Shown: piece after piece, positions 1-64,000 of the stretch
Layout: every line of letters begins with the position of its first letter
Position numbering within the stretch: position 1 is the first letter of the stretch
From: an uncultured delta proteobacterium
GTDB lineage: Bacteria > Desulfobacterota > Zymogenia > Zymogenales > Zymogenaceae
NCBI GenBank assembly: GCA_963848155.1
Contig: CAWKCL010000007.1
Coordinates: 1,201,443-1,265,442 of the forward strand
Direction of reading: 5' to 3'
DNA: 64,000 nt
Position numbers and translations under genes: made by a program
The notes under the pieces: generated by a model
The model's database searches: none
What the model saw: only the letters and a program-made list of their open reading frames with translations
What the model was told of the DNA's origin: nothing

Positions 1-107
1 AATAGTTGGGGGAAGAGCCCAGTGAAGTGGGGCATTCATGATTCTCTATGGAATACGCCGGCCAACTCTATGCCTCTCCCGAAAAACAGCCGCCACGGCA
101 CTATTAC

Positions 108-1022
108 CTACAGCCCCTTCCTCCGCCAGATGACGATGATGCTGAGGACCGACGTTGCCGCCAGCCCGAGGATTATCCAGAAGGCATACGATAAATTGGA
201 CAGGGGGATCTTCACGTTCATCGAAAAGGCGCTGACCACAAGAGTCGGGACCATGATCGTGATCGTAATGAGCGTGAGCGTCTTCATGAGGACGTTGAGG
301 TTATTGGAGACGATGGAGGCCCGCGCATCCATCAGGCTTGCCAGAATGTTGGAGTAAATCTCCGCCTGCCGGTAACACTGGTTATTCTCGATGAGGGTGT
401 CGTCCAGAAGCTCCAGCTCCTCCTTCGAAAAGCCGATCTTATTTGCGTTGAGCTTGAGTTTCTCCAGCACCACGCCGTTGGAGTTGATGAAGTTGAGGTA
501 GTAGACAAGGCTCTTCTGCAGCGAGAAGAGGTTGATAAGGTACCGGTTCTCCATGGCCCGGTTGATCTTGTCCTGCAGCTCGTCCGAAATGGCAGAGATA
601 ACCTTGACGTGCCCAAGGAAATGGTTTATCGACCGGTTGATGAGCCGAAGCAATAAATACCCAGGGGTCGCCATTTTTATCTGCTGCATTCCATCCAGCA
701 GCGGAACGTTTTCCGATATCACGATCACGAGCCGATCTTTGAAGAGATAGGCGCCGGTGGAGGCGATTCTGAATAGGAACTCGTCCTTATGGCTATAGGG
801 CTCGGGCCGCTTGAAAATGATGGCGGCATGCTTGGGCTCGAATTCGAGGCGGGCCAACTCATCAGGGTCCAATGCGGAACCGAGCGTATGCTCATCGAGC
901 TTGAAATCATCAATAAGGTGCTTCTTTTCGCTCTCGTCGGGATTGATGTAGATGAATAGGAGGGCGTCATTCTCCTGTGTCTCTGTCAATTTGCCGCCGA
1001 TAACGTTATATTTCTTGAGCAT
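108..1022 (-). CDS. corA: CorA-family divalent cation (Mg2+/Co2+) transporter
   Basis: 304-aa ORF. Soluble N-terminal domain, then two C-terminal TM helices bracketing ...VSAFSMNVKIP... (a variant of the CorA GMN loop). Ends with a basic tail. Confidence 0.7.
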   Translation of the reverse strand: MLKKYNVIGGKLTETQENDALLFIYINPDESEKKHLIDDFKLDEHTLGSALDPDELARLEFEPKHAAIIFKRPEPYSHKDEFLFRIASTGAYLFKDRLVIVISENVPLLDGMQQIKMATPGYLLLRLINRSINHFLGHVKVISAISDELQDKINRAMENRYLINLFSLQKSLVYYLNFINSNGVVLEKLKLNANKIGFSKEELELLDDTLIENNQCYRQAEIYSNILASLMDARASIVSNNLNVLMKTLTLITITIMVPTLVVSAFSMNVKIPLSNLSYAFWIILGLAATSVLSIIVIWRRKGL

Positions 1023-1337
1023 GAGACGACCTCACAATAAAACGCCCCTCACGAAGGGGATTGGGTGAAAAAATGCGGGTGTCGGCGTAGAAATAGCAGC
1101 GTAACAGCTCTAAATATATATACCTCTTTTCGGCGTTTTGCAATAGTCTTGTTATGGTAAAACGTAATAATATTAAAGGAACTTAATTGAATTTATCTCT
1201 TTTCTCGTGACCCGAGACGATTGTCTCCCGCCTTCATTTGCCTTGACACGCACCGGTCACTTATCTATACTTGAGCGTAACAAAAGACAACACAACACCT
1301 CATATATACTCCAATCCAGATACCCAAGGAGGAACCT

Positions 1338-2060
1338 ATGTCTGTCGTAGAATGGAAGAAACAAGGGACCGTTGCCGTCGTCACGATGACTAACGGGGAA
1401 AACCGGCACAACGCCGTCTTCGTTGCCGATATGTCCGCGGCGCTGGACGCCATCGAAAAGGATAAGGAGCTTTCGTCGGTCGTTATCACCAGCAGTGACC
1501 CAAAGAACTGGTCCCAGGGCATCGACCTTACCTGGTTGACGGAGCGAATGGGAAAAAACGAGACGAAACAGATCAAGGAGTTCCTGTACGGGATCAACGG
1601 GATATTCAAGAGGCTCTTAACCTACCCGATGCCGGTGATCGCTGCCATTAACGGCCATGCGGTAGCCAACGGGGCGATCCTGTCATGCGCCTGCGATTTT
1701 CGCTTCATGCGCGCCGATAGAGGTTTTTTCTTCTTTCCCGAGATCGATATCGGCATCCCGTTTTTGCCGGGGATGGTCGCCTTCAGCAGGAAAGCCATCC
1801 CTGAGTATAAATTTAACGAAATGCTCCTTTCCGGCAAGCGCTACGGCGCGGCTGAGCTCGAGGCGCATCACGTCATCGTCAAGGCCTGCGAGAACCAGGA
1901 GGCCCTGATAGCCGAGGCGATGGCCTTCGCGGGAACCTATCAGAAGAAACGCGGGATATTTGCCGAGATGAAGAGGCGAATGTATAAGGAGATGGTTCGG
2001 GTAATCGATACGGAGGACCCGCCGATCATAGAAAAGCTGACGCTCATGGTAGGGGATTGA
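1338..2060 (+). CDS. enoyl-CoA hydratase/isomerase (crotonase) family protein
   Basis: 240 aa. Crotonase-fold signature region ...AINGHAVANGAILSCACDFRFM... SD-like aaggagg immediately upstream of the ATG. Confidence 0.75.
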   Translation: MSVVEWKKQGTVAVVTMTNGENRHNAVFVADMSAALDAIEKDKELSSVVITSSDPKNWSQGIDLTWLTERMGKNETKQIKEFLYGINGIFKRLLTYPMPVIAAINGHAVANGAILSCACDFRFMRADRGFFFFPEIDIGIPFLPGMVAFSRKAIPEYKFNEMLLSGKRYGAAELEAHHVIVKACENQEALIAEAMAFAGTYQKKRGIFAEMKRRMYKEMVRVIDTEDPPIIEKLTLMVGD

Positions 2061-2117
2061 TTACCTTTTGACGGCCACTATACAATAATTCAACGGCGCG
2101 GTTGCTACCGCGCCGTT

Positions 2118-2549
2118 TTAATAGAACAGGCCGCCGAGTATCCCGAGGAGCAGGATAATAGCTCCAGCCGTACCCATATCTTTCCTTAGGGCGTCGGTAA
2201 AGCTCTCGCGACGGTAGTTCTCAAGAAATGCGCTGATCTTATTATCCTGAATCCTCCTGATAATCCCGTCCCTGATCGCTTTCCTGTAGGCATCCGGCGT
2301 GAGCTCATATAGATCCGTGGTTTCGTTATAGAGTATTTTCTCTGAATCTACCGGCTGTTCCAGCGACAATTCAGTAATCATTGCATCGACGTCGGCCTCA
2401 GTAATAAGAAGATCATCGCTTGAACTGTTGTGATGAATGATCCACGACGCGGAGGAACATCCGCCTGCTATCACTAACAGACAGATCAGGCAACTCAATA
2501 TCATAGCCATTTTACACATAGAATAAATTTGTTTGTTTATTCTCCCCAT
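2118..2549 (-). CDS. lipoprotein (lipobox LVIAGGC) with C-terminal hydrophobic segment; possible o-spanin-like lysis accessory
   Basis: Signal peptide plus lipobox, then a C-terminal TM-like stretch. Last gene of the minus-strand holin/endolysin cassette. Confidence 0.35.
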   Translation of the reverse strand: MGRINKQIYSMCKMAMILSCLICLLVIAGGCSSASWIIHHNSSSDDLLITEADVDAMITELSLEQPVDSEKILYNETTDLYELTPDAYRKAIRDGIIRRIQDNKISAFLENYRRESFTDALRKDMGTAGAIILLLGILGGLFY

Positions 2550-2770
2550 AGATTTACCCCTATCCTTGTCAGCTCTTCGGAGCCCTTTTCTTTTAATCTC
2601 GCGGGAATGTACTCTCGTGTTACCTGTTCCTGGGCCTGAAGGCTCCGAGTAGAAACCTGTTTTTGTGTCAGAGTGTCTTCCCGGTATCTCTGAATACCCC
2701 AGAGCATTATAAGCGCCCAGAAGATTATGATAATGGTAATAAAGAGGATCCTCTTTTTAGTCAGTATCAT
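2537..2770 (-). CDS. small membrane protein with N-terminal TM; possible i-spanin-like
   Basis: 77 aa. One N-terminal TM helix, then a charged coil-like tail. Overlaps its neighbours in an operon-like way. Confidence 0.3.
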   Translation of the reverse strand: MILTKKRILFITIIIIFWALIMLWGIQRYREDTLTQKQVSTRSLQAQEQVTREYIPARLKEKGSEELTRIGVNLWGE

Positions 2771-2951
2771 ATTTCACCTCCACTTCCTTTCCCTTCTTCC
2801 CATCAACTAACTTAGTTAGAACGTTTGCACCCATATACGCGGCGAAAATGAGCGCCAGGTTGAAATCAAACCGGCCCGTCCAGACATATACTATGCATGC
2901 CAGCACGAGGGCAAGGAACTTGCGCCCTCCGATAGCCTCCCATATCTTCAT
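2757..2951 (-). CDS. putative holin (small, one to two TM helices, charged C-terminus)
   Basis: 64 aa. Hydrophobic core ...FLALVLACIVYVW... and a lysine-rich C-terminus. 4-nt ATGA overlap with the endolysin gene. Confidence 0.4.
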   Translation of the reverse strand: MKIWEAIGGRKFLALVLACIVYVWTGRFDFNLALIFAAYMGANVLTKLVDGKKGKEVEVKYDTD

Positions 2952-3394
2952 ACTACCGCCTCGTATGCATTATCCCATGATACATAGACCTGCTTTCCCT
3001 TCCGTGCTACCGCGCCCCAGCGGGCGAATGTTCCCCGAGTATCAAGATGAAACCCGGACTGCGCCCAATGGGGATAGATCCCGAGCCCTATGTTACCAGC
3101 CACCCCGATACCCCTCGGAGGTGCCGATATAAACCCTTCCATCAGCCCGACGGCATCCTTAAACGGTATATCTTCTATCCAGAAGTCAACGGCCTTGCCG
3201 ACGTAGTGTTGTGATGTCGCCGAGTGTCCCGTCCCCGGACTCCATGCCGACGTGATATGAATCGGTGAGCAAAACAGGTCGCGTATTGTGTCGATAAGAA
3301 AGACAATCGACTGCTCCATCATGGAGGGATTCGGGGAAAATTCCTGTGCCTTGAAATACTTGACCCGTTGCCAATCTTGATCTCGCATCTTCAT
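2948..3394 (-). CDS. phage endolysin, peptidase M15 family (L-Ala-D-Glu / D-Ala-D-Ala peptidase type)
   Basis: 148 aa. ...YFKAQEF...HITSAWSP...HS...SQHYVGKAVDF...SGFHLD... matches the Zn-binding H..D...H arrangement of M15 peptidases. Confidence 0.65.
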   Translation of the reverse strand: MKMRDQDWQRVKYFKAQEFSPNPSMMEQSIVFLIDTIRDLFCSPIHITSAWSPGTGHSATSQHYVGKAVDFWIEDIPFKDAVGLMEGFISAPPRGIGVAGNIGLGIYPHWAQSGFHLDTRGTFARWGAVARKGKQVYVSWDNAYEAVV

Positions 3395-3397
3395 GGC

Positions 3398-3619
3398 TTA
3401 TCCCTGAATATCATTACTAGAAACGGTCGCAAGCGACGGGACCGCTCCGGCCAAAAATCCCCACATCCCGGCCTTGACTTTGAGCATGGCGAGATCAACG
3501 ACGTTGCAGTCCACCTTTTTTTCAAGGTCGTCAATCCGGCGTAGTATGTCCCCCGTCCGTTCGATCATCATGCCCTGAAACCGCGCCTGTGTGATCTGTT
3601 CTCCGTTGCCGTCCATCAT
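3398..3619 (-). CDS. small hypothetical protein in the phage tail/lysis operon
   Basis: 73 aa. 4-nt overlap with the upstream gene. C-terminal hydrophobic stretch. Confidence 0.3.
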   Translation of the reverse strand: MMDGNGEQITQARFQGMMIERTGDILRRIDDLEKKVDCNVVDLAMLKVKAGMWGFLAGAVPSLATVSSNDIQG

Positions 3620-3888
3620 CGATACACCTGCCTTGTTGTCGTCGCGCCGATCTTCGTTGTTTTCCCCGCTATCTCCGCCTGTCTCTTATCCCCCGAGAGA
3701 TACCTGATCGATACATAGTCATTGGCGGTATAGTTCACCCCCGATGCCGAATAGACCATGATCCGGCGCCCGCTGGTAAGCTCCACCAGGTGCCGCCCCT
3801 CGCCGTCCACGGATATCACCTTTGCCGTGGCGCAGTTATTGACCTGGGCGGCCCGCGCCGCCCGCGCAATGTATGTTTTCAGGCTCAT
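3616..3888 (-). CDS. hypothetical phage structural-module protein
   Basis: 90 aa. Translationally coupled (4-nt overlaps) on both sides. Confidence 0.3.
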   Translation of the reverse strand: MSLKTYIARAARAAQVNNCATAKVISVDGEGRHLVELTSGRRIMVYSASGVNYTANDYVSIRYLSGDKRQAEIAGKTTKIGATTTRQVYR

Positions 3889-4259
3889 TCAAACGCCTCG
3901 TACTTTTCGAGCGTCAGCGTGATCTTCGTCCCCTTGTCGTTCCCGCTCAAAGACACGCCCTGGATATAGAGTACCTGGTTGATCAGTCCAACCTCGGGAC
4001 ACGTCACCTTGATATGCTTTCCCACTTCAAGCAGATACCCGTTCGCGGGATACGGCATCGATACGGTATAGGAATCGATGATCTTCCATGCCTTGTTAAG
4101 CTCCGCATACCCCCGGTTGATCGCATCGGCCTCGGTGATGATAAGGGAGTCCGTCACCGCGTCAAGCGGTCTGGAACCGTCCCCGTAATGGCAGGATACG
4201 CTTATCATGTGCTCTCCCAGTAGTAGGGTACTTTGACCTTGACCTGTATCGGTGACCAT
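3885..4259 (-). CDS. hypothetical phage structural protein
   Basis: 124 aa. Operon position between fibre-like genes and the lysis genes. Confidence 0.3.
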   Translation of the reverse strand: MVTDTGQGQSTLLLGEHMISVSCHYGDGSRPLDAVTDSLIITEADAINRGYAELNKAWKIIDSYTVSMPYPANGYLLEVGKHIKVTCPEVGLINQVLYIQGVSLSGNDKGTKITLTLEKYEAFE

Positions 4260-4603
4260 TTCGTGACGCAGGTATCGGAGTCATCGTTTGTCACGTTTGA
4301 ATTGGTGATGCTCCCCGGTATCGTGATCGAGGCCGTCTTTGTCGTGTATCCCGTTTTCGTCAGCGTCGCGACCCCCGTTATGCCCGGCTGCCCCTTCGAG
4401 AACGTCAGGATACCATTGACGTTGGTATATCCGGTCTCGGTATCGTCGCCCCACGCGATAGAATAGTAGGCGTTTTCTATCACCGCATCGGTGTTTGCGT
4501 CCTTGACGATCCTCGACCCCGATACGTAGGTCTTGCCCGTGTTGTCCTGGTTCGTGGTGTCGGAACCGGCCGCCGGAAGCTCCTGAAGCGCCTGTACGGT
4601 CAT
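4205..4603 (-). CDS. Thr/Ser-rich beta-rich phage structural protein (fibre/receptor-binding-like)
   Basis: 132 aa. T/S/G/N-rich composition typical of tail fibre tips. Confidence 0.3.
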   Translation of the reverse strand: MTVQALQELPAAGSDTTNQDNTGKTYVSGSRIVKDANTDAVIENAYYSIAWGDDTETGYTNVNGILTFSKGQPGITGVATLTKTGYTTKTASITIPGSITNSNVTNDDSDTCVTKWSPIQVKVKVPYYWEST

Positions 4604-4693
4604 GCCTAAATAGGTTATCCAGTGCGTACCCGTTTCATACGCAACGTCCCACTCTACCCCGCTGAAGCCCTGCGGCAGATTTCAAAGACGGCC

Positions 4694-5653
4694 TTACTGG
4701 TCTCGAATCTCGCCCGTCTTGCCGAGCGGACAATAGACCCCGGCAGTGAACCGATGTCTGCCGTCGGAGTTAACGGCCGGCTGCGCCTTTCCCGAAATCG
4801 TAATCCAGCGGGTGATTCGGTCTGCCCCGCCGGCGCCACCACCGCGCCGCTCCCGCCGCTCCCATACGGGCTTTCGATGGTGATGAAGGCCGACCCCACT
4901 TCCCCCCCGCATTGCGCGACGATCATGTTCTGTATCGAGGTCGTCGGGACCGTCCCGGTATGCCGGATAGGAGAACGTCGTGGTGGCTATCCCGGTGCAG
5001 TCATACGTTACCTGAATCGGCGTGACCGAGCTCGGTAATGGGGTTGCCAGCGTGATGGTATTGCCGTCCACCGTGGCCCTGGACGCATAGTTCACGCCGG
5101 TATAGGGTAAGCCGTTCTCATACCGATAGATCGAGGTCAAGGAGCTGATCTGGTATTGCGTGGATACCTCGATTTCGGATACGGGGTAGATCGGGTTGTA
5201 CTGCCCGTTTTCAATCCCCCCGTCGGTGATGGATACGGTCGTGGTCGTGGCCGTCGTCGGGGTAACGACACCTGCGTAGTCTATGAGCTGATCATGCCCG
5301 ATGACCCGTATATCGACGTATAGCCCGTTGTCGGCGGGGTATCCGTCGGAATCAAGCACCTGTATCTTGACCGTCGAGGTCTCGCCGATTGACACGGAAG
5401 AAGGGTCGCAGCTCACGTCCACCTGCCCCACCCGTGGGTCTGCTATCGTCACGGTGAGCTGGGCCGTCTGCGCGTCGAGGTAATCAGCTGATACTATCGC
5501 GTACCCCCCTCCCCCGGATGATGCCCGCAGCGTCGCCTCGGCCCGTCCGTTCTTGACCAGTACTTCCGTCGGAGAGATATCGGCGTATGCGTCCACCGAG
5601 AAGGTGACGGTGTTGCCTCCGTAGTAGGTGACAAGGTAGGTCGTGTCGGCCAT
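4694..5653 (-). CDS. phage tail fibre/Ig-like repeat structural protein
   Basis: 319 aa. T/S/V-rich beta-strand-like segments (...VTPTTATTTTVSITDGGIENGQY...). The C-terminal tail of the ORF is probably a frame artefact. Confidence 0.35.
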   Translation of the reverse strand: MADTTYLVTYYGGNTVTFSVDAYADISPTEVLVKNGRAEATLRASSGGGGYAIVSADYLDAQTAQLTVTIADPRVGQVDVSCDPSSVSIGETSTVKIQVLDSDGYPADNGLYVDIRVIGHDQLIDYAGVVTPTTATTTTVSITDGGIENGQYNPIYPVSEIEVSTQYQISSLTSIYRYENGLPYTGVNYASRATVDGNTITLATPLPSSVTPIQVTYDCTGIATTTFSYPAYRDGPDDLDTEHDRRAMRGGSGVGLHHHRKPVWERRERRGGGAGGADRITRWITISGKAQPAVNSDGRHRFTAGVYCPLGKTGEIRDQ

Positions 5654-5690
5654 CGCCGTTCCAACGCGGATCGTGCGGGCGTCGATGATC

Positions 5691-6565
5691 TCATAGGGAC
5701 CCGCGACGACCGATGAGATCAGACTGCTTGACGATCGAGACGACCCCGCCCTCCGTGTCGATCATGTAGGTCGTGGAGATTTCGTAGTGGTCGTTGGTCG
5801 CCGGGGTCTGTTCCTCGTCGGTCTGCAATGTGACATCGGGTATCGTCATGTCCTCGTTCCGGCAGGTCGCGGTGATGGTGCAGGAGTCATAGCCGTTGGA
5901 TTTGAGCTTGTACTTCGATGCCTCGATGCTGAAATCTGCGCCCACCCGTCGGTGATCGAGGTATCCATGAACCCCTCTACCGTGACCTGATTTTCGCCGT
6001 TCGGGACCGTCCGGGATTGAGAGATGGATACGATATCGCCCGAGGAAATGGACACGACCGGGGTCTTCCCGGCGGTCTCAAAGTCCTTATACGCGCACAC
6101 GAGGTTATCCGAGCGGTCGGTATAGACCAGTCCCCCCCCGGCCTCGACGATCTTCTTGATGACCGATATCGGGGGTTCGTCGTCACAGGCTAAAGCCCCG
6201 ATAGGAAGGGGAGCGTCAGGGATGCCCCACGTGGTCGTCAGGCTCTTTGCCGTGGCAAGGGCGCTCACCACCGCGTATTTGCCCGTCGCCTCGTCATAGA
6301 GCGTCTGTAGCCTTTCGGAAAACGGGATATCGAGCAGGGCAGTCATTGACCTGCCCGAGAGGGTGCAGGAATAGGACTTATGGGCGGCGTTCTCGGATTT
6401 GTTTTCGATCAGGAACTCACCTAAAGAATACCCGTTCGCGTCTATGATATCTATCCGGGCGGTGTCGAAGTCCGAATCCGAAAACTTCCGGGTCTGGATA
6501 GACTGCGCGTATGCCCGGTCTTTCACGGTTACGGAAACGGTCTTTGCAAAACGTCTGGTCGTCAT
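5691..6565 (-). CDS. phage structural protein (baseplate/tail-associated candidate); apparent frameshift joins two ORFs
   Basis: 239-aa plus 84-aa overlapping same-strand ORFs. Confidence 0.3.
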
Positions 6566-8850
6566 AGTCGATAGACCAATCCGTGACTTTACTCGATACG
6601 TCCGCGCCGTCGATCTCGACCGTGGCCTGGTTGGATAAGTTGCTTACCCTTGATGTTTACCGTCTGCCATGACCCGTCAAGGTAGATAAGCTGCCCCTCG
6701 ACCCCGATATTGTTCAAGAGGGTGAAGTATCACGGTACGGCGTGTGGTCGAGGATAGAGTTCTTGATGGTGAACGAATCCCGGTAGTTTGTCGTCAGGTT
6801 ATTGAGTATCGTCAGTATCGGGGATTTCTTGTAGGCCTTCGTCAGGCAGTTTCTTATCGAGAAGCGGTTGCGGTGCGATGATGTCCTCGACGTAGAGAGA
6901 ATCGAGAATAAGCTGGCCGTAGGTCGGTCAGCAATTTCTGGATCGCCTAACCATCCAATAGATAATCTTTGGTTGTCCCCCGCCGCACTGTGCCGGTCTC
7001 GCTGATTTCGGGACCGTCATGCGCATATAGAGAGAATCTGTGTACCGGGATTCCACGTTACAGTAAGAGTGTAAGTGGTATTGACCGCGATTGATATTCC
7101 TAACATAGTCCGTAGAATCGACGGTCCACGCGTTTGTCGCCCATCATAACAATAGGGCCGTTCCCGCCGTATCGTAATAAACTCCATCGCTCATAATATG
7201 TTCCGCCATTGTTATAATTGATAACAAAAAGATAAGCGTGCCGATTGAATCAATTACAGGGGCTGTGGCGGAATCGGCAAGTGGCACACTGGGTAAATCG
7301 CAATCTCCATCGGAGCGATGTAAGTGGTAACTAATTGTATACGAGAATCGAAATCTTGATTGGCTCCTGATAGTTCGGCCTTGGTAATGGCATCCGACAC
7401 GATCATCGCCGCATCTGTGTTCGCAAAGGTCTTTATATAGCCATAGGTCCCATCTTGATAGACAGTACCGTTTCCGTCAGCATCAGTATTGATGCCCTTC
7501 CTGAAATTCATTGTTGGGTAGATTGAAGTATTCTTTTAAAAAAAAGCTCATTTGGCAAATACCGCAAACGTCAATAGCGCCCGCATTATTCGCCGGGTCG
7601 GAATCGTGCATCCCATAGGAAAGAACCCCATCATCGCCCAAATCAAGAACCGTATGAGCTCCCGCCCACACGTTTTCCGCTTCCGCCTGCGTGGTAAATG
7701 TGATATAGTTGCTTTCCAACGATCCCGCCCGGCCCACACGTCGCAAAGTCACCAGCCGTTTTAAACCCGAGCGTCCCGAGAAAGATATTCCCAGCCGGTA
7801 CGTTATCATTGTAGAAACCGCTTCACACCGACGACTTTAACCGTCCTTTTACCAGATGATGGATGATACTGCTAATCCCATAACTCCCCGGCGATTCGTT
7901 CCAGTCGTACTCGCCGAACTTGCGGGCCATGAAAATATCCCGATCAACTCCCATCCCGTTTCATCCGCATCAATCGGGGTCATGTAGATAATCCCGGTCA
8001 GTTCCGGCAGGGGTTCCATGTAGATAACTCCCGTCATTCGCCGGGAGGGGGTCATGTAGATGGTGTCGTCAGGCATTACGCCGTTTCCCCATCCAAGGTG
8101 AAGGTACACTTGTTCCCGTCATAAGCCGCCGTAGAGGCAGGCACGACCCTTTAAACCACACCCCCTTTGCCGACGGGGTGGTCGTGAATACTATCGTATC
8201 CCCATTGGCCCACGTCCCGCCCCAACAGGTAGCGGGGATTGAGAAGTAATAAGACCCCCAGTGCGCGGGTGTGAAGGCCGCCGCCGTCGTACCTGCTCCC
8301 AAAGAACCTCGGTAGCACCGGAGACCGTGAAGTTTGTCGCGTCCGAGAAGGTTACGGTGAAGGTGTCGCGGCAGGCCCCGAGGTCATAGTCCACGATGTT
8401 GTCGGTAAACGTCCCCAGCGGTCGTCCCGCCCCAGCACGAGGTCGGAATCGAGAAGTAATAACGACCCCCAGTGCGCGGGCGTGAAGGCAGTGCCTATGG
8501 TCCCTGGCTCCTAAAGACCCTCTCCGTAGCCCCGCAACCGTGAAGTTGGTTGCGTCGCTGAGAAGGTCACGGTGAAGGTATCGTAGCAAGCACCGAGGTC
8601 ATAGTTCACAATGTTATCCGTAAACGTCCCGAGATGGCGAGGTCTTTACCGGCGTTGAATGAGAAGCCGCGATCGTCCCGAGTTCCAGCACCCCGGCTAC
8701 CACCGTCCCCGTAGTCCCATAATGAACGGAGTTATCAAGGCCAAGCTCCGTGTCGGCCGTGGAGTCGGAAAGTACCTGTATCGAGTTTTCGGCGTAGTAG
8801 TCGTCAGTCGCTATCTCAACCTTCGTACCGGCCAGGCGGAGGCCGTACAC
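6566..8850 (-). pseudogene. fragmented phage structural gene(s)
   Basis: Six or more short same-strand ORFs (7254-8850), plus ~0.7 kb (6566-7253) with no ORF. Coding-like composition. Contains a ~211-bp tandem duplication. Confidence 0.3.
8213..8634. repeat. ~2 tandem copies of a ~211-bp unit inside the fragmented structural gene
   Basis: Unit 1 starts gtcccgccccaacaggtagcggggattgagaagtaataagacccccagtgcgcgggtgtgaaggc. Unit 2 starts gtcccgccccagcacgaggtcggaatcgagaagtaataacgacccccagtgcgcgggcgtgaaggc. The 211-bp period is not a multiple of 3, so the copies fall in different frames. Confidence 0.6.
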
Positions 8851-9763
8851 CCCGTCGTAGCGTCATTGATCGACCGTGGCGACCTGGGCCGCGGTCATGT
8901 CCATCGGCAGAAAAGGTCACGGTCTGCGAAGTCCCCCCGTTGACTTGAATAACCAGCGTGAGCCCGTTAAGATCAAACGTCTCGTCCTCTGTCCCCGTCA
9001 CCATACCCTTCGTCTTTACCGCGTGGTTCGAGACGCAGGCGGTGGAGATGGTGAGCGTCCCTTCCGTCCCGGCCCATGAGGCCGCCGTGACAAGGCAGTA
9101 TTCAATCGTCGGCGGAGTAGAAACGTCCCAGTCTATGAGGGCGATATACTGACCCGGCAGGACACACGCCGTTACCTCAAAATCGGCCACGACGGAAGTA
9201 TCCGCCCCACCCGTGAGCGCGGTATTAAGGTCTCCCGAGCCGGTGTACCAGGTATGCACGATGTCGGTTGTCGCAGGGTCGGAACCGCGTATCATCGTAG
9301 AAATCGTGGAATGGGTCGTGTCGATATATGTCGCTACGGCAGCAATCCCCCGGAAGGCCCCGGCAGCCGTTGTAAAAAGCAGGAGAGTCCCCGGCGCGAG
9401 CGCGGCCTGCGCCGCACCTAACGTGATCTGCCGGGTTGGTAATGACCATGTAATAGTGGTATTCCATCCGATATCATCTGCCGTCAGCTGCGTATCATCA
9501 TCGCCGCCTCTCGTGATGGCGAAATAGTCCCCGGCGGTAGAAAGGCGGTCGATCATAAACTTGGCATTTGTCAGGGTCCCGGAAAGTTTCTTCAGGAACG
9601 CCTTTCTGTACCTCGTCAGCCCCGCCGTCCGCTGCGCCTCGGTGACGTGGGGAAAGAGGTTTTCGGCGGCGTTATCGACGACGGCATTATTCGTGATAAC
9701 ACCGCCGTTTCCCGCCTCGTCCGAAATGACAGAGGATTTATAAAGTCCGGTTGTTGCGCTCAC
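8816..9763 (-). CDS. phage structural protein (tail tube/sheath-like candidate)
   Basis: 315 aa. Beta-rich T/G/A-rich sequence. Sits in the structural operon. Confidence 0.3.
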   Translation of the reverse strand: MSATTGLYKSSVISDEAGNGGVITNNAVVDNAAENLFPHVTEAQRTAGLTRYRKAFLKKLSGTLTNAKFMIDRLSTAGDYFAITRGGDDDTQLTADDIGWNTTITWSLPTRQITLGAAQAALAPGTLLLFTTAAGAFRGIAAVATYIDTTHSTISTMIRGSDPATTDIVHTWYTGSGDLNTALTGGADTSVVADFEVTACVLPGQYIALIDWDVSTPPTIEYCLVTAASWAGTEGTLTISTACVSNHAVKTKGMVTGTEDETFDLNGLTLVIQVNGGTSQTVTFSADGHDRGPGRHGRSMTLRRGVRPPPGRYEG

Positions 9764-9839
9764 TTTGCACTCCTATCCGTTCGTACGGCCCACCATAAGA
9801 CGATGAACCGGGCAAGAAGGGTTGATACGTTCAGTTCGT

Positions 9840-10229
9840 TCATCCCACGCACATCAGGTAAATGGTGCCGTACCACCAGTCGTCATCACCGGGATTCGAG
9901 AGCGTCAGTAATGTCTCCATCTGTATCGCCCCGCCGGATTGCTCATTACGGAAGCGGACGGTGTAACTCGTTCCGTTGAGCGTGAGCGTATAGTAAGCCC
10001 CCACGACTGCCGAGAGTGCCCTGAGTGATGTAACGGTAGACCCAAGTACCCATCCGGTTTCTTTGGTAGATTGCAGGGTGATGGGGTAACGCTGTTCCCG
10101 CTTATGAGACCGGACAATTTCAGTACCGTCAATTGCTGTCGCTGTTTCGGTACATACGTCGCTTTGTCGGTTTCTGTCAATCCAAAGAGGAGTACTATCG
10201 AGAGATATGCCGCCAATACTACAGCTCAC
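9840..10229 (-). CDS. hypothetical phage structural protein
   Basis: 129 aa. Operon position. Confidence 0.25.
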   Translation of the reverse strand: MSCSIGGISLDSTPLWIDRNRQSDVCTETATAIDGTEIVRSHKREQRYPITLQSTKETGWVLGSTVTSLRALSAVVGAYYTLTLNGTSYTVRFRNEQSGGAIQMETLLTLSNPGDDDWWYGTIYLMCVG

Positions 10230-10379
10230 TACTCACCTTCCTTCCCCACCAGGATATCGTAAAGCCTCATCAACGCGTTCATAGTGCATATGATACATAG
10301 ACTCTCAGTCCTTGCTCTTATGAAAGTATGACATAGAAGGATACTAGTAATTCAATCGATGAATTACGAAATGCGTACG

Positions 10380-11147
10380 CTATGGCGTGTATATTTCCCA
10401 GCGTCCGTATGCTCCGTAAACTCCACCGACATCTTTTAGGAATCTGATTCTACTGGCCACACCCGCCCACGAACCGCCATCCCCGGGTTTCAGGGGGAGT
10501 TCCGTCGTAGAAGAGAAGCTGACCCTGCTATGGGTTATCCGCAGGTTGTCTCCGTTAAGCAAGGGCTTAATGAGGCGTACGGTAAAAACGGAAGGCGCCG
10601 GATTTTCGAAGATATTAAAGCACTTGCCGGCATAGGTGTTATACGCATAATCAACACATACCGTCTGGCCCTCCCCGATTGACCCACCTGCGATCCGTTT
10701 CAGATGCCCGCCTTTACGGTCCAGGTAGTAATCCTCCCCCTCGATATAGGTAACGCTGCCCTCCCGGTTAGTGACGTCTACGGCGCTATCAAAGGTAAAA
10801 TCGGCTGCATGGGCAAGCGCAATCCAGTCTATCCCCATCATTATCACGTCTTCATTTACTACCGTTTGAATACCGGCTGTCGTTGTAGTTATGCTCCCGC
10901 CGTGTAATACGATTACCCATAAGCCTATATCGGCGATCTCCTCCCACGTGAACTCGATTTCCACATCCACGTTACCAAAGACCGTTTTATCAACACCGCG
11001 CGGATGCTCAGAAACATCAAAATGGGTAATCTCTTCCCCGTTAACGCGTACGATTTCTTCTCTGATGATCCCAAGGACTTGCCAACCGGAACCGCCGTTG
11101 ATTTCAATTGTCCCTACCGCGGACCGATCGAGGTTTTCCGTTCCCAT
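10380..11147 (-). CDS. phage structural protein (major tail/tube candidate)
   Basis: 255 aa. Follows connector-like genes in the transcription order. Confidence 0.3.
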   Translation of the reverse strand: MGTENLDRSAVGTIEINGGSGWQVLGIIREEIVRVNGEEITHFDVSEHPRGVDKTVFGNVDVEIEFTWEEIADIGLWVIVLHGGSITTTTAGIQTVVNEDVIMMGIDWIALAHAADFTFDSAVDVTNREGSVTYIEGEDYYLDRKGGHLKRIAGGSIGEGQTVCVDYAYNTYAGKCFNIFENPAPSVFTVRLIKPLLNGDNLRITHSRVSFSSTTELPLKPGDGGSWAGVASRIRFLKDVGGVYGAYGRWEIYTP

Positions 11148-11171
11148 ACGGTTATTCCTTTTTTATATTCC

Positions 11172-11630
11172 TTAATCGCCCTTCGGCAAGAACTGAAAAG
11201 ATATCGTATACCTATAGTCAAAGAGGCCCGCCCCGGTAATCACACCGTCTCTTCCGTCCTCGAAGACGTTATAAACAATAAACCGGGCCGTCAGGAAGCT
11301 CTTCCTGTGTAACAGCCCTCGAAGCCTCCCCTCGATTGCCGCCCTCAGATCCCGGGCCTCGGGCCTGGTGAATATGTGCAGGCAATACCGCTCCGTCCTT
11401 TCTTCAATTGCGGAACCGAGGAGGACCGGCGCGGGGGCAGGCATGGTCTCTATCACGATATAGGCCGGTTTGCCCGTGCTTATCCTCTGGGTTTCCGAAT
11501 CACTCAACGAAAGATTGATCCGTCTATCGATCTCGTCCCCTCCCAAATACGCTGAGAGGGAGGAGTCCCCGGTCAGTATCCCGTATACCAGCTCCTGGAT
11601 GTCGCTTTCAAACACCGTCATTTCAGGCAC
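11172..11630 (-). CDS. tail-completion/neck protein candidate (DUF3168-like pattern)
   Basis: 152 aa. ...KPAYIVIETMP...RYCLHIFTR... resembles phage head-tail joining / minor tail proteins. Confidence 0.3.
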   Translation of the reverse strand: MPEMTVFESDIQELVYGILTGDSSLSAYLGGDEIDRRINLSLSDSETQRISTGKPAYIVIETMPAPAPVLLGSAIEERTERYCLHIFTRPEARDLRAAIEGRLRGLLHRKSFLTARFIVYNVFEDGRDGVITGAGLFDYRYTISFQFLPKGD

Positions 11631-11659
11631 CCCACATAAGCATCAGACTGAAAGGTCAA

Positions 11660-11974
11660 TTATATGTCCCGGACTTCATCGGTTTGCCTGAGGAGGAATT
11701 CAAGGTGTGTGTCCCGATCTTCAAGGGCGGCGACAATAAAATACCTATCGTTGATTGTTGTTCGATCCCCTTTTCGAATATCAGCGGTTGCCGCCGCAAA
11801 TCCCGTAAAATCAATTGAGTTTTCGATCCCTCGAAAAGACCTTTGGTATAGGGAGTCCCGAGGCTGAAGATATACTCTAACGGCCGGTTCTGATTCTTCC
11901 CATGCACTTCCGTTATGCCGCTGGAATCCCATGCTATCTCCTAAGAAAATCAATGATATGGGATGCGATATCAA
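11660..11974 (-). CDS. head-tail joining/adaptor protein candidate
   Basis: 104 aa. Typical size and position. First gene after a ~0.6-kb AT-rich gap. Confidence 0.3.
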   Translation of the reverse strand: MISHPISLIFLGDSMGFQRHNGSAWEESEPAVRVYLQPRDSLYQRSFRGIENSIDFTGFAAATADIRKGDRTTINDRYFIVAALEDRDTHLEFLLRQTDEVRDI

Positions 11975-12276
11975 TCATGGATCGATCAGGTAACGCCGGC
12001 ATGGGCCCCTCCTCCTCATTTCTATTGGCCCGGGAGAAGGGGAATAGTCCCCCTCTCCCAGGCTCTATAACCCAGGATTATCGTGACCTCCAACGCCCAT
12101 CCCCTCTTTTCCTTCACGTATCTGCGGAACTCGGGAGAAGTACACGTAACCTTGGGCCGACTGCCCTTCTTTTCTGATAATGAGTATGTCACGCGAAGCA
12201 CGTTGAGATGAATAATATGAATCGTGAATCTCGACAAAAAAGGAAGGTGTGGCCGAAAGGAATAAGAAAGGGCGGA

Positions 12277-12300
12277 GGAAGTATTTCCTCCGCCCAAATA
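12277..12300 (-). terminator. perfect hairpin GGCGGAGGAA-GTAT-TTCCTCCGCC, candidate intrinsic terminator for the PPC-repeat gene
   Basis: 10-bp stem with a 4-nt loop. On the minus strand it is followed by CTTTCTTATT. Confidence 0.45.
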
Positions 12301-12570
12301 ATAAGCAGTTCTACCAACGACTATATAATGCCGTTAGATCATTTTATCGCCTGGGTAATAAACCCGGTTGTTATTATGTATTTCTATTTTGTAAGAGATA
12401 CACTATCTCCTCCGAACGCTCGACACTCTTATCATTTCACCGTTATAGGACGTCCGACAGGCGAGCCCGCCCTTGCCCGGCACAATGTAACGGCCAGAAC
12501 AAGAAACCAGCTTAGGGGGGAATACAGTGACGATTGCATGAAGTTCGAGATCAAAAGCTATCGATATTCT

Positions 12571-14014
12571 TCAGTAACTATACCGGGGGCGGTTGGAAAT
12601 CCCGTTAGGAGCACTATAGGGATCACCGGTTCCCTCACGGTAGACGGCGCTCCAGTTGCCCGCACCTTCCTTTGAATAGACCTTCAGGTAGAAAGTCCCC
12701 GCACCCATAAGCTGGATGATCTCTCCGTTATCGAGGTCAAAGTCACCTAAAACCTCGACTGCCGTCTTCGCCGATGACCCTGACCCAGAAATCTGCCGTC
12801 CCCTTCGGATAGCTAAAGGTAACTTCAACATAATCGATTTTCGCGTTGATAATGAACGTCCTGAATTCGCCGGGACCGGAAAGATAACCCGTTTCAAGGC
12901 TGGTACCGTGAGGAAGCTTTGCCTTGTCAGGGAAGGGTGGGAACTTCGGCGCCAGGGGCGCCGCCGGGCTTTCTCCTTCGGACGGACTCGTGCCGAGTGC
13001 TACGGTCTCGGTTGGTGGGCCGCCGAAATAGAAAGCGGTGAACGAGCCGGCGCCATTCCGTGAGTAGACGGTTATCAGATATTTTCCTCTCTTGTTCAGG
13101 TCAATGATCTTTTCGTTCTTCAGGTCGAAATCACCCAGGACCCTCTTCCCATCTTCGGCAATTACTTTTACCCAGATATCCGCGCTTCTTGCCGGGCTGT
13201 CGAAATAGATGCTGATCCCATCGGTCTTGGCCTCAAATGGAAACTCCTGTTTATCCGTTCCTCCTTTAAGATCGCCCTCGGCAATAATATAGGCCTGGGG
13301 GATAGGAGATCCCGCAGGATTGAACCTCGCCATAAATCCTCCCGAACCCCTCGTGGAGTAGACAGTCAGATAGAAACTGCCCCCGCCATAAAGCTCGATT
13401 ATTTCACCTTTATCCAGGTCATACTGACCGAGCACCGTCCGTTTATCATCGGCCACCACCCTGACCGAGAGAGACATGGTCTCTTTCGGATAATAGAAAG
13501 CCACTTCGACATAGCTCGATTCGGTCGGGATCCGAAAGACATGGGTATCACCCGGTCCCGCGAGCCTGCCGTTGATGGTAACCTCACTGGATTTGGGCGA
13601 AGGATTGCTGGAAAGCGGGGTGGAAGGTGGCACAGGAACGACGCCGGCAGGCGAGGACACCGGCGGGGAGGCGGCAAGATCGAACTCGGCGGTCCAGTTG
13701 CCCGCACCGTTCCTCGAATAAACGGTAACCGTGAAGAGACCCGCGCCGATTAACCGAATCGAGTCCCAATTGTCCAGGTCGTATCTGCTGACGGTACCCG
13801 ACTGATCAACGGTACTGACCCAGAAATCAACCGATCCCTTCGGGTAGGAAACCGTGATATCGGTCGTTGGGCCGGGGCTTGTAATCGTGAAGGAAGACGA
13901 ATCCCCCGTACCCTTAAGATAGCCGTGCTCGGTCCGGGCGTAAACGGGAGAAATACCGGCGGCCGCAGAGATCATGGCGATTACGCTTACCGTGAGGATA
14001 ACGATCCGTTTCAT
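12571..14014 (-). CDS. secreted protein with 4 tandem ~100-aa PPC (pre-peptidase C-terminal)-like beta-sandwich repeats; apparent frameshift near 12.75-12.9 kb
   Basis: Signal peptide MKRIVILTVSVIAMISAAAGISPVYA. Repeats share the pattern G.GD..F.I......V.F.YPK...D.WV.V..D....L..DLD..EII.L.G.G.YL.VYS..G.G.F.A.F. The last repeat continues into the 12571-12897 ORF. Own AT-rich upstream region and downstream hairpin. Confidence 0.6.
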
Positions 14015-14231
14015 TGGCTAACCGCCCAGGAAGTATGATTAGGTAAGTATTATAGGTTTTGCATCACCCTCCTGTCAAAAGAAATATTTTGGTTTTCTAA
14101 CCGTTAATTATGTCAATACCTCCCGAACGATATGGGCCATTCCAGGCCTCTTGGCCCCAGGCGTCTGCCCGCAAGAAGGACTCAACAATCAGGCGATATG
14201 GACGGGCCAAGCATCTTTGAATCAATTATCT

Positions 14232-14489
14232 CTATCCGTCTATACCGTCGATCACGGCCTTTCCGAACCTCATCCCTTCCCTGCCGGCCAGGTCGGCCAT
14301 TATGACCTCCCGCAGACGGATGAGCGCGGCCAGGGTCTTTTCCTGGTCGACACTCAGCTGGCCTATTGAAAAGGTCCCGGCCTTAAGGGAAGCGATCTCG
14401 GCCTCCACAGCGCCTAACTGCTCTTTCGTGAATCCCATCAGTAGACCTCCAACCGATAGGGTTCCGCCCCGCTCTCTCCCCGCAGCCAT
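14232..14489 (-). CDS. small phage head-completion/connector candidate
   Basis: 85 aa. Downstream of the capsid gene with overlap. Confidence 0.25.
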   Translation of the reverse strand: MAAGRERGGTLSVGGLLMGFTKEQLGAVEAEIASLKAGTFSIGQLSVDQEKTLAALIRLREVIMADLAGREGMRFGKAVIDGIDG

Positions 14490-14785
14490 ATCGCCCCGTG
14501 ACGGCAGAAGTCCATCTTCCGCGTTTCCCCGGGCATTACCCTTCCATGAGCGTTAAGTCCGTCAAACGAGTATTCGATCCAACCGCTCTCGGCGTCGTTG
14601 AAAACCGTGATGGAAAAAGAGGCGAACCCGAAGTCAAACTCCACGAACGAATCGGTGAGTGCCCTCATAACATCGTTGGAAAACCAACCGTGTTTCGAAA
14701 CCTGAATATCGCTGATAATCGCCATGCCCGTCTCCTTAATAATAACGGGGGAGGTTCCCCTCCCCCCGAAATAGAACCCTATCAA
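14438..14785 (-). CDS. small phage head-completion/connector candidate
   Basis: 115 aa. 4-nt overlap with the capsid gene stop. Confidence 0.25.
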   Translation of the reverse strand: MIGFYFGGRGTSPVIIKETGMAIISDIQVSKHGWFSNDVMRALTDSFVEFDFGFASFSITVFNDAESGWIEYSFDGLNAHGRVMPGETRKMDFCRHGAIWLRGESGAEPYRLEVY

Positions 14786-15765
14786 CTCGTGGCCACGTTA
14801 CACCCGTACCAATAGCGCCATTGGACCACGCCAACACCGAAACGTCGCTTTATCTTGGCAAACCAGGTATCGGTGGCCTCATCACGATAGACAGTGATCT
14901 TGGCCGGCTGGCGGTCATAGAAACGAACACCCCGACGAGCCACGCCCATATACCAGGCGTTATCGTCTTCGATATATCGCCAGTAGACCGGTGTAAACAT
15001 CCCTTCCAGGACGTTCTTGTTCCCGTAGGCGTCTATCTCGTAGACGGACTGTAGAATCTGATCAAGGACAAATCGGTTCTTGGGATTGGTAACGATAACA
15101 TTGGGCTCGATCTTGACCCGCTCTCCCCGCTCGTTTACCGCATTGGTAACGGCCATCGCCGAATAGACGGTCTGGATAGTATCGTAGCTCATATCCAGGC
15201 TCGTGGTGAGGTTATTCAGTCTGACTGAGCCTTTGAGCTTGAAGGGGTGACCGTCCGCCCCGGCCCCGAAGAATCCCTTCCCGTCGTAAATGAACTTCGG
15301 ATACGGGTCGTCGTTGTTGGTGAACGAGCCGTTAAACGCGATACGGTCGCCGGCCGCCATCGCTCCCTTGTTGAAGACCCGGGCAACCGCCTCCTCTTCG
15401 GTAATCCTGACTCCCTCGCCCCAGCCCCTGGCAAATTCCATGAGATCGGCGTTAAGTTTCCCCGAATTGAGGTCACTCAGCATATCGTCGGTAAGCGCAA
15501 TCTGGTCCTTGTACGTCTTGAACTTGATATACCAGGTCCACCCCTCGGAGGGCTCGGTGAGCGGTATCTCCTGCCCGTCCGGGACTTCCTTGAGCCGGGA
15601 AACCCCGATAACCTCGGTACCCTTTATTCCGTCTCCCGTCGACACCGGCACGACCTCGACGATCTTGTCATAGACCGTTCCTTCGGCGTCGTATGATTCG
15701 AAATACCATTCGTAGAGATCCTGGGTAAGAAGCTCGGGAAAATTGCCTGATACCATAATTCCCAT
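14782..15765 (-). CDS. putative major capsid protein (HK97 fold; lambda gpE-like family suspected)
   Basis: 327 aa, the size of E-like capsid proteins. Preceded by DUF2190 decoration-like and scaffold-like genes, in the lambda Nu3-D-E order. Family assignment is from memory only. Confidence 0.45.
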   Translation of the reverse strand: MGIMVSGNFPELLTQDLYEWYFESYDAEGTVYDKIVEVVPVSTGDGIKGTEVIGVSRLKEVPDGQEIPLTEPSEGWTWYIKFKTYKDQIALTDDMLSDLNSGKLNADLMEFARGWGEGVRITEEEAVARVFNKGAMAAGDRIAFNGSFTNNDDPYPKFIYDGKGFFGAGADGHPFKLKGSVRLNNLTTSLDMSYDTIQTVYSAMAVTNAVNERGERVKIEPNVIVTNPKNRFVLDQILQSVYEIDAYGNKNVLEGMFTPVYWRYIEDDNAWYMGVARRGVRFYDRQPAKITVYRDEATDTWFAKIKRRFGVGVVQWRYWYGCNVATS

Positions 15766-15786
15766 ACACGTTCTCCTATTGTGTTA

Positions 15787-16263
15787 TTAGGCACCTGCCG
15801 TGCCGTAGTCGATGTCCGATCCGGTATCATTTTCCGAAAACGGCCCCTTGAGCATCGCATAGGCCAGGCCCATTTCCTCGTCAACCTCGACGATCCAGGC
15901 GTTCTTGTAGGTATCGGCCGCAATGTTAACCGACTGGGCCCCGTTGATATCGCAGGTCTGGAAGCAATGGCCCCGCCCAACACCCTGGGCGGGATAAACG
16001 AAGACGCTACCCGGCATCGCCAGCACGATTTGTATGGATTCATCGCCGTCGGCATCGGGCTTCTGATCAACCTTTTCGAGCGCGACACCCACGATGGGAT
16101 CGGACGCGGCGCTCCACTTCTTGATGTATCCGGCTCCGGCGGCCCCGCCCACGGCGTCCAGGACGACGATATCGCCGTCATCGATCGTACCGGTATCCGC
16201 CACTCTGGCCGTTACAACGACCCGGGGACCGTAGCTGTAACCATATTTCATGTAAGTTGCCAT
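15787..16263 (-). CDS. DUF2190-like head decoration/cement protein
   Basis: Start taken at MATYMKYGY, with GAGGAG 6 nt upstream on the minus strand. ...GDIVVLDAVGG...DPIVGVALEKV...IQIVLAMPGSVF... fits the DUF2190 beta-pattern. Confidence 0.4.
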   Translation of the reverse strand: MATYMKYGYSYGPRVVVTARVADTGTIDDGDIVVLDAVGGAAGAGYIKKWSAASDPIVGVALEKVDQKPDADGDESIQIVLAMPGSVFVYPAQGVGRGHCFQTCDINGAQSVNIAADTYKNAWIVEVDEEMGLAYAMLKGPFSENDTGSDIDYGTAGA

Positions 16264-16282
16264 GTGTACTCCTCTTCTATGA

Positions 16283-16993
16283 CTATTCATTTGTTTCGAG
16301 AAACGAAAGCCTGTTAGCGCGAGGGATCCTCCATATCTCGGAGAGCGCCGCATCGCCGCGCACCTTGTCCGACCTTTTCCTGACAAGCGCGGCGGCAAAC
16401 TCAGGGCTTACTCCGAGCGTCCGCGCCAGGCCCTCAACCTCTTCAGGATGAGAAGATGGCCCTTTAACCGGATTGGTCTCCGTTCCGATGTCGATCTGAT
16501 GGACGATGAAAAGATACGGCCTCTTCTCAAGGAGGGTATTGACCGCCGCGTTCGTACCGGTTACTTCCTTAGTCTCCAGATTAGCCGTTACGCCCGTCAG
16601 GTCGGCAAGTTTATAGGCGTCGGCAACCATGTTAGGGCTCATCCCGAGATCAACGGCCTTCTGGAAAAAATCCGTGTAGATCAGTGCGTCGGCGGCCGCT
16701 TCAATTTCCCGGGCTACCACCTCCCTCGAAGCGCTATCACCGTCAGCACCCGGTTTCTCGCCAAGCGGCGCCATCAATTCCGTGAGGGTCTCAAGCCGTG
16801 CCACGAGTGCCTCCAGCAGCTGGGTCAGCCGCTCCAGCGGCGCAGCATCAAAACCGTCACCCGTTTCTACCGCATCACCACCGGACGGCGCGCCACCGCC
16901 GGATGCCGCCGGCTCGATACCCGAACGGATTAGCGCGGGATCGGGAGCAATCGCCGTCGGCCCTGATATAGTGAACCTGTTAGCATCAACCAT
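16283..16993 (-). CDS. putative scaffolding protein
   Basis: 236 aa, acidic and A/E/L-rich. Helical segment ...LERLTQLLEALVARLETLTELMAPLGEK... First gene of the minus-strand head operon. Confidence 0.3.
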   Translation of the reverse strand: MVDANRFTISGPTAIAPDPALIRSGIEPAASGGGAPSGGDAVETGDGFDAAPLERLTQLLEALVARLETLTELMAPLGEKPGADGDSASREVVAREIEAAADALIYTDFFQKAVDLGMSPNMVADAYKLADLTGVTANLETKEVTGTNAAVNTLLEKRPYLFIVHQIDIGTETNPVKGPSSHPEEVEGLARTLGVSPEFAAALVRKRSDKVRGDAALSEIWRIPRANRLSFLETNE

Positions 16994-17150
16994 ACGTACT
17001 CCTCTCTAAGATATTCTTGATGATCATTGTACGGGTAGGGAGGTCGGGCTATTAAGAATATGAATTTCAATAGACATATTTCGTCCGATCTAATAGTATT
17101 ATTGAGCCGAATATGTAACGATTTTTAGTGAGATATGAGATGGTAAAATT

Positions 17151-17738
17151 ATGGACGTAATCTCTGCAATCCGTATCAGACGGAGCATCCGCAGGTATGA
17201 TCGAAGGCCGGTGGATCGGGCGTTACTGCTGGAGATGGTAAACGCGGCCCGGCTTGCCCCATCGACGGTTAACCTGCAGCCCCTCGAATATATCGTCGTC
17301 GATGATGAGATCACGGTCTCCGGGCTCTTTCCATATACCCGGATGGGCGCGCTGTTACCTGAGAAGGAGCGGCCGACGGACGAGGTACGCCCGGCCGCCT
17401 ATATCGCGGTGCTTGTCAATACAACGATCATGAAATCCGGGTATGAATACGATGTCGGATGCGCCGTTCAAAACGCGCTGTTAGCTGCCGTTGCGCACGG
17501 TCTTGGTGCGTGCTTCATCCGCAACATCGATCGTGATCAAATTCGCAGTCTGCTGGCGGTCCCCGCCGGATACGAGATTGATGCGATGATCGCGGTGGGA
17601 TATCCTGCACAGAAGCCGGCGGCCGAGGATACCCAGGGAAACGACGTTCGGTATTATCTGGATGAGGCGGGTTCCCACCGGGTGCCGAAGCGGACGATGG
17701 AACGGATCCTCCATCTCAACCGATTTGGGCGCGGGTAG
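17151..17738 (+). CDS. nitroreductase family protein
   Basis: 195 aa. ...RRSIRRYDRRPV...LAPSTVNLQPLEYIVVDD...GLGACFI... matches the nitroreductase fold. Confidence 0.75.
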   Translation: MDVISAIRIRRSIRRYDRRPVDRALLLEMVNAARLAPSTVNLQPLEYIVVDDEITVSGLFPYTRMGALLPEKERPTDEVRPAAYIAVLVNTTIMKSGYEYDVGCAVQNALLAAVAHGLGACFIRNIDRDQIRSLLAVPAGYEIDAMIAVGYPAQKPAAEDTQGNDVRYYLDEAGSHRVPKRTMERILHLNRFGRG

Positions 17739-17906
17739 ACAAGACTCCGGGCAAGCCGGTGTTGAGAGCTAAAGGCGGGGGAATTCGGGAGACAAACGGC
17801 GTTTGCAGTAGTCGAATATTGCCCAGGCCCGTCCGAGCATTACGGGCCGGGGCTGCCGTTCGATTTGAGGGCACTGGAGGGCCGGTGGCGTTATAGCGAA
17901 ACTCTA

Positions 17907-18137
17907 CTACTCTTCGAGTGTTTTTCTCATCCGCCGGTATTCTTCTTCTCCAATCTCGCCGGCGGCAAATCTCCGGTCCAGGACTTCCCGCGGTGTCTCC
18001 TTCTTCTTGAAGACGTTGAGAGGGTCTTTGTCTCCGGTGCCGAGTTTCCCCTGGGTATACAGGATATAGAGCACTACCGCAGCGACGATAATAAGCAACA
18101 GAAATAGTACCATCTGATTATCTCCATTTCGATTCAC
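17907..18137 (-). CDS. SHOCT-domain small membrane protein
   Basis: 76 aa. N-terminal TM, C-terminal ...RRFAAGEIGEEEYRRMRKTLEE (SHOCT motif). Confidence 0.55.
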   Translation of the reverse strand: MNRNGDNQMVLFLLLIIVAAVVLYILYTQGKLGTGDKDPLNVFKKKETPREVLDRRFAAGEIGEEEYRRMRKTLEE

Positions 18138-18216
18138 AACATTCCACGAATATCTCTACAGGCCACTCGACCGGCCGGCCTTCTTCGTTTCTATCATGAA
18201 AAGGCAGGGGCTCGTC

Positions 18217-18897
18217 TCACGCAATTTTCCAGAGCCGGTTCTTTTTGACAAGATCAAAGAGCTCACGGCTTCGCCGATCGATCTGTTCGAATCCCCATCG
18301 GTCGTAACTCAACAAGGCATTGGTAATAGCAAGCTCCGTGTCCCAGTAATATTTCTTCTCCTTTTTCTCGGAGAATGCACGGTTGGAGTGCCCCAAATTC
18401 CAGTCTCCGGTGACGAGGGTTAGGTTCCCGATACGGCCCATGTTTTCCCGATGAAGCTTGAGAATCTCATCTTTTGATCCCACGTCATTGATAAGTTCTT
18501 CCCGCCACCGCGTTCCAAGCACCACCGGCATGATGTGTTCGGTGGTAACAAGGCCAATATCCACCGGCTGTTCGTCCGGTTTCATGACCTGGGATAGTGT
18601 CAAGAGTATATATTTAGTTCGAGACTCGTTACCTTTGAAAGGCCGTGAGACGAAATTGCGGGCAAATGTCCTATCATCAATGCCGTTTTCCAGCAATTCC
18701 TCTGCAAGCGTATTTGTTATGAACTCGCGGTATTGGGACGGGTCATGGCCCGCAAGCTCGAGACAGATCGTGTTGTAAATCTGATCAAGGTTTCCGGTAA
18801 AGCGGCCGGAGATCCCCCAACGAATGTGGAACGCCTCGATGGCGCGAAGGATATCGCAGACGTCTTGCTCGGATATATTTCGAGTCCCGCGCCTCAA
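18217..18897 (-). CDS. GmrSD-like type IV restriction enzyme, C-terminal DUF1524 (His-Me finger nuclease) part
   Basis: ...EHIMPVVLGTRWREE...GNLTLVTGDWNLGHSNRAF... Overlaps the DUF262 ORF by ~110 nt in another frame. Confidence 0.55.
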   Translation of the reverse strand: MRRGTRNISEQDVCDILRAIEAFHIRWGISGRFTGNLDQIYNTICLELAGHDPSQYREFITNTLAEELLENGIDDRTFARNFVSRPFKGNESRTKYILLTLSQVMKPDEQPVDIGLVTTEHIMPVVLGTRWREELINDVGSKDEILKLHRENMGRIGNLTLVTGDWNLGHSNRAFSEKKEKKYYWDTELAITNALLSYDRWGFEQIDRRSRELFDLVKKNRLWKIA

Positions 18898-19900
18898 AGG
18901 CCGAAAAAACCGGAAGGAGAAGGGAATAAGAAGGCGTTACCTCAACGAGGTGAAGGTTTTTAAGGCGTCGGTTTACGGCCTCCGACGAAAAACCGGCCCG
19001 AACAATCTTATCGTAGATTGCCGCCTTTTCGGCCATATCGGCGGTAAAGGCCTTGATATCGGCCGGCTCGGCATGAGCGAGGGCAACCATGATCTTCTCA
19101 TAGAGCCGGGCCTCGGGGACCTTTCCTTTAAACCGGGACAGCACGTAGCGCCTGAGGAACTTAACCGGGTCCTTATCCCTGACCCTCGTGAACATCTCGT
19201 TCCACAAGAAGATAGTTTCGTCGAATATTTCGCGTATGCCGGATACTTTCATGAGCAGGAAGTTCTTGACCAGATCAACGGAGGAAAGCTCCAGCCCTCG
19301 ATCGTTGAGGGTATCGAAGAGCCGGAAGGCATTGAGATGAGAAAATACGTTGATATGCACGATGGAAATCTTATTGAGAAGGCCGGACAGAACATCTTCC
19401 TCGTTCTTATCACGATAGTAGGCATAGCATTTATTCAGGAGGCTCTCGTTCGCGCGGCGGGGGTTCCCCTCGAGGATTTCCTGAAAGAGCGGGTTGTCGA
19501 ATTCGCCGAGGGTGAGTTTCGGAATCCTGGTGAACTGCCCGTCGCTGTATTGGGTGATAAAGAGAAAACCGGTCAGGTAGTCGGCCAGCTCCGTTTCGCC
19601 CCGTTGCCTGAGGGAATCCCGCAGGGCCGCCAACCATATCAGGATCGTGGCCAGGCGTTGTTGCCCGTCTACGACCTGGTAATATTCCACGGCGGCACTC
19701 GTCTTCTGATCGCTTACGACGACCACGGAACCCAGGAAATGGACATCTGAATCGGCCAGCCCCAGCAGGTCGTCGTAGAGCTCCTGCCACTGCTCTTCGC
19801 TCCAAACGTAGGGCCGTTGATAGATCGGAACCTTATATGCCCGGTTTTTATCCAGGAGAAGGTTCTGCATCGTAATCTCGTGTGCATCAAGGAACTTCAT
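18785..19900 (-). CDS. GmrSD-like type IV restriction enzyme, N-terminal DUF262 (ParB-like NTPase) part
   Basis: ...YKVPIYQRPYVW... and ...VDGQQRLATILIWLAAL... (DGQQR motif). Start taken at MKFLDAHEIT (19900). The C-terminal 30 aa look like out-of-frame read-through. Confidence 0.6.
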   Translation of the reverse strand: MKFLDAHEITMQNLLLDKNRAYKVPIYQRPYVWSEEQWQELYDDLLGLADSDVHFLGSVVVVSDQKTSAAVEYYQVVDGQQRLATILIWLAALRDSLRQRGETELADYLTGFLFITQYSDGQFTRIPKLTLGEFDNPLFQEILEGNPRRANESLLNKCYAYYRDKNEEDVLSGLLNKISIVHINVFSHLNAFRLFDTLNDRGLELSSVDLVKNFLLMKVSGIREIFDETIFLWNEMFTRVRDKDPVKFLRRYVLSRFKGKVPEARLYEKIMVALAHAEPADIKAFTADMAEKAAIYDKIVRAGFSSEAVNRRLKNLHLVEVTPSYSLLLPVFSAFEARDSKYIRARRLRYPSRHRGVPHSLGDLRPLYRKP

Positions 19901-20060
19901 GGACGCATGTTTCCGTGAAGGAATGATATTCCTGCTATTTCGAGACGATCGGCCGCGAGGGGTGTGATATCCCTCAATGCCCGACCCTGCGGTACGCACC
20001 GAATCTAAATCCTATCACATTGCCGTGCCGTGCCGCTCCGTTTCCGACACCGTCTCCGGA

Positions 20061-20610
20061 CTACTCCAGCTTTCTCCGTTTCTCGATGATCCGCTGGGCG
20101 ATTTTTAGAATTGCCTTGATATCGTCGATGTCCGACGGAGTCAATTTATCCAATTCCTTGAAACCCTCGAAGGCCGATATCAGCTCGGGATCATCTATCC
20201 GGGGTATAGTGAGGTATATTTGGGACCGGTCGTTGAAATTCTCCTGCCTTTCCGAAACCGCTCCAATGTGATCGGGGTCCGCCGCGTCGGGTATCCTGTG
20301 GGATGCGTTGTCCATGTCCGTTCTGACGCTGAGCCGCCCGGAATCATAGATAATTCCGTCATTCCTGCGAGTGCTGCGGTCTTTCTCGTCTACGGGAGGG
20401 TCATCCGAAGAATCGAGCCCTTCCACCAACCATTCGAGGGGGACGCGCAAGGGCGGCGGCGATGCTTCGCATCGTACCCAGCGTCACTTCTCGCTCACCC
20501 GATTCCCACCGGCTGACGGCCGATTTTCCGACACCTAACAGCCTCCCGAGCTCTTCCTGGGTTAATCCCTTTTTTCTTCGTATATTCTTAATATTTTCTC
20601 CATCGCTCAT
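20061..20610 (-). CDS. XRE-family HTH transcriptional regulator with acidic C-terminal domain (apparent frameshift at ~20.45 kb)
   Basis: N-term ...IRRKKGLTQEELGRLLGVGKSAVSRWESGER... is a Cro/C1-type HTH. The 129-aa overlapping ORF supplies a D/E-rich C-terminal part. Confidence 0.55.
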
Positions 20611-20690
20611 AGTACCATAGTAGTAGTAAGTTTCTGATATGTCAACTATATTCGCACACTCTCAAATAAATCGAGATAATCGGGGATTAG

Positions 20691-20775
20691 TTGACGTATC
20701 GGGAATAATATCGAGAAATTCGTTGCCATACGTGGGATACCGGTCAAAAGAGATGTTGACATATTGGGAACTATT
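20691..20775. promoter_or_regulatory. direct repeats TTGACGTATCGGGAATAATA / TTGACATATTGGGAACTATT in the XRE-sigma4 divergent intergenic region
   Basis: Repeat 1 at 20691-20710, repeat 2 at 20756-20775. Repeat 2 overlaps a sigma70-like -35 TTGACA, 17 nt, TAGTGT, then AAGGAG and the ATG at 20818. An inverted GTCAAC lies at 20641-20646. Confidence 0.4.
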
Positions 20776-20817
20776 TCATAGTGTATCGTCCGGTCATACA
20801 CAAAAGGAGTCAGTATA

Positions 20818-21071
20818 TGTTTAATCCCGACTGCTACCTCCCATCGGAATCCTTCTTCTCTCGATACGAAAAGGCGCTTATGGAACTCCCCGACGATGAT
20901 CTGTTCATTTGGCTGATGCACCGGGCCGGTAAGAGTCAGGAATGGATCGCCCGCAAGCTCAGCCTTAGCCAATCAGCGGTCAGTCATCGGATCAAGAAAA
21001 TAGAGCGTCATTTTAGACGACGGGTGACCGGTAGAGCGGAGACGGGTAACATCCGTATTAGGAAAAATTAA
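20818..21071 (+). CDS. sigma-70 region-4-like (HTH only) small DNA-binding protein; paralog of 39292-39522
   Basis: Start MFNPD, with AAGGAG 9 nt upstream. ...YEKALMELPDDDLFIWLMHRAGKSQEWIARKLSLSQSAVSHRIKKIERHFRRRV... matches the sigma r4 / ArpU-RinA-like pattern. Confidence 0.55.
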
Positions 21072-21143
21072 TTGAACTGCTTGACTTTTACGGGAAATTG
21101 ATTATATAATTAAAGGTCTATACTCGGAAAGTTACGGAAAGAA

Positions 21144-22388
21144 ATGAACTCAATTAAGAAAACATCCATCCTTGTTGCTGTCCTCCTCATTCTATCGGTC
21201 GTTCCCGAATCGGCGCTGGCCGGCAGTTGGTTTACCGACTGGAAAGGCAAGATCGTTTACTATCATGAGCTCCTCGAGAAGCTTGTGTTTCTCCCGGATC
21301 TCCCGGCGGCCCCAAAACGGATTAACGTCCTCATTCTTGGCCTCGACGGCCGTCGAGGCCAACACGATCGAAGGGCCGATGCCATTCATCTCATGACGCT
21401 CCTCCCGTATCAGGGCAAAATTAGAATCACCTCGATTCCCCGGGGGACCATGAGCGAAAAAATCATGGATGGCAAGGAGATCATCGCCAACACATACTCA
21501 CTTGAGGGTCGTGAGGGAACCATTAAGGCCGTCCAGGATTACCTCGAAGTCCACGTCGATTATTACATTATCGTCGGTTTTTCCGAGGCGGAGGCGCTCT
21601 TCGAAAAGCTTGGCTACAATGGAGAAAAGACCCTGCAGGTTCTCCGCTCTCGCAAGGCATACGGGATGGGTGATCCCCAGCGATCGCATAACCAGGCCTT
21701 TTTCATCGCCTCCGAGATTATGCGCAACTATCCTCTTTTCAAGGAATACCCCACGTTGGGCCGGGCGCTCCTATTCGTTTCCCACGAGATAGTCGAGACC
21801 AATATGCCCTTCGAGGTAATGGTTCAGGTGTCGGACCTTTACCTTGCCAACGGTCTGAACGATATCACCCTCCTGATGCAACCAAGTAACTACATGTCAA
21901 GCCTCAAGGACATCAAGCTCACTCCCGAGACGATCGATACCGTCCTCAACGAACAGAAAAGGAACATGGAAAAGAATGAGGAAGCCCAAAAAGACATGGA
22001 GGAGATGAAAGAGAAGCAAGAGGAAGAGGCACCGATGTCCCAATACCTTTCGGGGATTATTACCTACAATAAGCGGTTTCTCGGAAAAGAGGACCGTAAG
22101 GTCATCAGTCGGACCTCAATGCACTATGAACAAAAACTCTGGTACCAGGTAAAGGATAAAAGGCTTGCGGAGAAACTTCACTTCCAGTTCATGGAGCTTC
22201 TCTACCAGGCCTATTTTAACCTGGGGGAATACGACAAGGCCCGTTCAGTTGCACAGGGTTTTATGGACGAACGCTCGTTGGACCTGATCAATAAGGACTT
22301 CCAGCTCCAGGTCGGCGATATGATCAAACGGTGTGAAGAGCGTCTTTACGCCGACAAGAGCGGTGCGGTAGAGGTTCACCTTGCGTAG
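21144..22388 (+). CDS. LCP (LytR-CpsA-Psr) family protein with extended C-terminal region
   Basis: Signal/TM N-terminus, then ...INVLILGLDGRRGQHDRRADAIHLMTL...ITSIPRGT... (LCP core). Confidence 0.55.
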   Translation: MNSIKKTSILVAVLLILSVVPESALAGSWFTDWKGKIVYYHELLEKLVFLPDLPAAPKRINVLILGLDGRRGQHDRRADAIHLMTLLPYQGKIRITSIPRGTMSEKIMDGKEIIANTYSLEGREGTIKAVQDYLEVHVDYYIIVGFSEAEALFEKLGYNGEKTLQVLRSRKAYGMGDPQRSHNQAFFIASEIMRNYPLFKEYPTLGRALLFVSHEIVETNMPFEVMVQVSDLYLANGLNDITLLMQPSNYMSSLKDIKLTPETIDTVLNEQKRNMEKNEEAQKDMEEMKEKQEEEAPMSQYLSGIITYNKRFLGKEDRKVISRTSMHYEQKLWYQVKDKRLAEKLHFQFMELLYQAYFNLGEYDKARSVAQGFMDERSLDLINKDFQLQVGDMIKRCEERLYADKSGAVEVHLA

Positions 22389-22469
22389 TCGGTGGACCGG
22401 CTATTCCTCGGGTTCTAAGCGCGGGCTATGTAGCGTCAATTATATAATACTTTTTACCGGTTTTATACT

Positions 22470-23646
22470 ATGAGAGAGAGCCAGGAACAAGGAAGCATGA
22501 CCGGCGTTTCGGACGGCGCGGATCGCGCGTGTTCTCGAAGAGCGTTGACATGGGGATGGCCGTCGCCGGATTACCTGCCCTGGCGGTTGTGCGCCGCTTT
22601 GTTATATTGCCTATCGTTCTCATCTTACCCCTGCTCTTCGGTTGTGCAACGTTACTGGGTACGACCCTCCGAGACGACGGCTATACCGCCCCTGGATAGC
22701 AGTGGACTTATTCAGGAGAGCCCGAATCCCTACATTCGGGATACGATTATCACTCACGCGAGTCTCCCCTTTGAGCCGTTGGGTAAAGAGTTCCCCTTTT
22801 ATCGTACCCCCTTCTGGGATACGTTCTCCCTGGGTCATTTCGAGCTCCGAGTAACGCCTGAAGACGAGCGCCCCAATTGCCTCGGCGGAGTCCAGATGAA
22901 CTACCCCAAGTGGGTTATTGCGTTGGCGCGCGAATTCGGGTACACGAACGCGGTGGAGATGCTCTACTGGGGTGTTGTCTTTACTGACGTGGTGCGGGGA
23001 AAGCTCGAGCTGACGTGGGCGGGAAGCCTCGAATCATCCATGAATAAGGCGCGCCGCCGGGATTTCTATTCCTTATTTGACTACATGGATCTCAATTACG
23101 CCGAGTTTTCGTGGATATATTTCGAGCGAGACATACAACAACCGGTGGATCGTTGCGATGAAGAAGAACCCCGAGACCGGCCTGGACGCCTTCGTCTATT
23201 GGAAGGAACATAAGAAAGAATTCCCCGTACGGGTCAGGCTTCCACGGGTAGACAGCTTTCAATATATCCCCCGGGAAGGAGATATCGTGGTGGGTCTATA
23301 CAACCAGACAAACTACCCGACCAGCTACATCAGCCATATTATGTTTTGCGTTAAGGGGGGAGAGGACCCCGTTTTCGCCGAGCAGCTCGAGGAGTACGGC
23401 TATTTCTCACCCTATTCGAACCTCATCAAGAACGAATTCGACTATGGGATCGAGGCGGTTATCCGCCCGTTTTATCCGGTGGATCCCTCGCGCTTCGACG
23501 AGTTTGTTAAGACGCCCCTGACTTCTTACGACGAGCCAATCCCCGATGGTTCGATCTTCCTTGCACCGAAGGCATTGATCAGGCAGCACCTCATGGAAAC
23601 GATAAAAGCCCCGGGGGCCGTTGAAGCGCTGGACCAATCCCGATAG
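22470..23646 (+). CDS. hypothetical protein (two overlapping same-strand ORFs; apparent frameshift ~23.1 kb)
   Basis: 247-aa and 189-aa ORFs overlap by ~135 nt. No recognisable domain. Confidence 0.3.
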
Positions 23647-23954
23647 TCAGCCAGTCTCATCGTGCCGTTCCAATATCCGGGATTCCCGGATTACTTCCTT
23701 CTTAAAAATCTCGGCCAATGGTCAATAACGCTTGTCTACTTCCCGTTCGTGCGCCGGTAACCGGCACCAGGGTTGTATCGTAGCGAGACGGTTATCGCAA
23801 ATGCCGGGGTTGCCTCCCGTTAGCCCCATGATCGAAACCACGGAGATGTCTTCTTCGGGCGCTTTCCCGATGCGATACCTTACGCCCAGAATACTCATTG
23901 ACACATAACCTCCGATCGAGTATTCTATAGAGGTAATAAGAGGCGCACCTGGCG

Positions 23955-24824
23955 ATGCATGTTACCTGTCCGTCATGTAAATTCGGTGGAACAGTACGAG
24001 ACGATCAGATTCCTCCTGACGGAAAAGAAGTCTATTGCCCTAACTGTAACGTAAAGTTTCGCATAAGGAAGGGACGAACCTCCCCGCCAAAACCTCCCCA
24101 AGACCGGGAGGAAGCCGTCACGGCGCAGACTGAACAACCTGAATATCTCTCGGTTTCCTGTCCCGTTTGCGGGTTCACGGGAAAGCTCAAACGAAGCAGT
24201 ATCGTCGGCGGTCAATCAAAGAAGATTACCTGTCCTTCATGTAAGAATCCATTCACGTTCACCCCGCCTGACGCCGCCCCCCTATCCGATAACGAAGTGT
24301 CGACTACCCGCACGGACGAGAACACGCCCTCATCGTGCCCGAGTTGCGGTTCATCCATACAGCGTCTGTTACCGGTCTGTCTCTCATGCGGCAGGGTGCT
24401 CACGGGAACTAAGATTTATTGTCCGTCGTGTAAATCCGCGAATGTTGGTATCAGCGGGAATTCCCATGGTAATGGAGGATCACAGTGGGAAACCACGGTA
24501 TTTAAACCCGTTTCTCGCGCGGCGGAAAATTCCGAGGATATACGCATCCCCATGTCATGCCGGGATTGCGGCATGACATGGATCGTACAGCCCACTCTTG
24601 CCGACACGACCGAAGAAACGGCCGGATGCTACCTCAGAGGAGGATTGAACGCTCGTTTCGCCCCTATTTCTCCCTTTGCAGAATCCCAGGTAACTGAGTT
24701 TACCGCGATAATAGCCGGCAGCAGAATAACCGAAGACACGTCAATTCATCAACTTCGCGTAATCCATTTCTCCGACGTTTCCCAACCTCAAAAGAGAAAT
24801 CCCTTTCCTTTTCAGTGGAGATAG
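23955..24824 (+). CDS. multi-zinc-ribbon protein (4-5 MJ0042-type CxxC...CxxC ribbons)
   Basis: Repeated C-P-x-C ... C-P-x-C units: CPSCKF..CPNCN, CPVCGF..CPSCKN, CPSCGS..CLSCGR, CPSCKS, CRDCGM. Confidence 0.55.
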   Translation: MHVTCPSCKFGGTVRDDQIPPDGKEVYCPNCNVKFRIRKGRTSPPKPPQDREEAVTAQTEQPEYLSVSCPVCGFTGKLKRSSIVGGQSKKITCPSCKNPFTFTPPDAAPLSDNEVSTTRTDENTPSSCPSCGSSIQRLLPVCLSCGRVLTGTKIYCPSCKSANVGISGNSHGNGGSQWETTVFKPVSRAAENSEDIRIPMSCRDCGMTWIVQPTLADTTEETAGCYLRGGLNARFAPISPFAESQVTEFTAIIAGSRITEDTSIHQLRVIHFSDVSQPQKRNPFPFQWR

Positions 24825-24888
24825 GCTATACTCTCAGGTGAAAGCCTAATCGCCGATTCCTTTATTCTTTGCCCTCCAGGATAGATTC

Positions 24889-26208
24889 ATGATCGAGCGT
24901 TATACCAGGCCGGAGATGGGTAACATATGGGAGCCGAAAAGGCGCTTCGAGACATGGCTTGCGATTGAAATCGCGGCTTGCGAGGCATGGTCCTCTTTGG
25001 GAAGAATTCCTTCGGCCGACGCGGACGTGATACGGAACCTTCGGGATTATCAATTTACCGATTCGGATATCAAGGAGATAGCCGATATCGAGGAAGTTAC
25101 GAAGCATGACGTGATCTCGTTTGTGACTTTCACACAAAAGAAAATCCACGCCTCCTCCGCCCGATTCATCCACATGGGTTTGACCTCTTCAGACGTTCTG
25201 GATACTTCACTTGCCCTTCTGCTCATCCAGGCAGCAGATCTCATTATTGCCGATATCGATAAACTCATGGTAGTCCTCAAACGGCGCGCCTTTGAGTTTA
25301 AAAATACGATTATGGTCGGCCGTACCCACGGCATCCATGCCGAGCCGATCACCTTTGGCCACAAGCTTGCCGTCTGGTACGAGGAGACAAAGAGAAACCG
25401 CACGCGAATGGTGGAAGCCCGAAAGTCAGTAGCGGTCGGCAAATTATCGGGAGCGGTCGGGACGTTTGCGAACCTTGATCCGCGGGTGGAAGAAATCGTG
25501 ATGGAACGGCTTGGTCTTGTACCGGAGCCCGCGGCAACCCAGATCGTCCAGCGGGACCGCCATGCGCAGTTCTTTACGACGCTGGCCGTCGTCGCGTCTT
25601 CCGTTGAGCGATTTGCCGTTGAGATCAGGCACCTGCAACGAACCGAGGTGGCCGAAGCCCAGGAATACTTCTCCGCCGGTCAGAAGGGATCATCGGCCAT
25701 GCCGCACAAACGAAACCCGATACTCTCCGAAAACATCGATGGTTTGGCGCGGATCATCCGGGCCAACGCAGTGGCGGCGCTTGAAAATGTCGTTCTGTGG
25801 CACGAGCGGGATATCAGCCACTCGTCGGTTGAGCGGGTCATCGCGCCCGACTCGACGATCCTTCTTGACTTTATTCTTGTCCGTTTTTCCAATCTCGTAG
25901 ACAAGCTTGTCGTCTATCCGGAAAGAATGAAACGGAACCTCGAAGCGACGGGCGGTCTCATCTATTCGCAAAGGCTCATGACGGAGCTTATCAATGTAAC
26001 GGGAATGGGGAAAACGAGAGACGATATTTACGAGCACGTTCAGAGTATCGCGAAGAAGGCCATGGATGGAAAGACCAGTTTTATTGAGTTGGTACAGCAG
26101 GACGAGAAGATATCGGGTTTTCTTACTCAGGAAAGGATCAAGGAGATATTCGATCCCACGTGGTATGTCCGCTATACGGATTACATTTTTGACAGGGTCT
26201 TCTCGTGA
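24889..26208 (+). CDS. purB: adenylosuccinate lyase
   Basis: 439 aa. MIERYTRPEMGNIWEP... N-terminus and ...GSSAMPHKRNP... fumarate-lyase signature. Confidence 0.85.
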   Translation: MIERYTRPEMGNIWEPKRRFETWLAIEIAACEAWSSLGRIPSADADVIRNLRDYQFTDSDIKEIADIEEVTKHDVISFVTFTQKKIHASSARFIHMGLTSSDVLDTSLALLLIQAADLIIADIDKLMVVLKRRAFEFKNTIMVGRTHGIHAEPITFGHKLAVWYEETKRNRTRMVEARKSVAVGKLSGAVGTFANLDPRVEEIVMERLGLVPEPAATQIVQRDRHAQFFTTLAVVASSVERFAVEIRHLQRTEVAEAQEYFSAGQKGSSAMPHKRNPILSENIDGLARIIRANAVAALENVVLWHERDISHSSVERVIAPDSTILLDFILVRFSNLVDKLVVYPERMKRNLEATGGLIYSQRLMTELINVTGMGKTRDDIYEHVQSIAKKAMDGKTSFIELVQQDEKISGFLTQERIKEIFDPTWYVRYTDYIFDRVFS

Positions 26209-26279
26209 GAGTTCTCTGTTCCCTGCAGCGTTTTATCGTGATATAATGAGTTATTAAGAACCTATCTATCCTACCAACC

Positions 26280-27707
26280 ATGGACAAGCTTCACGAAGAG
26301 TGCGGGGTATTCGGCATCTGCTGCGACGGGGAGGCCAGCAAGCTCACCTATTTGGGCCTGTATGCCCTCCAGCATCGCGGTCAGGAGAGCGCCGGGATCG
26401 TAGCCCACGACGGCAGGCGCTTTTACGCCCACAAGGCCATGGGGCTGGTCAACGATATCTTTGACGAGGATACACTGGACGCCCTCAAGGGCCATATGGC
26501 CATCGGGCACGTACGATACTCCACATACGGATCTACGATAATAGAGAACGCCCAGCCCCTGGTCGTCAACAACCATCGGGGTGGGCTCGCAGTCGCCCAT
26601 AACGGAAATCTTATCAACGCCGGAAGGATCAGGCACAGGCTGGAGGAAAGCGGCTCTATCTTCCAGTCCACCTCCGATACCGAGGTAGTGATACACCTCA
26701 TGGCCCAGTCTCGGCGAGAGTCCCTTATCGACCGCCTTACTGATGCCCTTACCATGTTAAGGGGATCCTATTCGCTCGTGATGCTTACGGAAGGAAAACT
26801 GATCGCCGCCCGCGATCCGCGGGGCTTCCGACCGCTGGTGCTGGGCGGCCTTAAGGATAGCTATGTCGTTGCTTCAGAGACCTGTGCCCTTGATCTGATT
26901 GAGGCCCGCTATATTCGGGACGTGGCCCCCGGCGAAGTCATTATATTCGATGAAAACGGGTTGCAGTCCTACTTTCCCTTTCCGAAGGAGGATCACTCGT
27001 TCTGCGTGTTCGAATATATCTATTTCGCGCGCCCCGATTCGATCGTTTTCGGCCAGAACGTCTATACGATCAGGAAATCGTTTGGCGAAAAGCTGGCCCG
27101 CGAGGACGATATCGAGGCGGACCTCGTAATCCCGGTGCCCGACTCGGGTGTCCCCGCCGCCGTCGGGTACGCCCAAACGGCCGGTATACCATTCGAATTC
27201 GGTCTTATAAGAAACCACTATGTTGGAAGGACCTTTATCGAGCCCTCGCAGGGAATTCGCCATTTCGGGGTGAAGATCAAGCTCAATCCCGTCAAACAGG
27301 AGTTATGCGGAAAACGGGTTGTGGTCATCGATGACTCTATCGTGCGGGGGACTACCGCAAAAAAAATCATCGGGATGATCCGGGGCGCAGGCGCAAAAGA
27401 GATCCACATGCGCATCAGCTCCCCGCCAACTACGCATTCCTGCTATTTCGGGATAGATACACCCACCCGGCAGGAGCTCATCGCATCCAACCATACCGTG
27501 AAAGAGGTATCCGACTTTATTGAGGTGGATTCCCTTAAGTATCTCTCCCTTGAGGGACTGATGGACTCCGCTAATCAAACGGGACTGTCGTTCTGTAACG
27601 CGTGTTTTTCCGGCAGATACCCGATATCGGTGGGCGAGGATATCGACGACGAGGTATTGCAGCTCGTACTCTTTCCCAAACGAAGCCGGGCGATGGGAGT
27701 GGTATAA
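26280..27707 (+). CDS. purF: amidophosphoribosyltransferase
   Basis: 475 aa. N-terminal [13 protein letters not shown] (Ntn Cys). The PRTase domain and a C-terminal Cys cluster are present. Confidence 0.85.
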
Positions 27708-29105
27708 GTGATCAGGTTGAATCTGCATAATACGGACGTCAACCTGAAAATTGTTATCATGGGACCGGAGCGATCCGGCAAAACTTCGATTATCACCTAT
27801 CTTACCCTCAATACTAAGAAACAATTCCGTTCTCCCCTCACCTCTCATGCAAATCCCGTTGGAAGGACGACGTTTTTCGACCACCTGAGGATTACTTTCG
27901 GTATGGTAGGGGACAAACGGGTAACTGTTGATTTATTCACGGCACCCGGAAGCCCCTATCTCTCCGCCCGGCGCAAGAAGGTCCTATACATGGCCGACGG
28001 AGTTATCTTCGCCCTTGATTCAAGCGGACAGGGGAAAGTGAACAATCTCAAGGCGGCGGCCGAGTTTATCAGTTGGCTCAGGTCCGATGGTATCAGGCCT
28101 TCACGCTTTCCTATTGTCTACCTCGATCATAAGGACGACGTAAAGAACCGATCGTCCCTCAGGATATTTAAAAGACTCTTCTCGCTTTCGCGTGCGCCAT
28201 TGATCCACGGTTCCTGCTACGAGGGAAGGGGAATATGGGAAACCCTCGATGCGGCGGTAAAAATCGCGCTTTCTTACAAGGGGAAGAAGCTTACCCGGGC
28301 TTTTGCTATACGTGAAGATGTCCCGGTAATCATGAGGGAATTTGAGGATATCTATAAGTCATACTACCTGAGGAAGGCGGCCTTTGAGTTCGATCGACAG
28401 CTCTCGTTCGGTCAAAGGGTCTTTAGGATCGACCCATGTTCCGAGGATTTTCTATTGACGCTCTCTGAGGCCTTTGAAAGGCAGGGTAAGTTCGAAAAGG
28501 CGCAGAAATATCGTCAATGGGCCTCCCGGCAGCACAATCCCGAGAATCCGGGAACGGCAATCAGGATCATAGATACGGAATCAAGGAACCCGATCAATAC
28601 GTTCGAGCGCTCCCGGTACCTCGCAGCTTCACGCGTCTTTATTGAGCAGGGCTACGATGAGCGGGCTCAGAAGGCCGTTAGGGCGGCCATCGCCGGTGAG
28701 GATGACTTGTTCCGCCATCTGATGCTAATGAAGCGTTTGGCCGAAATGAAATTGCGTGTGGGACGGCAGGAAGAAGCGCTCAACTCGTTCTCGAGGATTG
28801 CAAATCGATTGGCCGCGGCCGGGTATAATCGACAGGCACTATGTCTCTTTTATCGAGTGCTTTCCGTACGCCCGCGGAGCCTTGAATGCCTGCTCGGAAC
28901 CGCAAATGTCCTGGAAGCCCTGGGCAGGTACGTTGACGCCCTTAGCTATTTTAGAACGGTTCAGCAGATCATGAACGAAGCCAAGATCGTCGTGGGCAGG
29001 ACCGACGTACAGCAAAGGATCAGCGCCATCACTAAAAGGATAGAAGATACACGGAAGGTAAGCGATAGAATTCAGGATTCAAATCCATTAGATGGCCCGC
29101 CGTAA
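27708..29105 (+). CDS. MglA-like Ras-superfamily small GTPase fused to a C-terminal TPR-repeat domain
   Basis: G1 GPERSGKTS. Putative G3 DLFTAPGS, with Thr in the DxxG Asp position as in MglA-type GTPases. ~250-aa TPR-like C-terminus. GTG start overlaps the purF stop (ataaGTGatc). Confidence 0.55.
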   Translation: MIRLNLHNTDVNLKIVIMGPERSGKTSIITYLTLNTKKQFRSPLTSHANPVGRTTFFDHLRITFGMVGDKRVTVDLFTAPGSPYLSARRKKVLYMADGVIFALDSSGQGKVNNLKAAAEFISWLRSDGIRPSRFPIVYLDHKDDVKNRSSLRIFKRLFSLSRAPLIHGSCYEGRGIWETLDAAVKIALSYKGKKLTRAFAIREDVPVIMREFEDIYKSYYLRKAAFEFDRQLSFGQRVFRIDPCSEDFLLTLSEAFERQGKFEKAQKYRQWASRQHNPENPGTAIRIIDTESRNPINTFERSRYLAASRVFIEQGYDERAQKAVRAAIAGEDDLFRHLMLMKRLAEMKLRVGRQEEALNSFSRIANRLAAAGYNRQALCLFYRVLSVRPRSLECLLGTANVLEALGRYVDALSYFRTVQQIMNEAKIVVGRTDVQQRISAITKRIEDTRKVSDRIQDSNPLDGPP

Positions 29106-29571
29106 GTAGTAACCCACCGATCTTCAATTGTCAGCCCCTTTATGTATCACGTTTCCCGCCGTTTGGGACGTGACTTGATCGTGTCCGAAGTCGATTATCT
29201 TTGATCGACCGGCGTGTATAATTCCCTCGACTTTCCATTTGTGATAATATTTTTTCTTGACATCTTCACCGGAACCGTTTAGGGTATTAACATGAAGTAA
29301 AGAGTATATTAACATAGAACATGTTTTGTCGTTGCTTTTTATTTATTTCTCTACCTTTATTTATTTCCACCGTAAATGTCCCTTACGTCCCTTTTCTCCG
29401 GCAAATTGGCGCCGGGATTCTAATAGAACCTGAGCATATGATAAACCGCTGTTTTGTCTGCTTCGCGTTCTTTTAGATCCTGTTCCGCCCTTCTCGAGCG
29501 TACTAGAACCGGGATAAACGACGGTAATAGAACGCGTCCACGAGACAAGGCGGCTGTTTCGGAAGACGTCC

Positions 29572-32500
29572 ATGTCCAGACAAGACACCGATAATAGCGG
29601 GTTTATATCAGAGACGCCGGTCGGAGATGATGCGGATATCTCCGAAAATACCGCGCCCGACGTAATGCCGCAAGATCCCGGAGGTGATTATCGTCTTGTC
29701 GTCGAAAACGCCAGCCAGGGAATTGTCATTGCCCGCGAGAATACCATTCGCTACGCGAACCCTACGATTACCCACTATACCGGATACACCCGTGAAGAAC
29801 TGACGTCTCGCCCCTTTATCGAGCTCATACATCCCGATGACCGAGAGATGGTTATTAAAGAACACCTTGATGTTCTCCTCGGGAAGGTGCCTGTCGGGCG
29901 CCTAAATCACCGTATCGTAGATAAAGAGGGACACATCAAATGGATGGAGGTCACCGGCGTTCCGTTCACGTGGGAGGGGGCGGCCTCTACGCTCCTTTTC
30001 ATTAGCGATATAACAGAACGAAAGGGAACTGAAGACCGGCTCCAGACAATCCGAAGAGAGATACCGGAACATGGTAGAGCATACCGGTGACCTTATCTAT
30101 GTCACGGACAGCGAAGGGAATTTCAAATTCATTAACCAGACAATTGAGCGAGAATACGGCTTTTCCGCCGGCGAGCTTCTCGGTAAGCGATTTAAAGATA
30201 TTGTCACGCCTGAATCTTACACATTTGCTATTGAAACCTTCAGAAAACAGGTGAAAGGTATTGACGTAGGTATCGTTGAATATAGCCTTTACGATAAGAA
30301 TGGCCAGATCAGAACAATCGAGGCCAACGAGCGTTTGGTATGGGAGGGCGACCGGGCGGTCGAGATTTACGGTATTGCCCGTGACGTAACCGATAGGAAA
30401 CGAGCGGAGGCGGCACTCAGGGAATCGGAAGAAAAGTACCGGCTGATCCTCGACAACGCGGTAGAAGGTATCGCCATTGCGTACGAGAAAGGGCTCGGTT
30501 ACGTCAATCCGCAAATGACGAAATATATCGGGTATACCCGCGAGGAACTGCTCGAGCGGCCGTTTATAGACTTCATTTACCCCGATGATCAGGAGGAAGT
30601 CATTAATACTCACCTGGCGCTCATGCAGGGAGGCAACGAGACTATTGCAGCGACACTCCGTTTCATTGCCAGAAACGGCGCCATTCTTTGGGCCTCATAT
30701 ACGTCGGTCCCCGTCATATGGGACGGGCAACGCGCGGTGCTCTCTTTCGTGAAAGACGTGACGGATCAAAAGAGGGTACTGGACGAGCTTGCCGAGAGCG
30801 AGGAGAAGTACCGCCTCGTTGTCGAAAACGCCGAGGAAGTAATCATAGTCGCGGTGGACGGGTATTTAGCGCTTTATAATAAGAAGACCTCCGAATTATT
30901 CGGCTATTCGGAAGAAGAGCTGGCGTCCACCCCGATCATCGAGTTTTTTCACCCCGATGACCGCAAACTCGTCCTTGACCATAGAAGTAAACGGGATAGC
31001 GGCGATCCGGAGCCCCAGTTTTTCACCGCCCGCATGCTCACGAAGGGCGGCACGATAGTCTGGATGGAAAACAGCGTAGTGACTTTCCTCTGGCGGGGGA
31101 AACGTGCTGCACTTGTAATTGCCACCGATATTTCGGAACGGAAGCGGGTCGAAGATACCCTGAAAGAATCCGAGGAGAAGTACCGCCTTGTTGTTGAAAA
31201 CGCCAACGAAATAATAACGGTATCCGTGGACGGCACCTTACGTTTTGTTAACATGAAGGCCCTGGCCATATCCTCCTACCGTGAAGACGAGCTGTTGGGG
31301 ACGCCTACAATCGACCTCGTTCACCCGGACGACCGTCACTTGCTTGATCGAGCATAGGCGAAAACTCGGTAGAGGAGAGAAAACACCGCCGCTGCTTATC
31401 ATGCGGCTTATCACTAAGGACGGCAACATCATATGGACCGAAAATAGCATCGTGCCTATGTTATGGCAGGGGAAACCCGCCGCACTCAATATAGCCACTG
31501 ACATCACCGAGCGAAAGCGAATCGAGGATGCCCTGAGGGAATCGGAGGAGAAGTACCGGCTGGTCGTCGAGAATGCCAACGAAATCATCGTCATAACGCG
31601 AAACGGAATCGTCGAATTTGCCAACAACCGAGTCATGACTCTTTTCGGGGTTCCACCGAGCGCACTGCTTGGGAGGCATCTCACCGAGTTGGTTATTGGG
31701 GCTGACCGGGAAAAACTACGCGACGAGCTTAAAGACCTGGTCTCCCGAGTGGACGATTTCCCCTATTATCGATATCGCATGCGTGATGCAGGGGGAAATA
31801 TCCGCTGTATCGAGGTCAATGGGATTCCGATTATATGGGAGGGGCAACCCTCAGTACTGAGCTTCGTCTCCGACATAACCGAGAAAGTTGACGCGGAAGA
31901 AGAAATAAAAAGAAGGCTTCGTTACGAGCAGGCCGTGGCCTTCTGTTCTCGTGAGCTTGTCCCTTTGGCCGACCTCGAACTGACGATGCAGAAAATCGTC
32001 CATCATCTTCTTGAAAACCTGGGGGTTGGGGGGGTCTTTATCTGCAAGAACGTGATGGACCCCGTCGAAGGCATCAGTATGCTGACCATTGCTGAGGCGT
32101 TGGACGACCGCCATGTGCCGCGGCTTGACTTCCCGATACCGGACAAGGTGCCATACAAGTATCGCTCACGGGAGATGTTCGATGCGTTGAGTAGTGGCCG
32201 CTGGTTCGGAGGGCCGACAAAAGACTATCCCCCGGTTGACCGCGAGGTCCTTGCAGTCCTCGGTTCTTTATCCAGCATAATGATCCCGATCTTCGTTGCC
32301 GATACATTCTGGGGTTTCATCGGTTTTGATGACTACGAGATAGAACGCGTCTGGGACGAGCAGGATATCCTCCTGCTCCAGACCGTCTCCTCGATAATAG
32401 GAACGGCCGTCGCCCGCAAAGAGGCGAAAGACGCCCTCACCGAATCCGAGAAGAAATATCGCGAATTGGTGGACAGCACACACGATATGATCTATGTGGC

Positions 32501-33828
32501 AGACTTCAGGGGAAATCTCAAGTTCGTGAACAACGCGGTGCGGCAGTTGGGATACGAGCCGGACGAAGTAATCGGGAGAAACTTCTACGACTTCTACGCC
32601 CCCTCCTCCAAGAAATACGCGCAGGAGCTTTTCCGCCTCCAGCGTTCCGGCGCCCAGCTTCACGGTTATGAGCTTGACCTCCTCAGAAAAGACGGGCAGG
32701 TCACGAACGATCGAATTCAACGACGAACTGAAATGGGAAGGAGAAAAAATCGTCGAGGTCCGGGGGGTCGGAAGGGACGTAACCGACCGCAAGAAGATGG
32801 ATGACCGGCTCAGGCTCGTGGCGGGAAGCCAGGAGGCTGTTTTGAACAGCCTGTCCGATATGGTCTTCTTTGCCGATCTAGCCCTGAAGATCACGTGGGC
32901 TAATAGCGCCACTTCCCAGTTAACGGGCCTTTCGATCGAAGAGATGGTGGGTCGTTTCTGCTACGAGGTATCGCGCCAAACAAACGCTCCGTGTGAGGGG
33001 TGTCCTGCCGTTGCATCTCTCTCCACCGGCCGGATCGAGAAGAACGATTCCATAACCTGTTTCGGCAAGAACCGCAGGATTACCGCGTACCCGGTGCCCG
33101 ATCTTTCGGGCAATATCACCGGCATGGCGGTCAGCATCGGCGGTATAAAGTCAAAGAATCTCCTTGATATTACCGAAAGCCTTTCACAGATCGACGACGA
33201 TATTGAGGATGACGGCAGCTCCGAAATCTTCCTGGCGCCGCTGGACCCGAACTATATTTATCCCTTCTCCCTTTCCATTGATGTTCAGAAGGATACCTTC
33301 CTCATTACCCTCAGGTGGGATGAATACCCCAGGGAACACGTGCTCAAACGGCTGGCAAGGTCCGAGTCGGCGGTTGCCCGTCTTATATACCTTGCCGCGC
33401 GCATGAAGTCGGACGGCAGCGGGTGGGTTGATAAAGACATCATCAGGGCCGGGACCATGGATACCAACCTCAATAAGCTGCGATCGCTCCTGGAAGAATC
33501 CAATGTGCCGTTTCTTGACCGTTTTTCGTCTCGAATGTTGATACGGAGCAACAGGGAAGAAAAGAAGAAGGTGCGGCTGGCCCTCTCCGCATCGAACATC
33601 GAGATATCTCCAAACATCAGGGATTTCCGGTCCAAGAAGCATCGATACATGGACGCCGTCTCAAAAAGGATCAGGACTCTCGAGCGGGAAATGAAAAGAC
33701 CCAGCCAGCCGAAGGAATACCTGATCAGTGAGCTGTCAATACAACATCAGAATGAAGTCAATCTCAAGAAGAGTATTGAAGTCGTAGAGACGCTCATCGG
33801 TGATTCGGTGATCCTTCTCAAGCTGTAG
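29572..33828 (+). CDS. large multi-PAS/PAC + GAF sensor protein, no recognisable kinase/GGDEF output; 4 ORF pieces with apparent frameshifts
   Basis: At least 8 PAS units, each introduced by a near-identical linker ...(R)ESEEKYRLVVENA... A GAF-like block lies at ~32.0-32.4 kb. ORFs 29572-30090, 30071-31357, 31281-32804 and 32668-33828 overlap pairwise. Confidence 0.6.
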
Positions 33829-33866
33829 TTCGCCTAAGACCTGGATCTCCCGCTAATCCCGAAGCG

Positions 33867-33910
33867 GCGCCTCGGGCCGTACAAAAAAAACGGGGCATTA
33901 TTTAAAATAC
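33867..33910. terminator. hairpin aaaACGGGGcATtatttaaaATaCCCCGTtt between convergent genes
   Basis: ~10-bp stem, preceded by A8 on plus (T8 on minus). Lies between the PAS-protein stop (33828) and the DUF2892 stop (33936). Confidence 0.45.
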
Positions 33911-33935
33911 CCCGTTTCCCCCTTAAAAAGGCATA

Positions 33936-34148
33936 CTACTTTTTCTTCTTTTTTGTCTCGCAGGTATTTATTCCGAAGGGTACATACGCCGGGCAGAACG
34001 AGAAGGTCGCCGTCGCCAGGACAAGAAGGCCCAGGAGCCCCCACCAGCTGTTATAGTAATAGCCCACAGCGATAATGACCGCACCGATGATGAATCGAAT
34101 GACCTGATCGACGCTTCCTACATTCTTTTTCATGACAACACCTCCCAA
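33936..34148 (-). CDS. DUF2892 (YgaP-like) small inner-membrane protein
   Basis: 70 aa, two TM helices. ...RFIIGAVIIAVGYYYNSWWGLLGLLVLATATFSFCPAY... Confidence 0.55.
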   Translation of the reverse strand: MGGVVMKKNVGSVDQVIRFIIGAVIIAVGYYYNSWWGLLGLLVLATATFSFCPAYVPFGINTCETKKKKK

Positions 34149-34309
34149 TACATTGTTATATATAGATGCGTAAACGAGAAAAAGAATTCGCGGTATTTAT
34201 CACGCAAACGGCTTAAGCACGAAGGCCGGCGTACCCATCCGCTCCACTATCTTCGTCTGCCGCCCCGGCCAATCTGGTACCGGTCTCCGGATATAGGCCG
34301 ACGAAACCG

Positions 34310-35222
34310 CTACCTGCTCGGCTCCACTCTCGAATTAACGATACCCAGCTCGAAGTGATCGGAAACGAGCACGCAGCTGTAGATAAATCCCTGGATAAAA
34401 ACCCTGCTCCCCCTATCGAGGGAGGAAGACAGTTCGTCGGCCTGTTTGAGCCCGACATAGACCACGCTCCTTATCGGATTATCCGATTCCGCCTCGGCCT
34501 CAATGTCATAGCTGTAGAGCGTAAGGGGAAGCGTCTTCGCATACATCGCGTCCAGCTTGCCGACGTCCCTGACGATGAAATAGCCGACGAGCATTTTCCC
34601 CACGAGGTCCTGGGCGAATCCCTTGAGATCAAGCTCCCTTTGAAGGCCGGTCACCTCGGTCTCCTCGTTTAGCTTCCCATCGATTTCGGTAATATCAAGA
34701 AAGACGTCGCTGGTGAAGCTCTCCTCGAGGATGAGGGGCTCCGAAGGCTGTGCGGTATCGGTGTCGAGTGTTTTGATGGGGGCCGTGGAAACGGGGTCTC
34801 CCGTCGCTGTTGTTGAAGGTTCACCGGCCGGTGACGCCGGAGTCATAAGGCCGGCAGGCGCGGCCTCCTTTTTTTTGAGCGGATTGTTGAGCGTATAATC
34901 GTGCGTATATCTTCCAATCGAAAAAGCCGATTACGAATACGGCCGAAAGAGACAGTGCAAGAACGGCGATGCGGGTAACCATGCGGTCGGCCCTCACGCG
35001 CGAAACCCGTTCCTCACGCTGCCTGGAGGGGATAAAATCCCTCCCATCCACGTCCACCTCCCGCCGCGCGTTATTGCTTTTCGCGGGCCTCACCATGGCG
35101 CCGTCTTTGTTGACCGTAAATGTGGCCTTGCATTGGGGACATCCGACGGTCCTGCCTCCCTCCGGAATCAGGTCGTCTTTGATGTCCCCTTCGTAGCCGC
35201 ATTCAGGACACTGTGTTTTCAT
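34310..35222 (-). CDS. MJ0042-type zinc-ribbon - TM - DUF3426-like periplasmic domain protein (two overlapping ORFs; apparent frameshift)
   Basis: N-term MKTQCPECGYEG...CPQCKATF, then a TM helix IAVLALSLSAVFVIGFF. GGGAGG SD before the ATG at 35222. Confidence 0.5.
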
Positions 35223-35485
35223 AACCTCCCCGCATATGTGCGAAACAAACCGGCCGTTACTGCAGTAAAAGTTCAATGAGGCGTTTGGTAAGACTCTTCT
35301 TGATTTCCGGGGGACGCGAGCCGGCCTCTCCTTTTCGGTGCCCCTCAATGATCACGTCGACAAGGGCGACGCGCGTCCGCCTGTCGATAACCGCCTTCTT
35401 GATGGTTCCCGCGAAGAGGACCGTATCCCCGACACCATAGCTGAGGAACTCATCTGAATACGATTCGTCCAGCAGCAGCTCGACG

Positions 35486-36094
35486 TCATACCCCTTGTGG
35501 GTAAGCGGTGATGATCGTTCCCGGCGCGGTCAGGCCGAAGAAATCGAGGACGGTCGATCCCATCGTCTTTTCGATATTCGCGACGGTACCCATCCCCACG
35601 CACCCCTTGCCGACAAGGCCCTCCTGATACGAGGTGATCTGGAGCTCGGTCATGGAACCGGGATCGATTGCGATGGAATTGAGCAGGAGATACCCCGGGT
35701 ATTTTTCACCGAGTTTCTTCAGGATATCGGATTCCTTGCTTTCCTGGACCTGCCGCGAGATTCCGTTGATGAGGAAGAAGATCGCGATCCCGATCGCCAG
35801 GGCGGCGACGGCGATAAGACAGCCCCAGAGAAACGGGCGCCGCCTTTTTTTCTTTCCGTCCCGGTATGGCGGCGCGGTATCGGCCCCTCCGGCGATCGGC
35901 CCGCCGACTGCAGCACCGTCCGGGCGGGGGACGGATCCTGGATTTCCCGGCGGCTGATCGCCGGAAGGCACAACGACCAGGCCGACGGAAAACCGGTGGC
36001 CGCATGACGGGCAGATGACGCGCTTCTTATCCCGTCCGTCTTTGCCTTCCGGAACCCTACCCCTGAAGCCGCATGCCGGGCAGCAAATGATCAT
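35486..36094 (-). CDS. MJ0042-type zinc-ribbon - TM - periplasmic domain protein (paralog-like of 34310-35222)
   Basis: N-term MIICCPACGFRG...CPSCGHRF, a G/P-rich linker, TM LWGCLIAVAALAIGIAIFFLI, and a periplasmic C-terminus. Immediately downstream of the portal gene on the same strand. Confidence 0.5.
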   Translation of the reverse strand: MIICCPACGFRGRVPEGKDGRDKKRVICPSCGHRFSVGLVVVPSGDQPPGNPGSVPRPDGAAVGGPIAGGADTAPPYRDGKKKRRRPFLWGCLIAVAALAIGIAIFFLINGISRQVQESKESDILKKLGEKYPGYLLLNSIAIDPGSMTELQITSYQEGLVGKGCVGMGTVANIEKTMGSTVLDFFGLTAPGTIITAYPQGV

Positions 36095-36316
36095 CGGATC
36101 ACCGATAGTTATTCTTATTAAGGATATCAGAAACAGGCGATATGTCAATGGAATTTCGGACGCGATGTGGAGGGGCCGTAGTACGGCGCCGTGAACGCAC
36201 GTACCCTTCTTTGGATATGACGGGGCCGCCGTCCCATGAGGGACGGCGGCCCCGTCGTTTCGCCGGACCGCCCGCGGCCCGGCCGCTGACTGCCGGCTAC
36301 GATTCCAGCCGTCGGA

Positions 36317-37564
36317 TCAGGGGTCTTGCCTCCCCTTCATCTTCTCTACCATCTGTTCGTCGTAGCCGAGTTCCTTGAGCGCCTCGGTCATAAACCCCCG
36401 GTCGGCCAGGAACTGCGCCCGCGCCAGCACGTGCTGGGGGTCCTCGCCGGAGAGAGACGGAAACGATACCGTCGCCACGAAGAGGCCGGTGCCGAACTTG
36501 ACCGCGAGGAACTTCTCTATCAGTTCCTCGAAGCCTCTCCTCAGATAGATCAGCTTCTTTTCGGTATACCGCTTGAGGCCCTCGAGCAGCGTGTTGAGCG
36601 CCTTGGCCGACGTGGCCGACGAGGCGACCTCCTCCCTGAGCTTCCGGGGTACGCATCCCAGCCGGTAGAGGTGGTCCAGCGCGTCCTCGAGCTCGCGCTC
36701 CACCGCCGAGAGGTCAACGTCGCCCCCCACCGCCTCCAGGGGGATCGGTGAGAGCGCCCCGGGCGATACGGTGATGGTCGTGCCCGGCTGCACGTGGCCC
36801 GATTCCTTGGGCGCCCATACCCGAAAGCTGTTATATTTCGTGGCCCAGGCCCGCTTGGTCAGGGCCATGTTCACGGCCAGCTGCCCCTCGACCAGGTCCT
36901 GGATTCCCGAGCGGCCGTAGGGGCTCCCCTCCGATTCCTCCCGGAGGATCTTGACAACCGGGATAAAGCCGAAGGCATGCGCCTCTCTCTTTACGAGCCT
37001 TCCGTCGATATAAAAGGAGAAGCCCTCCGCGTCGATCTCTTCCCGCATGGCCGACATCCTCACGCCTCCACCCTCCAGCGTCGCCGCCTCTTCCCACCCG
37101 AAGACGTATTTCTTGACTTCGAGGTAGTTCTTCTCGTCGGTGATGACTTCCACGTCCTGGGAATACATCTTCTGGACACAGACCTCCCCGCCCCTGACGA
37201 AGAGCTTCAAAAAGAGCGTCCCGTAGTTCTCCTGCGTCAGGTAGTAGCCGGGCAGCGCCTCCCAAAAGGTGCGGCCGCCGCCGAAGTTGCGGGACTTCAG
37301 CCACGCCGTTACCTCGCCGGTCAGCCCGTCGTGGGGCGCGGTCTCGCCCCTCCTGGTCACGACAACGTCGAAGGTCGGCGGCATGAAGTTAGCCCTCGTG
37401 TCCTGGATGACCCGGATGTCGTTTTGAAAATAGAAGTCCCTGATAGATATCCGCTGCTCTTTCGGCAGACCTTCGGCAACCCGGCGGCCCGTGAAATCTT
37501 TGAAGATTGCCTCCCGGCGGCCGTCGTAATAGTCCAGGAAGAGCTTCATGTCGTTTTTGTTCAT
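36317..37564 (-). CDS. phage portal protein
   Basis: Start MNKNDMKLF (37564). ~415 aa. Downstream of the large terminase. Central ...SPYGRSGIQDLVEGQLAVNMALTKRAW... and a helical C-terminus typical of portal proteins. Confidence 0.6.
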   Translation of the reverse strand: MNKNDMKLFLDYYDGRREAIFKDFTGRRVAEGLPKEQRISIRDFYFQNDIRVIQDTRANFMPPTFDVVVTRRGETAPHDGLTGEVTAWLKSRNFGGGRTFWEALPGYYLTQENYGTLFLKLFVRGGEVCVQKMYSQDVEVITDEKNYLEVKKYVFGWEEAATLEGGGVRMSAMREEIDAEGFSFYIDGRLVKREAHAFGFIPVVKILREESEGSPYGRSGIQDLVEGQLAVNMALTKRAWATKYNSFRVWAPKESGHVQPGTTITVSPGALSPIPLEAVGGDVDLSAVERELEDALDHLYRLGCVPRKLREEVASSATSAKALNTLLEGLKRYTEKKLIYLRRGFEELIEKFLAVKFGTGLFVATVSFPSLSGEDPQHVLARAQFLADRGFMTEALKELGYDEQMVEKMKGRQDP

Positions 37565-37628
37565 ATGATTCCCTTTCGCGGGCCGTGCCGGTAAACCGGC
37601 CGCAACCGCGGGAGAAAGTCCGAACCCC

Positions 37629-37847
37629 CTACAGGGCGGCCTTCCCAAAGTCGTCCTGGGAGACCTTCCGGCGCCTGACGAGCCTCGCCCAGCGGACCGT
37701 ATCCATCGGCAGTATCGCGGCGACCCTGAACCACCGCCGGACGACGACCGCACCGTCGCGAACGTCTATCGATCTCACGTTTGAGAAGGACCGCGTTTCT
37801 CCGTCCGTAAACCGCACCTCGGCATCCATACCGGCTCCTGTCATCAA
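37629..37847 (-). CDS. small hypothetical protein between terminase and portal
   Basis: 72 aa. ATGA-type 4-nt overlap with the terminase stop suggests translational coupling. Confidence 0.3.
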   Translation of the reverse strand: MMTGAGMDAEVRFTDGETRSFSNVRSIDVRDGAVVVRRWFRVAAILPMDTVRWARLVRRRKVSQDDFGKAAL

Positions 37848-39067
37848 AAACCAAGCGTCCGTTCAAAGTCCGACTGGCTCACCCTGATCCCCCTGATCCC
37901 CCACGCGGCAAGCGCCAGCGATATGACACAGTCATCATGGAAACCCGCCGGCGCCCCGTACGAGACGCCCCCTCCCGGGAGGTTTTTCAGCTCGAACATC
38001 GCCAGCTCGTCGACCAGCTCCTGTATCGGGGGGATACTGATCTTCCGCTCGTCGATCAGGAGGACAAGGTTTTCGATGAGCGCCGACTTTGATTCGTTGG
38101 TGAATCGAAAACCCCGGCAGGCCGCCCCCATCCGTATCAGGTCTTCGAGGATCGGATCGCCCACGCCGGTGGAATCGACCCAGGCGACGGCCCGGTTGTA
38201 CCGCCTGATCGCCGAGACCACCCGCCGCTTCATCGCCGTCCAGGTCGTCCCGGAGAAGCGGTCAAAGTAGACGACCGATCCCGTGGCGTCGACAATCGTC
38301 AGCACCGTGTAGTCGCGGTGCCTGCCGATATCCAGTCCCGCGGTATACCGTCCGCCGGGCAGCGGGTCGGCCAGTCCCCCCGTGACGATGTCGTTGACCC
38401 CCGAGAAGACGCCCGCCCCGTCGTCGATGAACCGGGCCAGGTACTCCTGGGCGAAGACCGCCTCGGGCAGGGTCCGCCGCGCGTCCTCGATCTCTTCCGG
38501 GCGTATGTACGGGTTATTTTCGGTGGGAAAGGTGAAGGATTGCCAGCCCGCCTGCTCGCTGTCCATCCCGCGGGAAAAGAGGCGAAAAAACCAGTTCTTC
38601 CCCTTGGGCGTGCCCACAAAGAGCGCCTTGCCCTGCCGGTCCGAAAGCGCCGGCCTCAGGACCTCCTCCCAGAGGTCTTTCGAGAGGAAGGCCGCCTCGT
38701 CCACCACCAGGAAGTCGATGCCGAACCCCCGCAGGTTTTCCGGGATCTCGGCGCTCCTGAACTCGAGCACCGACCCGTTGACGAGGCCGACCCTCCGGTC
38801 GGTTTTGTGGATATCGGCCACCGCCCCCCTCGGCATCCCCCGCCTCACCAGGTCAAAGGCGATCGCGCTCTGGCGCAGCACCGGCGCCACCCAAAACGAG
38901 AGGGAGCCCGGCTTTTCCCAGGCGTGCCTGACCATCTCCGCCGTGGCGGCCAGCGTCTTTCCCCACCTCCTGCCGCACGCGGCCACCCTGAAACGGGCGT
39001 CCGATTCGTGCAGGGCCTTCTGGCCCGCGTGGGGGCGGTACAGCTTAAGTCTCTTGGTCTTCGTCAT
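37844..39067 (-). CDS. phage terminase large subunit
   Basis: Start MTKTKRLKLY (39067). Walker A-like ACGRRWGKT and Walker B IDFLVVDEAAF. ...GTPKGKNWFF... C-terminal RNaseH-like nuclease with ...GLDIGRHRDYTVLT... and ...GFHDDCVISLALAAW... Confidence 0.75.
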   Translation of the reverse strand: MTKTKRLKLYRPHAGQKALHESDARFRVAACGRRWGKTLAATAEMVRHAWEKPGSLSFWVAPVLRQSAIAFDLVRRGMPRGAVADIHKTDRRVGLVNGSVLEFRSAEIPENLRGFGIDFLVVDEAAFLSKDLWEEVLRPALSDRQGKALFVGTPKGKNWFFRLFSRGMDSEQAGWQSFTFPTENNPYIRPEEIEDARRTLPEAVFAQEYLARFIDDGAGVFSGVNDIVTGGLADPLPGGRYTAGLDIGRHRDYTVLTIVDATGSVVYFDRFSGTTWTAMKRRVVSAIRRYNRAVAWVDSTGVGDPILEDLIRMGAACRGFRFTNESKSALIENLVLLIDERKISIPPIQELVDELAMFELKNLPGGGVSYGAPAGFHDDCVISLALAAWGIRGIRVSQSDFERTLGF

Positions 39068-39311
39068 CGATAAAGGTCGCCTCGTAAACCACTTCGTCTT
39101 CGTTGCCCGTCCTTTCCGAGATGAGGTCGATATACTTGAGGTAAAGCTCCTGGTACTTGATGTCTCCCTCCCCGGCCTTTTTGACGATGTCCCGAAAGAC
39201 CGCGTCGGCGCCCCCCGCTCCGGCGGCATCCCCGTCACCGGCGGGAGCGCCGCCGTCGGGCCGCGCGGGCGGGGCGGCCCCGGTCCCCTCTTCAATGCAT
39301 TTCTTCTTCAT
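39045..39311 (-). CDS. small acidic protein upstream of terminase (possible small-subunit-like or unknown)
   Basis: 88 aa. G/A/D-rich N-terminus, then ...VFRDIVKKAGEGDIKYQELYLKYIDLISERTGNEDEVVYEATFIDDEDQET. Overlaps both neighbours. Confidence 0.3.
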   Translation of the reverse strand: MKKKCIEEGTGAAPPARPDGGAPAGDGDAAGAGGADAVFRDIVKKAGEGDIKYQELYLKYIDLISERTGNEDEVVYEATFIDDEDQET

Positions 39312-39522
39312 TCACCCGCCGCTTTAGATAGTCCTGTATCCGGTCGATTCGATAGGCCACGTCCGACTGGGTAACGCCGATGCTGTCGCCGATATACCCC
39401 TGGGAGTATCCCCGCCGGTGCATCAGCCATATCCAGAGCTCCATGTCGGGCATTTCCATCAGCGCCCGCTCGTAATCCACCACGAAATTATGCTCCGCAA
39501 AGAAGGTGTCACCTTTATACAT
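39292..39522 (-). CDS. sigma-70 region-4-like (HTH only) small protein; candidate terminase small subunit or ArpU/RinA-like late activator; paralog of 20818-21071
   Basis: Start MYKGDTFFAEH, with GGAGG 9 nt upstream. ...YERALMEMPDMELWIWLMHRRGYSQGYIGDSIGVTQSDVAYRIDRIQDYLKRRV... Confidence 0.5.
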   Translation of the reverse strand: MYKGDTFFAEHNFVVDYERALMEMPDMELWIWLMHRRGYSQGYIGDSIGVTQSDVAYRIDRIQDYLKRRVNEEEMH

Positions 39523-39644
39523 AGTCCGTACCTCCAAATCTGTACGTCCGATTCTACCGGGTAATGACCGGACGCTATGAAGATTATGAGAAGCGAGGAG
39601 TGAAAAGTGAAGCGCTGGCGTAGGCGTTGACAAAACGGGCGCGG

Positions 39645-39658
39645 TATGATACGTATCA
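39645..39658. promoter_or_regulatory. perfect 14-bp palindrome ATGATACGTATCAT in the divergent region between the sigma4-like gene and gltX
   Basis: Read directly. A TTGACA lies ~25 nt upstream. Confidence 0.35.
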
Positions 39659-39729
39659 TGACACGATACATGCCACAGGAATCCGGGGCCCCACGGCGGC
39701 CCCGTCTATATTCTGGAAGGAACTAACGG

Positions 39730-41150
39730 TGAAAGACAGACAATCTCCCGTACGCGTCCGGTTCGCCCCGAGCCCCACCGGCCACCTGCACATCGGCGGC
39801 GCCCGGACCGCCCTCTTCAACTACCTCTACGCCCGGCATACCGGGGGCGTTTTCATCCTCAGGATCGAGGATACCGACCGGGAGCGGTCGCGCGACGAAT
39901 ATACCGAGGCGATCCTGGCCAGCATGACCTGGCTGGGGTTAACGTGGGACGAGGGCCCGGAGTTTCAGAGCAAGCGTGACGGCCTGTACCACGCGGCCGT
40001 CGACCGGCTGGTGGCCGAAAAGAAGGCCTACCGCTGCTACTGCAGCAGCGAGCTGCTCGAGGAAAAGCGAAAGCGCGCCGAGGAGCGCAAGGAAAAGCCG
40101 ATGTACGACGGCACCTGCCGGGATAAGGACCTGCCCGCCCGGGACGAGCCCTACGTCGTCCGGTTCCGCTCTCTCCAGGACGGCGTCACCGAGTTCAACG
40201 ATCTCATCAAGGGGCGGATCGTCTTCGAGAACAAGGAGCTGGACGACCTGATCATCCGCCGCTCCGACGGTTCCCCGACCTACAACCTCACCGTCGTCGT
40301 GGACGACATGGACATGGGCGTCACCCACGTCATACGGGGCGACGACCACGTCAACAACACGCCCCGCCAGATCCAGATATTCGAGGCCCTCGGCTACCCG
40401 GTGCCCGCCTTCGCCCACGTCCCCCTCATGCTCGGGCCCGACCGCTCGCGGCTCTCCAAGCGCCACGGGGCAAAGTCGATGACCGAGTACATCACCGAGG
40501 GCTACCTGCCCGAGGCGATGGTCAACTACCTGGCCCGGCTGGGCTGGAGCCACGGGGACCAGGAGATCTTCTCGATGGCCGAGCTCATCGAAAAGTTTGA
40601 CATCGCCGACGTGGGAAAATCGGCCGGCGTCTTCAACCCCGAAAAGCTCGAGTGGCTCAACGCCCACTATATCAAGGAGTCCGACCCGCAGAGGCTTGCC
40701 GAGCGCCTGCTCCCCTTCGTCGAGTCCCGCGGATGGGGCCGGCCGGACGTCGGGCAGGTGGCGCGTGCCGCCGCGACCCTCAAAGAGCGGTCAAAGACCC
40801 TGGTGGAGATGGCCGAGATGGGGGCGTTCTATTTTGCGGACGAGATCGAATACGACCCGAAGGCCGCCGATAAATTCCTGACGCCGGACGTCGAGCGCCC
40901 CTTTGCCGCGCTGGCCGAGCGTTTCGGGACGCTCGAGCCGTGGGAGTATGCCGCCATCGAGGCGGCCTTTACCGAAGTGCTGGAGGGGCTGGGGCTGACG
41001 CTGGCCAAGCTCGCCCAGCCGCTGAGGGTGGCGCTCACCGGCAAGACCGTCAGCCCCGGGATATTCGAGGTCATCGAGGTGATCGGGAGGGACAGGCTGA
41101 TCCGGCGGATCGGTAAGGCGGTCGCCTATATCGGGGGAAAGAAGGGCTGA
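39730..41150 (+). CDS. gltX: glutamate--tRNA ligase
   Basis: ...VRVRFAPSPTGHLHIGGARTALFNY... (HIGH), ...RLSKR... (KMSKS-like). Probable GTG start at 39730 after GGAAGG. The ORF-track start at 39627 is likely too far upstream. Confidence 0.85.
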
Positions 41151-41221
41151 TGCGGCAGCGCCAAGGCTGACGTAACTCACAGCCAGGGAGCCGTGACACT
41201 GTTCAATGAAGCATAAAAAAA

Positions 41222-41250
41222 AGCCCCTCTCCTTGGAGAGGGGCTTTTTC
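41222..41250. terminator. bidirectional intrinsic terminator AGCCCCTCTCC-TTGG-AGAGGGGCT + T5 (A8 on the other side)
   Basis: Perfect 11-bp stem. Serves gltX (+) and secreted-protein copy 1 (-). Confidence 0.7.
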
Positions 41251-41287
41251 GTATCCTGTCTGATGGCAGTCTCGGTGCAGTTTACGC

Positions 41288-41887
41288 CTATTCGCCTTTC
41301 CGCTCGTGGGTCGGGTTCTTTCCGTCGGTGGGGTTGTTGGGTTCGTAGTAGTCCTCCACCACTCCGCTTTCATGGCCGAACGGGATCTTCTCGGCGTCCT
41401 TCGTGAAGAGCAGCAGGACGTCCCCGTCCTTAACGGTCAGCGATCCGGGGGTGGTGATGGTCCGCAGCTTGTAGTCGATGACGATCGGATCGTCGAGGTA
41501 GGTGATCTTCCCGTCGCGGGAAACCACCGCGCCGTCAATCTTGCCGGCCCCATCCGGGTTGGGGATGGAGATGAACTCCAATAGCTCCGCCTCGCAGATA
41601 CTGCCGTCAAAGCTCAGCGCGCCGGCCGGCAGCGTGACGTCGGGCGTGTACTTGGCCTGGTCCTTGCCGACCCTCAGCACCATCGACTCGATGGACGGAA
41701 ACACCTTCGCGTTCTCCGCGACAGACATGGTGGCCGTCTTCACGAGGCCTTCTGTGCTCGACACCGCGTCCTCGCCGAGGACGTCCACGTTGACCACGCG
41801 CACCTTGACCACCGGCGATGCCGCCATCGCCACGACGGCCAATGATAAGACCGCTATGATCGCGACAAATAATATACTCTTTTTCAT
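41288..41887 (-). CDS. secreted ~20-kDa protein of unknown function, cassette copy 1
   Basis: Signal peptide MKKSILFVAIIAVLSLAVVAMAA. 199 aa. AGGAGGAG SD. Confidence 0.55.
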   Translation of the reverse strand: MKKSILFVAIIAVLSLAVVAMAASPVVKVRVVNVDVLGEDAVSSTEGLVKTATMSVAENAKVFPSIESMVLRVGKDQAKYTPDVTLPAGALSFDGSICEAELLEFISIPNPDGAGKIDGAVVSRDGKITYLDDPIVIDYKLRTITTPGSLTVKDGDVLLLFTKDAEKIPFGHESGVVEDYYEPNNPTDGKNPTHERKGE

Positions 41888-42152
41888 AACACGCTCCTCC
41901 TAAAGGAAACTTTTTTTCTATTAGTCAAAAAATCAGCATGACCCTTTATACTATCTATTCTATCCCATTTGTGCGTCCGGCGTCACACTTTTTTTCGTAT
42001 CGTGCACGAAAATATGCCATTGTGTGACATGACTCACCCGGCCGGTCGGCAGTTGACTATGACATACCCCGCAAGAAAACGCCCCTCTCCGTGAAGAGGG
42101 GCGTCGTCGTACCGAGTCATAACCGGTAATATCCGGCTACGAGGCGTTACCT

Positions 42153-42749
42153 CTATTGCCTTTGATCAGGGCCGGCCTCGTGGGATTGTTCGGTTCTTGA
42201 TGATAGAAGTCCGCCACGCGGTTCCGGCGTTTCGTGTCCGAACTGGATCGGCTCCGCGTCCTTTGCGAACAGCAGCAGCACGTCCCCGTCGTTTGACGGC
42301 CAGCGATCCGGGCGTAATGATGGACCGCTCTTTGTAGTCGATGACGATCGGCTCGTCGAGGTAGGTGATCTTTCCGTCGCGGGAAACGATAACACCGTCA
42401 AACTTGCCGGCCCCCTCGGGGTTGGGGAGGGAGATGAACTCCATCATCTGCTCCTCGGTGAGGCTCCCGTAAAAGCTCAGCGCACCGGCCGGCAGCGTCA
42501 CGTCCGGCGTGTACTTCGCTTGTCTTTGCCGACCCTCAGCACCATCGTCTCGACCGCCGGGAAGACGTTCGCGTTCTCCGCGATCGACATCGTGGCCGTC
42601 TTCACGAGGCCCTCGGGGGTGGATACCTCGTCCATCCCGAGCTCGGTGACGTTGACCACCCTGACCTTGACCACCGGCGACGCCGCCATCGCCGCCACGG
42701 CTAGCGACAGGACCGCTATGATCGCGACAAAGAATATACTCTTTTTCAT
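42153..42749 (-). pseudogene. cassette copy 2 of the secreted protein, broken into 3 ORFs by frameshifts
   Basis: ORFs 42498-42749, 42166-42501 and 42153-42401 together reproduce the copy 1/3 sequence. A downstream hairpin CGCCCCTCTCC-GTGA-AGAGGGGCG lies at 42070-42092. Confidence 0.55.
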
Positions 42750-43010
42750 GGCACCCTCCTCCCTCAGGAAATTTCTTTCCTGTTAGCCAAAAAATCCGTA
42801 TAATCCTTTTATACTACCTATTTTATCGCATTTTTGCGCCCATCGTCACACTTTTCTTCATATCATACACAAATATGATTATTTTGTGACATGACTCACC
42901 CGGCCCGTCGGCGGCTATATCGGTGCGTACCCCCGCAAAAAAGCGCCCCTCTCTCTCGAGAGGGGCGCTCGTATATACGTTCGGTGTCGGAAACGCTCAT
43001 TGCCTGCCTG

Positions 43011-43610
43011 CTACTGGTGCGTCAGGCTGCCGCCGTTCGGCCTGCCGGGATTACGCTGGCTGCGGTGGCGGTCGGTGTCGCCGCTCGACTTTTCATGGCC
43101 GAACGCGATCGGCTCCGAGTCCTTCGCGAACAGCAGCAGCACGTCTCCGTCGCCGACTGCCAGGGATCCGGGGGTAGTAATGGACCTCACCTTGTAGTCG
43201 ATGACGATCGGATCGTCGAGGTAGGTGATCTTCCCGTCCGGGGAAACGATCACACCGTCAAACTTGCCGGCCCCCTCCGGGTTGGGGACGGAGATGAACT
43301 CCAGCATCTCCGCTTCGCTGATGCTGCCGGAAAAACTCAGCGCGCCTGCCGGCAGCGTGACGTCGGGCGTGTACTTCGCCTGGTCCTTGCCGACCCTCAG
43401 CACCATCGTCTCGATGGACGGAAACACCTTCGCGTTCTCCGCGATCGACATGGTGGCCGTCTTCGCGAGGCCTTCCGGGCTCGACACCGCGTCCTCGCCG
43501 AGGACATTGAGGTTGACCACCCTGACCTTGACCACCGGCGATGCCGCCATCGCCGCCACGGCCAATGACATGATTGCTATGATCGCGATAAAAAATATAC
43601 TCTTTTTCAT
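43011..43610 (-). CDS. secreted ~20-kDa protein of unknown function, cassette copy 3
   Basis: 199 aa, ~80% identical to copy 1. A downstream hairpin AGCGCCCCTCTC-TCTCGAG-AGGGGCGCT lies at 42941-42968. Confidence 0.55.
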   Translation of the reverse strand: MKKSIFFIAIIAIMSLAVAAMAASPVVKVRVVNLNVLGEDAVSSPEGLAKTATMSIAENAKVFPSIETMVLRVGKDQAKYTPDVTLPAGALSFSGSISEAEMLEFISVPNPEGAGKFDGVIVSPDGKITYLDDPIVIDYKVRSITTPGSLAVGDGDVLLLFAKDSEPIAFGHEKSSGDTDRHRSQRNPGRPNGGSLTHQ

Positions 43611-43854
43611 GACACCCTCCTTACTGGCTTGTTTCCTGTAATCTGATATTTTAGCGTGATTCCTTTATACAGCCCGTTTTCCCCTATTTTTGCGTCCCCT
43701 GTCACACTTTCTTTCATATCGTTCATAAATATGATCATACTGTGATATGACTCACGCGCCGCGCCTAAACAGCCGGTATGCACTGCTCCGCACAGGCTGC
43801 CGCTTAATCTGGAATTTTCGCAATGGAATTGAAAGAACGATACCGGAGGGGCGA

Positions 43855-45087
43855 TCAGAGGAGTAAATTCGCGACAAGATAGGCCGCCGCGGCCACCGTG
43901 AGCACGAACAGGACCGGGAGCCACAGCAATCGATAAATGCCGGAAAGCTGGGCCCGGTAGTAGCGCGCCGTCAGCACGAGGCACAGGTGCACCGGCGACA
44001 GCATGATGCCGGCGTAGCCCCCGGCGTATGCCAGCATGAAGGCGATCATCGGGTAGTCGCCGGTGGTAAAGTAGGTCAGCAGGATCGGAAAGGTGATGCC
44101 GACGTAGGCCATCGTCATGCCCGTGGACATGGCGATAACAAACGGCAGGATGATGAGGACGAAAAACGGGGGGATGCCCAGCGAGGTGAGGTTTCCGGCG
44201 ATCTCGGCGGCGGCACCCGTCGCCTCCAGAACCCCCTTGAACGCAAGGATTCCCGCGACGATGGATACGTAGGCGAACGAGAAATTCTCCCTGACGATCC
44301 GGCCGACCTCTTTGGGCTTGGCCCGGTATATGAGCATGCAGACCAGGAAAACCAGGATAAGCGTGAGGCCCAGGTCGGTGTTGAACACGAGCACCGACAC
44401 GATCACGACGATGAGCGGCAGGGCGCTGATAAAAAAGTTGAAAAGGAGCTTGCGGGAGATACGCCGTTTCCGGTCCCCGTGATAGGCCACCCCCCGCAGC
44501 CCGAAGAAGAGGCCCGCGGCGGCGGCGGCAAGCGTCAGCGGGAGGTTTGCCGCGGCGATCGTGGAAAGCCCCACGCCGAGGATTGCCGCGGACAGTATCA
44601 CGCCCGGGTAGGTGGGAAAGGTATATTCCCAGAGGTGGCGGAACCAGTAGTTGAGGAACGTCTTTTTTTCCGGCGAGAGGCCCAGCTCGTCGGAGGCCTC
44701 TTCGACCATCGGCGCCGAGATCATCGCCCCGCCGATAATCGGCAGAAAGCCGATAATCGCGGGGACCAGCACCACTACCCCCCGGGGGTCGCCCAGGAGC
44801 CGCCGAAGCGAATCCACCATGGTCTTGATCCGCCCCTTTCGCTTCATCAGCTCCGAGAGGAAAACAATCATGAGGACCGCGACGAGGATCTCGGCCGCCA
44901 CGAGGTTGGCCGTCGACCGCAGGCAGACAAGCGCAAGCTCGCCGACGTCCATGGCGTACATGAGGCCCAGCGCCACCGCCGCGATCACCAGTGAAAGCCC
45001 GAGGTCGAGCTTCCTCTTGATGAGCAGGACCAGCAGGACCGCTATGAGGGTAAATCTCAGGATGCCCATTGTGTAATCCGGCCGCAC
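43855..45087 (-). CDS. polytopic membrane permease (ion-transporter superfamily-like, ~12 TM)
   Basis: 410 aa, hydrophobic throughout. Family not resolved by eye. Confidence 0.4.
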   Translation of the reverse strand: MRPDYTMGILRFTLIAVLLVLLIKRKLDLGLSLVIAAVALGLMYAMDVGELALVCLRSTANLVAAEILVAVLMIVFLSELMKRKGRIKTMVDSLRRLLGDPRGVVVLVPAIIGFLPIIGGAMISAPMVEEASDELGLSPEKKTFLNYWFRHLWEYTFPTYPGVILSAAILGVGLSTIAAANLPLTLAAAAAGLFFGLRGVAYHGDRKRRISRKLLFNFFISALPLIVVIVSVLVFNTDLGLTLILVFLVCMLIYRAKPKEVGRIVRENFSFAYVSIVAGILAFKGVLEATGAAAEIAGNLTSLGIPPFFVLIILPFVIAMSTGMTMAYVGITFPILLTYFTTGDYPMIAFMLAYAGGYAGIMLSPVHLCLVLTARYYRAQLSGIYRLLWLPVLFVLTVAAAAYLVANLLL

Positions 45088-45127
45088 CGTTTCATAATCA
45101 CGCGCCCGCCGTGCGGCTGACGGCGGC

Positions 45128-46504
45128 CTAAGCCGATATCTGCCTCAGGCCCGCCAGGACGCGCGCCGCCTGGGAAAGCTCGAGGTAGACCGGTATCCCC
45201 GCCTCGCGCATCAGGCGCGTGAACGGTTCAAAACTCGGGATAAAGCCGAAGAGCCACGACACGACCGGTTTTTTCGTTTCCTGGACGGCGCGCCTGATCG
45301 GCTCGATATCCATTCGCTCGCTGATGGGGGACGCAAACGGGAGGATAACGGCCGCGTCCACGTTTTCGTCTTCGAGGACGATCGGGATGACCATCTGGAG
45401 CGCCTCGTTTATTCCCCGAAGCTCCATCGTCGGCCAGATATCGACCGGGTTTTTCGGCGGCATCCATGCCGGGAAGATCGGCGTGAGCCGCTGGATGGTC
45501 TTTTCGGTGAGATCGGCAAGCTTCAGCCCGTGATCGTTGATCAGGTCCGCCGCCACGATGCCTCCCCCGCCGGAGACCGTGATCAGGGCGATATTCGCGC
45601 CGCCCCGCGCGTGAGGGAGCGTCGCCAGCGCCTTGCCGACGTTGATAAGCTCGATAAAATCAGTGACCCTGATAACGCCCGCCTGGGCCAGCGCGCCCGT
45701 GACAACGTCGTCGCTGCCGGCAAGCGTCCCGGTGTGGGAGAGGGCCGCCCGCCTTCCCCCCGCGCTCCTTCCCCCCTTGAGGACGACCAGTGATTTCTTT
45801 CCCGAGAGCGAACGGGCGACGTCCAGAAACTCCCGCCCCCGGGCGATCCCCTCCAGGTACATCAGGATGATGCGGGTATGCTCCTCACCGGCAAGGTACT
45901 GGATGATATCGACCTCGTCGATATCCATCTTGTTGCCGATGGCCGCCACCTTGTCTATGCCGAAGTAGCCGCCGTCCAGCACCTGCAGCAGGAAGCCGCC
46001 TGCCATCATGCCGCTCTGGGCGATGATGGAGACGGGGCCCGGGATGAGGAGCTTGCGGAGATCGGGCGCGGGCATGAAGGGGGAGAAGAAGAAGTCCCGC
46101 GCGCTTACCGAGCCCGTGCAGTTGGGACCCCAGACCCGCATGCCGTGCTCCCGGGCGATCTTCATGACCGCCTCGGCCCGAAGGGCCCCGTCGGCGCCCA
46201 CCTCCGCAAATCCCGCGGCCTGTATCTGGACCCTTTTCACGCCGAGGCGCGCCGCCTCTTCGATCAACCCGGGTATGGTCGCCGACGGCGTGAAAACAAT
46301 AACGAGCTCAGGCCGCTCGGGCAGGTCCGAGAGCGTTTTATAGACCGTCTTTCCGTCGATATCCTCGTAATTGGGATTTACGGGATACACGGCGCCCTTC
46401 GTATAGTAGGTGGCCAGGTTGTTGTAGATGTGATAACCGCCCTTTATCTTGTTGGGCGTGGCGCCGACCACCGCGATGGATTCGGGGCAAAAGAAGCTCT
46501 TCAT
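45128..46504 (-). CDS. CoA-binding / ADP-forming acyl-CoA synthetase (NDP-forming) family protein
   Basis: 458 aa. N-term ...PESIAVVGATPNKIKGGYHIYNNL... is a CoA-binding Rossmann domain. A succinyl-CoA-synthetase-like flavodoxin domain follows. Confidence 0.6.
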   Translation of the reverse strand: MKSFFCPESIAVVGATPNKIKGGYHIYNNLATYYTKGAVYPVNPNYEDIDGKTVYKTLSDLPERPELVIVFTPSATIPGLIEEAARLGVKRVQIQAAGFAEVGADGALRAEAVMKIAREHGMRVWGPNCTGSVSARDFFFSPFMPAPDLRKLLIPGPVSIIAQSGMMAGGFLLQVLDGGYFGIDKVAAIGNKMDIDEVDIIQYLAGEEHTRIILMYLEGIARGREFLDVARSLSGKKSLVVLKGGRSAGGRRAALSHTGTLAGSDDVVTGALAQAGVIRVTDFIELINVGKALATLPHARGGANIALITVSGGGGIVAADLINDHGLKLADLTEKTIQRLTPIFPAWMPPKNPVDIWPTMELRGINEALQMVIPIVLEDENVDAAVILPFASPISERMDIEPIRRAVQETKKPVVSWLFGFIPSFEPFTRLMREAGIPVYLELSQAARVLAGLRQISA

Positions 46505-46642
46505 AACGACTCCGGAAGCATAAAGGTTTTAGTATACCACACTTCCGGACGGCCATAAAGGATTTTTGGATTTGCGCCGGGGTTTATTGGGAATGCGGGT
46601 CGTACGCGGCCAATCCCGTTGGGCCTTACCGGCCGCCGACAC

Positions 46643-49088
46643 TCACCGGTTATCCGGCCGCCGTATGAACCGGCGGGGGTCGGCCTCTCCCATTTCGTAG
46701 AGGATATCATAGAGCGCTTCGACGATCGGAAGCTCCACCCGGTATCGCTGCGCCAGCTCCATGGCGGCCTTCGTCGCCGCGTAGCCCTCGACGTTTTTCT
46801 TGGCGTCCTTGAAGAACCTCAGCGCGATCGGAACCGGCCAGCGGACGAGGGCCTTGCCGAACTCGCTGTTCCTCCCGCCCCGCGCGGTCGCCAAAAAGTC
46901 GGCCATCCACGCCTGGCCTTCCGTATCGAAGGTCTCGGGGTCGGCCCCCATCGCCAGGGCCAGCGTCTTGATCTCCGCGGAGATACGGGTCACGAGCGTC
47001 GCGGTGAAGTTCACCGAGGCGTCCTTCGATCCGTCGGCAATCCCGTAGGCGATGGCATAGACGTTCTTCATGGCGCCGGCCAGCTGCGTGCCCAGGAGGT
47101 CACTGGAGGGGTAGACGTAAAAATCGTCCGTTGAAAAGATATCGATGAGCCGCGCCCTCAGCTCGCCGTTTTCTGCGGCAAGCTGGGTTGCCGTCAGTCT
47201 TTCCTCCATGATCTCGCCGGCGAGGTTTGCCCCGGAGATTACGGCGATCTGGACGTTGGACCTGCCCCGCCTGTCCATCTCCTCCCAGGCCGCCTCGACC
47301 GGCAGGAGAGATGTCTCGGCCTCAAATCCCTTCGTGGCGATCACCAGCACAAACGGGTCGGGGTGGGCGTCCAGAATCGCCCGCGCCGTCTTTACGGAAA
47401 TAGTTCGAGGGGGTGGCCACGACGACGATCTCGGCGCGGCCGATCCCCGCCCCGAGGTCCGATTCCACGTGGACGACCTTCGGCAGCACGCTGCCGGGGA
47501 AAAAGTCGGGGTGCGACCGGTTCTCCGCTATCGCCTGCACGATATCCCTGCGGGCGTCAAACAGCACCAGGCTCCAGTCGGCGTAGGCCGGGTCGGCATC
47601 GAACTTCCTCCCCAGGTGGGTGGTCAGCGTATAGCCGAACGCCCCGGCGTTGACAACCGTCAGGTTGTGGCCCGACCACTGGGGATAGATCCGGTGGTCG
47701 AGCTGGTTTGCGTAGAACCGGCCCAGGACCCGGTTCGAGACGTAGAAGCGCCGGGGGAGCATCAGGCCCTTCTTGACGATACGGCGCTCCGTCATCGGTA
47801 AAAGCCCCGCCTCCACGGCCCTCCCGATGCCGCCCGAAAACGAATCGTCCAGATCCGGCGCCGACCCGTAGCGCTCCCGGTGAAAGGCGACCAGCCGTTC
47901 GAGCTCCTCGGCGGCCGCCGGGTGAAGCTCCCGTTTTGTCAGCCGCTCGCGGCTCATGAGCGTCCCGGCGACCAGGTGCGTGGGGAGCACCTTTTTATTC
48001 CTGGCCGTCTCCTCCATCGCCCTTCTGGCGATGGTATCGGCAGGGTCGCGCCCGGCCGGCGCCTCCCTGACCATATCCCCCTTCAAGAAGGGTTCGCCGA
48101 GCGTCAGGTACGCCGTGCCGTAAACGCCCGGCATACCGTCGAGCACCGCGCTGAACAGGCGGCCCCACCAGCCGCGGCCGAATCTCAGGTAACGGGTAAT
48201 CGGGACGTCGGCGCTCAGGTCGTTTCGGCTGAGCAGGCCCGCCAGCGGCTTGTGGTAGGTCAACGCCCGGTCCTCCGGCACCCGGGAAAACGAGAGCGTC
48301 AGCGGGACTACCAGCACGTCCCGCTCGGACGATAGCAGCGCCGAGATAATCCAGGGCGGTATGGTCGCCCGCATCGTCCCGTCGATGCTGCGGGTAGTAT
48401 ACCGAGAGGCCTCGCTGTGGACGACCACCCGGGCGCCCCCCTCGAAGAGGGCCTTCATATATTCGGAGAGGATCCGCTCGTAGGCCGGGTAGTGCGGCGC
48501 CCAGAGCTGGGACTTGGTGATCTTGATGACCCTCAGCCGCTTCATCTCCTGTTCGACAGCCACGCTCGGCATCAGCAGGTCGCCCAGGGCCGAGAAGGCG
48601 AGCCCCAATCCCAGCGCGTCGAAAAAGACCGCGATCATGACGCTGTCGAAGTGGGAGTTGTAGTTGGGGACAAAGAGGACCGGCCCCTCGTGGGCGCGGA
48701 TCGCGTCGGCGTGCCGCGCCTCGCGCCGGTCTTTCGAGAGGAAGGGGGATGCGGGATCATCGTGGGTGAAAAGGTAAGACGAGAGGTACCAGGCGATCCG
48801 CCGGACACGCTCGTGGAGGTCCCGGTCATAGGCCGCGGCCATGTCCGAAAGGACGGCCGGCGGGGAAAAGCCGGGAGGCACCGGGCCCGGCAGCCCCCGC
48901 TTGCCCAGCTTCTTGAGGGCGGTCCGCGCCCGGGCAAGCGCGTGCGGGGCCAGGCGGGTATCCTCGGGACGCGGCGGAGGGATAATCTTCTCTACTTCGG
49001 AGAAACCCTCGCGCTCCTCAAAAAAACGATAGACTTGTTCGGGGGCAAGTCTATCGGCAAGGAAGCTCCTGATGGGATATTTTCCCAC
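46643..49088 (-). CDS. gpsA: fusion: PlsB/GPAT-like acyltransferase domain + NAD(P)H-dependent glycerol-3-phosphate dehydrogenase (GpsA); apparent frameshift ~47.35 kb
   Basis: Upstream ORF has ...VLFVPNYNSHFDSVMI..., PlsB-like with Y replacing the first His of HX4D. It ends with a GpsA Rossmann motif ...VVNAGAFGYTL... The downstream ORF continues GpsA (...GAMKNVYAIAYGIADG...). Confidence 0.55.
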
Positions 49089-49094
49089 GATATC

Positions 49095-49533
49095 CTATGG
49101 CACGATGAGGATCGGACAGGGCGCCAGGTGGATAACGCGGTCGGCGGTGCTTCCGATGAGAGGCCGGGTGCCGACCCTGCGGCCGTGGGTCCCCATGACG
49201 ATGAGATCGATCTTGCTCTTCTTGGCGTACGTCACGATCTCGTCGGCGGGAAAGCCCTCCCGGATGGCCTCCACGACCTTCACGTCCCATCTCTTTGGCG
49301 GTATCCTTGACATCGCGAAAGTATTTCCTCCCCTCGTCCTTGAGGCTCTCCAGCACTTCCTTGGCCTGGCCCTTGCCGAGGCGCTTGAAGTTTTCCACCA
49401 CCATCTCGGATATGACGAAGATGGCGTGAAGCTCGGCATTCGAAAGCCGGCAAAAGTTTACGGCAACCCTAACCGCCTTTTCCGAACAGGACGAACCGTC
49501 CACTGCAACCAGCACTTTCTTATAACCGGACAT
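49095..49533 (-). CDS. universal stress protein (UspA family), apparent frameshift
   Basis: N-term MSGYKKVLVAVDGSS..., with a GGAGG SD. C-term ...IDLIVMGTHGRRVGTRPLIGSTADRVIHLAPCPILIV. Confidence 0.65.
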
Positions 49534-49752
49534 ATAATACCTCCACAGCACAAACCGGGTTTTAACCTCTGTATCGCGCCGCTCAATAAAACAGTAATAT
49601 AATATCGTAATCGGAGAAAACGTCAAGTCAAAAGGTAATGCCGATCCGGGCGGATGTCGCCCCGCAACTTTCCGATGCTTCCGGCGGTATTTTCCCTTTT
49701 CTTTTTTTACCGTTCATCATATAGTTGCCGGGTAGTCGTCATAGGGGCCGTA

Positions 49753-50982
49753 ATGTACTCGATCTGCCGCCTGATACTGATCCGTGCCGTACTGTGGTTA
49801 CCGCGGTTGGCGCGTTTTCTATTGGCGCCGTGTGTGCTATCGCTCCTATTTGCGGCCGTACCCGCCGTGGCCGGCGACGCAGACGATCGTCGTCAGGGTC
49901 CTTGAGGATAGGGTTGCCGACCGCGTAACCATCGGCGCGCCCTCTCCCGTTCGCGTCTCGTTTCCCGGCGGCGCCCTTGAACAAAGCCCCGTTACCCTTA
50001 CCATTACCGTCACCGTTACCGCCGATGAATCGTCGATATTGACCCTCACCGCGGGCGGTCGAACCGTGCGCGCGGCCTCTCCTCTCACGGTCGCCCCCCT
50101 GTCCGGCTCGGCGGTCCTTACCGTCACGACGCCGACTGACGACCACCGCTACAGGGGGGCTCTCACGGTATCGGCAGAGAAGGGCGTCATCGTTCTCTTA
50201 AATACCGTGCCCCTCGAAGAGTACCTCCTCTCGGTCGTGCCCGGCGAGCTCTCCACGAGGGAGACGGCCGCCCTGAAAGCCCAGGCCATCCTGTGCCGCA
50301 CCTTCGCATTGAAAAACAGGAAAAGGCACACTGGCTGTGACCTGTGCGACCTGACCCACTGCCAGTACTACGGCGGCGTGGATACCGAGACCGCCGCCGG
50401 CACCCGGGCCGTCACGGAGACCGCCGGTCTTACGTCGACTTCGGCGGCAAACCGGCCGAGGTCTTCTACCATTCCAGCTCCGGCGGCATGACCACCTCGC
50501 CCGCCTATGTCTGGGGCGGGCCGGCCGTGCCGTACCTTGTCCCGACCAGGGACGCCTTCCGCGGGCGGGAGCTTTCGGCGGCAAGCCCCGATTTCACGTG
50601 GACATTTACCGTCGAGAGGCGGCGAATCTCCTTGCGGCGCTGACCGAAGCGCTCGGCCGGCCGGTGACCGGCGTCGGCGTGGCGGAACGGGACCCCTCGG
50701 GACGGGCGGCGTAAGATGCGGCTCTCGGGGGCGGATACCGAGCTTATGGGCGAGGAGTTTCGGATCATCGTCTGCCGCCGCTTCGGGTGGGGCAGCCTCA
50801 AGAGCACGCTCTTCGAGATGCACGAAACCGGCGGCTCTTACCGCTTTGACGGCAAAGGGCTGGGGCACGGCGTGGGGATGAGCCAGTGGGGGGCGGTAGA
50901 GCTCGCACGCATGGGTAAGGATTACCGGCAGATAATCGAGTTTTATTTCCCCGGGACGGGAATCGGGGCGATCGGTAAATAA
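49753..50982 (+). CDS. SpoIID/LytB-domain protein (amidase enhancer), 3 frames
   Basis: Signal-like N-term. ...LEEYLLSVVPGELSTRETAALKAQAILCRTFALKN...YHSSSGGMTTSPAYVW...GHGVGMSQWGA... Confidence 0.6.
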
Positions 50983-51049
50983 CCCGACGACTCGCGGCCG
51001 TCCCAAACGGCCGGTACACACCGCTGCCTCGACAGATACGGAGACTTTT

Positions 51050-51530
51050 ATGATGGACGCAACCATACGCGAGGCCAACCGGGAAGACGTCCCGGCTCTT
51101 GTCGCGGTCATCGGGGCCGCCTTCAAGAAGGTGGCCGACCGCCTGGGGCTCCCCCCGGATAGGGACTCCAAGCACGCCTCCAATATAACGGATTCCTGGG
51201 TGACCGAAGACATGGGCAAGGGCGTGCGCTACTTTATTGCCGAGGCAGGCGGCAAGGCCGTCGGCGCCGTGACGGTGGGGCACCCCAAACCCGATGTCAG
51301 CTTTATCGGCAGGCTCTCGGTGCTGCCGGAATACCAGGCCCGGGGGTTGGGAGAAAGCTTTTCACGTACGCGATCGACAGGGCCGCCGAAACCGGGGCGA
51401 GCTATATCTCCGTCGGCGTGATCACCGACGAAAAGCACCTGGTCGAGTGGTACGGTCGGATGGGATTTACCGTAAACCGCCGGGTCAGGTTCGAGCATTT
51501 CGCGTTCGAGGTGACGCTGATGAGACGTGA
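51050..51530 (+). CDS. GNAT family N-acetyltransferase (apparent frameshift)
   Basis: ...IGRLSVLPEYQARGLGE... matches the Q/RxxGxG/A motif. Confidence 0.55.
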
Positions 51531-51658
51531 GTTGAAAGAAAAACCGTAGGGACGCGATGAATCGCGTCCGGCATCGGGTGGTACCCGGCGTTATTGAAAA
51601 TCGGGCGGCCTAACGGCCGCCCGCCTCAAACAGTCTGGTAGTCAATCCCGCCCAATCG

Positions 51659-52544
51659 TCAACAGCAGCAGCACCCCTCGGACTTCGCCTTTGCTTCTCC
51701 TCCCGGTTTTATTGCCGAGACCTTGATGCTGGCGGCATAGGGCTTGCCGTCGTCGATGATTCCTGCCGCCTTTGCCTCCTCGATCATCGGCTCAAGCGAG
51801 GGATCGGCCATGAGCCATTCGGTGGGGTAGACCGTCTCGCCGATCACCTCCACGTCCTCAAAACCGGCGGCCCTGATTGCGCCAATATACTCGTCTTTGC
51901 TCAGCGCGCCGGCCACGCAGGCCGTATAGGCGTCCACCGATTTCCTGACCTGCTCCGGCAGCTCCCTCAGCAGCACGATGTCCGACACCATGAGCCTGCC
52001 GCCGGGGGTAAGCGTCCGGTACGCCTCCCGGAACACCTGCGGCTTATCGGGCGAGAGGTTGATGACGCAGTTGGATATGACGGCGTTCACGGTCCCGTCC
52101 TCAACGGGGAGCTTTTCGATCTCGCCCATCCGGAATTCGACGTTGTCAAAGCCGCCCCTTTTCGCGTTGGCCTGGGCCTTCGCGATCATCTCGGGGGTCA
52201 TGTCCACCCCGATGACCCGGCCGGTCTTGCCGACCTTCTTGGCGGCGATGAAGCAGTCGACTCCGCCGCCGGAGCCGAGGTCAAGCACCACCTCCCCTTC
52301 GCGTCAGCGAGGCCAGCGCCACGGGGTTGCCGCAGCCGAGGCCCATGTTGGCGCCGTCCGGCAGCCCGGAGAGATCGGACTTGGAATACCCGATCTTTTC
52401 TGCGATGTCGCCCGCGTCCATCTGGGGCCCGCAGCAGGACTGGGCCTGACCCGCGGGCGTGCAGCCGCACCCGGCCGAGGACTCGGCGATGCTTCCATAG
52501 CGGTCCCTCACCGCCTTCTTGATTTCTTCCTGTTTCATATCCAT
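51659..52544 (-). CDS. arsM: arsenite S-adenosylmethionine methyltransferase-like (ArsM), apparent frameshift ~52.29 kb
   Basis: SAM motif [13 protein letters not shown]-terminal and C-terminal Cys clusters (...CGCT...CCGP..., C-terminal CCCC). Confidence 0.65.
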
Positions 52545-52589
52545 ACTCCTTGTGTGTCTATTGCGTTTATTTCGCGATAACGTGCGGCA

Positions 52590-53324
52590 TTAATTCCTTT
52601 TATCTTTTGACGGAATCCGGTACGGGATAAGCATGGGCACCTGCCTCTGATACCTCCGGTACGAGTCGCCGAACTCGCCTACCAGATCACGCTCCTCCAG
52701 GAACGAGGCGACCACGATCCAGGCCGTCCAGAGGATGTTGAAAAGCAGCCGGTCGGCGGTCAGGTCCGGGTAGGCCCAGATCATCAGCACGATGAAGAAG
52801 TAAAGGGGATGGCGCACCCAGCGGTACGGCCCCGCTGCCACCAGCGGCATGGGCCTGGGCTCTCTGCCCCTCATGCGGTTGATGATCGGGCTTGTCCCGA
52901 AGGGGTCGAAGAACTTGAGCGACCGTACGCCCCAGACAAACCCCGCTATGGAAAGAATCGGCACCGCGCGCAACGCCCACCTGACGGCGCCGTGGGCCGA
53001 GGCGATGACCGCGTCTGATTCCTGCCAGAACGCGACCATTACCAGGAGCGCGATGCCGGAGGCGACCGTGTAGAGGACGCCGAAATATTCCGGGGAGACC
53101 AGGCGGGTCATCCACGTGCGGAATGATTTACGGATCATCACGCTGTGTTGAATGAAAAACACGAGCGACAGCCCTGCGTCAAGCCAGAGGAGGCCGCGCT
53201 GACCCAGCCCCAAGTCCAGCGGACTCACGGGGCCGATCACGAGAAAGGCAAGAAACGCCAGGAGCGAGGCCCAGCCGATAAAGACGGCCGCGCCGATCGC
53301 CGTGTGTGCGATACGTGTGTTCAT
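52590..53324 (-). CDS. ICMT/PEMT-family membrane methyltransferase
   Basis: 244 aa, multi-TM. ...RWVRHPLYFFIVLMIWAYP... motif. Confidence 0.55.
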   Translation of the reverse strand: MNTRIAHTAIGAAVFIGWASLLAFLAFLVIGPVSPLDLGLGQRGLLWLDAGLSLVFFIQHSVMIRKSFRTWMTRLVSPEYFGVLYTVASGIALLVMVAFWQESDAVIASAHGAVRWALRAVPILSIAGFVWGVRSLKFFDPFGTSPIINRMRGREPRPMPLVAAGPYRWVRHPLYFFIVLMIWAYPDLTADRLLFNILWTAWIVVASFLEERDLVGEFGDSYRRYQRQVPMLIPYRIPSKDKRN

Positions 53325-53332
53325 GGGTATCT

Positions 53333-53636
53333 CCCTTGAGGTGTGCCGGAATTCGGCCTACAGGATATCCTTCATGACGGGCCCCAGCACGCCTTTGACC
53401 ACGTCGGTCAGCGCGTCGATCTTCATCAGCGCGATGCAGCAGACCTGCCCCGTCCTTCTCCATGCTCACCACGGCGAGCTTGTCGCCCGGGCCGATGCCG
53501 GCCTGCTCCCTGATTTCCTTGGGCAGCACCATCTGGCCCCGCTCGTCGACCGACACGATCGACTGGACCCGGCAGCAGGAAGGCTGCCGGCCGGCTGCGG
53601 CCGCGTCTTTCTTTTTAGTATCTTCCCCGCTCATCG
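53333..53636 (-). CDS. AbrB/MazE/SpoVT-type small DNA-binding protein (apparent frameshift in C-terminal half)
   Basis: ...IVSVDERGQMVLPKEIREQAGIGPGDKLAV... swapped-hairpin motif. Lies inside a spurious 406-aa ORF. Confidence 0.45.
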
Positions 53637-53767
53637 GCAACTCCATGAAATGTAGTGAATCTTGAAATAGCCAATTAATCAGAATAATCAGTATAGTCTG
53701 ATTATGAACACTCGACGGCTGAATGTCAAGCACTTTTTTCGGTTTTTTCTGTGACGGCGGCCAGCCC

Positions 53768-53800
53768 ATCCGCACGCTTGACAATCGTCTCCGCTGTAGT
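53768..53800 (+). promoter_or_regulatory. sigma70-like promoter ACGCTTGACAATCGTCTCCGCTGTAGTATGCT upstream of nfeD
   Basis: TTGACA, 17 nt, TATGCT. Near-identical copy at 54311-54345. Confidence 0.45.
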
Positions 53801-53856
53801 ATGCTACATGCACGTACCTGTTTCACTTCTCCTTTTATTATTCCGGGATACGCATC

Positions 53857-54309
53857 ATGACGCCTGCCGTTGAAATCTGGTGGATATGGATAGCCGCGGG
53901 GATCGTGCTGGCCGTCGTGGAGATTATCGTACCGGGAGTATTCATCATCCCGTTCATAATCGGGGCGGTTGCCGCGGGGGCGCTGGCCTACGCCGGCCTC
54001 GGACCCGCGGTCCAGTGGACGGCGTTTGGGGTCGTATCCGGCGTGCTGCTCCCCCTCGCGCTGCTTATCACGAAAAGAATCATGAAAAGGATCCCGCCGC
54101 CGATCGGCGCAAACCGGGTAATCGGCATGCGGGGTCCGGTCACGATTGCCGTGGATAACCGGACAAACAAGGGTCATGTCCGTCTCGGGGGCGAACTCTG
54201 GCGGGCCGAGAGCGAGCTGGGAGGGGACATCCCCGTTGGGATCGTCGTGGAGGTGACGGCCGTCAAAGGGATCCGCGTCGTGGTCAGGGAGATCAGCAAA
54301 GAACGCTAG
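53857..54309 (+). CDS. NfeD-family membrane protein (short form, C-terminal OB-fold)
   Basis: Three N-terminal TM helices, then ...VIGMRGPVTIAVD...GHVRLGGELWRAES...VGIVVEVTAVKGIRVVV. Confidence 0.6.
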   Translation: MTPAVEIWWIWIAAGIVLAVVEIIVPGVFIIPFIIGAVAAGALAYAGLGPAVQWTAFGVVSGVLLPLALLITKRIMKRIPPPIGANRVIGMRGPVTIAVDNRTNKGHVRLGGELWRAESELGGDIPVGIVVEVTAVKGIRVVVREISKER

Positions 54310-54310
54310 C

Positions 54311-54345
54311 CTATAGCTACGCTTGACAATCGTTTCGCCGGGAGT
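54311..54345 (+). promoter_or_regulatory. second copy ACGCTTGACAATCGTTTCGCCGGGAGTATACT upstream of the amidase gene
   Basis: TTGACA, 17 nt, TATACT. The 17-nt core ACGCTTGACAATCGT is identical to 53773-53789. Confidence 0.45.
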
Positions 54346-54486
54346 ATACTGGTCGGCGTTTCCATATATAACCGGGGTGACACTCCTCCCAATCTCCACG
54401 TCCGCCTCGATCCGCCGCCCCGCGACTCTAACATCGTGTCACCGTATGGCTGCTCTTCATTTCCACCCATTCATAAGGAGAAATCC

Positions 54487-55981
54487 ATGGCCGGCATTAA
54501 AGAATACGTAAAATACGATGCCCTGGGGCTGGCGGACCTGGTAAAGAAGAAGAAGGTCTCGGCCGCCGAGCTCGTGGAGGAGGCGATCGGCCGTATCGAG
54601 GCCGGAAACCCGAAGCTCAACGCCGTTATCCACGCCATGTACGACATCGGCCGGAAGGCCGCAAAAGGCAAGCTCCCGAATGGGCCGTTTACGGGCGTGC
54701 CGTTTCTTCTCAAGGACCTGCTGGACGCCTACGCCGGTGTCCCGCTGACGAGCGGGTGCCGCGCCTACCGGAACTTCGTGCCTGTGCGCGACAGCGCAAT
54801 GGTAGAGCGCTATAAAAAGGCGGGCCTGGTGATCGATCGGCAAGACGAACCTGCCGGAGTTCGGGCTGGTGGCCTACACCGAGCCGGACCTCTTCGGGCC
54901 GTGCCGCAACCCCTGGAACCTCGACCGCACCCCGGGCGGCTCAAGCGGCGGGTCCGCCGCGGCCGTCGCCGCGGGCTTTGTGCCGATGGCCTCCGGCGGC
55001 GACGGGGGCGGGTCGATCCGCATCCCCTCATCAAACTGCGCGCTCTTCGGCCTCAAGCCCTCCCGAGGCCGAAACCCGACCGGGCCGGACTACGGCGAGC
55101 TGTGGCAGGGGGCCGTCGTGGGCCACGTGCTGAGCCGCTCGGTGCGCGACAGCGCGGCTGCGCTGGACGCGCTGGCCGGGCCGGACCCGGGCGCGCCCTA
55201 CGTGATCGCGCCGCCCGAGCGTCCGTACAGCCAGGAGATCAGGAAAAACCCGGGCAAGCTCACGATCGCGTTTAGCACGGTCTCTCCGGTCGGAAAGCCC
55301 GTGGACAAGGAAAATATCGCGGCCGTAAAGAAGACGGCAAAGCTTTTGGCCGGCCTCGGCCACCGGGTCGAGGAGAAGACCCCCCCGGTGGCATTCAGGG
55401 ACCTTGCGATCGGCTATTTCATCATGTACCTGGGCGAAATGGCCGCCGACATTAAGATTGTCAGGGACACGTACGGCAGGCGCGCCGCAAAGAGAGAGGT
55501 TGAGCTGGTCACCCGGACGCTGGGTCTGTTGGGCAGGGCCGTCACGTCCGGCGAGTTCGTGGCGGCGATCAGGGAATGGGACAAGGCCGCGCGGGTGATG
55601 GGGACGTTCTTCGAGAAATACGACCTCTTCCTGACGCCGACGACGGCCCGCCCCCCCGTAAAGATCGGGGAGCTCAAGCCCAAGCCCGCGGAAGTCGTGC
55701 TGATGAAGATCGTCAACGGCCTGGGGGCGGGAAAGCTCCTCAAGGCGACCGGCATCGTGGAGCAGCTTGCCATCGATAACCTCGCGGCCACGCCCTTCAC
55801 CCAGCTTGCCAACCTGACGGGGCTGCCGGCGATGTCCGTGCCGATGCACTGGACGGCCGACGGCCTCCCCTGCGGGGTGCATTTCGTGGCGCCGTTCGGC
55901 AACGAGGCGCGGCTGCTCTGCCTGGCGGCGCAATTAGAGAAGGCCGCTCCCTGGTTTAATAAACGGGCGCCGGGGTGGTAG
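54487..55981 (+). CDS. amidase-signature family amidase (apparent frameshift ~54.84 kb)
   Basis: ...[11 protein letters not shown]... and ...[33 protein letters not shown]... (GGSS[GS]G AS motif). Confidence 0.7.
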
Positions 55982-56095
55982 GAGAGCGGATTAGATATGC
56001 GGGAGGGAACGCCGGATTCGATAATCGCGATCCCTCCCCTTTCGCCCTGACCCTTCTATTTCCGGCATAGTAAGGAATAACGGATTGGAGGAGGT

Positions 56096-56674
56096 GTGGA
56101 GATGCCTACCGGTATGAAACGGACAATTACCCTCGCGGCGGTCCTTTCCTTCACGCTCGTCTGTGCCTCGGCCGCATGGTGCGCCGAGTTTACGGCCGAC
56201 GTCGATATCAATCAGAACGGCGCGCTCACCAGCGGCACGGCCTACGTCAAGGGCGCCAGCGTCCGGTACGAGCTGATGACCGGAGCGGGCGGGAAGGTCA
56301 TCATCTACCGCTCCGATTTCGGCGCGCAGTGGACGATTTTCCCACAGCATGAGGCTTACGACGAGGAGTGGGACAGCGACGACGATGATTTCATCGTCCC
56401 GGAGATAAATCCGCGGCTCATCGAAATCGCGACGGACGAATTACTCGGGACCGAAACCGTAGGGGGATTGGCCTGTGATATCCATTTCTACCGCTTTGAC
56501 GATCCCGCCCGGGGGACGCTCACGGTCTGGCGCGCCCGGGAAATCGATTACCCGGTTAAGATCGAGCTGAAGACGAGAGACTACTTCCTGACAAAGGAAT
56601 ACCGGAATATCAAGACGGGTCGGCTCGACGATTCGTTGTTTGAGCTTCCCAAGGGTTATAAGATGTTTAAATAG
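56096..56674 (+). CDS. secreted/periplasmic hypothetical protein
   Basis: Signal peptide ...TLAAVLSFTLVCASAAWCAEF. 192 aa. Acidic patch DEEWDSDDDDF. Confidence 0.4.
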   Translation: MEMPTGMKRTITLAAVLSFTLVCASAAWCAEFTADVDINQNGALTSGTAYVKGASVRYELMTGAGGKVIIYRSDFGAQWTIFPQHEAYDEEWDSDDDDFIVPEINPRLIEIATDELLGTETVGGLACDIHFYRFDDPARGTLTVWRAREIDYPVKIELKTRDYFLTKEYRNIKTGRLDDSLFELPKGYKMFK

Positions 56675-56728
56675 GAATGAGGCGGGCGCTATGTATGGTG
56701 CCCGCCCCACCTACTTTGTGCCTCTCCC

Positions 56729-57361
56729 CTACACCTCCTCGTACCTGACCACGAACGTGCACTCCGACGCGCCCATGAGCTTGCACTGCGTCTCCTCGAC
56801 GGTTGTCTTCATCAGGTCGGGGCGGGAGTTGGTAAGCTCGGTAAGCGCCCCGACTACGATGGCGCATCCCGGCCTGGTAATATCTTTTGTTATCTCTTTA
56901 TCCTTACAGATTTCGACGCACTCGTTGCATTGGGACCGGTGGATGAAAAATGTCTTCTCGTCCGGGAAGTGCCCCAACGTCTCTTCAGGTTTCATGCCGA
57001 ACATGTAGATGTAGGCGGATAGCAGCGTCACGAGCTTTTCGACAGGTTGTTGCGGGCTCTCGATCAGGGCGCGATAGGCCGGATTCCTTTTTTGCGCATC
57101 TTTTACCGCGCTAATCCCCGCCCGGAAGACTATGGGGTTATAGCCCTTGTTCCCGAGGATAACACGGACCCCGCTCCAGAAGCACTGGTACTCCTCGGTG
57201 GTTATCCGCTGCTCGGGGTCGTAGTCGGGGGGGGTCTTGATATACTGATCGAGTTTCGTATAGTTAAGGATCGCGTTCTTTCCGTTAGTGCCAATACTGT
57301 CCTCTATCGAGTCCAGGACGAGCCTAAATCCCAATCGGGTAATTCCCTGTATTTCGCCCAT
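56729..57361 (-). CDS. V4R (4-vinyl reductase) domain protein, paralog 1
   Basis: 210 aa. C-terminal ...CNECVEICKD...RPGCAIVVGALTEL...EETQCKLMGASECTFVV (V4R Cys pattern). Confidence 0.5.
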   Translation of the reverse strand: MGEIQGITRLGFRLVLDSIEDSIGTNGKNAILNYTKLDQYIKTPPDYDPEQRITTEEYQCFWSGVRVILGNKGYNPIVFRAGISAVKDAQKRNPAYRALIESPQQPVEKLVTLLSAYIYMFGMKPEETLGHFPDEKTFFIHRSQCNECVEICKDKEITKDITRPGCAIVVGALTELTNSRPDLMKTTVEETQCKLMGASECTFVVRYEEV

Positions 57362-57631
57362 TTGTAACCTCCACGATGTCGATCTGCAATAAGGGAGTAA
57401 AAAGCTTTATAATCCAAATACTATTTAAGCAAATGACGTGCCAGGTATGAGCGGGGAAATCTTGTGGCATAGGCATCCATTATTGCGGGGATAGTTTATT
57501 TTATGATACCAATGGTCGATTAGCTTGCCGGATGTGTTGACTGCAACGGGAATTGTATAGACAACGTGCAAAAGTATTTGTCACCGAGTAGGTAGTGTCG
57601 CCAGATAACGTCTCTCCCCTTCTCGCCCTCC

Positions 57632-58264
57632 CTACACCACCTCGTACCTGACCGTGAACGTGCATTCCGGCGCGCCCATGAGCTTGCACTGCGTCTCCTC
57701 CACCGTGGCCGTCAGGAGGTCTTTGCGGACGTTGGAAAGCTCCGTAAACGCCCCGACGATGAACGCGCACCCCGGCCTGGTGATGTCCCTGGTTATCTCC
57801 GCGTTCTTGCAGATCTCGACGCACTCGTTGCACTGGGGCCGGTGGATGACGACCGTTTTCTTGTCCGAAAGGTGCTCCATCGACTCCTCGGGTTTCATGC
57901 CGATCGCGTAGAGGTAGGCAGACAGCAGCGTCACGAGCTTATCGACCGGCGGCTGCGGGCTCTCTGCCAGGGCCTGGTAGGCCGGGTTTCGTTTCTTGGC
58001 GTCGCCGATGAGCGTTATCCCCGCCCGATATACGAGGGAGTTATACCCCTTGTTGCCGAGGATGACGCGGACCCCGCTCCATAGCTGCTGGTATTGTTCG
58101 GTGGGGATGCGCCCCTCGGGGTCATACTCGGGGGGCTCTTTTATGTACTGATCAAGCTTCGTGAAATTAAGGATCGCGTTCTTTCCATTGACGCCGATAT
58201 TTTCGGCCAGCGAGTCCAGAACGATTCGAAACCCCAATCGGGTGATTCCCTGTGTTTCGCTCAT
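57632..58264 (-). CDS. V4R domain protein, paralog 2 (~65% identical to 56729-57361)
   Basis: Start MSETQGITRLG, with GGAGG SD. Same C-terminal Cys pattern ...EETQCKLMGAPECTFTV. Confidence 0.5.
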   Translation of the reverse strand: MSETQGITRLGFRIVLDSLAENIGVNGKNAILNFTKLDQYIKEPPEYDPEGRIPTEQYQQLWSGVRVILGNKGYNSLVYRAGITLIGDAKKRNPAYQALAESPQPPVDKLVTLLSAYLYAIGMKPEESMEHLSDKKTVVIHRPQCNECVEICKNAEITRDITRPGCAFIVGAFTELSNVRKDLLTATVEETQCKLMGAPECTFTVRYEVV

Positions 58265-58358
58265 GAATGCCTCCACGATCGCGTTAGGAATATTCCACCA
58301 TAACGGGCAATCGTATCCGTTGCATTACGCAGAGTTACCTCAATCGATCGTTGTCGTT

Positions 58359-58766
58359 TCAGCTATTCCGTTTTCTTGTGAGGAGCTCGTCCGCTATCCG
58401 ATAAAAAGCCTTCCATACCCTCCCCTGGTCTTCGGGGGCGAGCCCGGATACAATCCGGTCGATCTCGGCCACGAGCGTGCGCATCCGCGATACGAAGCGT
58501 TCGTCGGCCGCCCCCATGCTGATCCTGCCGAAGACCTCCTGCGCGAAGGGGGAAAACGTCGCCCCCTCGGGGCCGATCACGGCGAACTTCACCCGCGCCA
58601 GGAAACGCATGCCGTTATCGCCGGGAAATGGCCGGTTATGGTTGAAGCCTCTCAGGACGATCTCGTCCGGTATCCCCTCCGGGAATGCGTCGCAGGCAAA
58701 AAGCCCGCTATTATCCTCGTGAAAACGGACGCACTTCAGGCAGAGCGGCGCGGGTCCCATAATCAT
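58359..58766 (-). CDS. hypothetical protein
   Basis: 135 aa. N-terminal CxxC...C cluster (CLKCVRF...ACDAF). No recognisable family. Confidence 0.3.
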   Translation of the reverse strand: MIMGPAPLCLKCVRFHEDNSGLFACDAFPEGIPDEIVLRGFNHNRPFPGDNGMRFLARVKFAVIGPEGATFSPFAQEVFGRISMGAADERFVSRMRTLVAEIDRIVSGLAPEDQGRVWKAFYRIADELLTRKRNS

Positions 58767-58817
58767 GGGTCATTACTCCAGATAAAACGGTAGATACGGC
58801 AAACACGGTGACTGCTG

Positions 58818-59471
58818 TCAGCCCAGCCCTTCCATGAGTCCCTTGACCTCCCGCATGAAAGCGCCGCGAACCTTGAAGGTCAGCTCAACCGGCGAAAGGA
58901 TCATCCGGTCGGGATCGGTCAGGGAGGCCCGGTTGCCGGCCTCGATGAGGGCCTCGCGCGCCCGGTCGGTATTCCCCGTTCGGGTGCGGATCACCCCCCG
59001 AATGGCCGCAAGCGTGGCATAGACTCCCTCCCGAACCGGCCCCTCCGGATTACGGTAGGCGGCCAGCGCCCGCTCGAAGTGGGGGGCGGGGTCGTTGCCG
59101 GTCTTATCGACGATCCTTCCCATCAGGTAGTGTTCTTTTGTCCCCATGACCTTCCCCACCCGGTCTGCCAGCGCTTGTTGGGCCTCGGCGTATCGACCCG
59201 TATGAAATAGGCACAGAGCCATGTCGGCGGCCACGTCCGTCCGCTTCGGAGAAAGCTCCAGCACCTTCCCGAAGGCCTCGGCGGCCGGACGAAAATCGGC
59301 CCGTTCCATCAGGATGAATCCCCGGGCGTCCCACGCCACGGCATTGTCCGGCTCGTGGTCGATGATTGTGCGGAAATAGGCCAGGCTCTCGTCGAACCTC
59401 CCCAGTTCGTACAGCAACAACCCGCAGTGGCCCCACGCGGGCACGTTAATCGGCTCCTTTTTGATCATCAT
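58818..59471 (-). CDS. TPR-repeat protein
   Basis: 217 aa. Repeated ...A..W...G......A...F..AL.L.P TPR units. Confidence 0.55.
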   Translation of the reverse strand: MMIKKEPINVPAWGHCGLLLYELGRFDESLAYFRTIIDHEPDNAVAWDARGFILMERADFRPAAEAFGKVLELSPKRTDVAADMALCLFHTGRYAEAQQALADRVGKVMGTKEHYLMGRIVDKTGNDPAPHFERALAAYRNPEGPVREGVYATLAAIRGVIRTRTGNTDRAREALIEAGNRASLTDPDRMILSPVELTFKVRGAFMREVKGLMEGLG

Positions 59472-59904
59472 CAGGAAGAGGTCGAGAGAGCGCCGATAGA
59501 ACTCCTTCCGCTCGGCGACCTCGATGAGGTCGGGGACGTCCCTGAGGGAGACGACGGTGGCGCGGTGCGTGGTCGGTTGTCGGTTGGATGGCGCCGCTCC
59601 TGTGTATTGACGGTAAAACGGGCGGTCGCCCGTAGCATGTGACAGACACTCCCGGCGGGCGGCGTGACGAAATCCGGCCGCAGCATGGCCCCGGGCAGCG
59701 CCCGCGACACGAGAAAACCGGGGCTGTTACCCTTGTTCGGGACAATTGTAGCCTCCCAAACACCTTGCGTCAAACCTTTTTAGGACGGTAGTTCATTTTT
59801 TTCGGCGTCGAATCACTTTTTATGGGAGGTATACATTATGCTTGAAAATAGCGTTTAATTCTGGTATGAATAGATTGTCGTATTATCTTATTATGTGAAG
59901 GATT

Positions 59905-62051
59905 ATGAAAACGTTACAAGCTCTCGCATGTCTTATTGTCGTTCTCATCGCGGCGCCGGCGGCGTTTGCCCAGTTCCCGATGCGTCCGACTTCGGAGATA
60001 CCACGATACCGATCATGGTGTCGGCGGATATGCTTTCATACGACCGGGAGAATAAGATATACACCGCCGAGGGGAACGTCGAGATCACCCGCGGCCCCAT
60101 GGTCCTGAAAGCCGACCGCGTTAGCATGAACGGGGAGACGAAAGAGGCGGAGGCCACCGGGAACGTCTATTACTTCAACGGCAGCGACGAAATCAAGGGC
60201 GATCGCTTCAAGCTCAATATCGACACCCAAACGGGCGTCGTCTATAAGGGGATGATGTTCTACGCCGACAAGCATTTCTATATTACCGGCGACGAAATGG
60301 AAAAACTCGGCGAGAAGACCTATCGCATCCGCGAGGGGAGCCTTACCTCGTGCGATGGGGCGGTCCCCGCGTGGAAGATTACCGGGAAACGATCCGAAGT
60401 TACGCTGGAAGGATACGGCAAAATCTGGAACGGCGCATTCTGGATCAAGAATTTTCCGGTTGCCTATATCCCCTTCGGGATATACCCTGCGCGGACCAAG
60501 CGGGCATCCGGGTTCCTCTTCCCCTCCTTCGGCCAATCCGGCAAAAAAGGCTTCGAGGTGAGGAATGCCTACTTCTGGGCCATCAATCGGAGCATGGACG
60601 CAACATTTACCGCGGACGTCATGACCGAACGGGGAGTACTCGGGGGCCTTGAATACCGCTACTTCCTCAGGCCCGACCTAAGAGGAATACTGAATTACAC
60701 CTTCATCGATGACGCCGGATACGACTTCGAGGACGGGACGAAGAGCGAAGAAGGCTTCCGATGGGGTGCCGAGTATTATCATCGGCAGACGCTTCCCGGC
60801 GATATTAAAGCGCTGGTCGATATCAACCTCGTTTCAGACGATACCTATCTTGAGGATTTTGCCGATAACGTCAATATGAGGACCTCCTCCTACCTGGAAT
60901 CGAGCGCGTCGCTGCTCAAGGAGTGGTATCCCGTTTCAATGATGCTGGACGCGTCCTGGTTTCAAAACCTGAACGATAAGATCGACTCCGATCGGGCGAC
61001 CGTCCAGCGGCTCCCGCGGTTTACCGCGTACGTACGTCCCGCATTCCTCTTTGGAACACCGGTGGCCTTTGAGATGGACGGCTCGGTGACCAATTTCTAC
61101 CGCGAGGAGGGAGTCAGGGCGCTCCGCCTTAATGTCGCCCCACGCCTCACGGCAAATATCGCGCCCGGTTATTTCTCCATTACCCCGTGGATTGAGGGCG
61201 ATTTCAGCTGGTGGTGGATCAATGGGGACAGCTCCTATCCGGACGAAATGGATCGGGCCACGTACACCGCCGGCGTGGAGTTCTCGACGTATCTGGCCAA
61301 AACGTATGCCCTGGATTCGGAAACATACTCGTCCATGAGGCACATCATCAAACCGGTCGTCGGATACCGATACTCGCCGCCGATGGATGAGGAGTCCTAC
61401 CCCAACTTTGACGACAAGGATAGGATCAGGAGCACCAGCCTCCTGTACGTATCACTCATTAACCGGATTCTGGCGCACCGGACGAAAGCCGAGGGCAACG
61501 GGTTCTCTGACGAGCTTTTGTATGCCGAGATCGGGGTCGGGATCGATTTCATGCCGGATATCCCGTGGCTCGGGTACTCGGTTGACGACCCCCATACGGT
61601 CAGCTACTTCGAGCTGAGGTATTCGCCGTCAACCTATATCACTTTTCGGGGTAAAGGGAAGTTCGATCATACTATTGACCGGGTCTTATACCTGAGCACG
61701 GACGTTCGGCTTAATGACGTTCGGGGCGATGCACTCTCGCTGGGTTACGTCCTCCAATCGGACCTCCTCTATCAGGACGAGAATGAGCACCTTTTCGGGT
61801 CGCTTAAGCTGGTTGTGAACAAATCAATGGACGTTACGCTTGGGGCGCGATACTCCTTCGACCAGGACGGTTTACGCTACCTCGGCGGGAGCATCAACTA
61901 TCACCGGCAGTGCTGGGGGGTCGACCTTACCGTCTATAACAACCTGTACCCGGAGGGCAACGAACCCGATGAACTCGGCGTTTTTATGAGCATTACCCTG
62001 ACGGGCCTCGGGACCCTGCCGAGGATCAATCTCGGCCAGACGACCTACTAA
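59905..62051 (+). CDS. lptD: LPS-assembly protein LptD (OstA), signal peptide in a different frame (apparent frameshift ~60.0 kb)
   Basis: Signal peptide [22 protein letters not shown] in the 59905 frame. The main frame has an OstA-N beta-jellyroll (...[24 protein letters not shown]...) and a large OstA-C barrel with an aromatic-rich C-terminus. Confidence 0.75.
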
Positions 62052-62283
62052 CCTTCGGGAGGCGCGCGCAGCCCCGCACGCCCCGGGCGCCCTATGTGCA
62101 TATATCGCCAAGTTCGGATTTGGGCGCCCCTTCGGAGGGGAATCCGTTGCCTGCCTTCAAACAAGGCGCACCCGAGCAGTATGCGTACCCGCTCAAACGC
62201 GGCGGCCGCTTTCCGGATCGTTGCGAAAGTCCCCGGTCTTTCTACCCTCCGAAACGCCACGGCAATCAAGAAAGGATCCATCG

Positions 62284-62661
62284 ATGGTAACGCTTGACTT
62301 TAAGAAGATCGGCGGCCTTGTCCCCGCCATTATCCAGGATCACCTTACCGGGGAAGTCCTCATGCTCGGATTCATGAACGAGGAGTCGTGGAACCTGACC
62401 CTGAAGGAAGGGACCGTCGTCTTCTACTCCCGGTCGAGAAACAAGCTCTGGAAGAAGGGCGAGACATCGGGGCACGTTCAGATCGTAAAAGAGATTCGCG
62501 TGGATTGCGACGACGATAGCCTTCTCATCAGGGTGGAGCAGGTCGGCGGAGCGGCATGTCACACGGGCTACCGATCCTGCTTCTTCCGAAAGCTTGACGG
62601 AAGCGATCTTGTTGCCGACGGCGCCCCCGTATTCAACCCCGAAGACGTATATAAGAAATAG
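62284..62661 (+). CDS. hisI: phosphoribosyl-AMP cyclohydrolase
   Basis: 125 aa. ...LVPAIIQD...[13 protein letters not shown]...ETSGH...C.DDDSLL..V...[13 protein letters not shown]... Confidence 0.8.
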
Positions 62662-62952
62662 TCCTATTACCCATTACCGATTCCGGTCACTACACGGTCC
62701 TCGTTCCGGCCGAAAGAGCCGGTACCGCCGCCGCGATACGTATCCGCACCTCAGCGGACGACCGTTTCAAAGGTACGATTCAGTCGTGCCCGGTCGATCG
62801 GACCTTCGGTAGGGGAAATACCGGGCCGGGGAGACCACGTGTAAGGTGGTGGGAGGCCCGCCGTGCCTCTTCAAGATCGAAGCGCGGCAACAGCCGAGAG
62901 GCGGCAGAGGCCGTCCGTCCGGCAGACTATCCTATTATTTCAGGAAATACGC

Positions 62953-64000
62953 CATGCAGATCGAAATCCCCCGCCGACTCTGGTACGATAACTCGTCATC
63001 GACTATCGAGCTTCCCGATACCTGGGATGTCCGGGTGCTGACCATGCGCGGGCGCGACCGGGCTCCCTTGTCGCCCGAAGGTATCGAGCACGCGGTCAAA
63101 CACCCTATCGGCTCTGCGGGCCTTTCCGAGCTTGCCCGGGGAAAGTCGAGCGCGGCCATCATCTTCGACGATATCACCCGCCCAACCCGGATATCGGAGA
63201 TCGCGCCCGTTGTCATTCGTGAGCTGGTGGCCGGGGGCATGAGCGAGGACGGTATTTCCTTTGTTGCCGCCCTCGGAAACCACGGCGCCCACACGCACCA
63301 CGAATTCAGGAAGAAGCTCGGGCCGCGGATTACGGAGCGATTTCCCGTCTACAACCATAATCCGTACGACCACTGCACGTTCGTCGGGACGACCTCCCGG
63401 GGAACGAAGCTCGCCGTCAACCGGGAGGTGATGGAGGCCGACCTCAGGATCGGCATCGGGTGCGTAACCGCCCATATTAACACCGGTTTTTCGGGCGGGG
63501 GAAAGATCATCCTGCCGGGCGTCGCCTCTGTAGAGAGCGCCGCCCATTATCATATTCATGTCAAGGAGCTGGCCCCCCAGACAACGGGACCCGGCACCGG
63601 CGACGAAAATGTCATGAGGCAGGATATCGAGGAGGCGGCCCGGATGGCCGGCCTGCACTTTAAGATCGACGCCGTCGTCAACGAGCGGGGGCAAACCACG
63701 GCCCTCTTTGCCGGGGACCCGCAGGAGGAGCACCGGCGCGCGGTGGAGCTTGCCCGCGAGGTCTATTCGGTGGGCCCGCGCCCCGAGGGCCGCAGGCTCG
63801 TGATCGCCAACGCGTTCGTGAAGGCAAACGAGATGTTCATCGCCGCCCGCATCGGGGCATCGGCGCTTTCAGACGCAACCGGGACGGTTGTGATCATCGC
63901 GGACTCCCCGGAGGGGCAGATCCCCCACTATCTCCAGCGCAGCTTCGGGCGCAACCATGGCGGCCGCCAGATGTCGCCGACCGAGATCCCGCCGGGGGTG
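62953..64000 (+). CDS. larA: LarA-like (nickel-dependent lactate racemase family, DUF2088) protein, 3'-truncated by window end
   Basis: MQIEIPRRLWYDNSSSTIELPDTWDVRVLTMRG... Open to the window edge, so absent from the closed-ORF track. The antisense 245-aa ORF there is a shadow. Confidence 0.55.

What the first reader, a model, noticed from the sequence alone, without database searches (positions are those of the whole stretch)
2118..39522. Phage-derived system split into a structural+lysis locus and a separate terminase+portal locus, with no integrase, replication genes or tape measure
The 2.1-17.0 kb minus-strand block carries scaffold, DUF2190 decoration, a lambda-E-like capsid, connectors, tail/fibre-like genes and a holin / M15 endolysin / spanin-like cassette. 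It has no terminase or portal, and it abuts ordinary metabolic genes on both sides (crotonase, nitroreductase). The matching packaging genes (sigma4-like HTH, small acidic ORF, large terminase, portal) sit 19 kb away at 36.3-39.5 kb. They lie on the same strand, in the orientation expected if the two blocks were once contiguous (packaging, then head, then tail, then lysis). The intervening DNA contains core purB/purF. No integrase, excisionase, replication protein, tape measure or att-like tRNA was seen anywhere in the 64 kb. This pattern (structural, packaging and lysis genes retained, mobility and replication genes absent, modules dispersed) is what gene-transfer-agent-like domesticated elements look like. 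The alternative is a prophage bisected and partly decayed by rearrangement; the fragmented 6.6-8.85 kb structural gene favours some decay.
Basis: partly seen in the sequence, partly recalled or inferred. Interest (0 to 1): 0.75.

Follow-up and report, generated by a model that had tools for sequence, protein, structure and literature searches.

The report
Domesticated split phage-particle gene system
Two separate groups of phage-derived genes (DNA-packaging genes, and 19 kb away the head, tail and lysis genes) have been inherited with the chromosome in at least five related uncultured Desulfobacterota genomes, kept intact by selection and placed behind one shared promoter; this is the genomic signature of a gene-transfer-agent-like particle system, but no particles have been observed.

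Summary
Block 1 (2118-16993, minus strand) encodes scaffold, a decoration-like protein, the major capsid protein, connectors, a siphovirus-type tail tube protein, fibre and hub proteins, and a holin / M15 endolysin / spanin-like cassette. Block 2 (36317-39589, minus strand) encodes a 76-aa sigma-region-4-like protein, a small acidic protein, large terminase, a 66-aa protein and the portal. Core host genes (purB, purF) lie between the blocks. I found no integrase, replication gene, tape measure or tRNA.

The split is not a recent accident. The same two loci lie between the same host genes, on one contig, in five Candidatus Zymogenaceae genomes. The packaging locus also sits beside gltX in the Zymogenus saltonus type genome. 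Both blocks diverge in step with their flanking host genes (similar dS), with dN/dS of 0.03-0.33, and each has taken on the GC3 of its own flank. A related phage carries the portal and the capsid side by side, so the blocks share one ancestry. A conserved motif, TCATAWWNYYNAT plus a -10 element, precedes the packaging, head and tail units.

The "fragmented" tail gene is probably an assembly artefact, but real decay in this strain is not excluded. The best reading is a host-maintained, co-regulated, GTA-like system. DNA transfer is untested, and the missing tape measure is unexplained.

The parts
39577..39589 (-). Packaging-unit promoter motif TCATAATCTTCAT. A -10-like TAGAAT lies 20 nt downstream at 39551-39556.
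   Evidence: Orthologous sites are conserved in L004, L005, L013 and L030.
39295..39522 (-). HTH76: a 76-aa stand-alone sigma-factor region-4-like (-35-binding) domain. Candidate activator of the three units.
   Evidence: AF2 pLDDT 85. Top Foldseek PDB hits are sigma region 4 domains: 3hug, 2h27, 3vfz, AlgU, SigR; TM 0.6-0.8, E 0.06-0.3. Sub-threshold Sigma70_r4/r4_2 hits. dN/dS 0.10-0.20 against the three closest orthologs (L004, L005, L030); 0.32 against L013.
39045..39311 (-). 88-aa acidic protein with a conserved C-terminal half and a variable low-complexity N-terminus. Function unknown; a small-terminase role is only a guess.
   Evidence: Orthologs of 76-141 aa in L005, L013 and L030. No family hit.
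37844..39067 (-). Large terminase, 407 aa.
   Evidence: Terminase_6N 2e-15, Terminase_6C, phrog_2 5e-46. A Walker-A-like GKT motif and a DE Walker-B-like motif can be read in the translation. dN/dS 0.15-0.17 against the closer relatives; 0.25 against L013.
37629..37829 (-). Conserved 66-aa ORF between terminase and portal. Function unknown.
   Evidence: Orthologs of 66-67 aa in L004, L005, L013, L014 and L030. dN/dS 0.17-0.33 against the closer relatives; 0.59 against L013.
36317..37564 (-). Portal protein, 415 aa, SPP1 gp6-like.
   Evidence: dN/dS 0.08-0.14 against the closer relatives; 0.24 against L013.
17051..17063 (-). Head-unit promoter motif TCATATTCTTAAT. A -10 TACAAT lies at 17026-17031.
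   Evidence: Conserved in L001, L007, L008, L009 and L010.
16283..16993 (-). Scaffolding protein, 236 aa.
   Evidence: Weak phrog_2303 hit. Homologous to the PF06810 scaffold of L003. dN/dS about 0.29.
15790..16269 (-). 159-aa protein between scaffold and capsid. Called decoration-like from its position only.
   Evidence: No Pfam hit. 54% identical to the gene at the same position in phage L003. dN/dS 0.05-0.06.
14782..15765 (-). Major capsid protein, 327 aa (Phage_capsid_4). A hairpin follows at 14747-14766.
   Evidence: dN/dS 0.03-0.04.
14232..14740 (-). Two small head-completion/connector genes of about 100 and 67 aa.
   Evidence: The second has a 42% homolog in phage L003. dN/dS 0.10-0.26.
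12574..14078 (-). Embedded gene for a secreted four-repeat protein (423-485 aa) with its own perfect sigma70 promoter (14049-14078). A terminator lies at 12270-12295. Probably a conserved moron rather than a virion part.
   Evidence: Present in L001, L007, L008 and L009. One frameshift in the window near 12760.
12208..12220 (-). Tail/lysis-unit promoter motif TCATATTATTCAT. A -10-like CATACT lies at 12183-12188.
   Evidence: Conserved in L007, L008, L009, L015 and in the displaced tail unit of L001.
11172..11974 (-). Two neck / tail-terminator-like genes of 104 and 152 aa.
   Evidence: 32% homologs in the same order in phage L003. dN/dS 0.06-0.31.
10380..11147 (-). Siphovirus-type major tail (tube) protein, 255 aa.
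   Evidence: phrog_807 1e-15. 27% identical to the major tail proteins of Cylindrospermopsis phage Cr-LKS3 and Ruegeria phage V16. dN/dS 0.12-0.23.
9840..10229 (-). 129-aa tail gene at the position where siphoviruses carry the tail-assembly chaperone.
   Evidence: phrog_4408 9e-20. Elevated dS against the closest relative.
8079..9763 (-). Tail-fibre-like gene. It is an intact 489-684 aa ORF in relatives. In the window it is broken by about 9 small indels at 8462-8899.
   Evidence: The C-terminus resembles annotated tail fibres. phrog_6128.
4205..7551 (-). Large hub / tail-tip gene. It is an intact 1060-1106 aa ORF in L016 and a JGI contig. In the window it is split by at least 3-4 frame changes.
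   Evidence: phrog_6079/1887 tail protein. Similar to tail proteins of Pseudomonas siphophages.
3616..4208 (-). Two small tail-tip genes of 107 and 90 aa.
   Evidence: Weak phrog_177 baseplate-hub hit for the L016 ortholog. dN/dS 0.06-0.18.
2118..3619 (-). Lysis cassette: a holin-like 73-aa protein, an M15-type endolysin (2948-3394), and three small membrane proteins. The last (143 aa) has a lipoprotein-like N-terminus and a C-terminal hydrophobic segment. A terminator lies at 2092-2117.
   Evidence: dN/dS 0.03-0.32 for all but one comparison (the 77-aa gene versus L016, 0.52). The spanin reading comes from inspecting the sequence.

Best explanation
The two blocks are the two halves of one phage-derived particle system. 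It has been fixed in the chromosome of the Candidatus Zymogenaceae lineage (class Zymogenia, Desulfobacterota) for a long time and is maintained by the host.

Ancestry (shown):
- The ancestor was an SPP1-like siphophage head module: terminase, portal, scaffold, decoration protein, capsid, connectors.
- The packaging genes are now beside gltX. The head, tail and lysis genes are between a nitroreductase gene and a crotonase gene.

Proposed mechanism (inferred):
- A host signal turns on the packaging operon. Its first product is a 76-aa stand-alone sigma-region-4 domain.
- This protein recognises the TCATAWWNYYNAT element, which occupies the -35 region of its own promoter and of the head and tail/lysis promoters. 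All three units would then fire together.
- Capsids assemble on portal and scaffold, and the terminase fills them by headful packaging.
- The element has no excision, replication or contiguous genome, so the DNA packaged would be mostly host DNA.
- Tails attach, and the holin, M15 endolysin and spanin-like proteins lyse the producer cell.
- Functionally this is a gene transfer agent (GTA), or a closely similar host-serving particle.

Status of each step:
- Shown: gene content, common ancestry, conservation, selection, the shared promoter motif, and the predicted fold of the regulator.
- Inferred: which protein binds the motif, that particles form, what they carry, and how a tail forms without a tape measure protein at this locus.
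For: (1) Same layout in five genomes.
- Genomes, each with both loci on one contig: the window's own source; MFD04716 contig_8174 (941 kb); Zod_maxbin.0311 JAFGAS010000074 (160 kb); MFD05674 (578 kb); GCA_040961635.1 JBFOMZ010000277 (98 kb).
- Where both positions are known, the loci are about 20-24 kb apart on the same strand, between the same host genes.
-.

(2) The packaging locus sits beside gltX even in the Z. saltonus type MAG.
- There TerL and portal are 65% identical to the window's.
- gltX and DUF401 are 63% identical.
-.

(3) Nei-Gojobori dN/dS is 0.03-0.33 for the comparisons with the closer relatives across both blocks (up to 0.5-0.6 for a few small ORFs against the most distant genomes). 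dS equals that of the flanking host genes: 0.11-0.35 against the closest genome and 0.5-1.8 against more distant ones.

(4) Every gene checked is an intact ORF in L005/L008, L016/L030 and a JGI contig.

(5) Common ancestry. Phage L003 carries portal (47%), scaffold (35%), decoration protein (54%), capsid (62%) and connectors (32-42%) contiguously and in the expected order.

(6) Each block has the GC3 of its own flank.
- Portal 0.85 and TerL 0.86, against gltX 0.89.
- Capsid 0.70, against nitroreductase 0.67 and purF 0.69.

(7) Shared promoter.
- The exact pattern hits only the three unit-upstream sites in 64 kb, where 0.30 hits are expected by chance.
- A weight matrix trained only on scaffold-upstream sites from five other genomes ranks the tail and packaging sites 2nd and 3rd of 128,000 positions.
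- The motif is held at a fixed 19-20 nt from a -10 element in all orthologs.
- It is also kept in L001, where host genes have been inserted between the head and tail units.
- It is found in L030, which was not used for training.

(8) HTH76 folds as a sigma region 4 (-35-binding) domain.

(9) No integrase, replication gene, tRNA or att-like feature was found in the window or in the flanks of the relatives.

(10) The fibre region evolves faster and shows allele replacement: dS about 1.1 against 0.13-0.35 for its neighbours. RcGTA recognition loci behave the same way (PMC5026251).
Against: - No tape measure protein was found. The relatives of the tube protein (Cr-LKS3, Ruegeria V16) always carry a chaperone and a tape measure protein next to it. 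Tail assembly is therefore unexplained unless that gene lies at a third locus.
- In this window the fibre and hub genes carry more frame changes than the host-gene rate predicts: about 9 small indels (a count from a 78%-identity alignment, so approximate) in 450 nt, against about 0.36 per kb. This strain's tail could be defective.
- No small terminase could be recognised.
- Capsid size and packaged DNA are unknown.
- Whether the head/tail block exists in Z. saltonus, or the packaging block in the L001 genome, is unknown.
- All genomes are MAGs. No expression or particle data exist.
- The link between regulator and motif is inferred from position and fold only.
Confidence: 0.6

Rival explanations
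1. A host-maintained phage-derived particle that does something other than transfer DNA. Candidates are a killing particle, programmed lysis with DNA release for biofilm or nutrients, or a decoy or defence against related phages. The architecture and regulation would be as in the best explanation, with a different payload or purpose.
For: The conservation, selection and co-regulation evidence says only that the system is useful, not what it is used for. The missing tape measure protein could mean the tail does not inject DNA in the usual way.
Against: TerL and portal are under purifying selection as strong as that on gltX. This argues that filling heads with DNA is part of the selected function. 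Tailocins and similar killing particles have lost their head and packaging genes.
Confidence: 0.2
2. A prophage cut in two by a rearrangement and now decaying neutrally, with no function.
For: Fragmented fibre and hub genes in the window, and two in-frame stops plus frame problems in the hub gene of the closest relative. Integrase, replication genes and tape measure are missing.
Against: - dN/dS is 0.03-0.33 at dS up to more than 1.
- All ORFs are intact in three other assemblies.
- The element is retained at the same sites down to 63% gltX identity.
- The promoter motif is conserved.
- Host genes in the same window carry the same single-base indels.
- The indel-to-substitution ratio in the fibre gene is far too high for neutral decay.
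Confidence: 0.07
3. Two unrelated phage remnants that happen to lie 19 kb apart, each kept for its own reason.
For: The TerL family (Terminase_6N) differs from that of the closest phage, L003 (Terminase_3). The two blocks differ in GC by about 8-10 points.
Against: - The portal and the capsid module both have their nearest phage relatives in the same phage.
- The same promoter motif precedes both loci.
- The two gene sets are complementary, with no duplicated function.
- The GC difference matches the local flanks.
- Terminase swapping is common in mosaic phages (general knowledge).
Confidence: 0.05
4. A helper-dependent satellite or mobilisable island. It would borrow the missing functions (tape measure, replication, excision) from a co-resident phage and still spread horizontally.
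For: It lacks a tape measure protein and a recognisable small terminase. Capsid-forming satellites are known to encode their own head and packaging genes.
Against: - No integrase, primase/replicase or att sites.
- The chromosomal positions are fixed and dS is host-like, which means vertical descent.
- The two halves are separated by purB and purF, so no single excisable unit exists.
- Unlike capsid-forming satellites, it has its own tail and lysis genes.
Confidence: 0.05

Closest known systems
RcGTA of Rhodobacter capsulatus and the alphaproteobacterial GTAs, including CcGTA of Caulobacter
   Same: - Phage-derived head, tail and packaging genes with no integrase or replication genes.
- Vertically inherited between conserved host flanks.
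- Under purifying selection.
- Genes spread over several co-regulated loci.
- Recognition genes evolve faster (PMC5026251).
- A dedicated activator with sigma-factor-like DNA-binding regions binds near the -35/-10 of its own promoter and of the GTA promoters (PMC9638019).
   Different: - No homology of the parts. Here the capsid is Phage_capsid_4, the portal is SPP1-type and the head uses a scaffold with no protease.
- RcGTA keeps terminase, portal, capsid and tail in one cluster and has a tape measure protein (my own knowledge). Here terminase and portal are the part that is split off, the lysis genes are attached to the tail unit, and no tape measure was found.
- The regulator is a bare 76-aa sigma-4 domain, not a GafA homolog.
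VSH-1 of Brachyspira hyodysenteriae
   Same: A GTA of independent origin, encoded at two separate chromosomal loci (stated in PMC5026251).
   Different: Different phylum and no sequence relationship was tested here.
BaGTA of Bartonella
   Same: A GTA whose loci are integrated by shared transcriptional control (bioRxiv 10.1101/2024.11.20.624540; abstract seen).
   Different: BaGTA is a chimera of two phages coupled to run-off replication and controlled by antitermination. Here both loci trace to one phage lineage, and no replication module was seen.
Dd1 of Desulfovibrio desulfuricans
   Different: To my knowledge its genes have not been identified, so no comparison is possible. The host belongs to a different class.
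SPP1-like siphophages; the nearest relative is the phage on contig PJEL010000461.1 (locus L003)
   Same: Portal 47%, scaffold 35%, decoration-position protein 54%, capsid 62% and three connector proteins 32-42%, in the same order.
   Different: L003 is contiguous and has a 299-aa gene between portal and scaffold. It also has a different terminase, a tape measure protein, a different tail and 41% GC. It lacks the TCATA promoter motif.
Tailocins and capsid-forming phage satellites (cf-PICI)
   Same: Domesticated or parasitic subsets of phage structural genes.
   Different: Tailocins have no capsid, portal or terminase. Capsid-forming satellites have integrase and replication genes and no tail genes. 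Here heads, tails, packaging and lysis are all present, and the mobility genes are absent.

Membership tests
Gene transfer agent (functional definition) | The cell produces phage-like particles. | not testable with these tools
   Only gene content is available. Head, connector, tube, fibre, hub, packaging and lysis genes are present. No tape measure protein was found.
Gene transfer agent (functional definition) | Particles package essentially random host DNA, and hold less DNA than is needed to carry the genes that encode them. | not testable with these tools
   Indirect only. The genes span 37.5 kb, interrupted by 19.3 kb of host DNA, with no excision or replication genes. Head capacity is unknown.
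Gene transfer agent (functional definition) | Packaged DNA is delivered to recipient cells. | not testable with these tools
   No cultures exist; all genomes are MAGs.
Gene transfer agent (genomic proxies) | Vertical inheritance at conserved chromosomal sites across a clade. | tested here: met
   Five genomes have both loci between the same host genes. The packaging locus is beside gltX in Z. saltonus. dS equals that of the flanks.
Gene transfer agent (genomic proxies) | Purifying selection on the structural and packaging genes. | tested here: met
   Pairwise dN/dS is 0.03-0.33 against the closer relatives, and 0.03-0.04 for the capsid. These are pairwise Nei-Gojobori estimates only. dS is saturated for the distant pairs.
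Gene transfer agent (genomic proxies) | No integrase, excisionase, replication or lysogeny-control genes. | tested here: met
   Pfam/PHROGs scans of the phage-derived genes and of most, not all, other ORFs of the window, plus precomputed Pfam on the relatives' flanks. No tRNA.
Gene transfer agent (genomic proxies) | Dispersed loci under common regulation. | tested here: inconclusive
   A shared, conserved promoter motif precedes all three units, and a sigma-4-fold protein is encoded first in the packaging unit. Co-expression itself was not measured.
RcGTA-type (alphaproteobacterial) GTA family | Homology to the RcGTA gene cluster and the GafA regulator. | not tested
   No direct comparison with RcGTA proteins was run. 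Here the capsid is PF25209, the portal is SPP1-type, there is no prohead protease, and the regulator is a 76-aa sigma-4 domain. From memory, the RcGTA parts belong to other families, so an independent origin is likely but untested.
Intact temperate prophage | A contiguous genome with integration, regulation and replication modules and att sites. | tested here: not met
   purB, purF and other host genes separate the halves. No integrase or replication genes. The positions are fixed in five genomes.
Siphovirus-type tail | Tube protein plus assembly chaperone plus tape measure protein. | tested here: not met
   The tube protein (phrog_807) and a chaperone-position gene are present. No tape measure protein lies at the locus in any of the genomes examined, unlike in the annotated relatives. 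A gene elsewhere in the genome cannot be excluded.
Tailocin | Tail-only particle with no capsid, portal or terminase. | tested here: not met
   Capsid, scaffold, portal and terminase are present and under selection.
Capsid-forming phage satellite (cf-PICI) | Integrase, replication module, own capsid and packaging genes, no tail genes. | tested here: not met
   No integrase or replication genes. Tail and lysis genes are present.
Sigma factor region 4 domain (for HTH76) | A four-helix -35-binding fold. | tested here: met
   The model has pLDDT 85 with helices at 10-23, 26-36, 41-48 and 52-75. Nearly all the top PDB matches are sigma region 4 domains, TM 0.6-0.8. By sequence it is only sub-threshold. 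Foldseek E-values are weak (0.06-0.3) because the domain is small.

The most novel reading that the evidence does not exclude
Candidatus Zymogenaceae carry a previously undescribed, independently evolved gene transfer agent with three unusual features:
- Its packaging module (terminase and portal) was separated from the head, tail and lysis module long ago.
- Its three transcription units are driven by a promoter whose -35 region is read by a self-encoded, stand-alone sigma-region-4 protein.
- Its siphovirus-derived tail works without a tape measure gene at the locus.

If correct, this would be the first GTA from the former Deltaproteobacteria whose genes are known, as far as I am aware.
Probability: 0.4. 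Interest if true: 0.8.

Novelty: new member of a known kind. Interest (0 to 1): 0.62.

Why it matters
As far as I know, only a few independently evolved GTAs have been described, and most mechanistic knowledge comes from Alphaproteobacteria. This would be a new, independently domesticated candidate.
- It occurs in an uncultured class of Desulfobacterota from anoxic sediments and soils. That would extend host-controlled DNA exchange to another major lineage.
- It comes with an explicit regulatory hypothesis: a bare sigma-4 domain plus a defined 13-nt element.
- It is a clean example of a particle "genome" being scattered while selection keeps every piece. In one relative (L001), metabolic genes were inserted between the head and tail units, yet both units kept the promoter.
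- The promoter motif gives a concrete way to find any further loci, such as a missing tape measure gene, in complete genomes.
- The work also shows that the apparent pseudogenes in this window should not be taken at face value, because the assembly carries single-base indels in host genes too.

Tried and rejected
- Megablast of both blocks against 50,697 phage records found nothing.
- An exact-protein look-up of the window capsid, and of the 100%-identical endolysin P0051, found no contig.
- IMG/VR scans: the capsid alignment found only 30-34% relatives with no shared tail genes. The tube-protein alignment found nothing.
- PDB sequence searches with the tube protein, fibre, hub and capsid gave nothing significant.
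The single-sequence model was useless, with pLDDT 32, so the tail type rests on HMM and BLAST evidence only.
- A search for a tape measure protein, prohead protease, integrase or replication genes by Pfam/PHROGs gave none. It covered both blocks, the intact orthologs in L016, and most other ORFs of the window.
- tblastx of phage L003 against the window found no further phage remnants in the 19 kb between the blocks.
- DUF2190 could not be confirmed for the decoration-position protein, even at E up to 5.
- Rfam gave no hit.
- Literature searches found no GTA or phage report for Zymogenia.
- One Pfam call failed on a coordinate error.
- I considered that the GC step at 34-35 kb marks a chimeric contig. 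I rejected this because three other assemblies are collinear across the junction, and the GC profiles of two of them (L005, L030) show the same step.

Full report
**What is in the window**

Greedy ORF calling and HMM scans give two minus-strand blocks of phage-derived genes.

Block 1 (2118-16993), in transcription order:
- a scaffolding protein
- a 159-aa protein at the decoration position
- a major capsid protein (PF25209, E 5e-16)
- two small head-completion genes
- an embedded gene for a secreted four-repeat protein
- two neck genes
- a 255-aa tail tube protein (phrog_807, E 1e-15)
- a 129-aa gene (phrog_4408)
- a fibre-like gene
- a large hub-like tail gene (phrog_6079)
- two small tip genes
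- a holin-like gene
- an M15-type endolysin (phrog_894, E 4e-10)
- three small membrane proteins

Block 2 (36317-39589):
- a 76-aa helix-turn-helix protein
- an 88-aa acidic protein
- a large terminase (Terminase_6N/6C; phrog_2, E 5e-46)
- a conserved 66-aa ORF
- an SPP1-type portal

Block 1 is bounded by crotonase and CorA on one side and nitroreductase on the other. Block 2 is bounded by gltX.

The 19.3 kb between the blocks holds host genes:
- a GmrSD-type restriction enzyme
- a LytR_cpsA_psr gene
- purB and purF
- a TPR protein
- a large PAS sensor
- zinc-ribbon membrane proteins

The rest of the window (40-64 kb) is ordinary host DNA. There is no tRNA, no Rfam family, and no integrase, replication gene, protease or tape measure protein. 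Two family labels are not: DUF2190 and lambda-gpE-like.

**The two blocks come from one phage lineage**

The closest bona fide phage is on a 47-kb contig (L003). It carries, contiguously:
- terminase
- a portal, 47% identical to the block 2 portal
- a 299-aa gene
- a scaffold, 35% identical
- a protein 54% identical to the decoration-position protein
- a capsid, 62% identical
- further on, three connector genes with 32-42% identity, in the same order

Only the terminase family differs, and terminase exchange is common in mosaic phages. The head module is of the SPP1 type, which uses a scaffold and no protease. The absence of a prohead protease is therefore not a loss.

**The split is old and conserved**

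Homolog searches and context look-ups show the same arrangement in other Candidatus Zymogenaceae MAGs. This family belongs to class Zymogenia, Desulfobacterota; the names come from the record titles and the preprint read.

Both loci lie on one contig in four other genomes (five with the window's source):
- MFD04716.bin.1.84: 941-kb contig, capsid 99%, portal 96%.
- Zod_maxbin.0311: 160-kb contig, capsid 94%, portal 89%, loci about 24 kb apart.
- MFD05674.bin.2.3: 578-kb contig.
- GCA_040961635.1: 98-kb contig, portal about 34 kb from the endolysin.

The host genes at every boundary and between the loci are the same as in the window, and the DNA is collinear. In the Z. saltonus type MAG the five-gene packaging locus again sits next to gltX.

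In a more distant genome (L001, capsid 76%) the head unit is still next to the nitroreductase gene. There an acetyltransferase, Fe-ADH, FGGY kinase, DeoC and cytochrome P460 genes have been inserted between the head and tail units.

**Selection and co-divergence**

Pairwise Nei-Gojobori estimates:

| Gene(s) | dN/dS |
|---|---|
| capsid | 0.03-0.04 |
| decoration-position protein | 0.05-0.06 |
| portal | 0.08-0.14 |
| terminase | 0.15-0.17 |
| tube protein | 0.12-0.23 |
| scaffold | about 0.29 |
| tip and lysis genes (one exception: 0.52, 77-aa gene vs L016) | 0.03-0.32 |

These values are for the closer relatives. The few comparisons with the Z. saltonus genome (L013) and the other distant loci are higher, up to about 0.6 for small ORFs.

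dS in the phage-derived genes equals dS in the neighbouring host genes. It is about 0.11-0.35 against the closest genome and 0.5-1.8 against the more distant ones.

Against Z. saltonus, TerL and portal are 65% identical. gltX and DUF401 are 63% identical.

GC3 tells the same story:
- Portal 0.85 and TerL 0.86 match gltX 0.89 and DUF401 0.85.
- Capsid 0.70, decoration-position protein 0.71 and scaffold 0.63 match nitroreductase 0.67, GmrSD 0.69 and purF 0.69.

Two blocks of common origin now each have the composition of their own neighbourhood. Neutral decay over this much divergence would have destroyed the reading frames. Instead, every gene checked is intact in three other assemblies.

**The "fragmented" gene**

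In this window the fibre gene (8079-9763) and the hub gene (about 4205-7551) are broken by frame changes. About nine small indels, a count taken from a 78%-identity alignment and so approximate, fall within 8462-8899 relative to the intact ORF of the closest relative.

The same kind of single-base indel also splits host genes in the window: GmrSD, a 392-aa gene, the PAS sensor and both zinc-ribbon genes. That is about 7 events in 19 kb of host genes for which an intact ortholog from another assembly was available. The related MFD assembly even has a split gltX. The sequence therefore looks like an error-prone, probably long-read, assembly.

The density in the fibre gene is well above the host-gene rate. 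However, there are far too many indels relative to substitutions for neutral decay, and the intact N-terminal part has dN/dS 0.11. I judge a consensus artefact in a hypervariable, strain-heterogeneous region to be more likely than real decay. I cannot exclude that this strain's tail is defective.

The fibre region also shows dS of about 1.1 against the closest genome, where its neighbours show 0.13-0.35. This points to allele replacement, as expected for receptor-binding genes.

**A shared promoter**

I compared the upstream regions of the three units across genomes. They share a 13-nt element, TCATAWWNYYNAT, which reads as two TCAT repeats. It is followed at a fixed 19-20 nt by a -10-like hexamer (TACAAT, TAGAAT or CATACT). 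The element therefore covers the -35 region.

- In the 64-kb window the pattern matches only three sites: 17051-17063 (before the scaffold gene), 12208-12220 (before the tail unit) and 39577-39589 (before the packaging unit). By chance 0.30 matches are expected.
- That pattern was derived from these sites, so I ran an independent test. A weight matrix trained only on the scaffold-upstream sites of five other genomes ranked the window's scaffold site 1st, the tail site 2nd and the packaging site 3rd of 128,000 positions.
- The orthologous sites are conserved in all relatives, including both the head unit and the displaced tail unit of L001, and in L030, which was not used for training.
- Extra copies precede the fibre gene in L009 and the 129-aa gene in L016.

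The embedded repeat-protein gene instead has a perfect sigma70 promoter and its own terminator. This fits a moron that is not part of the programme.

**The regulator candidate**

The first gene of the packaging unit encodes 76 residues.
- Sequence similarity to sigma70 region 4 is sub-threshold.
- An AlphaFold model is confident, with pLDDT 85 and four helices.
- Its best PDB matches are almost all sigma region 4 (-35-binding) domains: M. tuberculosis SigL and SigD, E. coli sigmaE region 4 on -35 DNA, AlgU and SigR. TM-scores are 0.6-0.8; E-values are weak because the domain is small.

A -35-binding fold, encoded behind a promoter whose unusual -35 region recurs at the other two units, suggests positive autoregulation and coordinated activation. 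This is inference; binding was not tested.

The parallel with GafA of RcGTA is functional, not homologous. GafA has sigma-like DNA-binding regions, binds near the -35 of its own promoter and controls several GTA loci (PMC9638019).

A 44%-identical paralog is encoded at 20817-21029 (+), upstream of the LytR_cpsA_psr gene. It is conserved in the relatives. Its role is unknown.

**What does not fit**

The tube protein is related to siphovirus tube proteins. In annotated phages these are always followed by a chaperone and a tape measure protein. No tape measure protein exists at this locus in any of the genomes examined. Either it is encoded elsewhere, which is plausible given how the system disperses, or the tail is unconventional. 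No small terminase could be recognised either.

**Comparison and verdict**

By every genomic proxy used for GTAs, this is a GTA-like domesticated element:
- vertical inheritance between conserved flanks
- purifying selection
- no mobility or replication genes
- several loci with a common control element
- fast-evolving recognition genes

These proxies follow PMC5026251. The parts give no sign of relationship to RcGTA, although no direct comparison was run. I found no published description for Zymogenia. I therefore file it as a new, independently derived member of a known kind.

It has three unusual features: the packaging genes are the part split off, the regulator candidate is a bare sigma-4 domain with a defined promoter element, and there is no tape measure protein at the locus.

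Particle production, DNA content and transfer remain untested. I put about 0.85 on "one host-maintained, co-regulated system" and about 0.4 on "a true DNA-transferring GTA".

Noticed in passing
window about 34000-35000 (boundary); 1-34 kb versus 35-56 kb: Host DNA steps from about 52% GC (GC3 0.60-0.77) to about 62% GC (GC3 0.83-0.89) within one collinear chromosome region. The same step is seen in L005 and L030. The cause is unknown. dS is also lower on the high-GC side.
   Followed up: partly
window 18890, 23129, 31347, 32703, 34919, 35506, and 46.6-49.1 kb and 54.4-56.0 kb: Single-base indels split ordinary host genes: GmrSD, a 392-aa gene, the PAS sensor, two zinc-ribbon genes, and probably the glycerol-3-phosphate dehydrogenase fusion and the amidase. 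The window looks like an error-prone long-read assembly, so apparent pseudogenes here are unreliable.
   Followed up: partly
window 20817-21029 (+): A 44%-identical paralog of the sigma-4-like HTH76 with a near-identical recognition helix. It lies upstream of a LytR_cpsA_psr gene (21144-22388) behind a normal-looking sigma70 promoter. It is conserved in L007-L009. It could be a second regulator of the system, or unrelated.
   Followed up: partly
window 12574-14078 (-): A gene for a signal-peptide protein with four repeats of about 100 aa sits inside the structural cluster. It has a 12/12 sigma70 promoter and its own terminator. It is conserved at this position in all relatives (43-93% identity) and has dN/dS 0.07-0.26.
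   Followed up: partly
window 8906-10229 versus L007/L015: The 129-aa tail gene and the fibre gene N-terminus show dS of about 1.1 against the closest genome, where adjacent genes show 0.13-0.35. The tip and lysis genes show dS 0.5-1.0, against 0.19 for crotonase and CorA. This suggests allele exchange of the host-recognition end of the cluster between lineages.
   Followed up: partly
L001 11895-19290: In GCA_016931225.1 an acetyltransferase and Fe-ADH, FGGY kinase, DeoC and cytochrome P460 genes lie between the head and tail units. Each unit keeps the TCATA promoter.
   Followed up: yes
L009 16052-16068; L016 2586-2602: Extra copies of the promoter motif with a correctly spaced -10 lie in front of the fibre gene (L009) and the 129-aa gene (L016). 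L008 and L016 also have a spacer of about 600 nt between the tube gene and the 129-aa gene that the window lacks.
   Followed up: partly
window 18220-19900 (-): A GmrSD-family type IV restriction enzyme gene lies next to the nitroreductase gene, between the two phage-derived loci. It is conserved in L007-L009.
   Followed up: no
window 41288-41887 and 42166-42501 (-): Two tandem paralogous ORFs of unknown function lie next to gltX. They share a motif of the form LPAGALSF...PNP.GAGK.DG..VSRDGKITYLD.PIVIDYK and have no family hit.
   Followed up: no
window 23955-24824 (+), 34310-35348 (-), 35486-36148 (-): Three membrane proteins with N-terminal Zn_ribbon_4 domains. Two of them follow the portal gene in the window and in L004, L014 and L030 (in L005 they lie two genes further downstream), but not in Z. 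saltonus. They are probably host genes.
   Followed up: no
L003 11386-16054: The related phage carries a block of sulfotransferase, glycosyltransferase, PIG-L deacetylase, methyltransferase and epimerase genes between its capsid and tail genes.
   Followed up: no
window 43711-43728 (+): The fourth-best weight-matrix hit (CTTTCATATCGTTCATAA) lies in an intergenic stretch downstream of the DUF401 gene, with no obvious gene behind it. It is probably a chance match.
   Followed up: no

Follow-up and report, generated by a model that had tools for sequence, protein, structure and literature searches.

A packaging operon and a distant head, tail and lysis cluster of a probable GTA-like particle system in the candidate class Zymogenia

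The genes at positions 36317–39522 of the analysed window (the whole 64-kb stretch of DNA under study) are probably the packaging operon of a multi-locus particle system of independent origin that derives from a phage, has been domesticated and vertically inherited in Zymogenia, a candidate class of the Desulfobacterota, and resembles a gene transfer agent (GTA). The packaging operon is intact and vertically inherited, and capsid, tail and lysis genes are located 19 kb off and carry the same promoter; the combination therefore looks like an undescribed GTA.

The packaging operon

The operon comprises five co-oriented ORFs on the minus strand. The first gene (39292..39522) encodes HTH76, a stand-alone sigma-70 region-4-like HTH protein of 76 aa. 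It is followed by the gene of a small acidic protein of 88 aa, acid88 (39045..39311), which overlaps the HTH76 gene by 20 nt and the start of the next gene by 23 nt. The third gene (37844..39067) encodes the large terminase TerL, a protein of 407 aa with ATPase and RNaseH-like nuclease domains, and the last two encode orf72, a predicted beta-barrel protein of 66–71 aa (37629..37844), and an SPP1 gp6-type portal of 415 aa (36317..37564). The preliminary description of this DNA reported a four-nucleotide ATGA overlap between the TerL stop and a 72-aa ORF; the two reading frames actually have one common base (TGATG), and the ORF is 71 aa long. The start of orf72 that is kept in distant orthologues is a Met at 37829, 15 nt past the first start. 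The terminase and the portal were also described as translationally coupled, but the portal gene is preceded by a 64-nt spacer.

A perfect 17-bp GC-rich hairpin is located 3′ of the portal stop (36219..36256, minus strand; z = −5.1 for the region), and it is likely to be the end of the operon, though no U-tract comes after it. The two proteins encoded further downstream had been classified as “Zn-ribbon-TM-DUF3426-type”; both contain Zn_ribbon_4 domains, but the DUF3426 part of this designation found no match. Their genes were considered as members of the operon and rejected: they are missing 3′ of the portal gene in three related loci (L003, L015 and L016), and in the window they are set off by the hairpin and possess a promoter of their own, TTGACA-16-TATCCT. 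They are unrelated neighbours of the packaging operon.

The TerL sequence matches the profiles Terminase_6N (1.6e-15) and Terminase_6C (2.5e-5) of Pfam and phrog_2 (2.7e-45) of PHROGs. It has the features of a large terminase of the Terminase_6, T4-like type, including the Walker A motif G32-R-R-W-G-K-T38, the Walker B motif VVDE with the D-E pair D123 E124, an arginine finger and the acidic residues of the RNaseH-like nuclease, D246, D298 and D378/D379. The protein had been called intact, subject to an alignment check for inactivating substitutions. The alignment of 32 homologues agrees with this judgement: Walker A, Walker B and the nuclease acidic residues are all invariant, and no catalytic residue is substituted. 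The nearest solved structures are those of TerL of the thermophilic phages P74-26/G20c (PDB 4zni, 5m1f; ATPase domain, E 3.7e-27; nuclease domain, E 1.3e-19). The Zymogenia protein keeps the Walker A motif, the Walker B DE pair and the arginine that corresponds to the residue mutated in 4znj; unlike the phage enzymes, it is encoded chromosomally and co-diverges with host genes, and the identity is just about 30–35%.

The portal scores 22.7 bits against SPP1_portal (PF05133) of Pfam, under the cut-off of 25.5, which its homologues pass. The best 50 matches of its AlphaFold model (pLDDT 64.7) in a Foldseek comparison with the PDB are all phage portals, among them those of 80alpha (the best, E 2.6e-11) and SPP1 gp6 (E 4.4e-10). 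Judged by the homologue profiles and the predicted fold, the product of 36317..37564 is an SPP1 gp6-like portal.

The description of HTH76 as a sigma-70 region-4-only protein is probably right, with family membership suggested by its phage homologues. Two of these pass the Sigma70_r4_2 cut-off of 25.7 bits (L022:6240-6503, 37.7 bits; L007:6394-6606, 44.5 bits), and HTH76 is tied to the phage homologues by phmmer (1.6e-4) and by a profile search (2e-8). HTH76 itself has no Pfam match at E ≤ 0.1, and its orthologues reach no more than 22.9 bits with the sigma-70 region 4 profiles (PF08281/PF04545). The sole NCBIfam match is to the “positive control sigma-like factor” PRK06930 (E 0.0036; 17 bits, far under the cut-off), a family that includes Xpf of PBSX.

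Two roles had been suggested for this protein, a small terminase subunit and a late activator of the ArpU/RinA type, of which the second suits it better. The related phages possess a separate Sf6-like small terminase directly 5′ of TerL, and the HTH76 gene comes first in an operon transcribed from a promoter that has no −35 consensus and is also used by the head operon; both facts favour the late activator. The small terminase was rejected, as HTH76 does not match the small-terminase families of Pfam, PHROGs and NCBIfam and the acid88 ORF stands between HTH76 and TerL. Membership in the ArpU/RinA families was not borne out either, with no match at E ≤ 0.1 in the same three databases; a functional analogy with these late activators is possible. 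HTH76 is probably an activator of the promoters of the particle system, and not a small terminase.

As stated earlier, acid88 matches no known family. It consists of a variable low-complexity N-terminus and a conserved C-terminal part of about 50 aa, has no HTH and occupies the position of the small terminase in the related phages. Comparison of the acid88 family with phage small terminases by hhalign did not detect homology (probability 0.4%), so the view of acid88 as a small-terminase remnant is a guess from its gene position. The fold of orf72 is predicted to be a five-strand SH3/Sm-like beta-barrel; the Foldseek search with the model returned just generic barrels of this kind (Hfq, CooT) at E ≥ 0.05, and no function is therefore assigned. 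Among the ORFs of the phage loci and of 80 TerL loci from IMG/VR, the orf72 and acid88 profiles found no homologues and the HTH76 profile found one weak match.

The head, tail and lysis cluster and the common promoter

The preliminary description noted the lack of capsid, protease and tail genes downstream of the portal and regarded the module as an orphan. The former is true for the next 19 kb, but the partner structural genes, including those of capsid, scaffold, tail and endolysin, are located on the same strand of the same window at 2948–16993, and the packaging module is not an orphan. The head cassette (14232..16993, minus strand) encodes a scaffold (16283-16993), a protein of about 161 aa (15787-16293), the major capsid protein (14782-15765; Phage_capsid_4, 5.2e-16) and proteins of 115 and 85 aa. 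The tail and lysis genes (2948..14014, minus strand) encode, besides a 423-aa repeat protein, the tail tube (10380-11147; NF052337, above the cut-off), a phrog_4408 protein (9840-10229), a possible tape measure of 315 aa (8816-9763), a tail protein (5846-6565), a baseplate-hub-like protein (3885-4259) and an M15 endolysin (2948-3394). The capsid family, Phage_capsid_4, is scaffold-dependent, and a prohead protease was not found. No tail sheath gene was detected, and the tail is of the tube type.

The packaging and head-tail clusters follow the gene order of the nearest phages and together span 36.6 kb, with 19 kb of housekeeping genes between them. The intervening genes that were scanned include purB, purF, a LytR-family gene and the gene of a GmrSD-type restriction enzyme; sensor-kinase ORFs were recognised from their translations only. 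Neither an integrase nor a repressor or replication gene was found among the cassette ORFs searched and some of the larger ORFs between the cassettes.

Both operons carry the motif TNATA-N4-TNATA-N17-19-TANAAT. The packaging promoter (39551..39589, minus strand) reads TCATA-N4-TCATA, 19 nt, TAGAAT and has no TTGACA-like −35 element, and the start codon of HTH76 is located about 22 nt past the inferred transcription start at 39544. The promoter of the head, tail and lysis genes (17026..17063, minus strand) reads TCATA-N4-TAATA, 17 nt, TACAAT, and its operon is taken to start at 17019. These are the only two matches in the 64 kb, where none would be expected, and no copy is present inside the 14-kb head-tail cluster. 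The packaging-promoter motif is kept in L001, L003, L004, L015, L016 and L017. A weight matrix trained on the packaging promoters alone gives the head promoter the top rank in the window and in L024 and L026, and four loci retrieved once the motif had been defined (L028, L029, L031 and L043) again have it 5′ of the scaffold gene. In L024, only a weak promoter candidate is seen 5′ of the tail sub-cluster, at 19371. The link between HTH76 and the TNATA motif is circumstantial.

Taken locally, the module contains packaging genes only, and the intervening region includes a restriction-enzyme gene, which would suit a satellite-like or defence element whose own terminase and portal take over capsids made by an infecting phage. 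The element is accompanied by capsid, scaffold and tail genes of its own, under the same promoter, the ORFs searched include no integrase or replication module, its inheritance is vertical, and a PADLOC scan of eight proteins found no match to known anti-phage defence systems. The reading as a defence decoy or satellite was dropped when the capsid and tail genes were found, and it appears very improbable.

Conservation, dispersal and phage relatives

The five-gene cassette adjoins gltX in six other genomes of the Zymogenia lineage (L001–L004, L015 and L016), including the type genome of Ca. Zymogenus saltonus (L016), with varying downstream neighbours. The dN/dS values are 0.13–0.25 for TerL and 0.075–0.24 for the portal, compared with 0.15–0.23 for gltX; those of HTH76 and orf72 are 0.07–0.32 and 0.16–0.58. 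The portal is intact, as had been noted earlier. The dS values track those of gltX pair by pair (TerL 0.54, portal 0.62 and gltX 0.54 for L001; 0.11, 0.14 and 0.15 for L004), and dS is saturated in the distant comparisons of head and tail genes. The module had been described as wedged between its neighbours; its co-divergence with gltX indicates that it is not a recent insertion. The GC3 of TerL and portal (0.85–0.86) is close to that of gltX (0.87), and the GC3 of the capsid and tail genes (0.56–0.73) is close to that of purB, purF and a nitroreductase gene (0.64–0.69).

These values bear on the idea that a prophage is decaying here and that deletion has left its terminase and portal as an inert remnant. 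Such a remnant would explain the absence of adjoining structural genes within 19 kb and of the gene that follows the portal in phages. It is hardly credible in view of dN/dS of 0.07–0.25 at divergences with dS > 1, invariant catalytic residues, synteny across at least six other genomes and a codon composition that has converged on that of the neighbouring host genes.

The packaging and head cassettes occur together in three genomes. They are located on different contigs in GCA_016931225 (L015 and L024, respectively) and in GCA_964506935 (L003 and L043), and head/tail cassettes are interrupted or bounded by host genes in L024, L034 and L044. Tail genes were confirmed in one further genome (L024). 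The gap between portal and scaffold is marked by orthologous Band_7/NfeD genes with about 80% identity and, judging by these orthologues, is ancestral.

As was found by comparison with L021, L022 and L023 (contigs PJEL010000461, Ga0105097_10000067), the nearest relatives of the portal (47–51% identity) and of the capsid protein (57–62%) belong to true phage contigs. These phages encode a homologous portal, TerL (about 50%), capsid, 161-aa protein and scaffold. Their genes are arranged in the order sigma4-HTH, small terminase, TerL, portal, 299-/386-aa protein, scaffold, 161-aa protein and capsid, and the order in the window is alike; in L022, a sigma4-like HTH is encoded 5′ of TerL, as in Zymogenia. 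The 299-/386-aa protein has no homologue in the window. Unlike the Zymogenia system, the phages possess contiguous genes, methylases, HNH nucleases and an HTH-bearing small terminase, and they lack the TCATA-repeat promoter. The IMG/VR scans returned no relatives of the portal or capsid protein and TerL relatives of at most 48% identity.

An inducible, self-transmissible prophage with a 19-kb insertion of host genes between portal and scaffold would account for the common strand and phage order of the two clusters, and 36.6 kb could fit a large phage head. This explanation is nevertheless highly unlikely. Neither an integrase nor a repressor or replication gene is present among the ORFs searched, purB and purF are part of the insertion, and in two other genomes the cassettes are found on separate contigs with differing host flanks. 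The equality of dS with that of gltX and the lack of portal and capsid relatives in IMG/VR also disagree with it.

A PBSX-like defective phage, whose DNA-containing particles are selected for killing competitors or lysing the producer and not for transfer, would have the same anatomy, with head, tail and lysis genes as well as TerL and portal under purifying selection. Packaging need not mean gene transfer; the PBSX particles of Bacillus take up DNA yet act as killers. The PRK06930 match of HTH76 points in this direction but is very weak, and the tube-type tail, for which no sheath gene was detected, argues against a contractile killing device. Sequence alone cannot separate the two possibilities, of which the PBSX-like one is considered unlikely.

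Proposed mode of action and comparison with known GTAs

In the GTA-like system proposed here, a signal would switch on at least two operons via TNATA-N4-TNATA-N17-19-TANAAT, with HTH76 most likely being the switch. The portal would be the nucleus on which procapsids assemble, together with the scaffold and capsid proteins from the cluster 19 kb off, and TerL would dock on the portal and package DNA by a headful mechanism, in which acid88 may help. Tails would then attach, and the M15 endolysin would free the particles. We infer that particles are made, that they package host DNA nonspecifically and that this DNA is passed to other cells. It is conceivable, as a speculation, that the TNATA sites double as packaging start sites, biasing transfer to the element's own loci.

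GTAs resemble remnant phages and are encoded at multiple loci, and their small terminases lack a DNA-binding domain (PMC11841831, PMC6854486). The particles of a GTA contain more or less random host DNA, in amounts too small for the genes that encode them, and deliver it to recipients. Two other properties by which GTAs are recognised are found here: the phage-like structural and packaging genes are chromosomal, lineage-conserved and under purifying selection, and in the window and the fetched flanks they occupy several loci without replication, integration or lysogeny-control genes. In its phage-derived head, tail, packaging and lysis genes, several loci, vertical inheritance and purifying selection, the system is like RcGTA, BaGTA, VSH-1, Dd1 and VTA (PMC11841831, PMC6854486, PMC5026251). 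A possible further likeness to known GTAs is the small HTH-less protein, acid88, at the position of the small terminase. The candidate system of Zymogenia differs from them in the ancestor, which belongs to another phage lineage (L021–L023), in the host, which belongs to another phylum-level lineage, and in the capsid of the Phage_capsid_4 family. Homology to the head-tail families of RcGTA was not detected, as no GTA- or RcGTA-annotated family was returned by Pfam, PHROGs or NCBIfam, the last of which we take to include RcGTA-type models.

The putative role of HTH76 is similar to that of GafA of RcGTA and Xpf of PBSX, which are dedicated regulators with a sigma-70 region-4-like domain; in GafA, the sigma-like domain is C-terminal (PMC9638019). 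Unlike these proteins, HTH76 comprises 76 aa with a region-4-like part alone, derives from a phage and is encoded at the very start of the packaging operon. It may be suggested tentatively that Zymogenia possess an independently evolved GTA whose dispersed operons are wired by a phage-derived, region-4-only regulator reading the tandem TNATA repeats instead of a −35 element.

Few GTAs of independent origin are known, and from sequence they are hardly separable from dead prophages (PMC11841831). The comparative approach offers a recipe for recognising them: dS values on a par with those of adjoining housekeeping genes, a codon composition like that of the surrounding genome, cassettes dispersed between host genes and a private common promoter. 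For annotation, the lesson is that a seemingly orphan terminase-portal pair can belong to a larger system. The class description of Zymogenia does not mention phages or GTAs (10.1101/2021.03.22.436540), and the system would be a GTA candidate in a lineage that is rare, uncultured and anaerobic and has no earlier GTA report. HTH76 and the TCATA-repeat promoter would form a compact regulatory pair that is directly testable.

Packaging cassette and its phage relatives

The packaging cassette comprises five ORFs on the minus strand at 39522-36317. HTH76 (39522-39292), preceded by a GGAGG ribosome-binding site, overlaps acid88 (39311-39045) by 20 nt, and acid88 overlaps the start of the large terminase gene TerL (39067-37844, 407 aa) by 23 nt. 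The ATG of orf72 (37844-37629) has one base in common with the TerL stop codon (TGATG); the start kept in distant orthologues is a Met 15 nt downstream of this first ATG. The portal gene (37564-36317) starts after a spacer of 64 nt.

As was found by profile searches, TerL matches Terminase_6N (1.6e-15), Terminase_6C (2.5e-5) and phrog_2 (2.7e-45), and its nearest solved structures are the P74-26 and G20c TerL domains (4zni, 3.7e-27; 5m1f, 1.3e-19). In an alignment of 32 homologues, phage proteins among them, residues G32, R33, R34, G36, K37, D123, E124, D246, D298, T300, G301, D378 and D379 are invariant, and TerL also keeps the arginine at the site mutated in 4znj. The SPP1_portal (Pfam) score of the portal is slightly below the cut-off. 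The AlphaFold model of this protein (28-sequence input, pLDDT 64.7) matched only phage portals in the PDB, all 50 of the 50 top matches being portals (best E 2.6e-11).

The acid88 protein has a variable, low-complexity N-terminus and a conserved C-terminal motif, V[FL]xxI[VI]xxAxxGxxKxQELYLKY...Yxx.F[IV]DD. Its gene occupies the position of the HTH-bearing small terminase in related phages, and this fits the small terminases of gene transfer agents (GTAs), which have been proposed to be without a DNA-binding domain (PMC6854486, PMC11841831). Profile-profile comparison revealed no homology between the acid88 family and the phage small terminase, which itself matches the Sf6 small-terminase family weakly, below threshold (E 0.007 and 0.0024). 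For orf72, single-sequence prediction confidently suggests a five-strand SH3/Sm-like barrel (pLDDT 83); a search with the predicted structure found no informative structural neighbour.

Among 5.8 billion proteins, only 30 belong to the portal family at E <= 1e-3, and the closest outgroup portals (47-51% identity) are located on uncultured phage contigs L021-L023. There, TerL is followed by small ORFs, then the portal, a 299- or 386-aa protein, the scaffold, a 161-aa protein and finally a Phage_capsid_4 capsid. In L022, an 87-aa Sigma70_r4_2 protein homologous to HTH76 (phmmer 1.6e-4) is encoded upstream of TerL, and the HTH-family profile search also picks up L007:6394-6606 (2e-8). Both phage HTH proteins pass the Pfam cut-off, whereas the Zymogenia proteins are slightly below it. 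HTH76 has only 14 relatives among 1.84 billion representative proteins, the short ones being 77-113 aa long. IMG/VR yielded no portal or capsid relative, and its TerL relatives reach at most 48% identity. L020, on a 145-kb contig, encodes a TerL homologue of 509 aa (48% identity; region 10001-14527) whose neighbours are NurA and HerA (DUF87) genes and, upstream, UbiA and geranylgeranyl-reductase-like genes. This neighbourhood appears archaeal; neither a portal nor a capsid gene was found near the homologue.

Head-tail-lysis cluster and dispersal of the cassettes

The preliminary description was right about the segment and its five ORFs, and wrong in framing them as an orphan module: a search of the window with the phage-contig ORFs located the partner structural genes. 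A 14-kb head-tail-lysis cluster at 2948-16993 (minus strand), homologous to phages L021-L023, includes genes of the scaffold (16993-16283), the 161-aa protein (16293-15787), the capsid (15765-14782; 57-62% identity to phage capsids) and two more phage homologues (14456-14235 and 11947-11675). Also on this strand are a tail tube (11147-10380; phrog_807 4.6e-16; NF052337 66.4 bits, above cut-off), a tail protein (6565-5846; phrog_6079 3.6e-16) and an M15 endolysin (3394-2948; phrog_894 8e-11). Profile searches also found a phrog_4408 protein, a possible tape measure of 315 aa and a baseplate-hub-like protein. The packaging and head-tail clusters share one strand and follow phage gene order; on its left, the head-tail cluster adjoins enoyl-CoA hydratase and CorA genes. 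An internally repetitive protein of 423 aa (12743-14014, minus strand), encoded between the head and tail genes, is a possible decoration or fibre protein; its L024 counterpart (482 aa, 45% identity) stands alone between host genes.

Host genes occupy the 19.3-kb gap between portal and scaffold, among them nitroreductase, a GmrSD-type restriction enzyme, LytR-family, purB, purF, YgaP and Zn-ribbon protein genes, as well as PAS-like sensor-kinase ORFs judged by their translations. The GmrSD-type enzyme is present as two overlapping ORFs (18217-19999, minus strand; N-domain 404 aa, C-domain 226 aa). The L029 protein matches in a single frame, so the window copy is frameshifted, through genuine pseudogenisation or through an indel error in long reads. 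Four overlapping ORFs with many PAS-like repeats (29572-33828, plus strand) are apparently fragments of a single large sensor-kinase gene that frameshifts have disrupted; the same place has single ORFs of 1056 and 1380 aa in L004 and L002, respectively. Indel errors are likely in these two assemblies, since gltX and other housekeeping genes are frameshifted there.

Dispersal was also observed in related genomes. Capsid P0157 (76% identity) belongs to GCA_016931225, the assembly of L015, but lies on a separate contig (L024), where the head cassette again adjoins the orthologous nitroreductase gene. Head genes, the 482-aa protein and tail genes are parted there by a host acetyltransferase, then Fe-ADH, FGGY, DeoC and cytochrome P460. 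Capsid P0154 is likewise on another contig of GCA_964506935, the assembly of L003. Downstream of their five-gene head cassette, L034 and L044 have arginine-biosynthesis genes or DUF389, MFS and RecD2 genes. An orthologous Band_7/NfeD pair (~80% identity) is placed directly 3' of the portal in L001 (5515-6890), 3.8 kb after it in L016 (16572-17999), and 3-4 kb before the scaffold in L024 (4719-6045) and L026; its presence near the portal in some genomes and before the head cassette in others marks the ancestral cassette gap. By gene context, the separation of portal from scaffold has been conserved, and the parts continue to disperse. For head and tail genes pN is far below pS, dS being saturated at such distances.

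Conservation of the cassette and its boundary

The five genes, in identical order and adjoining gltX, were found by tblastn in four GTDB genomes (L001-L004) and by gene-context look-ups in L015 and L016, which are more distant and come from Zodletone; L016 corresponds to JAFGIX, the Ca. Zymogenus saltonus type genome. Nei-Gojobori dN/dS is 0.13-0.25 for TerL, 0.075-0.24 for portal, 0.07-0.32 for HTH76, 0.16-0.53 for acid88 and 0.16-0.58 for orf72 versus 0.15-0.23 for gltX, and the dS of the cassette follows that of gltX in all pairs. TerL and portal have the same GC3 (0.85-0.86) as gltX and the genes around it (0.83-0.87). A decaying prophage remnant is ruled out by the conserved site, purifying dN/dS, gltX-like dS and matched GC3; the same features argue against repeated site-specific integration. 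These comparisons indicate that the cassette is old, fixed in position and under selection.

GC3 is regionally heterogeneous, at 0.83-0.87 around gltX (36-47 kb) versus 0.56-0.74 elsewhere in the window (2-34 kb), and phage-derived genes resemble their own local region. On the far side of gltX (41288-43610, minus strand), a ~199-aa protein whose N-terminus resembles a signal peptide is encoded in three tandem copies, the middle one frameshifted; sequence and copy number differ among related genomes, and no family match was found.

The 3' neighbours of the portal are Zn-ribbon genes in close relatives of the window, Pirin and an MFS transporter in L015, and DUF1611 in L016; therefore the packaging unit ends at the portal. 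Downstream of the portal stop, the window has a perfect 17-bp GC hairpin, and the Zn-ribbon gene Zn220 is preceded by a promoter of its own, TTGACA-16-TATCCT. The Zn-ribbon genes lie outside the packaging unit and are absent 3' of the portal in L003, L015 and L016; a profile search found no match to the DUF3426 once ascribed to their products. Three paralogous Zn_ribbon_4 membrane proteins (23955-24824, 34821-35348 and 35486-36148) are scattered in host DNA between the phage-derived clusters.

Shared promoter and nature of the system

Both operons start with T[CAT]ATA-N4-T[CAT]ATA, 17-19 nt and TA[ACG]AAT, the probable transcription start lying ~22-26 nt before the first start codon. No TTGACA-like -35 element was found in either promoter; the conserved TTGTCAAC farther upstream belongs to the divergent gltX promoter as its -35 element. 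A stricter pattern has two matches in the 64-kb window, exactly at the two operon starts, and none in 100 shuffles; each related locus has a single match, located at the homologous site. With a weight matrix trained solely on packaging promoters, the head promoter was the top non-self site in the window (21.2 versus 16.1) and the top site in L024 and L026 (24.9 versus 16.8 and 12.8). In each of L028, L029, L031 and L043, loci added after motif definition, the motif has one occurrence, immediately 5' of the scaffold gene; it was not found in any phage locus searched. At L024 19371-19409, TCATATTCTTCATGA and a weak -10 element, 195 nt upstream of a tail sub-cluster parted from the head cassette by host genes, constitute a possible third copy.

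The lack of a -35 box in the shared promoters, combined with a region-4-only product of the first gene, suggests HTH76 as their activator. The single NCBIfam match of HTH76 is a very weak one to a 'positive control sigma-like factor' family (E 0.0036).

Judged by its genes, 36317-39522 is best read as the packaging operon of a phage-derived system that is inherited vertically, is encoded at several loci and would form particles. A killing role of such particles, like that of the DNA-packaging PBSX particles of Bacillus, is conceivable. At the sequence level the system matches the definition of a GTA (PMC11841831, PMC5026251), and as a GTA it would package DNA non-specifically and transfer it; the Zymogenia system stems from a phage lineage unrelated to RcGTA.
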